From Promethearchaeota archaeon (lineage in GTDB: Archaea > Asgardarchaeota > Lokiarchaeia > Sigyniarchaeales > SOKP01): a DNA stretch of 16,923 nt. Shown one piece after another: positions 1 through 16,923 of this stretch; position 1 is the first letter of the stretch, and each line of letters starts with the position of its first letter. Under the pieces are notes generated by a model. The model made no database searches. It saw nothing but the letters and a program-made list of their open reading frames with translations, and had not been told where the DNA came from. The DNA lies in NCBI GenBank assembly GCA_048941285.1, contig JBHLNS010000062.1, positions 1 to 16,923 on the forward strand. The letters are read 5' to 3'. The position numbers and the translations under genes are program-made.

Positions 1-1
1 C

Positions 2-115
2 GCTCTAGTTGGAATTGAAAAACAAAAACCAAATATAATTCCTTTCGGTAATTTTTACCTAATATATCTAGGTATCGCTATAATTGGACTTACAATTTAT
101 AAAAAATATAAATAA
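2..115 (+). CDS. 3' end of a gene running in from the left edge; C-terminal membrane anchor/sorting signal (Loki-CTERM/PGF-CTERM-like)
   Basis: Manual translation from position 2: ALVGIEKQKPNIIPFGNFYLIYLGIAIIGLTIYKKYK*, stop TAA 113-115. Tripartite layout of IPFG motif, hydrophobic helix and basic tail. Not in the ORF track because it is truncated. Confidence 0.8.
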   Translation, partial: ALVGIEKQKPNIIPFGNFYLIYLGIAIIGLTIYKKYK

Positions 116-184
116 ATTTTCTACATTCTATTTCTAATCTAATAGTATTAAATTTCATAAAAATATAATAAGAGAGTATTAAAA

Positions 185-406
185 ATGGTAAATATTAAAA
201 AGTGGGAAGAAGGAGAACATTGGGTTGAAATTGATTTGGATAAATGCATTGGTGCAGAAGACTGTATTAATGCATGCCCTGTTGAGGTCTATGAATTAGT
301 AGATGGTAAAGTCATAGCAGAAAATATTGGTGAGTGCACTGATTGCATGGCTTGTCAAGATGTATGCCCAACCAACGCAATTTTACGACATTCAGCTTGG
401 GAGTAA
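185..406 (+). CDS. Small dicluster ferredoxin, probably [3Fe-4S][4Fe-4S]
   Basis: 73 aa, acidic. Motifs CIGAEDCINACP (second Cys replaced by Ala) and CTDCMACQDVCP. Confidence 0.92.
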   Translation: MVNIKKWEEGEHWVEIDLDKCIGAEDCINACPVEVYELVDGKVIAENIGECTDCMACQDVCPTNAILRHSAWE

Positions 407-428
407 TGAAAACTCACCTCACACACTC

Positions 429-474
429 GTTTAATTCAAGGATTTTCATAGGAATTAAACCTTTAATTTTCTTT
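429..474 (+). terminator. Hairpin plus T-rich tract between convergent genes
   Basis: GTTTAATTC (429-437) is the exact reverse complement of GAATTAAAC (452-460), followed by CTTTAATTTTCTTT. Confidence 0.5.
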
Positions 475-520
475 GGGAATGTCAATAAGATTTAATTGAA
501 ATAAAAATTATTTAAAAAAT

Positions 521-778
521 TCAATCAGAGCCAAATTGTTTATCTAAGTCAATTACTAATGGAACTTCTTTCTCATCTTTCATGACTACTACTTTTAATA
601 CACCATTCTCAATTTTTGCACTCACAGGCTCAATCTTCGATGTCTTTCCCTTCGCTGTGGATTTTAAACAGGTCTGCATCTCGTTATAAAGATAACATTT
701 AGTGCAACAAAATCCGACCGGCATATACCCGATTATTGAACATTGGTCATATCCATCGCAATTACAACTATTACACAT
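521..778 (-). CDS. Small Cys-rich hypothetical protein (~85 aa) with Hsp20-like C-terminal beta-hairpin motif
   Basis: Eight Cys in the first 37 residues (CNSCNC..C..CCTKC..C) and SAKIENGVLKVVVMK near the C-terminus. ATG at 778 preferred over GTG at 790 because AGTGA sits at RBS distance upstream of it. Confidence 0.75.
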   Translation of the reverse strand: MCNSCNCDGYDQCSIIGYMPVGFCCTKCYLYNEMQTCLKSTAKGKTSKIEPVSAKIENGVLKVVVMKDEKEVPLVIDLDKQFGSD

Positions 779-893
779 TTTTTTTATCACTTCTTATAAA
801 TTATATATTAATTTTTTATAAAACTTCTGATATTATTAATTATAATTTATCATTAAAATATAATTATCACTTTTCATATTTAAATATTACCGC

Positions 894-956
894 TTTTCGA
901 CATTTAATGTTTCGAAAACGATATTTAGTGAAAAAATCGATCATGTAATGTCGATT
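894..956. promoter_or_regulatory. Two related operator-like inverted repeats
   Basis: TTTTCGA-N11-TCGAAAA (894-918) and AATCGA-N10-TCGATT (935-956), both containing CAT(T/G)TAATGT. They lie in the divergent intergenic region. Confidence 0.4.
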
Positions 957-1289
957 ATCAAAGCTCTGTGCTAGATTTTGATCATCTATAGTGTAAAAAG
1001 GATTTTTTATTCGAAGTTGATAACAAAGATTATTGAAATGGATCAAAGTTATTTTTATAATCGATCGTGAAAACTTTGACTAAAAGAATTAAACAATCTC
1101 GAGGATTTTTGATCACTTTGAATCACCAACTATATTTTTTATTCAATATTTCAATAAAGAGCGGGCAAAAAAAGGCATATATTAAAAGAAATTTATGAGA
1201 ATTGAAATTAAGTGGTTGAAATCTAACTTATTAATTATGATTTTGATAACCTAAAACTAATTTAAACGATTTGGTTATTGAAATTTTCT

Positions 1290-1305
1290 AAAAAATTTAT
1301 TAAAT
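1290..1305 (+). promoter_or_regulatory. Putative archaeal BRE/TATA promoter for the hdr cluster
   Basis: AAAAAA followed by TTTATTAA (1296-1303), about 50 nt upstream of the hdrC ATG. Confidence 0.45.
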
Positions 1306-1355
1306 CTCCATTATTTTCCTAACCAACTAGGTCGGATAATAAAAAACTTTTAGAC

Positions 1356-1853
1356 ATGTCTGTAATAAATTTTAAGTTTCGAAATGAGGTATTAAAACAT
1401 AATGCTTCTTTAAGCTACTGCTATCAATGTAGTACTTGTAGTGGCGGATGCCCTGTTGCTCTAATAACTCAAGGAAGTTATAATCCCAGAAAAATAATTG
1501 AAGAAGCTATTTTAGGTTTAGAAGATAAGTTGGTAGAAAAGCAGGATCCTAATCCTTGGCTTTGTTCAACTTGTCAAACTTGTGTTGAGCTATGTCCTCA
1601 AAAAGTCGAGATTACCGAAATTTTTACGTTAATAAAAAATAAGTGTTTCGATACTGGCAAAGTCCCTGAAGCTTTTGTTTCACAAGGGAGAGCTGTTTTA
1701 GAAAATGGAGTTGCACTTCCATACTCCAAAGCTATTATAACTAGGCGGGAGAAATTAGGACTTCCTTCGATAAAGACTGCTTCTGTTGATGAAATAAAAA
1801 AGATATTAAAAGAAACTAATTTTGAAACCAAAATTCCAAAGGAGGGAGCGTAA
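1356..1853 (+). CDS. hdrC: Heterodisulfide reductase subunit C
   Basis: Two [4Fe-4S] motifs, CYQCSTCSGGCP and WLCSTCQTCVELCP; C-terminal RREKLGLP; directly upstream of hdrB. Confidence 0.93.
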   Translation: MSVINFKFRNEVLKHNASLSYCYQCSTCSGGCPVALITQGSYNPRKIIEEAILGLEDKLVEKQDPNPWLCSTCQTCVELCPQKVEITEIFTLIKNKCFDTGKVPEAFVSQGRAVLENGVALPYSKAIITRREKLGLPSIKTASVDEIKKILKETNFETKIPKEGA

Positions 1854-1856
1854 ATT

Positions 1857-2720
1857 ATGTCATTTGATTTATTTTTAGGTTGTGTGATTCCTGCTAGACT
1901 TCCATTTTTAGAAGCATCTTCAAGAAAGGTATTTGAGAAGCTTGGTTTTAAACTTAATGATGTTTCAGGATTTTCTTGTTGTCCAGACCCAACAGGAATA
2001 GAACTTATAGATCATAAAACTTGGTTAGCTTTAGGAGCAAGAAATTTAAGTCTATCAAATAATAATGGTGGAATTATCTCGTTTTGTTCTGGTTGTGTTG
2101 AAACACTAAAAGGGGTAAATTACTTTATTAATAAAGATCATGAAGTAAAAGATGATGTAAATAGAATTCTAGAAAAAGTAGGAAAAAAATATGACGGAAC
2201 TACGGATGTGAAGCATTTTGCTCAAGTTCTGTATGAAAATCTTGATAAAGTGAGAGAAAATGTAGTTCACCCTTTAAATGGGTTTAGAGTAGCAGTTCAT
2301 TATGGATGCCACTATTTAAGACCTTCCGAAATTATTAATTGGGATGATCCTTTTAATCCTGTGACTATTGATGAAATAGTAAAAGCATTAGGGGCAGATA
2401 CCATAGATTATGAGATGAAAATGGAATGTTGCGGAAATCCACTTGATAAATCAGATAAAGAAATTTCTCTTCAAATGATTGGCAATAAATTCGAATCAAT
2501 TCAAGAATCTGGGGCGAACTGTGTTACTTTAGTATGCCCTGCTTGCTTTCAACAGTTTGATTTCAATCAGAAAGAATTAAGTAAAGAGAAAGAAGTTAAT
2601 TATGATTTCCCTGTTTTTTACCTCTCCGAATTAGTAGCTCTTGCATTTGGATTTAAGCCTGAGGAATTAGGATTGAATTTTCATCGCGTTCGGGCTACAA
2701 AATTATTAGAAGGATTTTAA
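1857..2720 (+). CDS. hdrB: Heterodisulfide reductase subunit B (two CCG domains)
   Basis: FLGC..SCCP..CSGC and HYGCH..ECCG..CPACFQQFD non-cubane cluster motifs; C-terminal GLNFH. Confidence 0.95.
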   Translation: MSFDLFLGCVIPARLPFLEASSRKVFEKLGFKLNDVSGFSCCPDPTGIELIDHKTWLALGARNLSLSNNNGGIISFCSGCVETLKGVNYFINKDHEVKDDVNRILEKVGKKYDGTTDVKHFAQVLYENLDKVRENVVHPLNGFRVAVHYGCHYLRPSEIINWDDPFNPVTIDEIVKALGADTIDYEMKMECCGNPLDKSDKEISLQMIGNKFESIQESGANCVTLVCPACFQQFDFNQKELSKEKEVNYDFPVFYLSELVALAFGFKPEELGLNFHRVRATKLLEGF

Positions 2721-2730
2721 AATTACAATT

Positions 2731-2746
2731 GAAAGATTTATTAAAT
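2731..2746 (+). promoter_or_regulatory. Putative internal BRE/TATA promoter
   Basis: GAAAGA-TTTATTAA about 30 nt upstream of ATG 2776. ATTTATTAAAT is identical to 1295-1305. Confidence 0.45.
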
Positions 2747-2775
2747 TTAAAAATTAAAAAAAGATTTGGAAAAAA

Positions 2776-3870
2776 ATGGGATTAGCAGATAAAAAAACAT
2801 TCGAAAATTTAAAGAGCGATGTAATCTCAGTTAATAGATGTTGTGCTTGCGGTGCTTGTATCGCATATTGTGAGAATCAAGCATTTAATGTTATTGAGAT
2901 GGATAATTATACCCCAAAGTTCAAGACAGATAAAAGTGTAGAGAATTGTAAGGAATGTGGGTATTGTTATTATATTTGTCCTCAAACTGAACCTTTATTA
3001 CAAAAATTAAAAGAAACTCACCTCGTTAAAGATGAACTTGGGAACATAATTGATATCTTTGCTGCGAAGACTACAAATAACAAATTACAAGAGGTTGGAC
3101 AAGATGGTGGTATTGTTTCGACAATCTTAACATATTTGTTTGATACTAATAATATTGACGCAGCAATAGTATCTGAATATGATGAGAATTTTAAACCTAT
3201 ACCCAAAATAATATATAGTAAGAATGAATTAGCGAAATCTGCAGGTACAAGATATTCAATATCATCTAATATCTTGCCTTTAAAGGATTTAACCCAAGTT
3301 GCAGAAGAAATAATATCTCATAAGAAAAGAATTTATGATAGTGATCAATTACGTATTGCATTTGTAGGAACACCTTGCCAATGTAGGGCAATTAGTAAAA
3401 TGAAACTTTTGCATATCAAACCTGCACATGTTATAAGTGTTGTAATTGGTTTGTTTTGTTTTGAAAATTTTGAATATAACAAATTGATTGAAATTTTGAC
3501 CTCTAAAACACAGATTAACCCTTCAAATATCAAAAAAACAAATATAAAGAAGAATTTTTTTGTTACATCAAAAGATAATGCTGTTAAAGAAGTTAATATT
3601 AAAGATCTTGACGAAGCGGTTAGAAATCATTGCCATGAATGTGATGAATTTGTAGGCAGGTTTTCAGATCTTAGTATTGGAGCATCCGGAGCCCCTAATG
3701 GTTATTCGATGATCCTTACTCGAACTGAAAAGGGTCGGAGTTTAATAGATTCACTACTCGCGACAGGCTATATTGAAAGGTATATTATCCCTGCCGATCA
3801 GATTTCAGAATGGCGACCAAAAAAAATTAATTGGTTAAAAAAAATGACTTCACTAAAAGTAAAGAAATAA
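2776..3870 (+). CDS. F420 hydrogenase/dehydrogenase beta-subunit family protein with N-terminal 2x[4Fe-4S] domain (FrhB/FpoF-like), copy 1
   Basis: CCACGACIAYC and CKECGYCYYICP, then FrhB motifs QDGGIVS, GTRY, VGTPCQ, IGLFCFENF, CHEC..SDLSIG. Confidence 0.9.
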   Translation: MGLADKKTFENLKSDVISVNRCCACGACIAYCENQAFNVIEMDNYTPKFKTDKSVENCKECGYCYYICPQTEPLLQKLKETHLVKDELGNIIDIFAAKTTNNKLQEVGQDGGIVSTILTYLFDTNNIDAAIVSEYDENFKPIPKIIYSKNELAKSAGTRYSISSNILPLKDLTQVAEEIISHKKRIYDSDQLRIAFVGTPCQCRAISKMKLLHIKPAHVISVVIGLFCFENFEYNKLIEILTSKTQINPSNIKKTNIKKNFFVTSKDNAVKEVNIKDLDEAVRNHCHECDEFVGRFSDLSIGASGAPNGYSMILTRTEKGRSLIDSLLATGYIERYIIPADQISEWRPKKINWLKKMTSLKVKK

Positions 3871-3887
3871 ATAAAATGGTGATTTGA

Positions 3888-5192
3888 ATGGTAGAAAACA
3901 TTAAAAGTGCTCTTGTTATTGGAGCAGGTATAGCAGGAATTCAAGCAGCTTTGGATTTAGGTGATATGGGAATAAAAGTTCACTTAATAGAAAAAAATCC
4001 TGTAATTGGAGGAAAAATGGCACAATTAGATAAGACATTTCCCACTTTGGATTGTTCAATTTGTATTTTAGCACCAAAACTGTCTGAATGTTATAGACAT
4101 CCAAATATAAGTCTTTATACTCTATCAGAAGTACAGAAGATAGAGGGTAAAAGTGGGGATTTTACAGTTGAAATCTTAAAACGAGCTCGTTATGTAAAGG
4201 AGGAGGTATGCACAAATTGTGGTGATTGTGCTAAAATTTGCCCAGTCCGAGGAGTTCCAAATTACTTTGATGCCAATTTGAAAAATATGGCAGCAGCGTA
4301 TATTCCTTTTCCTTCAGCAGTCCCTCCTGTCCATATTATTGATAAAAATTCATGTGTTTATTTAAATTATGGTATTTGTGGCTTGTGTGCTACGAATTGT
4401 GGTGCAGAAGCAATAGATTTTACTCAAAAAGATGAGATCTTAGAAATAGATAACGTTGGCGTCATAATTGTTGCACCGGGTTATGGTTTGATGGAGGATG
4501 TTAATCCTCTTACAAAATATGGTTATAAGAAATATAGAAATGTAGTAACTTCCTTAGAATTTGAAAGATTAATTTGTGCTTCTGGACCGCTTGAGGGGCA
4601 CTTAAAGAGGTTATCTGATGGTGTAGATCCCAAAAGGATTGCTTTTCTGCAATGTATTGGTTCTCGCTCCGACAGAGATCAAAAATATTGTTCTTCTATT
4701 TGCTGTATGTATTGTACAAAGGCAGCAATGATAGCGTATGAACATAACAATGATTTAGAATCATACGTATTTTACATTGATATGAGAGCGGGAGGGAAAG
4801 GATTTCAATCGTTTCTCCATAGAGGAGCTGATGAATATAATATTAAATATATTAAAAGCAAAGTTGCTCATATTGATATCGATGAGGATGAAAGTCCGAT
4901 TATAACTTATGAAGATTATGATACATCTAAAATTAAACAGATGAAAGTAGATCTAGCTGTTTTAGCAACATGCATTATTCCTTCTCAAGGGATTGAAAAA
5001 TTAGCAGAAGCGTTAGGAATCGAGTTAAATGAATATAATTTTATAAAAACTGATCCATTTTTTCCAGTAGAAACGAGTGTAGAAGGTATTTTCACATGTG
5101 GTTGTGCCCGTGAACCAATGGATATCCCTCGTTCTGTTGCTGAGGCGAGTGGGGCAGCGGCAAGAGCAGCGGAAGTAATTAAAGGAGGATAA
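3888..5192 (+). CDS. hdrA: HdrA-family flavoprotein, first half of a split double HdrA (FAD domain with inserted ferredoxin, no N- or C-terminal Fe-S domains)
   Basis: Starts at GAGIAGIQAALDL; MAQLDKTFPTLDCSIC; CTNCGDCAKICP; CIGSR..YCSSICCMY; ends after DIPRSVAEASGAAA. GGTGA RBS. Confidence 0.9.
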   Translation: MVENIKSALVIGAGIAGIQAALDLGDMGIKVHLIEKNPVIGGKMAQLDKTFPTLDCSICILAPKLSECYRHPNISLYTLSEVQKIEGKSGDFTVEILKRARYVKEEVCTNCGDCAKICPVRGVPNYFDANLKNMAAAYIPFPSAVPPVHIIDKNSCVYLNYGICGLCATNCGAEAIDFTQKDEILEIDNVGVIIVAPGYGLMEDVNPLTKYGYKKYRNVVTSLEFERLICASGPLEGHLKRLSDGVDPKRIAFLQCIGSRSDRDQKYCSSICCMYCTKAAMIAYEHNNDLESYVFYIDMRAGGKGFQSFLHRGADEYNIKYIKSKVAHIDIDEDESPIITYEDYDTSKIKQMKVDLAVLATCIIPSQGIEKLAEALGIELNEYNFIKTDPFFPVETSVEGIFTCGCAREPMDIPRSVAEASGAAARAAEVIKGG

Positions 5193-5199
5193 AGAAAAA

Positions 5200-6882
5200 A
5201 TGTCTAAAAAGTTAGAAGAGGAACCCCGAATAGGAGTCTTTGTTTGTAGTTGTGGAAGTAATATAGGTGGGTTAATAGATGTTAAAGAAGTTGCAGAATT
5301 TGCGAAAACTTTACCCTATGTTGTATTTACTGAGGATAATTTATATACATGCTCAGAAACAGGATTAGCCCAGATTAAAAATGGGATTAAAGAACACAAT
5401 TTGAATCGCGTGGTAGTTGCTTCATGCACTCCAAGAACTCACGAACCTCTCTTTCGTGATTGTATTAAGGATGAGGGTTTAAACGAGTATCTCTTTCAAT
5501 TTGTAAATATTCGTGATCAGTGTACATGGGTTCATATGAAATACCCTAGAGAAGCTCTTGAAAAAGCAAAAGAGGTAATTAGAATGGGAGTGGCAAAAGC
5601 CGCCAAACTTGAAGCACTTGAAAATATTGTTGTTGATGCAACTCGAACTGCAATGGTTATAGGTGGAGGAGTTGCTGGAATGACTGCTGCCCTTAGTTTA
5701 GCTAATCAAGGATTTGAGACTCATTTGGTAGAAAAAACGAATGAATTAGGTGGAAAGCTTAATATTATTAATAAGTTATTCCCTACAAGCCAAGATGCCT
5801 CAGAACTATTAGCTAGTTTGAAGAAAAGAGTGGATAGTAATCCTAACTTAACGGTATATACTTCAGCTAAAGTAAAGAACATTGGAGGATTTGTGGGTAA
5901 TTATGAAGTTGAAGTAGATCAAAATGGAAAAAGTATTGATTTAACAATAGGAGTTATCATAGTTGCTGTTGGAGCGTCTCTGCTAACCCCAACAGGAAAA
6001 TTTGGTTATGATGGTAATATTAGAATTACTCAATATGAATTAGAAAATAAATTAAGAAATAATAGAGTTAATGCTAAAGAAATCGTAATGATACAATGTG
6101 TTGGTGCTCGTAATGACGAGAGAGTATACTGCTCAAATGTATGTTGTATGACTGCATTAAAAAATGCCTTAATTATTCAAGAGAAAAATCCCGAAGCAAA
6201 TATAACAATCTTATTTAGAGATTTATATACTCCTGGAACTTATTATGAAAATTATTATAGAAGAGCAAGAGAAGCAGGCATTGTATTTTTGAGTTATAAA
6301 CTCGACAACGAGCCAATTGTAGGGGAGAATTCAATTAAAGTATTCAATGAATATATTGGAGAAGAGATAAGTATTCCTTACGATCTACTTGTGTTATCAA
6401 CACCACTAATCGCTAACGATGATAATAAGGAACTAGCTCAAATGCTTAAAGTCCCTTTAGAAGAAAACAAATTCTTTTTAGAAGCTCATGTAAAATTGCG
6501 CCCAATGGATTTTGCTACTGATGGTGTATTTATATGTGGGGCAGCAAAATGGCCTGTAGATATTACAGAATCCATAACTCAAGGATATGCAGCCGCCTCA
6601 AGGGCAAGTAGAATTATCTCTCATGATACGATAGAAGTAGAAGGTGCTACATCATTTCTCCCCGAATATAATAAAAATCTATGTTCTGGATGTGAAGTTT
6701 GCGTAACCATATGTCCATATAAAGCTATAAGCAAGAATGAAGATGACGAAATTGAGATAACGCAAGTGCTTTGTAAGGGTTGTGGAGTATGTGGTGCTAC
6801 TTGTACAAATCATGCAATAATTATCAGACATTTCACAGACGAGCAAATATTGTCTGAAATTTATGCTTTTGGAGGTAAATAA
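5200..6882 (+). CDS. hdrA: HdrA-family flavoprotein, second half (N-terminal Fe-S domain, FAD domain, C-terminal ferredoxin)
   Basis: RIGVFVCSCGSNI, ASCTPRTHE, NIRDQCTWVH, GGGVAG, CVGAR..YCSNVCC, CSGCEVCVTICP, CKGCGVCGATC. GGAGG RBS at 5184-5188. Confidence 0.9.
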   Translation: MSKKLEEEPRIGVFVCSCGSNIGGLIDVKEVAEFAKTLPYVVFTEDNLYTCSETGLAQIKNGIKEHNLNRVVVASCTPRTHEPLFRDCIKDEGLNEYLFQFVNIRDQCTWVHMKYPREALEKAKEVIRMGVAKAAKLEALENIVVDATRTAMVIGGGVAGMTAALSLANQGFETHLVEKTNELGGKLNIINKLFPTSQDASELLASLKKRVDSNPNLTVYTSAKVKNIGGFVGNYEVEVDQNGKSIDLTIGVIIVAVGASLLTPTGKFGYDGNIRITQYELENKLRNNRVNAKEIVMIQCVGARNDERVYCSNVCCMTALKNALIIQEKNPEANITILFRDLYTPGTYYENYYRRAREAGIVFLSYKLDNEPIVGENSIKVFNEYIGEEISIPYDLLVLSTPLIANDDNKELAQMLKVPLEENKFFLEAHVKLRPMDFATDGVFICGAAKWPVDITESITQGYAAASRASRIISHDTIEVEGATSFLPEYNKNLCSGCEVCVTICPYKAISKNEDDEIEITQVLCKGCGVCGATCTNHAIIIRHFTDEQILSEIYAFGGK

Positions 6883-6886
6883 TAAT

Positions 6887-7648
6887 ATGAGTTTTGAACC
6901 GAAAATTTTAGGATTCTTATGTAATTGGTGCTCCTATGCGGGAGCAGATTTAGCGGGAGTTAGTAGAATGCAGTACCCACCAAACATTAGGGTAATAAGA
7001 GTTATGTGTAGTGGGCGAGTAGACCCCAAATTTATTTTTGAAGCACTCCGAGTTGGAGCTGATGGAGTGATTGTTTTAGGATGCCACTTAGGAGATTGCC
7101 ATTATCTTGAGGGTAATTATGAAGCTGAAAAGAAATTTGATATGGTTAAAAAATTCTTAAAACTCATTGATTTTGATAATAGAGTAAGACTTGATTGGGT
7201 GTCTGCTTCAGAAGGAGCTAGATATGCCTCAGTTATTACAGAATTTACAAATCATATAAAATCATTAGGTCCATCTCCTGCTGGAGGAGATAATCCTGAT
7301 AAAAAAATACTTGAAAAATTAAGAGCCATTGAAGAAGCTGCTGGAAGTGATCGAATGAGAGCACTAGTAGGTAGGGAGAGAAAGATTATAGACCAAGAAA
7401 ATGTTTATGGAGAAAAAGTACCCATTGAAAAGTTTAATGAGATTTTTGAATCAGCAATTATTGAAGAATATGAGAGACATAGAATCTTAGTTTCTTTAGA
7501 AGAAGATTCAAAGTCTATTAAGGATTTAGCTCATGAATTAAAAATAGATCCAAGTATTGTTCTGGGACATATGGTAACTTTAAAAAGTCGAGGCCAAGTT
7601 GACTTTGGAGAATTTATTGGAATTACACCAATGTTTTATAAAATGTAG
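6887..7648 (+). CDS. mvhD: MvhD-family [2Fe-2S] protein with ~120-aa C-terminal extension ending in a winged-helix-like domain
   Basis: FLCNWCSYAGAD, RVMCSGRV, GCHLGDCHY. Start moved from 6863 to 6887 (MSFEPK) because GGAGGT lies at 6871-6876 and the paralog aligns from EPK. Confidence 0.9.
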   Translation: MSFEPKILGFLCNWCSYAGADLAGVSRMQYPPNIRVIRVMCSGRVDPKFIFEALRVGADGVIVLGCHLGDCHYLEGNYEAEKKFDMVKKFLKLIDFDNRVRLDWVSASEGARYASVITEFTNHIKSLGPSPAGGDNPDKKILEKLRAIEEAAGSDRMRALVGRERKIIDQENVYGEKVPIEKFNEIFESAIIEEYERHRILVSLEEDSKSIKDLAHELKIDPSIVLGHMVTLKSRGQVDFGEFIGITPMFYKM

Positions 7649-7659
7649 AGGGAAAAAAA

Positions 7660-10600
7660 ATGGAAAAAGTAGGATCTGTTATGGTTGTTGGCGCTGGTAT
7701 TGGAGGTTCTCAAGCAGCGCTCGATTTAGGTGATTCAGGTTATAAAGTTTACTTGATTGAGTCTACAACGAGTATAGGTGGAGTTATGGCTCAATTGGAT
7801 AAAACCTTTCCAACTAATGATTGCGCAATGTGTATTGTTAGCCCAAAGCTAGTAGAGACAGGAAGGCACCAGAATATTGATTTAAGTATTAACTGTGAGA
7901 TATTAAATGTCTCGGGAGAAGCAGGAAACTATACAGTAAATGTAAAGAAAAATTCTTTATATATAAATCCAGATAAATGTACAGGCTGTGGAGTATGCGG
8001 TAGAAATTGTCCTGTTGAGGCTATTGATTTATTCAATGAAGGTTTAGCTAAATATCATGCTACTTCTGTAAAATATCCGCAAGCTGTTCCACTTGTGTAC
8101 GCAATTAATAAAGATTATTGTATTGGTTGTGGAGTTTGTGCTGGTGTGTGTAAAGCAAAAGCAGTAGAATATGATAGAGAAAATCAAGTAGTAGACATTA
8201 ATGTTGGAGCAATTATTCTGGCTCCTGGTTTCGATGAATTTATCCCTCAAGAAGCCAACAAATATGGATATGGAAAATTTAAAAACGTAGTCACTTCGAT
8301 TGAATTTGAGCGTATATTAAGTGCAAGTGGTCCATATGCAGGTCGAGTTCTTCGCCCATCTGATGGGGATATTCCAGAAAAGGTTGCTTTCCTTCAATGT
8401 ATAGGGTCTCGAGATTACACAGGAGAAGGACAACCTTATTGTTCTTCAGTATGTTGTATGTATACAGCAAAGGAGGCTGTAATTGCTCATGAACATCAGC
8501 ATGAAGTAAAACCTACAATTTTTAGTATGGATATCAGAGCCTATGGGAAAGATTTTGATAAATACATTATTCGGGCTCAAGAAGAGTATGGTATTAGATA
8601 TATAAGAAGTAGAATATCCTCAGTAATGGAAGTACCAGAAACAAAGGATTTAAGACTTCGCTATGAGACTGAGGATGGGAAAGTTATTGAAGAAGATTAT
8701 AATATGGTAGTTTTAGGTGTCGGATTAAATCCTCCAGATGATGCAAAATATCTGGCTGAAAAATTTGGTATAGAATTGAATGAGTTTGGTTTTGCCAAAA
8801 CTGATATTTTTAATCCAGTTCAGACATCTAAACCCGGTATATATGCATGTGGTGCTTTTTCACAACCTAAAGATATCCCTGAAACTGTTACTCAAGCAAG
8901 TGCTGCAGCTGGATGCGTTAATCAACTTTTATATCAAAAGAGAGGAACTTTAATCACAGAAAAAACATTGCCCCCCGAAATATTTGTCGCTGGACAACCA
9001 CCACGTATCGGAGTTTTCATATGTCATTGTGGGATTAATATTGGTGGGTATGTAGATGTTCCAGAAGTAACTAAATATGCAAGCACTCTTCCAAATGTGG
9101 TTATGGCGGATCGTAATTTATATACTTGTTCTGCTGATACTCAAGGAATAATAAAAGAAAAAATTGAGGAGTATCACCTTAATCGAGTAATTGTGGCATC
9201 TTGTACTCCAAGAACACACGAACCATTATTCCAAGAAACGATTAGAGAAGCAGGATTGAATAGATATCTATTTCAAATGGCAAATATTAGAGATCAATGT
9301 TCTTGGGTTCATATGAACCAACCAGAAGAAGCTACTCAAAAAGCAAAAGATCTTGTAAGAATGGCTGTGAATAAAGCAAGACGAATAGCACCAATAGATA
9401 GAATTAAGTTAGGGGTAACAAAGAAAGCAATGGTAATCGGTGGAGGAATAAGCGGTATGACTGCTGCCCTGAATTTTGCGAGTCAAGAAATTGAGACCCA
9501 TTTAATTGAAAAAGAAGCAGAATTAGGAGGTTTTGCTAAACATATTTATCATACCCTCGAAGGAGGAGATGTTCAAGCCTACTTAAAAAACTTAATTGAA
9601 GAGGTTAAGTCCAATAAATTTATTCATGTCTATACTGATGCCGAAATAGAAAGTCTAAATGGATACATTGGAAATTTCAAAACTACAGTGATTCATAGTT
9701 CTAAAAAAGAAAAAGTTGAATTCGATCATGGAGTGGTAATTTTAGCTACAGGAGCTAAAGAATATGAACCAAAAGAGTTTCTCTATGGCCAAAATAAAAA
9801 TATCGTTCTACAATCAAAGTTTGAAGAAATGCTTAACACAGATAGCGTTTTAAAGAATAAGAAATCAGTAGTAATGATTCAGTGTGTCGGCTCTAGAAAT
9901 GATGAGCATCCGTATTGTAGTAAAATGTGTTGTGCAGAAGCTATTAAAAATGCATTATTATTAAAAAAATTAAATCCATCTACAGAAGTCACTATTTTAT
10001 TTCGAGATATTAGAACTTATGGATTTAAAGAAAAATATTACAGAAAAGCAAGAGAAGAGGGAGTCATTTTCCTTCGATATGATGAAAATAATCCTCCAGA
10101 AATTGTTGAAGAGGATTCATCATTAAATGTAAAAGTAAAAACTGCAAAAGCGGGAGACTTATCAATCCCCGCGGATTTATTAGTATTAAGTGCTGGAATT
10201 GTAGCATCTCACGAGGAAAATGAAGAACTTGCTAAAATGTTAAAAGTACCATTAAATGATGATAATTTTTATTTAGAAGCCCATGTCAAGCTCCGTCCTG
10301 TAGATTTCGCTACGGAAGGAATATTTGTTGCTGGACTAGCACACTGCCCAAAAACTATTGAGGATTCAATTTCACAAGCTAATGCTGCTGTTTCAAGAGC
10401 ATGTACGATTCTTTCAAAGGATGAAATTGAAGCAGAAGGGAAGACCGCAGTAATTGATATAAGTCGTTGTATCGGGTGTGGAATGTGTGTAGAGAATTGT
10501 GCATATAATGCAATCGAATTAATTGAAGATAGGCGTTTTGGATTAGTAGCATCAATTAATCAAGCATTATGTAAAGGATGTGGAGCCTGTAGTGGGAATT

Positions 10601-10677
10601 GTCGATGTAGTGCCATTGATATTTTAGGCTTTACAAGTGAACAAATATATGAAATGATAACAGGTCGTATAGGTTAA
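7660..10677 (+). CDS. hdrA: Large double-FAD HdrA-family protein (1005 aa; HdrL/BamE-like architecture)
   Basis: Two FAD-binding motifs (GAGIGG, GGGISG), two C.GSR..YCS..CC motifs, an inserted ferredoxin, an internal RIGVFICHCG domain starting near 9004, and a C-terminal ferredoxin. Collinear with 3888-5192 plus 5200-6882. Confidence 0.93.
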   Translation: MEKVGSVMVVGAGIGGSQAALDLGDSGYKVYLIESTTSIGGVMAQLDKTFPTNDCAMCIVSPKLVETGRHQNIDLSINCEILNVSGEAGNYTVNVKKNSLYINPDKCTGCGVCGRNCPVEAIDLFNEGLAKYHATSVKYPQAVPLVYAINKDYCIGCGVCAGVCKAKAVEYDRENQVVDINVGAIILAPGFDEFIPQEANKYGYGKFKNVVTSIEFERILSASGPYAGRVLRPSDGDIPEKVAFLQCIGSRDYTGEGQPYCSSVCCMYTAKEAVIAHEHQHEVKPTIFSMDIRAYGKDFDKYIIRAQEEYGIRYIRSRISSVMEVPETKDLRLRYETEDGKVIEEDYNMVVLGVGLNPPDDAKYLAEKFGIELNEFGFAKTDIFNPVQTSKPGIYACGAFSQPKDIPETVTQASAAAGCVNQLLYQKRGTLITEKTLPPEIFVAGQPPRIGVFICHCGINIGGYVDVPEVTKYASTLPNVVMADRNLYTCSADTQGIIKEKIEEYHLNRVIVASCTPRTHEPLFQETIREAGLNRYLFQMANIRDQCSWVHMNQPEEATQKAKDLVRMAVNKARRIAPIDRIKLGVTKKAMVIGGGISGMTAALNFASQEIETHLIEKEAELGGFAKHIYHTLEGGDVQAYLKNLIEEVKSNKFIHVYTDAEIESLNGYIGNFKTTVIHSSKKEKVEFDHGVVILATGAKEYEPKEFLYGQNKNIVLQSKFEEMLNTDSVLKNKKSVVMIQCVGSRNDEHPYCSKMCCAEAIKNALLLKKLNPSTEVTILFRDIRTYGFKEKYYRKAREEGVIFLRYDENNPPEIVEEDSSLNVKVKTAKAGDLSIPADLLVLSAGIVASHEENEELAKMLKVPLNDDNFYLEAHVKLRPVDFATEGIFVAGLAHCPKTIEDSISQANAAVSRACTILSKDEIEAEGKTAVIDISRCIGCGMCVENCAYNAIELIEDRRFGLVASINQALCKGCGACSGNCRCSAIDILGFTSEQIYEMITGRIG

Positions 10678-10695
10678 ATTATAAGAGGTTTAAAA

Positions 10696-11151
10696 ATGAC
10701 TGAAACAGTTTTAGAAGAAAAGAAAGTTGATGAGAAATGGGAACCAAAGATCATTGCATTCTTATGTAATTGGTGTTCTTACGCTGGTGCGGATTTGGCG
10801 GGAGTTAGTCGAATCCAATATCCTCCAAATATAAGAATAGTAAGAGTTCCTTGTTCTGGGCGGGTTAATCCCTATTTTATTATTAAAAGTTTAACAGATG
10901 GCTGGGATGGTGTTGTTGTTTCTGGATGTCATCCAGGAGATTGCCATTATATAAGCGGAAATCTCGTAGCAAGGAGACGATTTGCTATATTAAAGGAACT
11001 TCTTGAATTTTTTGGGATTGAACCTGGTAGGGTTAATTTTATGTGGGCCTCTGCCGCGGAAGGAGAGCGTTTTGCTACCCTAGTTAAGAAAGCTACGAAT
11101 ATTGTTAAAAAATTGGGCCCAAATACTAAATTTCAAAAGGAGTGGTGTTAA
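10696..11151 (+). CDS. mvhD: MvhD/FlxD [2Fe-2S] subunit
   Basis: FLCNWCSYAGAD, RVPCSGRV, GCHPGDCHY, WASAAEG; standard length; occupies the flxD position. Confidence 0.93.
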   Translation: MTETVLEEKKVDEKWEPKIIAFLCNWCSYAGADLAGVSRIQYPPNIRIVRVPCSGRVNPYFIIKSLTDGWDGVVVSGCHPGDCHYISGNLVARRRFAILKELLEFFGIEPGRVNFMWASAAEGERFATLVKKATNIVKKLGPNTKFQKEWC

Positions 11152-11153
11152 AT

Positions 11154-12164
11154 ATGGGGATTGAAACAGATAACAAGGTAATTACAGACTCAATAAGAGA
11201 AAACGCTAAGAAATTGCTTAGCGAAAATCAAGTTGATGTTATAATTGGCTATTCTCAGGGTACGGTACCCTTGAGCTCTACCCCAATTATTATAAGAAGA
11301 GAAGAGAATGTAGATAAATTAATCTGGAACAATCTATGTTATATTAATTTGGCAAGATATTTGGCTCCATTAATGCCCCAACTTTGCAATTCAGAAGCAA
11401 AACCTTTGAGAATTGGGATTGTCGCGAAAGGCTGTGTTGGGAGAGCTGTAAATCTTCTAGCTGCTGAAAAGCAAGTGAACATAGATAAAATTAAAATGAT
11501 TGGATTTAATTGTAATGGCATTGTGAACCGGAGTAAGATAGATCTAGAAATTGGTGAAAAAGAAATTCTTGATGTTTCAATATCTGGAGATGATATTGTA
11601 GTTAAAGGGAGAGATTGGGAGAAAAAATTTCCATATAATCAATATATTAATGAGCTCTGTAAAGTTTGTCAGATAAAAACTCCTTCTGCGACTGAAACAT
11701 CTTGCGTTGGTGCATGTCAAGAATTAAAATCGATTCATGATGAATTTTCAGATATTGCTGAATTTGAATCAAAATCTGCTGATGACAAATGGGCCTATAT
11801 TAAAGATGCTTTGCAAGTCTGTACTCTATGTTACAGTTGCAGACAGGCTTGTCCGGTATGCTATTGCAATCTTTGTTTTGTAGATCAAAATAAACCCATA
11901 TGGTTTGGTAAAACAACCCAATTTACAGATATATTAACTTTTCATTTAATTCGCGCTCAACATTTAGCAGGTCGATGCGTGGCATGTGGAGCTTGTTCAT
12001 CAGTATGTCCAGTTGGAATTGATCTGAATATTATAACAAGAAAGTTAGAAAAAATAGTAAACAATCGGTTTAATTACACTTCAGGACTAAATCCAGAAAC
12101 AGTTCCTCCAATGATGGACTTCAAGATGAGCGATGCAGAAGAATTTATGTTAGAAGAAGATTAA
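11154..12164 (+). CDS. flxC: FlxC-like Fe-S protein (related to FdhB/FrhB family)
   Basis: KGCVGRA, CTLCYSCRQACPVCYC, HLAGRCVACGACSSVCP; sits between mvhD and an AsrA-like gene. ATG 11154 preferred over GTG 11142, which falls within the GGAGTGGTG RBS-like stretch. Confidence 0.8.
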   Translation: MGIETDNKVITDSIRENAKKLLSENQVDVIIGYSQGTVPLSSTPIIIRREENVDKLIWNNLCYINLARYLAPLMPQLCNSEAKPLRIGIVAKGCVGRAVNLLAAEKQVNIDKIKMIGFNCNGIVNRSKIDLEIGEKEILDVSISGDDIVVKGRDWEKKFPYNQYINELCKVCQIKTPSATETSCVGACQELKSIHDEFSDIAEFESKSADDKWAYIKDALQVCTLCYSCRQACPVCYCNLCFVDQNKPIWFGKTTQFTDILTFHLIRAQHLAGRCVACGACSSVCPVGIDLNIITRKLEKIVNNRFNYTSGLNPETVPPMMDFKMSDAEEFMLEED

Positions 12165-12180
12165 ATAGGTGATTTAAAGA

Positions 12181-13242
12181 ATGGAACAAAAAATATTAAA
12201 AAAAGATCAAATTGGAAAATTATATAATGAGCTTGTAGGAGAATATAACATTTTCGCTCCTATTAATAAAAAGGGGAATATTGTTTTTGAAAAGATTGAA
12301 AATCCAGATGATATTGTTTTGGATTACTTGAATTCAAAAATACCACCAAAATCAGTTTTATTTCCCCAAAATGAAGTCTTATTTGAATACAGTTTGGATG
12401 AGAAAGATGTCGAAATTACTGATAGACAAGATTTAGATCAAAAAATTTTGATTTTTGGTATTCGTCCGTGTGATGCATACAGCTTTGAATTATTTGCCAA
12501 TTTCTTTTCTTTTCATGGAGATTGGAAGGATGAGATCTATTTAAAGAAAAAGGATAATACTACACTTATAGGAATTGGATGTAATAGTCCAAGATCTACG
12601 TGTTTTTGCACCTCCGTTGGTGGAAATCCTTTCAATCAGGAGAATATGGATGTTTTTCTTACCGATCTAGGAGAAACTTATTTAGTTGAGGGAATAAGTG
12701 ATAAAGGGAAAGCATTAGTTCAAAAGTTATCATGGCTTACTGATGCATCCAAAAATGACTTGAAAAAAGCCGAAGAATTAGCTAAACAAGCAGAAGATTC
12801 AATATCTACAGAAATAGATGTTGATAAAGTTGTTGAGAATTTATCAACTTGTTTTGAAGATCCTGTATGGGATGAAATTAGTGAAGCATGTATTGGTTGT
12901 GGTTCTTGTGCTTACTTATGTCCAACATGCACTTGTTTTGATGTTATTGATGAAACTGATCAATATAATAATCGTGGAAGAAGAATTAGAATATGGGATA
13001 CTTGCCAATCTTGTCTCTATACAATGGAAACAAGTGGACATAATCCTCGAGATACCAAAATTCAACGTTGTCGAAACCGAATCATGCATAAATTCAGCTA
13101 TTACCCTACAAATTATAATTTGCTGGGTTGTGTTGGATGCGGTAGATGCGTTTATGTTTGCCCTGCTAATAATGATCTTAGAGTAATATTAAATAAGATA
13201 AAAAAAATAGAAAAAAAAGAGGGTGAGAAAGTAGTTGTCTAA
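12181..13242 (+). CDS. flxB: FlxB-like Fe-S protein (AsrA/sulfhydrogenase beta family)
   Basis: GIRPCD, CFCTS, CIGCGSCAYLCPTCTCF, WDTC, HKF, CVGCGRCVYVCP. GGTGA RBS. Confidence 0.85.
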   Translation: MEQKILKKDQIGKLYNELVGEYNIFAPINKKGNIVFEKIENPDDIVLDYLNSKIPPKSVLFPQNEVLFEYSLDEKDVEITDRQDLDQKILIFGIRPCDAYSFELFANFFSFHGDWKDEIYLKKKDNTTLIGIGCNSPRSTCFCTSVGGNPFNQENMDVFLTDLGETYLVEGISDKGKALVQKLSWLTDASKNDLKKAEELAKQAEDSISTEIDVDKVVENLSTCFEDPVWDEISEACIGCGSCAYLCPTCTCFDVIDETDQYNNRGRRIRIWDTCQSCLYTMETSGHNPRDTKIQRCRNRIMHKFSYYPTNYNLLGCVGCGRCVYVCPANNDLRVILNKIKKIEKKEGEKVVV

Positions 13243-14074
13243 TCCTTACATACCTTATCTTACAAAAGTTAAATCAATAGTCTCTGAGAATAATGTAAAT
13301 GATATTAAGACTATTGAATTAGAGTTTAAGAAAGAAGAAGATTATAAGAATTTTGATTACATTCCAGGACAATTTGCTGAAATTAGCTTAATTGGAAAAG
13401 GTGAATGCCCAATAGGGATTGCATCATCTCCCACTGAGAAAGGAACTATCAAATTTACTATTAAAAAAATGGGTACTGTAACTTCTGGATTCCATAATTG
13501 TGAAATAGGAGACATAGTAGGAGTAAGAGGCCCTTGTGGAAATGGTTGGCCAGTAGAAGAGATGAAAGGTAAAAATATTGTAGTAATCGGAGGAGGTTTT
13601 GCATTTTCGACACTCCGATCACTCATAATTTATTTACTAGATGAGAAGCATAGAAAAGATTATGGTAATATAACAGTAATTTATGGAAATCGTGACCCCG
13701 GAGAAGTATTATATCGCGATATTTTAGATGAATGGAAAAAACGAGATGATATTAAGGTAGTTTTAACCATTGATCGTGAAGCAGAAGGATGGACAGAAGA
13801 AGTTGGATTTGTTGCGCCAATTGTCAAAAAAGTCGCTCCAAGTTCTGATAATGCAATTGCTGTGATCTGTGGACCACCAATAATGATTAAAACTACAATT
13901 GCGGTCATGGAAGAATTAAATTGGAAAGATAAACAAATTCTAAATAGTTTAGAGATGCGAATGAAGTGCGGAATTGGGAAATGTGGAAGGTGCAATATCG
14001 GAAATAAATTTGTATGTGTTGATGGTCCCGTCTTTTCTCTTGCTGAACTCAAAAAAATGCCAAATGAGTATTAA
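13235..14074 (+). CDS. flxA: FlxA-like FAD/NAD(P)-binding [2Fe-2S] oxidoreductase (AsrB/PyrK/sulfhydrogenase gamma family)
   Basis: PGQF, RGPCGNG, GGGFAFSTLRS, CGPPIM, MKCGIGKCGRC..VCVDGPVF. TTG start overlapping the upstream gene by 8 nt, with GAGGGTGA upstream. Confidence 0.88.
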   Translation: MSNPYIPYLTKVKSIVSENNVNDIKTIELEFKKEEDYKNFDYIPGQFAEISLIGKGECPIGIASSPTEKGTIKFTIKKMGTVTSGFHNCEIGDIVGVRGPCGNGWPVEEMKGKNIVVIGGGFAFSTLRSLIIYLLDEKHRKDYGNITVIYGNRDPGEVLYRDILDEWKKRDDIKVVLTIDREAEGWTEEVGFVAPIVKKVAPSSDNAIAVICGPPIMIKTTIAVMEELNWKDKQILNSLEMRMKCGIGKCGRCNIGNKFVCVDGPVFSLAELKKMPNEY

Positions 14075-14115
14075 ATTAAAAAAATAATTAAATCTAAAAA
14101 ATATTTGAAAAAGAG

Positions 14116-15234
14116 ATGAAAAAAGTGGCAGGTACCGTAGTTTCAAAAACATTTGAAGATTTGATTTTGGAAGTTCATGAAAAAGGATTATGTGGAGAAT
14201 GTGGTGGATGTGTAAGTTTTTGTTCAGCTGGAGAAATTAAAGCTATTGAAATGGGAGAGTCAGGCCCCCCTAAATACGTGAATAAAGATAAATGTCTTAA
14301 ATGTGGTATTTGCTATTACGTATGCCCCCAAACACATGTGTTAAATGAGCAGTTAAATAGAAAATATAATTATGAACCTCCTATAGGAAATCAATTAAAA
14401 GTAGCTTCATGTTATGCCACATCTGAAGAAATTAGGAAAAAAGCTACTGATGGTGGTGCTGTTACAGCGATTTTAAGTTATTTAATGGATAACAAGCTAA
14501 TTGATGGAGCCATAGTTTGTAAGAGAAAAGGACCATTTAATCGAGCTTCATTTTTAGCAACAACCAAAGAGGACTTAATCAAAGCTGCTGGATCTCATTT
14601 TGATTTTTCAAGCCAGGTGGTTGGATTGGAAAAATATAATACGTTTATACCCGCTAATATTGCTTTGAAAAAAGTCAGGAGTTCTGATCTATTAAATATT
14701 GCTGTTGTTGGTACCCCCTGTCAAATTAATTCAATTAGAAAAATGCAAACATTAAGTATATTACCCGCACATATTGTCAAGTATACTTTCGGTTTGTTTT
14801 GCTATCTGAATTTCTCATTTGGAGACGAAGAGAGGAAGAAACTTGAAGAAAGATTTGATTTTTCATTCGAGGATGTTGAAAGTATGAATGTTAGAGAAGA
14901 TCTTATATTATACTTTAAAAATGGGAATTCTCAAAAAATCACATTTCCAGAATTACACGATATCGGCCGTCCCGCTTGTTATGCATGCCCCGATTTTTCC
15001 AATATTTATGCGGATATTTCTTTTGGTGGCCTTGGTTCGCCAGAAAAATTAACTACTGCAATAATTAGGACACAGATTGGTGAAAAGGTTTATAATGATG
15101 CCCTAAATAAGGGTTATATTAAAGAACCAATTGAATTAAATAGACCAAATAATAAAATGGAAATCTTAGCGAAAGTTAGAGAATGGTCAAACAAAAAAAT
15201 TGAAAGAGCAGAAGATACACTAAAGAATGAATAG
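14116..15234 (+). CDS. F420 hydrogenase/dehydrogenase beta-subunit family protein with N-terminal 2x[4Fe-4S] domain (FrhB/FpoF-like), copy 2
   Basis: CGECGGCVSFC, CLKCGICYYVCPQT, TDGGAVT, VGTPCQ, GLFC..NF, CYAC..ADISFG. Clear paralog of 2776-3870. Confidence 0.9.
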   Translation: MKKVAGTVVSKTFEDLILEVHEKGLCGECGGCVSFCSAGEIKAIEMGESGPPKYVNKDKCLKCGICYYVCPQTHVLNEQLNRKYNYEPPIGNQLKVASCYATSEEIRKKATDGGAVTAILSYLMDNKLIDGAIVCKRKGPFNRASFLATTKEDLIKAAGSHFDFSSQVVGLEKYNTFIPANIALKKVRSSDLLNIAVVGTPCQINSIRKMQTLSILPAHIVKYTFGLFCYLNFSFGDEERKKLEERFDFSFEDVESMNVREDLILYFKNGNSQKITFPELHDIGRPACYACPDFSNIYADISFGGLGSPEKLTTAIIRTQIGEKVYNDALNKGYIKEPIELNRPNNKMEILAKVREWSNKKIERAEDTLKNE

Positions 15235-15247
15235 ATATAACGCAACT

Positions 15248-15300
15248 TGATTTATTTAATCATATTTTCCTTATCTTAATTTTTATTTTTATGATATTTT
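15248..15300 (+). terminator. Oligo-T rich probable terminator of the cluster
   Basis: TTTTTATTTTT at 15280-15290 downstream of the last + strand gene, facing convergent genes. Confidence 0.35.
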
Positions 15301-15308
15301 AAATCGCA

Positions 15309-15446
15309 TTAATTATAAGTATCTTTGATTTTGTTTAATTCTTTTTTGCTAATCAATTCTAAGTATCTCTTTTGAAAGGGTGCTTGTCTATATTTTCTAA
15401 AATATTCCCAAACTTCACGTTTCATTTCTAATTTTTCACTTTTCAT
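15309..15446 (-). CDS. Putative 45-aa basic small protein (below the ORF-track length cutoff)
   Basis: Manual translation MKSEKLEMKREVWEYFRKYRQAPFQKRYLELISKKELNKIKDTYN*. Purine-rich codons like the real genes; fills the intergenic gap; TTTTATAA about 50 nt upstream. Confidence 0.45.
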   Translation of the reverse strand: MKSEKLEMKREVWEYFRKYRQAPFQKRYLELISKKELNKIKDTYN

Positions 15447-15541
15447 ATTGCAGGATTTGTTTTTTTTACTTATTGAATGATAAATAGAGAATAAATTATA
15501 AAATGTTTAATTAGTCCAATTTTTATAAGTACAATTTCAAA

Positions 15542-16516
15542 CTATAGGTCAAAGATGTTTCCTGTATTGTAGATGGTAGTATCTAGATCAAGCAAAATTT
15601 GCCCACCTGAGGCTATTTCTACAGCATAATTTATAGCTTCTAATACTCTATTCATCATAAAATCGTAAGCAGTAAAACAATCTTTAAGTTGTTGCATCTG
15701 ATCCCCCGCATAACATTGAGAGATTGCAGGAATTAGCTCTGGGATGAAATCTTGACTTATCATTAACTCTTCGGCATCAATATTAGTCTCTTTTGCCAAG
15801 GTAAAGGGATTATATACATCCATCTGGGCAAACATGACTCTACAGACAAATATAGACGCTTTTATCTCTTTCATGATAAATTTAATTCTATTTTTATCGT
15901 CAAGGAATTTTTTAAAGGTAATCGCATTGATGATATCCTCGTTGGTTATAGTATCTGATGTATCGATTAATTCACTTACTCTTTCTGACATCCTTTTCGA
16001 AGATAGCATGAGTTTAAGATTCATTTCATTTTTCTTATAATAATCCTCATAAAAAGCAGAGAGAAAAGTATGCGCTCCCAGATGCCCTTGATCTTTAGAA
16101 TTGTCCAACCTATAATAATTATCTTTAAATTTATCCATAAAATTCTTAATAATTAAAAATTTTAGCTTGAGTCTATGTAACGCAAAAAACAAACACAATC
16201 TTGTTTTAGTATATGCTTCCACATTTCCCATTCTGAATCTGTCATGATGATCCCTTGCATACATTACGATAGGCTTTAATTTGCTTACTACAACATCAAT
16301 AAAATATTCAATGATATGTTCCAGGGGGTGACACTCTATTACATGAAATTTCTCTATTAATTTTTGGCTGGTCGGTTGACTTTGGGGCAATTCCCTGATA
16401 TCATCATAATTATAATATTCAAGAAACAAAGAAGTTAGTGCTTCCATTTCCAAAACTGTTCGACAGGGAATAAAAACCTTGTTCAAGTCATATAATATTG
16501 TTCCACTTTCTGGCAT
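15542..16516 (-). CDS. Hypothetical protein, 324 aa, probably soluble and alpha-helical
   Basis: Long uninterrupted ORF in AT-rich DNA with protein-like composition; no motif recognised; AT-rich TATA-like box about 25-30 nt upstream. Confidence 0.85.
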   Translation of the reverse strand: MPESGTILYDLNKVFIPCRTVLEMEALTSLFLEYYNYDDIRELPQSQPTSQKLIEKFHVIECHPLEHIIEYFIDVVVSKLKPIVMYARDHHDRFRMGNVEAYTKTRLCLFFALHRLKLKFLIIKNFMDKFKDNYYRLDNSKDQGHLGAHTFLSAFYEDYYKKNEMNLKLMLSSKRMSERVSELIDTSDTITNEDIINAITFKKFLDDKNRIKFIMKEIKASIFVCRVMFAQMDVYNPFTLAKETNIDAEELMISQDFIPELIPAISQCYAGDQMQQLKDCFTAYDFMMNRVLEAINYAVEIASGGQILLDLDTTIYNTGNIFDL

Positions 16517-16923
16517 ATCATTTAATAAACATTAGTAATTTTATTTACAATCTGAGAAAAAGCCTCTTTCTTATCAAGTTACTAATTAGGTTTTTATTTA
16601 AATAAGTTTTTTTATTAGAGTCTTTCCTTTTCATTACAATTTATTCTTCCTAAATAGCGTTTTAGGATTCAAAACTTTAAAGTAAATCTGGAGTATACAT
16701 TTTTTTATAACAATTCCTTTCAATTTAGAAAAGTTTTTACACTATTTGTTATAAAATCATGAAATAATGGAAATATGATTAGATTGTAAAGTATTAATGT
16801 ATCAAACGAATCCTTTAAGATTTTACATAACGTATTTATAAATCCTTTAAAAATAGGGTAGTTTTTGTTTCTGGTTTAAAAAAATTTATAAATACATAAT
16901 TTATTAGATTATTAAATTTTGTA

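Follow-up and report, generated by a model that had tools for sequence, protein, structure and literature searches.

The window analyzed here, 16,923 nucleotides of a contig from a Promethearchaeota (Loki-type) archaeon, carries a cluster of 12 genes whose product appears to connect to NAD(P)H, and probably to coenzyme F420, in place of a hydrogenase. On balance, we lean toward reading the 12 genes as one operon for a hydrogenase-independent enzyme of the Flx-Hdr type that would bifurcate or confurcate electrons. The core of this enzyme would consist of one HdrBC and a pair of asymmetric type II HdrA pseudo-dimers, of which one is split between two genes and the other is fused, with an MvhD connector after each. 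The parts are all of known kinds, and the original prediction, which suggested a new architecture, was too strong on this point: Asgard FlxABCD-HdrABC (Imachi 2020), fused and tandem (type II) HdrAs, and the F420H2-fed, hydrogenase-free Elp-Hdr have all been published. The exact combination of Flx, type II double HdrA and FrhB was not found in the literature searched.

Gene Content and Transcripts

The 12 open reading frames occupy positions 1356-15234 of the + strand, and the ORF list and Pfam domains confirm the tight, co-oriented packing originally described. Neighbors overlap or are at most 55 nucleotides apart (successive gaps of 3, 55, 17, 7, -20, 11, 18, -10, 16, -8 and 41 nucleotides). 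In order, the genes are as follows:

1356..1853, +, hdrC-like, 165 amino acids (Pfam: Fer4_8, 6e-11)
1857..2720, +, hdrB-like, 287 amino acids (Pfam: CCG, 3.9e-24, two stretches)
2776..3870, +, frhB1, 364 amino acids, N-terminal 2x[4Fe-4S] ferredoxin (Fd) domain and FrhB-type domain
3888..5192, +, hdrA N-type half, 434 amino acids (NF040770 profile positions 138-563)
5200..6882, +, hdrA C-type half, 560 amino acids (NF040770 profile positions 1-235 and later part)
6863..7648, +, long MvhD, 261 amino acids, MvhD domain and C-terminal winged-helix extension (FlpD, 4.6e-53)
7660..10677, +, fused double ("type II") HdrA, 1005 amino acids, N-type half then C-type half
10696..11151, +, flxD (short MvhD), 151 amino acids (FlpD, 2.4e-53)
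11142..12164, +, flxC, 340 amino acids with 19 cysteines, predicted FdhB/ElpB-like fold, C-terminal ferredoxin-like part
12181..13242, +, flxB, 353 amino acids, sulfhydrogenase-beta/AsrA-like Fe-S protein (Fer4_22, 1.4e-29)
13235..14074, +, flxA, 279 amino acids, FAD/NAD(P)-binding and [2Fe-2S] protein
14116..15234, +, frhB2, 372 amino acids, ferredoxin domain and FrhB-type domain

The cluster had been described as free of hydrogenase, and this is borne out: Pfam finds no NiFe hydrogenase (PF00374), Oxidored_q6 or molybdopterin domain in the 14 ORFs of at least 80 amino acids scanned, and the window holds neither a hydrogenase nor a formate dehydrogenase gene. No Hdr or FrhB protein of the operon reaches an NCBIfam equivalog cut-off. 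The hdrC-like product scores 109.9 bits against TIGR03290 (cut-off 160) and has two CxxCxxCxxxC motifs (Cys 22, 25, 28, 32 and 70, 73, 76, 80). The hdrB-like product scores 286.3 bits against TIGR03288 (cut-off 345), with both CCG motifs intact (Cys 9, 41, 42, 77, 80 and 151, 191, 192, 227, 230). With these cluster motifs, HdrBC would reduce or oxidize a candidate disulfide/thiol pair.

Near-identical contigs from RNA libraries cover portions of hdrB, frhB1, both hdrA halves and the fused hdrA. They span the junctions of long mvhD with fused hdrA (7598-7865) and of fused hdrA with flxD (10600-10805). For co-transcription, proposed earlier as a check, the evidence is the bridging of these two junctions by contigs that are few, short and of low depth, from libraries that may contain DNA.

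Double HdrAs and MvhD Connectors

Four GxGxxG dinucleotide motifs are spread over the three HdrA-type polypeptides (434, 560 and 1005 amino acids). This agrees with the four FAD domains originally counted, but the three polypeptides are not independent HdrAs. By alignment, the 434 amino acid protein shares 46% identity with the N half of the fused HdrA, and the 560 amino acid protein shares 50% with its C half. The N-type half retains the equivalent of Cys197 and the inserted ferredoxin domain and lacks the N-terminal domain as well as the ferredoxin domain at the C terminus, while the C-type half has the latter two and lacks the former two. This complementary loss is found in the split and the fused copy alike; the fused HdrA aligns to 5odc_A in three stretches (query 13-370 on 152-509, 447-604 on 3-160 and 854-1003 on 501-649). 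Judged by sequence, the three polypeptides represent two copies of a two-halved type II HdrA, the first split and the second fused. Since the arm domains and the Cys197/inserted ferredoxin domain lie in opposite halves, we infer one complete electron path per pseudo-dimer, not two. The domains at the N and C termini of one half would form a mobile arm that meets MvhD.

The two MvhD proteins are 57% identical over 129 amino acids. Relatives of the long one begin at residue 9 of its 261 amino acid ORF. The N domain of its AlphaFold2 (AF2) model (pLDDT 88.5) matches 5odc_D, 8rvu_F and 7bkb_F. Its tail matches ArsR/SmtB folds weakly (E-value 8e-3), and HTH_5 is detected at 1.7e-4 with the whole protein and at 7.9e-5 with the tail alone.

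The Flx Module

FlxA has the domains NAD_binding_1 (2.8e-15), DHODB_Fe-S_bind (1.6e-10) and FAD_binding_6 (3e-6). By their PDB matches, FlxA and FlxB resemble the gamma and beta subunits of sulfhydrogenase (9nez_C, SHI gamma, 1.1e-49; 9nez_B, SHI beta, 2.2e-42). In FlxC, Fer4 families alone pass in Pfam, FrhB_FdhB_C reaches just E 0.0057, and there is no NCBIfam match. Its AF2 model (pLDDT 76, pTM 0.81) matches 7bkb_E (4.1e-15, TMq 0.65) and 8rvu_E (8.9e-14), so that FlxC is predicted to fold like FdhB/ElpB. It is an FrhB-fold protein with nearly no FrhB sequence signal. In the proposed enzyme, FlxA would bind NAD(P)H and FAD, FlxB would relay electrons, and the FdhB/ElpB-like FlxC would act as the adaptor toward FlxD and HdrA. 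This NAD(P)H module would sit after the short MvhD, the slot of MvhGA or MetVF in relatives.

FrhB Proteins and F420

FrhB1 has FrhB_FdhB_C (4e-39) and FrhB_N (1.2e-19) domains, and its best PDB match is 8rja_E (1.9e-51), followed by 8riu_B (6.1e-39). FrhB2, 31% identical to FrhB1, likewise has Fer4 and FrhB_N domains beside FrhB_FdhB_C (7e-34), and matches 8rja_E at 1.3e-42. The best solved relatives of both are thus the F420-reductase subunits of the Candidatus Ethanoperedens formylmethanofuran dehydrogenase (Fwd) and CODH. Passages of PMC11493965 report that these subunits of Ca. Ethanoperedens thermophilum (8RIU, 8RJA) reduce F420, and describe the architecture found in FrhB1 and FrhB2, with a 2x[4Fe-4S] ferredoxin domain at the N terminus and, after it, an FrhB-type FAD/[4Fe-4S] domain. 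There, the ferredoxin domain anchors to CODH or Fwd, whereas the partner predicted here is HdrA.

Could the FrhB-like proteins act on something other than F420? They might serve a different substrate, as flavin/Fe-S subunits that transfer electrons or as ferredoxin-dependent reductase subunits, and the cluster would then encode an ordinary Flx-Hdr of the NAD(P)H:disulfide/ferredoxin type with additional Fe-S wiring. Both fall short of the FrhB and FpoF cut-offs of NCBIfam, and the fold includes non-F420 enzymes (HCAR, 5dqr, is among the structure matches of FlxC and FrhB2). FlxC itself has the fold nearly without the sequence signal. Such a substrate nevertheless seems to us quite unlikely: the closest solved relatives of both proteins, of the same architecture, reduce F420, and DGG, GTPCQ and Cys 228, 286 and 289 are invariant across 26 FrhB-family sequences. 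Moreover, the genome of this archaeon encodes CofD (303.8 bits), CofE (276.5), CofG (361.3) and the F420-dependent Mtd (356.7), CofD and CofE being among those that the original prediction had proposed to look for. Gene content thus indicates a host that makes and uses F420, and F420 as a cofactor, as first proposed, is plausible.

Complex modeling, also proposed originally, was run on three chains, the N-type HdrA half, MvhD1 (residues 1-142 of the long MvhD) and FrhB1. It placed FrhB1 on the inserted ferredoxin domain (HdrA residues 117-123 and 155-170) with a score of 0.79 in three of three runs; the best of three controls scored 0.00. At least 89% of contacts were common to the runs, and partner pLDDT was at least 84. 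In calibration, 58 of 80 solved complexes attained a mark of 0.79, as did 2 of 110 mismatched pairs; the present model differs from the calibration in its custom alignments and three chains. The score may reflect memory of solved HdrA-polyferredoxin interfaces.

Under the one-enzyme reading, each Fd-FrhB protein would be an F420 port whose ferredoxin domain plugs onto the inserted ferredoxin domain of an N-type HdrA half. This inserted domain would be the low-potential outlet, which in the complexes of methanogens is the docking site of ferredoxin or polyferredoxin; because the model puts FrhB1 at that site, F420 may replace ferredoxin rather than add to it. The net effect, in either direction, would be to link NAD(P)H and F420 with a thiol/disulfide couple; at the second pseudo-dimer, ferredoxin might take part as well.

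Conservation and Module Swapping

The closest relatives of the 1005 amino acid HdrA, at 76-94% identity, come from Promethearchaeota/Promethearchaeia MAGs, and the original attribution to a probable Asgard archaeon holds. The suggested neighborhood comparison finds the operon conserved: the full order with both flanking genes is retained in five loci (L001, L002, L004, L005, L033) at 77-95% identity. Sixteen loci can be followed from hdrC to past flxA, and an FrhB gene is present in 15 of them (both in six, frhB1 only in four, frhB2 only in five, neither in one).

One enzyme or two? A less probable alternative, to which we still give some weight, is that two separable enzymes stand side by side. 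HdrCB-FrhB1-HdrA'A''-MvhD(long) would be a disulfide reductase linked to F420H2, similar in kind to Elp-Hdr or HdrA2B2C2. HdrA(fused)-FlxDCBA(-FrhB2) would be an enzyme linked to NAD(P)H that has no HdrBC of its own, e.g., an Nfn-like F420/NAD/ferredoxin transhydrogenase. The parts may indeed serve separable complexes, since frhB1 and frhB2 are lost independently, L023 lacks both, and L011 lacks hdrCB yet has frhB1, both HdrAs and flxDCBA. Extra units of fused HdrA and long MvhD, inserted in L018, L023, L029 and L039, suggest modularity; a single fused HdrA accompanies Flx genes in L060, L077 and L078. In addition, HdrA(N-type)-MvhD-FrhB triads stand alone on contigs C4, C6 and C43 of the same genome; for Korarchaeia, this triad has been suggested to be an Fd:F420 oxidoreductase. 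Against two enzymes are the close packing of all 12 genes and, weakly, the RNA-library contigs that bridge the unit boundary (7598-7865). The pairing of split HdrA and long MvhD with fused HdrA and short MvhD, kept in Loki, Bathyarchaeia, Thermoplasmata and the MetVF paralog, argues for one core. This core of two double HdrAs and two MvhDs joins MvhGA in Bathyarchaeia/Thermoplasmata, MetVF in a Loki paralogous cluster (ending metV-metF in six of six loci: L026, L027, L028, L031, L032, L079) and FlxCBA here. The same genome has an hdrA-mvhD-hdrCB-metVF cluster on C31.

Hydrogenases and Disulfide Partners in the Host Genome

The host MAG is 94% complete and has two NiFe large subunits, on C88 and C67. 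On C88 lie a VhuG-like gene (250 bits) and a VhuA-like gene (475 bits), with an Lrp-type regulator upstream and no MvhD adjoining, which answers the earlier question of mvhAG elsewhere. The C67 large subunit scores about equally as ShyA (159.9 bits) and VhuA (151.3 bits). Might an MvhD of the operon dock the Vhu/Mvh-type [NiFe] hydrogenase of C88, with H2 as substrate or product? The same HdrA core does adjoin hydrogenase genes in 28 of 79 loci around fused-HdrA relatives (e.g., L046, L050), all 28 non-Loki. However, we consider this improbable: flxCBA directly follows the short MvhD, in the slot of mvhGA or metVF elsewhere, each HdrA pseudo-dimer has just one arm, and none of 27 flx-bearing loci has a NiFe large subunit within approximately 10 kb. 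The C67 hydrogenase already has its own HdrA-MvhD fusion immediately upstream, and that of C88 may have an unassembled MvhD, as the contig ends approximately 250 nucleotides past the large subunit.

An F420-reducing hydrogenase (Frh) was not found in this MAG, where the two large subunits score 142.5 and 121.9 bits with the frhA profile (cut-off 392.5). If the one-enzyme reading is right, NAD(P)H could be used to set the redox state of F420, or F420 that of NAD(P)H, in an F420-using host without such a hydrogenase. McrA and ComA, which the original prediction had singled out for a check, were likewise not found in the MAG, nor was DsrC, so DsrC cannot be the disulfide substrate.

Comparison with Known Systems

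Elp-Hdr of Methanothermobacter marburgensis, (ElpABC-HdrABC)2, is F420H2-fed and hydrogenase-free and has been purified and solved (8RVU, 8RVV, 8RVY), according to passages of PMC12350162. As in the operon, the donor arm of this bifurcating Hdr combines an FdhB/FrhB-fold subunit with an MvhD homolog: ElpB is matched by the FlxC fold, and ElpC is 55% identical to the long MvhD N domain. The donor there is F420H2, while F420 is a putative carrier here. The operon differs in lacking an ElpA/FdhA homolog and in its asymmetric type II HdrA, the Elp-Hdr HdrA being a symmetric dimer. FlxC, its protein with the FdhB fold, belongs to an NAD(P)H module, and its clear-sequence FrhBs have an N-terminal ferredoxin domain, modeled on the inserted ferredoxin domain and not on the MvhD arm. 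This organism, unlike the Elp-Hdr host, appears to lack Mcr and CoM-S-S-CoB.

Type II HdrAs have been reported from Lokiarchaeota assemblies, in passages of PMC9012536, PMC12054007 and PMC11237513 that give no Flx and FrhB context. The HdrAs described there have two thioredoxin-reductase domains, as here. The complementary tandem and fused HdrAs of ANME show the same domain-loss pattern (Chadwick 2022; PMC9012536). The Moorella thermoacetica methylene-THF reductase type, MetFV-HdrCBA-MvhD, mentioned in PMC9012536, shares with the operon MvhD, HdrBC and a fused double HdrA whose halves complement each other; the window has FlxCBA in the position of MetVF. In type II HdrA, as here, the Cys197-bearing half lacks the N-terminal domain; fused and split forms are both known, and the operon has both. 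In ANME HdrA3/4 the leading half is the one with the N-terminal domain, whereas here it is the Cys197-bearing one.

The FlxABCD-HdrABC NADH dehydrogenase/heterodisulfide reductase was reportedly described by Ramos et al. in 2015 for Desulfovibrio vulgaris and other anaerobes. Passages of PMC4287179 describe it as hdrCBA-flxDCBA. The link to this system made in the original prediction is supported by the shared order hdrC-hdrB-...-hdrA-flxD-flxC-flxB-flxA and the absence of a hydrogenase. The two also agree in having an FAD/NAD(P)-binding [2Fe-2S] protein as FlxA, Fe-S proteins as FlxB and FlxC, an MvhD-like FlxD and an HdrB with two CCG motifs. Unlike the D. vulgaris system, the operon has a two-halved type II HdrA twice over (one split, one fused), adds two Fd-FrhB genes and another MvhD, the long one that ends in a winged-helix tail, and belongs to an archaeon with F420.

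Gene content of the operon

The window (16,923 bases, GC content 0.29-0.37) is the whole of contig C3 in a metagenome-assembled genome (MAG) of 3.55 Mb in 101 contigs (completeness 94.1%, contamination 3.4%). Twelve open reading frames (ORFs) lie on the + strand between 1356 and 15234, with spacings of 3, 55, 17, 7, -20, 11, 18, -10, 16, -8 and 41 nt. We assigned subunit identities from Pfam and NCBIfam profile matches, scanning ORFs of at least 80 amino acids (aa).

Features of the operon (1356-15234), in gene order
+ strand, 165 aa: HdrC-like protein (Pfam/NCBIfam)
+ strand, 287 aa: HdrB, with two CCG stretches
+ strand, 364 aa: ferredoxin + FrhB protein (FrhB1)
+ strand, 434 aa: HdrA piece (hdrA')
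+ strand, 560 aa: HdrA piece (hdrA'')
6863-7648, + strand, 261 aa: long MvhD, an MvhD with an additional C-terminal 120 aa
+ strand, 1005 aa: fused HdrA
+ strand, 151 aa: MvhD/FlxD (the short MvhD; PF02662 at 2.4e-53)
+ strand, 340 aa: FlxC, an Fe-S protein with 19 Cys and no NCBIfam match
+ strand, 353 aa: FlxB, an AsrA/HydB-like Fe-S protein
+ strand, 279 aa: FlxA, FAD/NAD-binding, with a [2Fe-2S] cluster
+ strand, 372 aa: second ferredoxin + FrhB protein (FrhB2)

The original prediction had read the cluster as one HdrBC, HdrA-type domains in three polypeptides, two MvhD, FlxCBA and two ferredoxin-FrhB proteins, free of hydrogenase genes. This parts list is correct, since the profile identities of the 12 ORFs agree with it and the scanned window ORFs of at least 80 aa contain no NiFe-hydrogenase, Oxidored_q6 or molybdopterin domain. 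Nor does the window hold a molybdopterin or FdhA-like ORF that could be FdhA or a truncated ElpA subunit. The hdrCBA and flxDCBA sets are adjacent and co-oriented, with frhB1, hdrA', hdrA'' and the long mvhD inserted before the fused hdrA and frhB2 added after flxA. Each unit encodes MvhD in a gene of its own, unlike the HdrA-MvhD fusion of HdrA2B2C2 (Methanosarcina).

Two other system types were considered and rejected: a membrane-bound or HdrDE-type system, as the window has no HdrD, HdrE or membrane subunit, and a sulfur-oxidizing (sHdr) system, as it has neither a second hdrC2B2 set nor a lipoate-binding protein gene. Three small ORFs (12818-13186, +; 13357-13626, -; 13681-14052, -) lie inside flxB/flxA and were taken as chance ORFs. 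Rfam gave no family match across the window. Upstream of the operon, an 89-aa ORF (521-790, -) has 8 Cys among its leading 41 residues and matches nothing in Pfam, even at E 1. Loki relatives retain it in the same upstream place, on either strand, and two loci (L013, L018) have two to three tandem copies; its product may be a small metal-binding protein or an operon-tied regulator. Downstream, a convergent 324-aa ORF (15542-16516, -) without a Pfam family is found at 73-89% identity in Loki loci.

Two double type II HdrAs and a long MvhD

When the 1005-aa HdrA is aligned with HdrA of M. thermolithotrophicus (5odc_A), residues 13-370 correspond to chain positions 152-509, residues 447-604 to 3-160 and residues 854-1003 to 501-649. 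Its N half and the 434-aa protein, which are 46% identical, keep Cys58 (Cys197 in methanogen HdrA numbering) and the inserted ferredoxin domain and are without the N-terminal domain and the ferredoxin domain at the C terminus. The C half shares 50% identity with the 560-aa protein, and the two have both of these terminal domains and are without the Cys197 equivalent and the inserted ferredoxin domain. GxGxxG and the cluster motif CxGSR...YCSxxCC are retained in all four halves. A type II (double) HdrA is defined by a pair of thioredoxin-reductase/FAD domains in which the N-terminal domain and Cys197 are complementary, and this pattern is found here. The cluster thus holds the same asymmetric pseudo-dimer as a split and as a fused copy, each followed by an MvhD. 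By analogy with the electron path of the methanogen enzyme (Chadwick et al.), each pseudo-dimer would form one complete path, not two. The fused HdrA scores below both NCBIfam equivalog cut-offs (971.7 versus 1100 for NF040770; 773 versus 1400 for NF041778).

The MvhD domain of the long MvhD is 54-60% identical to solved MvhD/ElpC chains, and the AF2 model of the protein has a pLDDT of 88.5. Its C-terminal tail, which is absent from solved Hdr complexes, is confidently modelled as helical plus winged-helix, with weak likeness to ArsR/SmtB winged helices (E 8e-3). The long MvhD sits between double HdrA genes across Asgard, Bathyarchaeia and Thermoplasmata, and the 79 loci retained around relatives of the fused HdrA gave 84 matches to it that are nearly full-length.

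HdrBC and the putative disulfide site

HdrB carries two CX31-39CCX35-36CXXC motifs (Cys 9, 41, 42, 77, 80 and Cys 151, 191, 192, 227, 230), and HdrC keeps both CxxCxxCxxxC motifs. No Hdr protein of the operon exceeds its NCBIfam equivalog cut-off (HdrB 286.3 versus 345.15; HdrC 109.9 versus 160). Profile searches of the 94.1%-complete genome found no McrA (PF02249), ComA (PF02679) or DsrC; a methanogen HdrABC belongs to an organism that makes CoM-S-S-CoB, and McrA and ComA are not found here.

The Flx module and the FrhB proteins

FlxB matches the beta subunit of Pyrococcus sulfhydrogenase I (SHI; 2.2e-42) and FlxA the gamma subunit (1.1e-49). FlxA contains NAD_binding_1, FAD_binding_6 and DHODB_Fe-S_bind domains, with its [2Fe-2S] site at Cys 245, 250, 253 and 261. 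By homology, which cannot separate NADH from NADPH, these two proteins form a predicted NAD(P)H module. FlxC matches the folds of FdhB (7bkb_E, 4.1e-15) and ElpB (8rvu_E, 8.9e-14) and has four invariant Cys at FrhB-type cluster positions. The fold matches identify it as a probable FdhB/ElpB-fold adaptor, despite an FrhB Pfam signal of just E 0.0057. It may retain a flavin, as expected of an FdhB/ElpB subunit with an F420-reactive FAD site in the donor arm of Elp-Hdr or Fdh-Hdr. Within the genome, flxB and flxC are found only in the window.

FrhB1 and FrhB2 share 31% identity. Their closest solved relatives are F420-reductase subunits of the Ca. Ethanoperedens Fwd and CODH complexes (8rja_E, 1.9e-51 and 1.3e-42, respectively; 8riu_B). 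F420 reduction by these ferredoxin + FrhB subunits has been demonstrated, as described in PMC11493965. Both window proteins have the same build as 8RIU and 8RJA, an N-terminal 2x[4Fe-4S] domain followed by FrhB_N/FrhB_C with the Cys ligands. CofD, CofE, CofG and Mtd each score above cut-off in the genome, so F420 is plausibly made and used in this organism. That the FrhB proteins work with something other than F420 is very unlikely in our estimate. No F420-reducing hydrogenase was seen in the genome, where frhA scores lie far under the cut-off. Separately, no match to Mer (TIGR03555) exceeds the cut-off in the genome, Mtd is present and contig C31 has two metVF pairs, a pattern that fits replacement of Mer by MetVF in this lineage.

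We modelled FrhB1 as the scored partner of the 434-aa HdrA half and MvhD residues 1-142, with an alignment for each protein. The model scored 0.79 in all three runs, and the best of three controls scored 0.00. During calibration of the tool, 58 of 80 solved complexes attained this mark, as did 2 of 110 mismatched pairs. The runs had at least 89% of their contacts in common, and partner pLDDT was at least 84. In the confident contacts, the FrhB1 ferredoxin domain (31-35, 59-66) and residues 184-218 meet HdrA 117-123 and 155-170, in the inserted ferredoxin domain; no MvhD contacts were named. Since this domain is the docking place of the polyferredoxin MvhB in methanogen complexes (PMC12350162, legend to Extended Data Fig. 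7), the score may be due in part to resemblance to interfaces already solved. As a prediction, the model speaks for binding of FrhB1 to the inserted ferredoxin domain of HdrA.

Conservation and distribution

Scanning a single genome from each prokaryote species gave 567 stretches related to the 1005-aa HdrA. The closest (76-94% identity) are in Promethearchaeota/Promethearchaeia MAGs; at 52-57% identity there are relatives in Bathyarchaeia, Thermoplasmata/Methanomassiliicoccales, Jordarchaeia and a few bacterial MAGs. Of 301 genomes sampled from the phylum, 82 have a FlxC homologue (E ≤ 1e-20); the window's family accounts for 53 (of 68 genomes) and one other family for 20 (of 28).

We compared 14 window proteins with the 79 retained loci by tblastn. 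The full 12-gene order with both flanking genes recurs in five of them (L001, L002, L004, L005, L033). For 16 loci the view extends from hdrC past flxA: six have both frhB genes, four frhB1 alone, five frhB2 alone and one (L023) neither. FrhB is therefore nearly constant (15 of 16 loci) in variable positions. In L033, frhB1 (5114-6211) is 63% identical to the window copy, versus 89-95% for the flanking hdrC, hdrB and hdrA', which suggests that this gene was exchanged between lineages. The hdrCB pair is missing in L011, and an additional fused HdrA unit is present in L018, L023, L029 and L039. We regard as rather unlikely the reading that the operon encodes two separable enzymes side by side. 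L023, the sole complete locus without FrhB, has after flxA a 467-aa pyridine nucleotide-disulfide oxidoreductase (16629-18032; Pyr_redox_2 1.6e-72 plus dimerization domain) and likewise a short-chain dehydrogenase.

Module exchange and other Hdr loci

A NiFe large-subunit gene lies inside 28 of the 79 loci, all 28 of them non-Loki, and inside none of the 27 flx-bearing loci. The usual order in hydrogenase loci (e.g., L046, L050) is hdrA', hdrA'', long mvhD, fused hdrA, short mvhD, hdrC, hdrB, mvhG, mvhA. A paralogous Loki cluster has frhB on the opposite strand, hdrCB, a split HdrA, a long MvhD and a fused HdrA with short MvhD, and ends in metV-metF in each of the six loci that show it; in the window's genome, C31 reads hdrA-mvhD-hdrCB-metVF. 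Taken together, the hydrogenase loci, the metVF paralogue and the flx loci point to a common core of two double HdrAs, two MvhDs and HdrBC that, judging by gene order, takes MvhGA, MetVF or FlxCBA interchangeably behind the short MvhD.

The genome has about 20 further HdrA-like stretches on nine other contigs, and hydrogenase genes on two. C88 encodes a clearly Vhu-like enzyme (VhuA 475 bits, VhuG 250 bits) with an Lrp-like gene upstream; no MvhD adjoins it on a contig that ends about 250 nt further on. Recruitment of this orphan Vhu hydrogenase by the operon's enzyme, with H2 as a substrate or product, is an alternative to which we give slender odds. On C67, the large subunit scores 159.9 bits with ShyA versus 151.3 with VhuA, and immediately upstream of mvhG and mvhA lies an HdrA-MvhD fusion of 849 aa that carries DUF7347 at its N terminus (L083:7862-10411); HdrA-MvhD fusions also occur in relatives (L031, 1153 aa). 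C67 additionally encodes a double HdrA of 1037 aa, an MvhD and an FrhB 60% identical to frhB1. VhuG-like proteins of about 440 aa, with no adjacent large-subunit match, are encoded at C36:58846-60162 and C54:31271-32629 (sharing 54% and 41% identity with the small subunit from C88); the C54 gene is divergent and adjoins an hdrCB-hdrA-mvhD cluster.

Expression

Just two metatranscriptome runs, from sediment and with small shares (0.07 and 0.05), gave near-identical short contigs over hdrB, frhB1, the pair of split HdrA genes and the fused HdrA. Of these contigs, two span the junctions mvhD/hdrA (7598-7865) and hdrA/flxD (10600-10805), a weak hint of operon expression and read-through; such contigs cannot define transcript ends. 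The runs were picked with 1300-11200, so absent cover at 11301-15255 (flxC to frhB2) says nothing about expression of those genes.

Proposed function and comparison with known systems

The best-supported reading, to which we give slightly better than an even chance, is that the operon encodes a Flx-Hdr-type enzyme that bifurcates or confurcates electrons independently of a hydrogenase and is built on a double type II HdrA core. The NAD(P)H module would occupy the slot of the hydrogenase or MetVF, and F420-type FrhB ports would sit at the low-potential outlet. It is tempting to go further and imagine one supercomplex with an FrhB-type F420 port in the ferredoxin outlet of the type II HdrA. NAD(P)H entering through Flx would then be bifurcated to disulfide and F420, or F420, NAD and ferredoxin would be interconverted in an Nfn-like way without net disulfide turnover; we think this extension unlikely. 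If true, it would give Asgard archaea with an F420-dependent Wood-Ljungdahl branch and no F420-reducing hydrogenase their missing route for setting F420 redox state, and would for the first time assign a function to the double type II HdrA core, which is widespread and takes MvhGA, MetVF and FlxCBA as swappable modules.

Eukaryote-origin models rest on Asgard redox and syntrophic metabolism, and because Mcr is lacking, the many Hdr-like genes of Asgard archaea have no known substrate. The operon is common and offers a testable proposed wiring, with NAD(P)H via Flx, F420 via FrhB and a disulfide at HdrB. The interchangeable modules are a handle on an HdrA class, named type II in PMC12054007, on which that article states that no biochemistry has been done.

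Complementary domains in tandem and fused HdrAs were described in ANME archaea (Chadwick et al. 2022; PMC9012536), and fused double HdrAs were reported in 9 of 10 Lokiarchaeota assemblies (PMC11237513). In the ANME fusions the N-terminal domain belongs to the first half, whereas in the window's fused HdrA it belongs to the second. FlxABCD-HdrABC was reported in Asgard archaea (Imachi et al. 2020; PMC7015854) and suggested for Lokiarchaeon in a preprint (Orsi et al.). The window shares with that system the gene adjacency, the FlxA domains and [2Fe-2S] site and an MvhD-homologous FlxD. No published description of Flx, two type II HdrAs and ferredoxin-FrhB together was found in the literature searched; the supplements of Imachi 2020 and Chadwick 2022 may list the cluster. 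That a hydrogenase-free Hdr can be fed by F420H2 is established for Elp-Hdr (PMC12350162) and, according to a review, for HdrA2B2C2 (PMC6019823), and HdrA-MvhD-FrhB triads were proposed as ferredoxin:F420 oxidoreductases in Korarchaeia (PMC10667645). Set beside these systems, the operon is a real and conserved feature whose parts are all of known kinds and whose wiring is a new variation.
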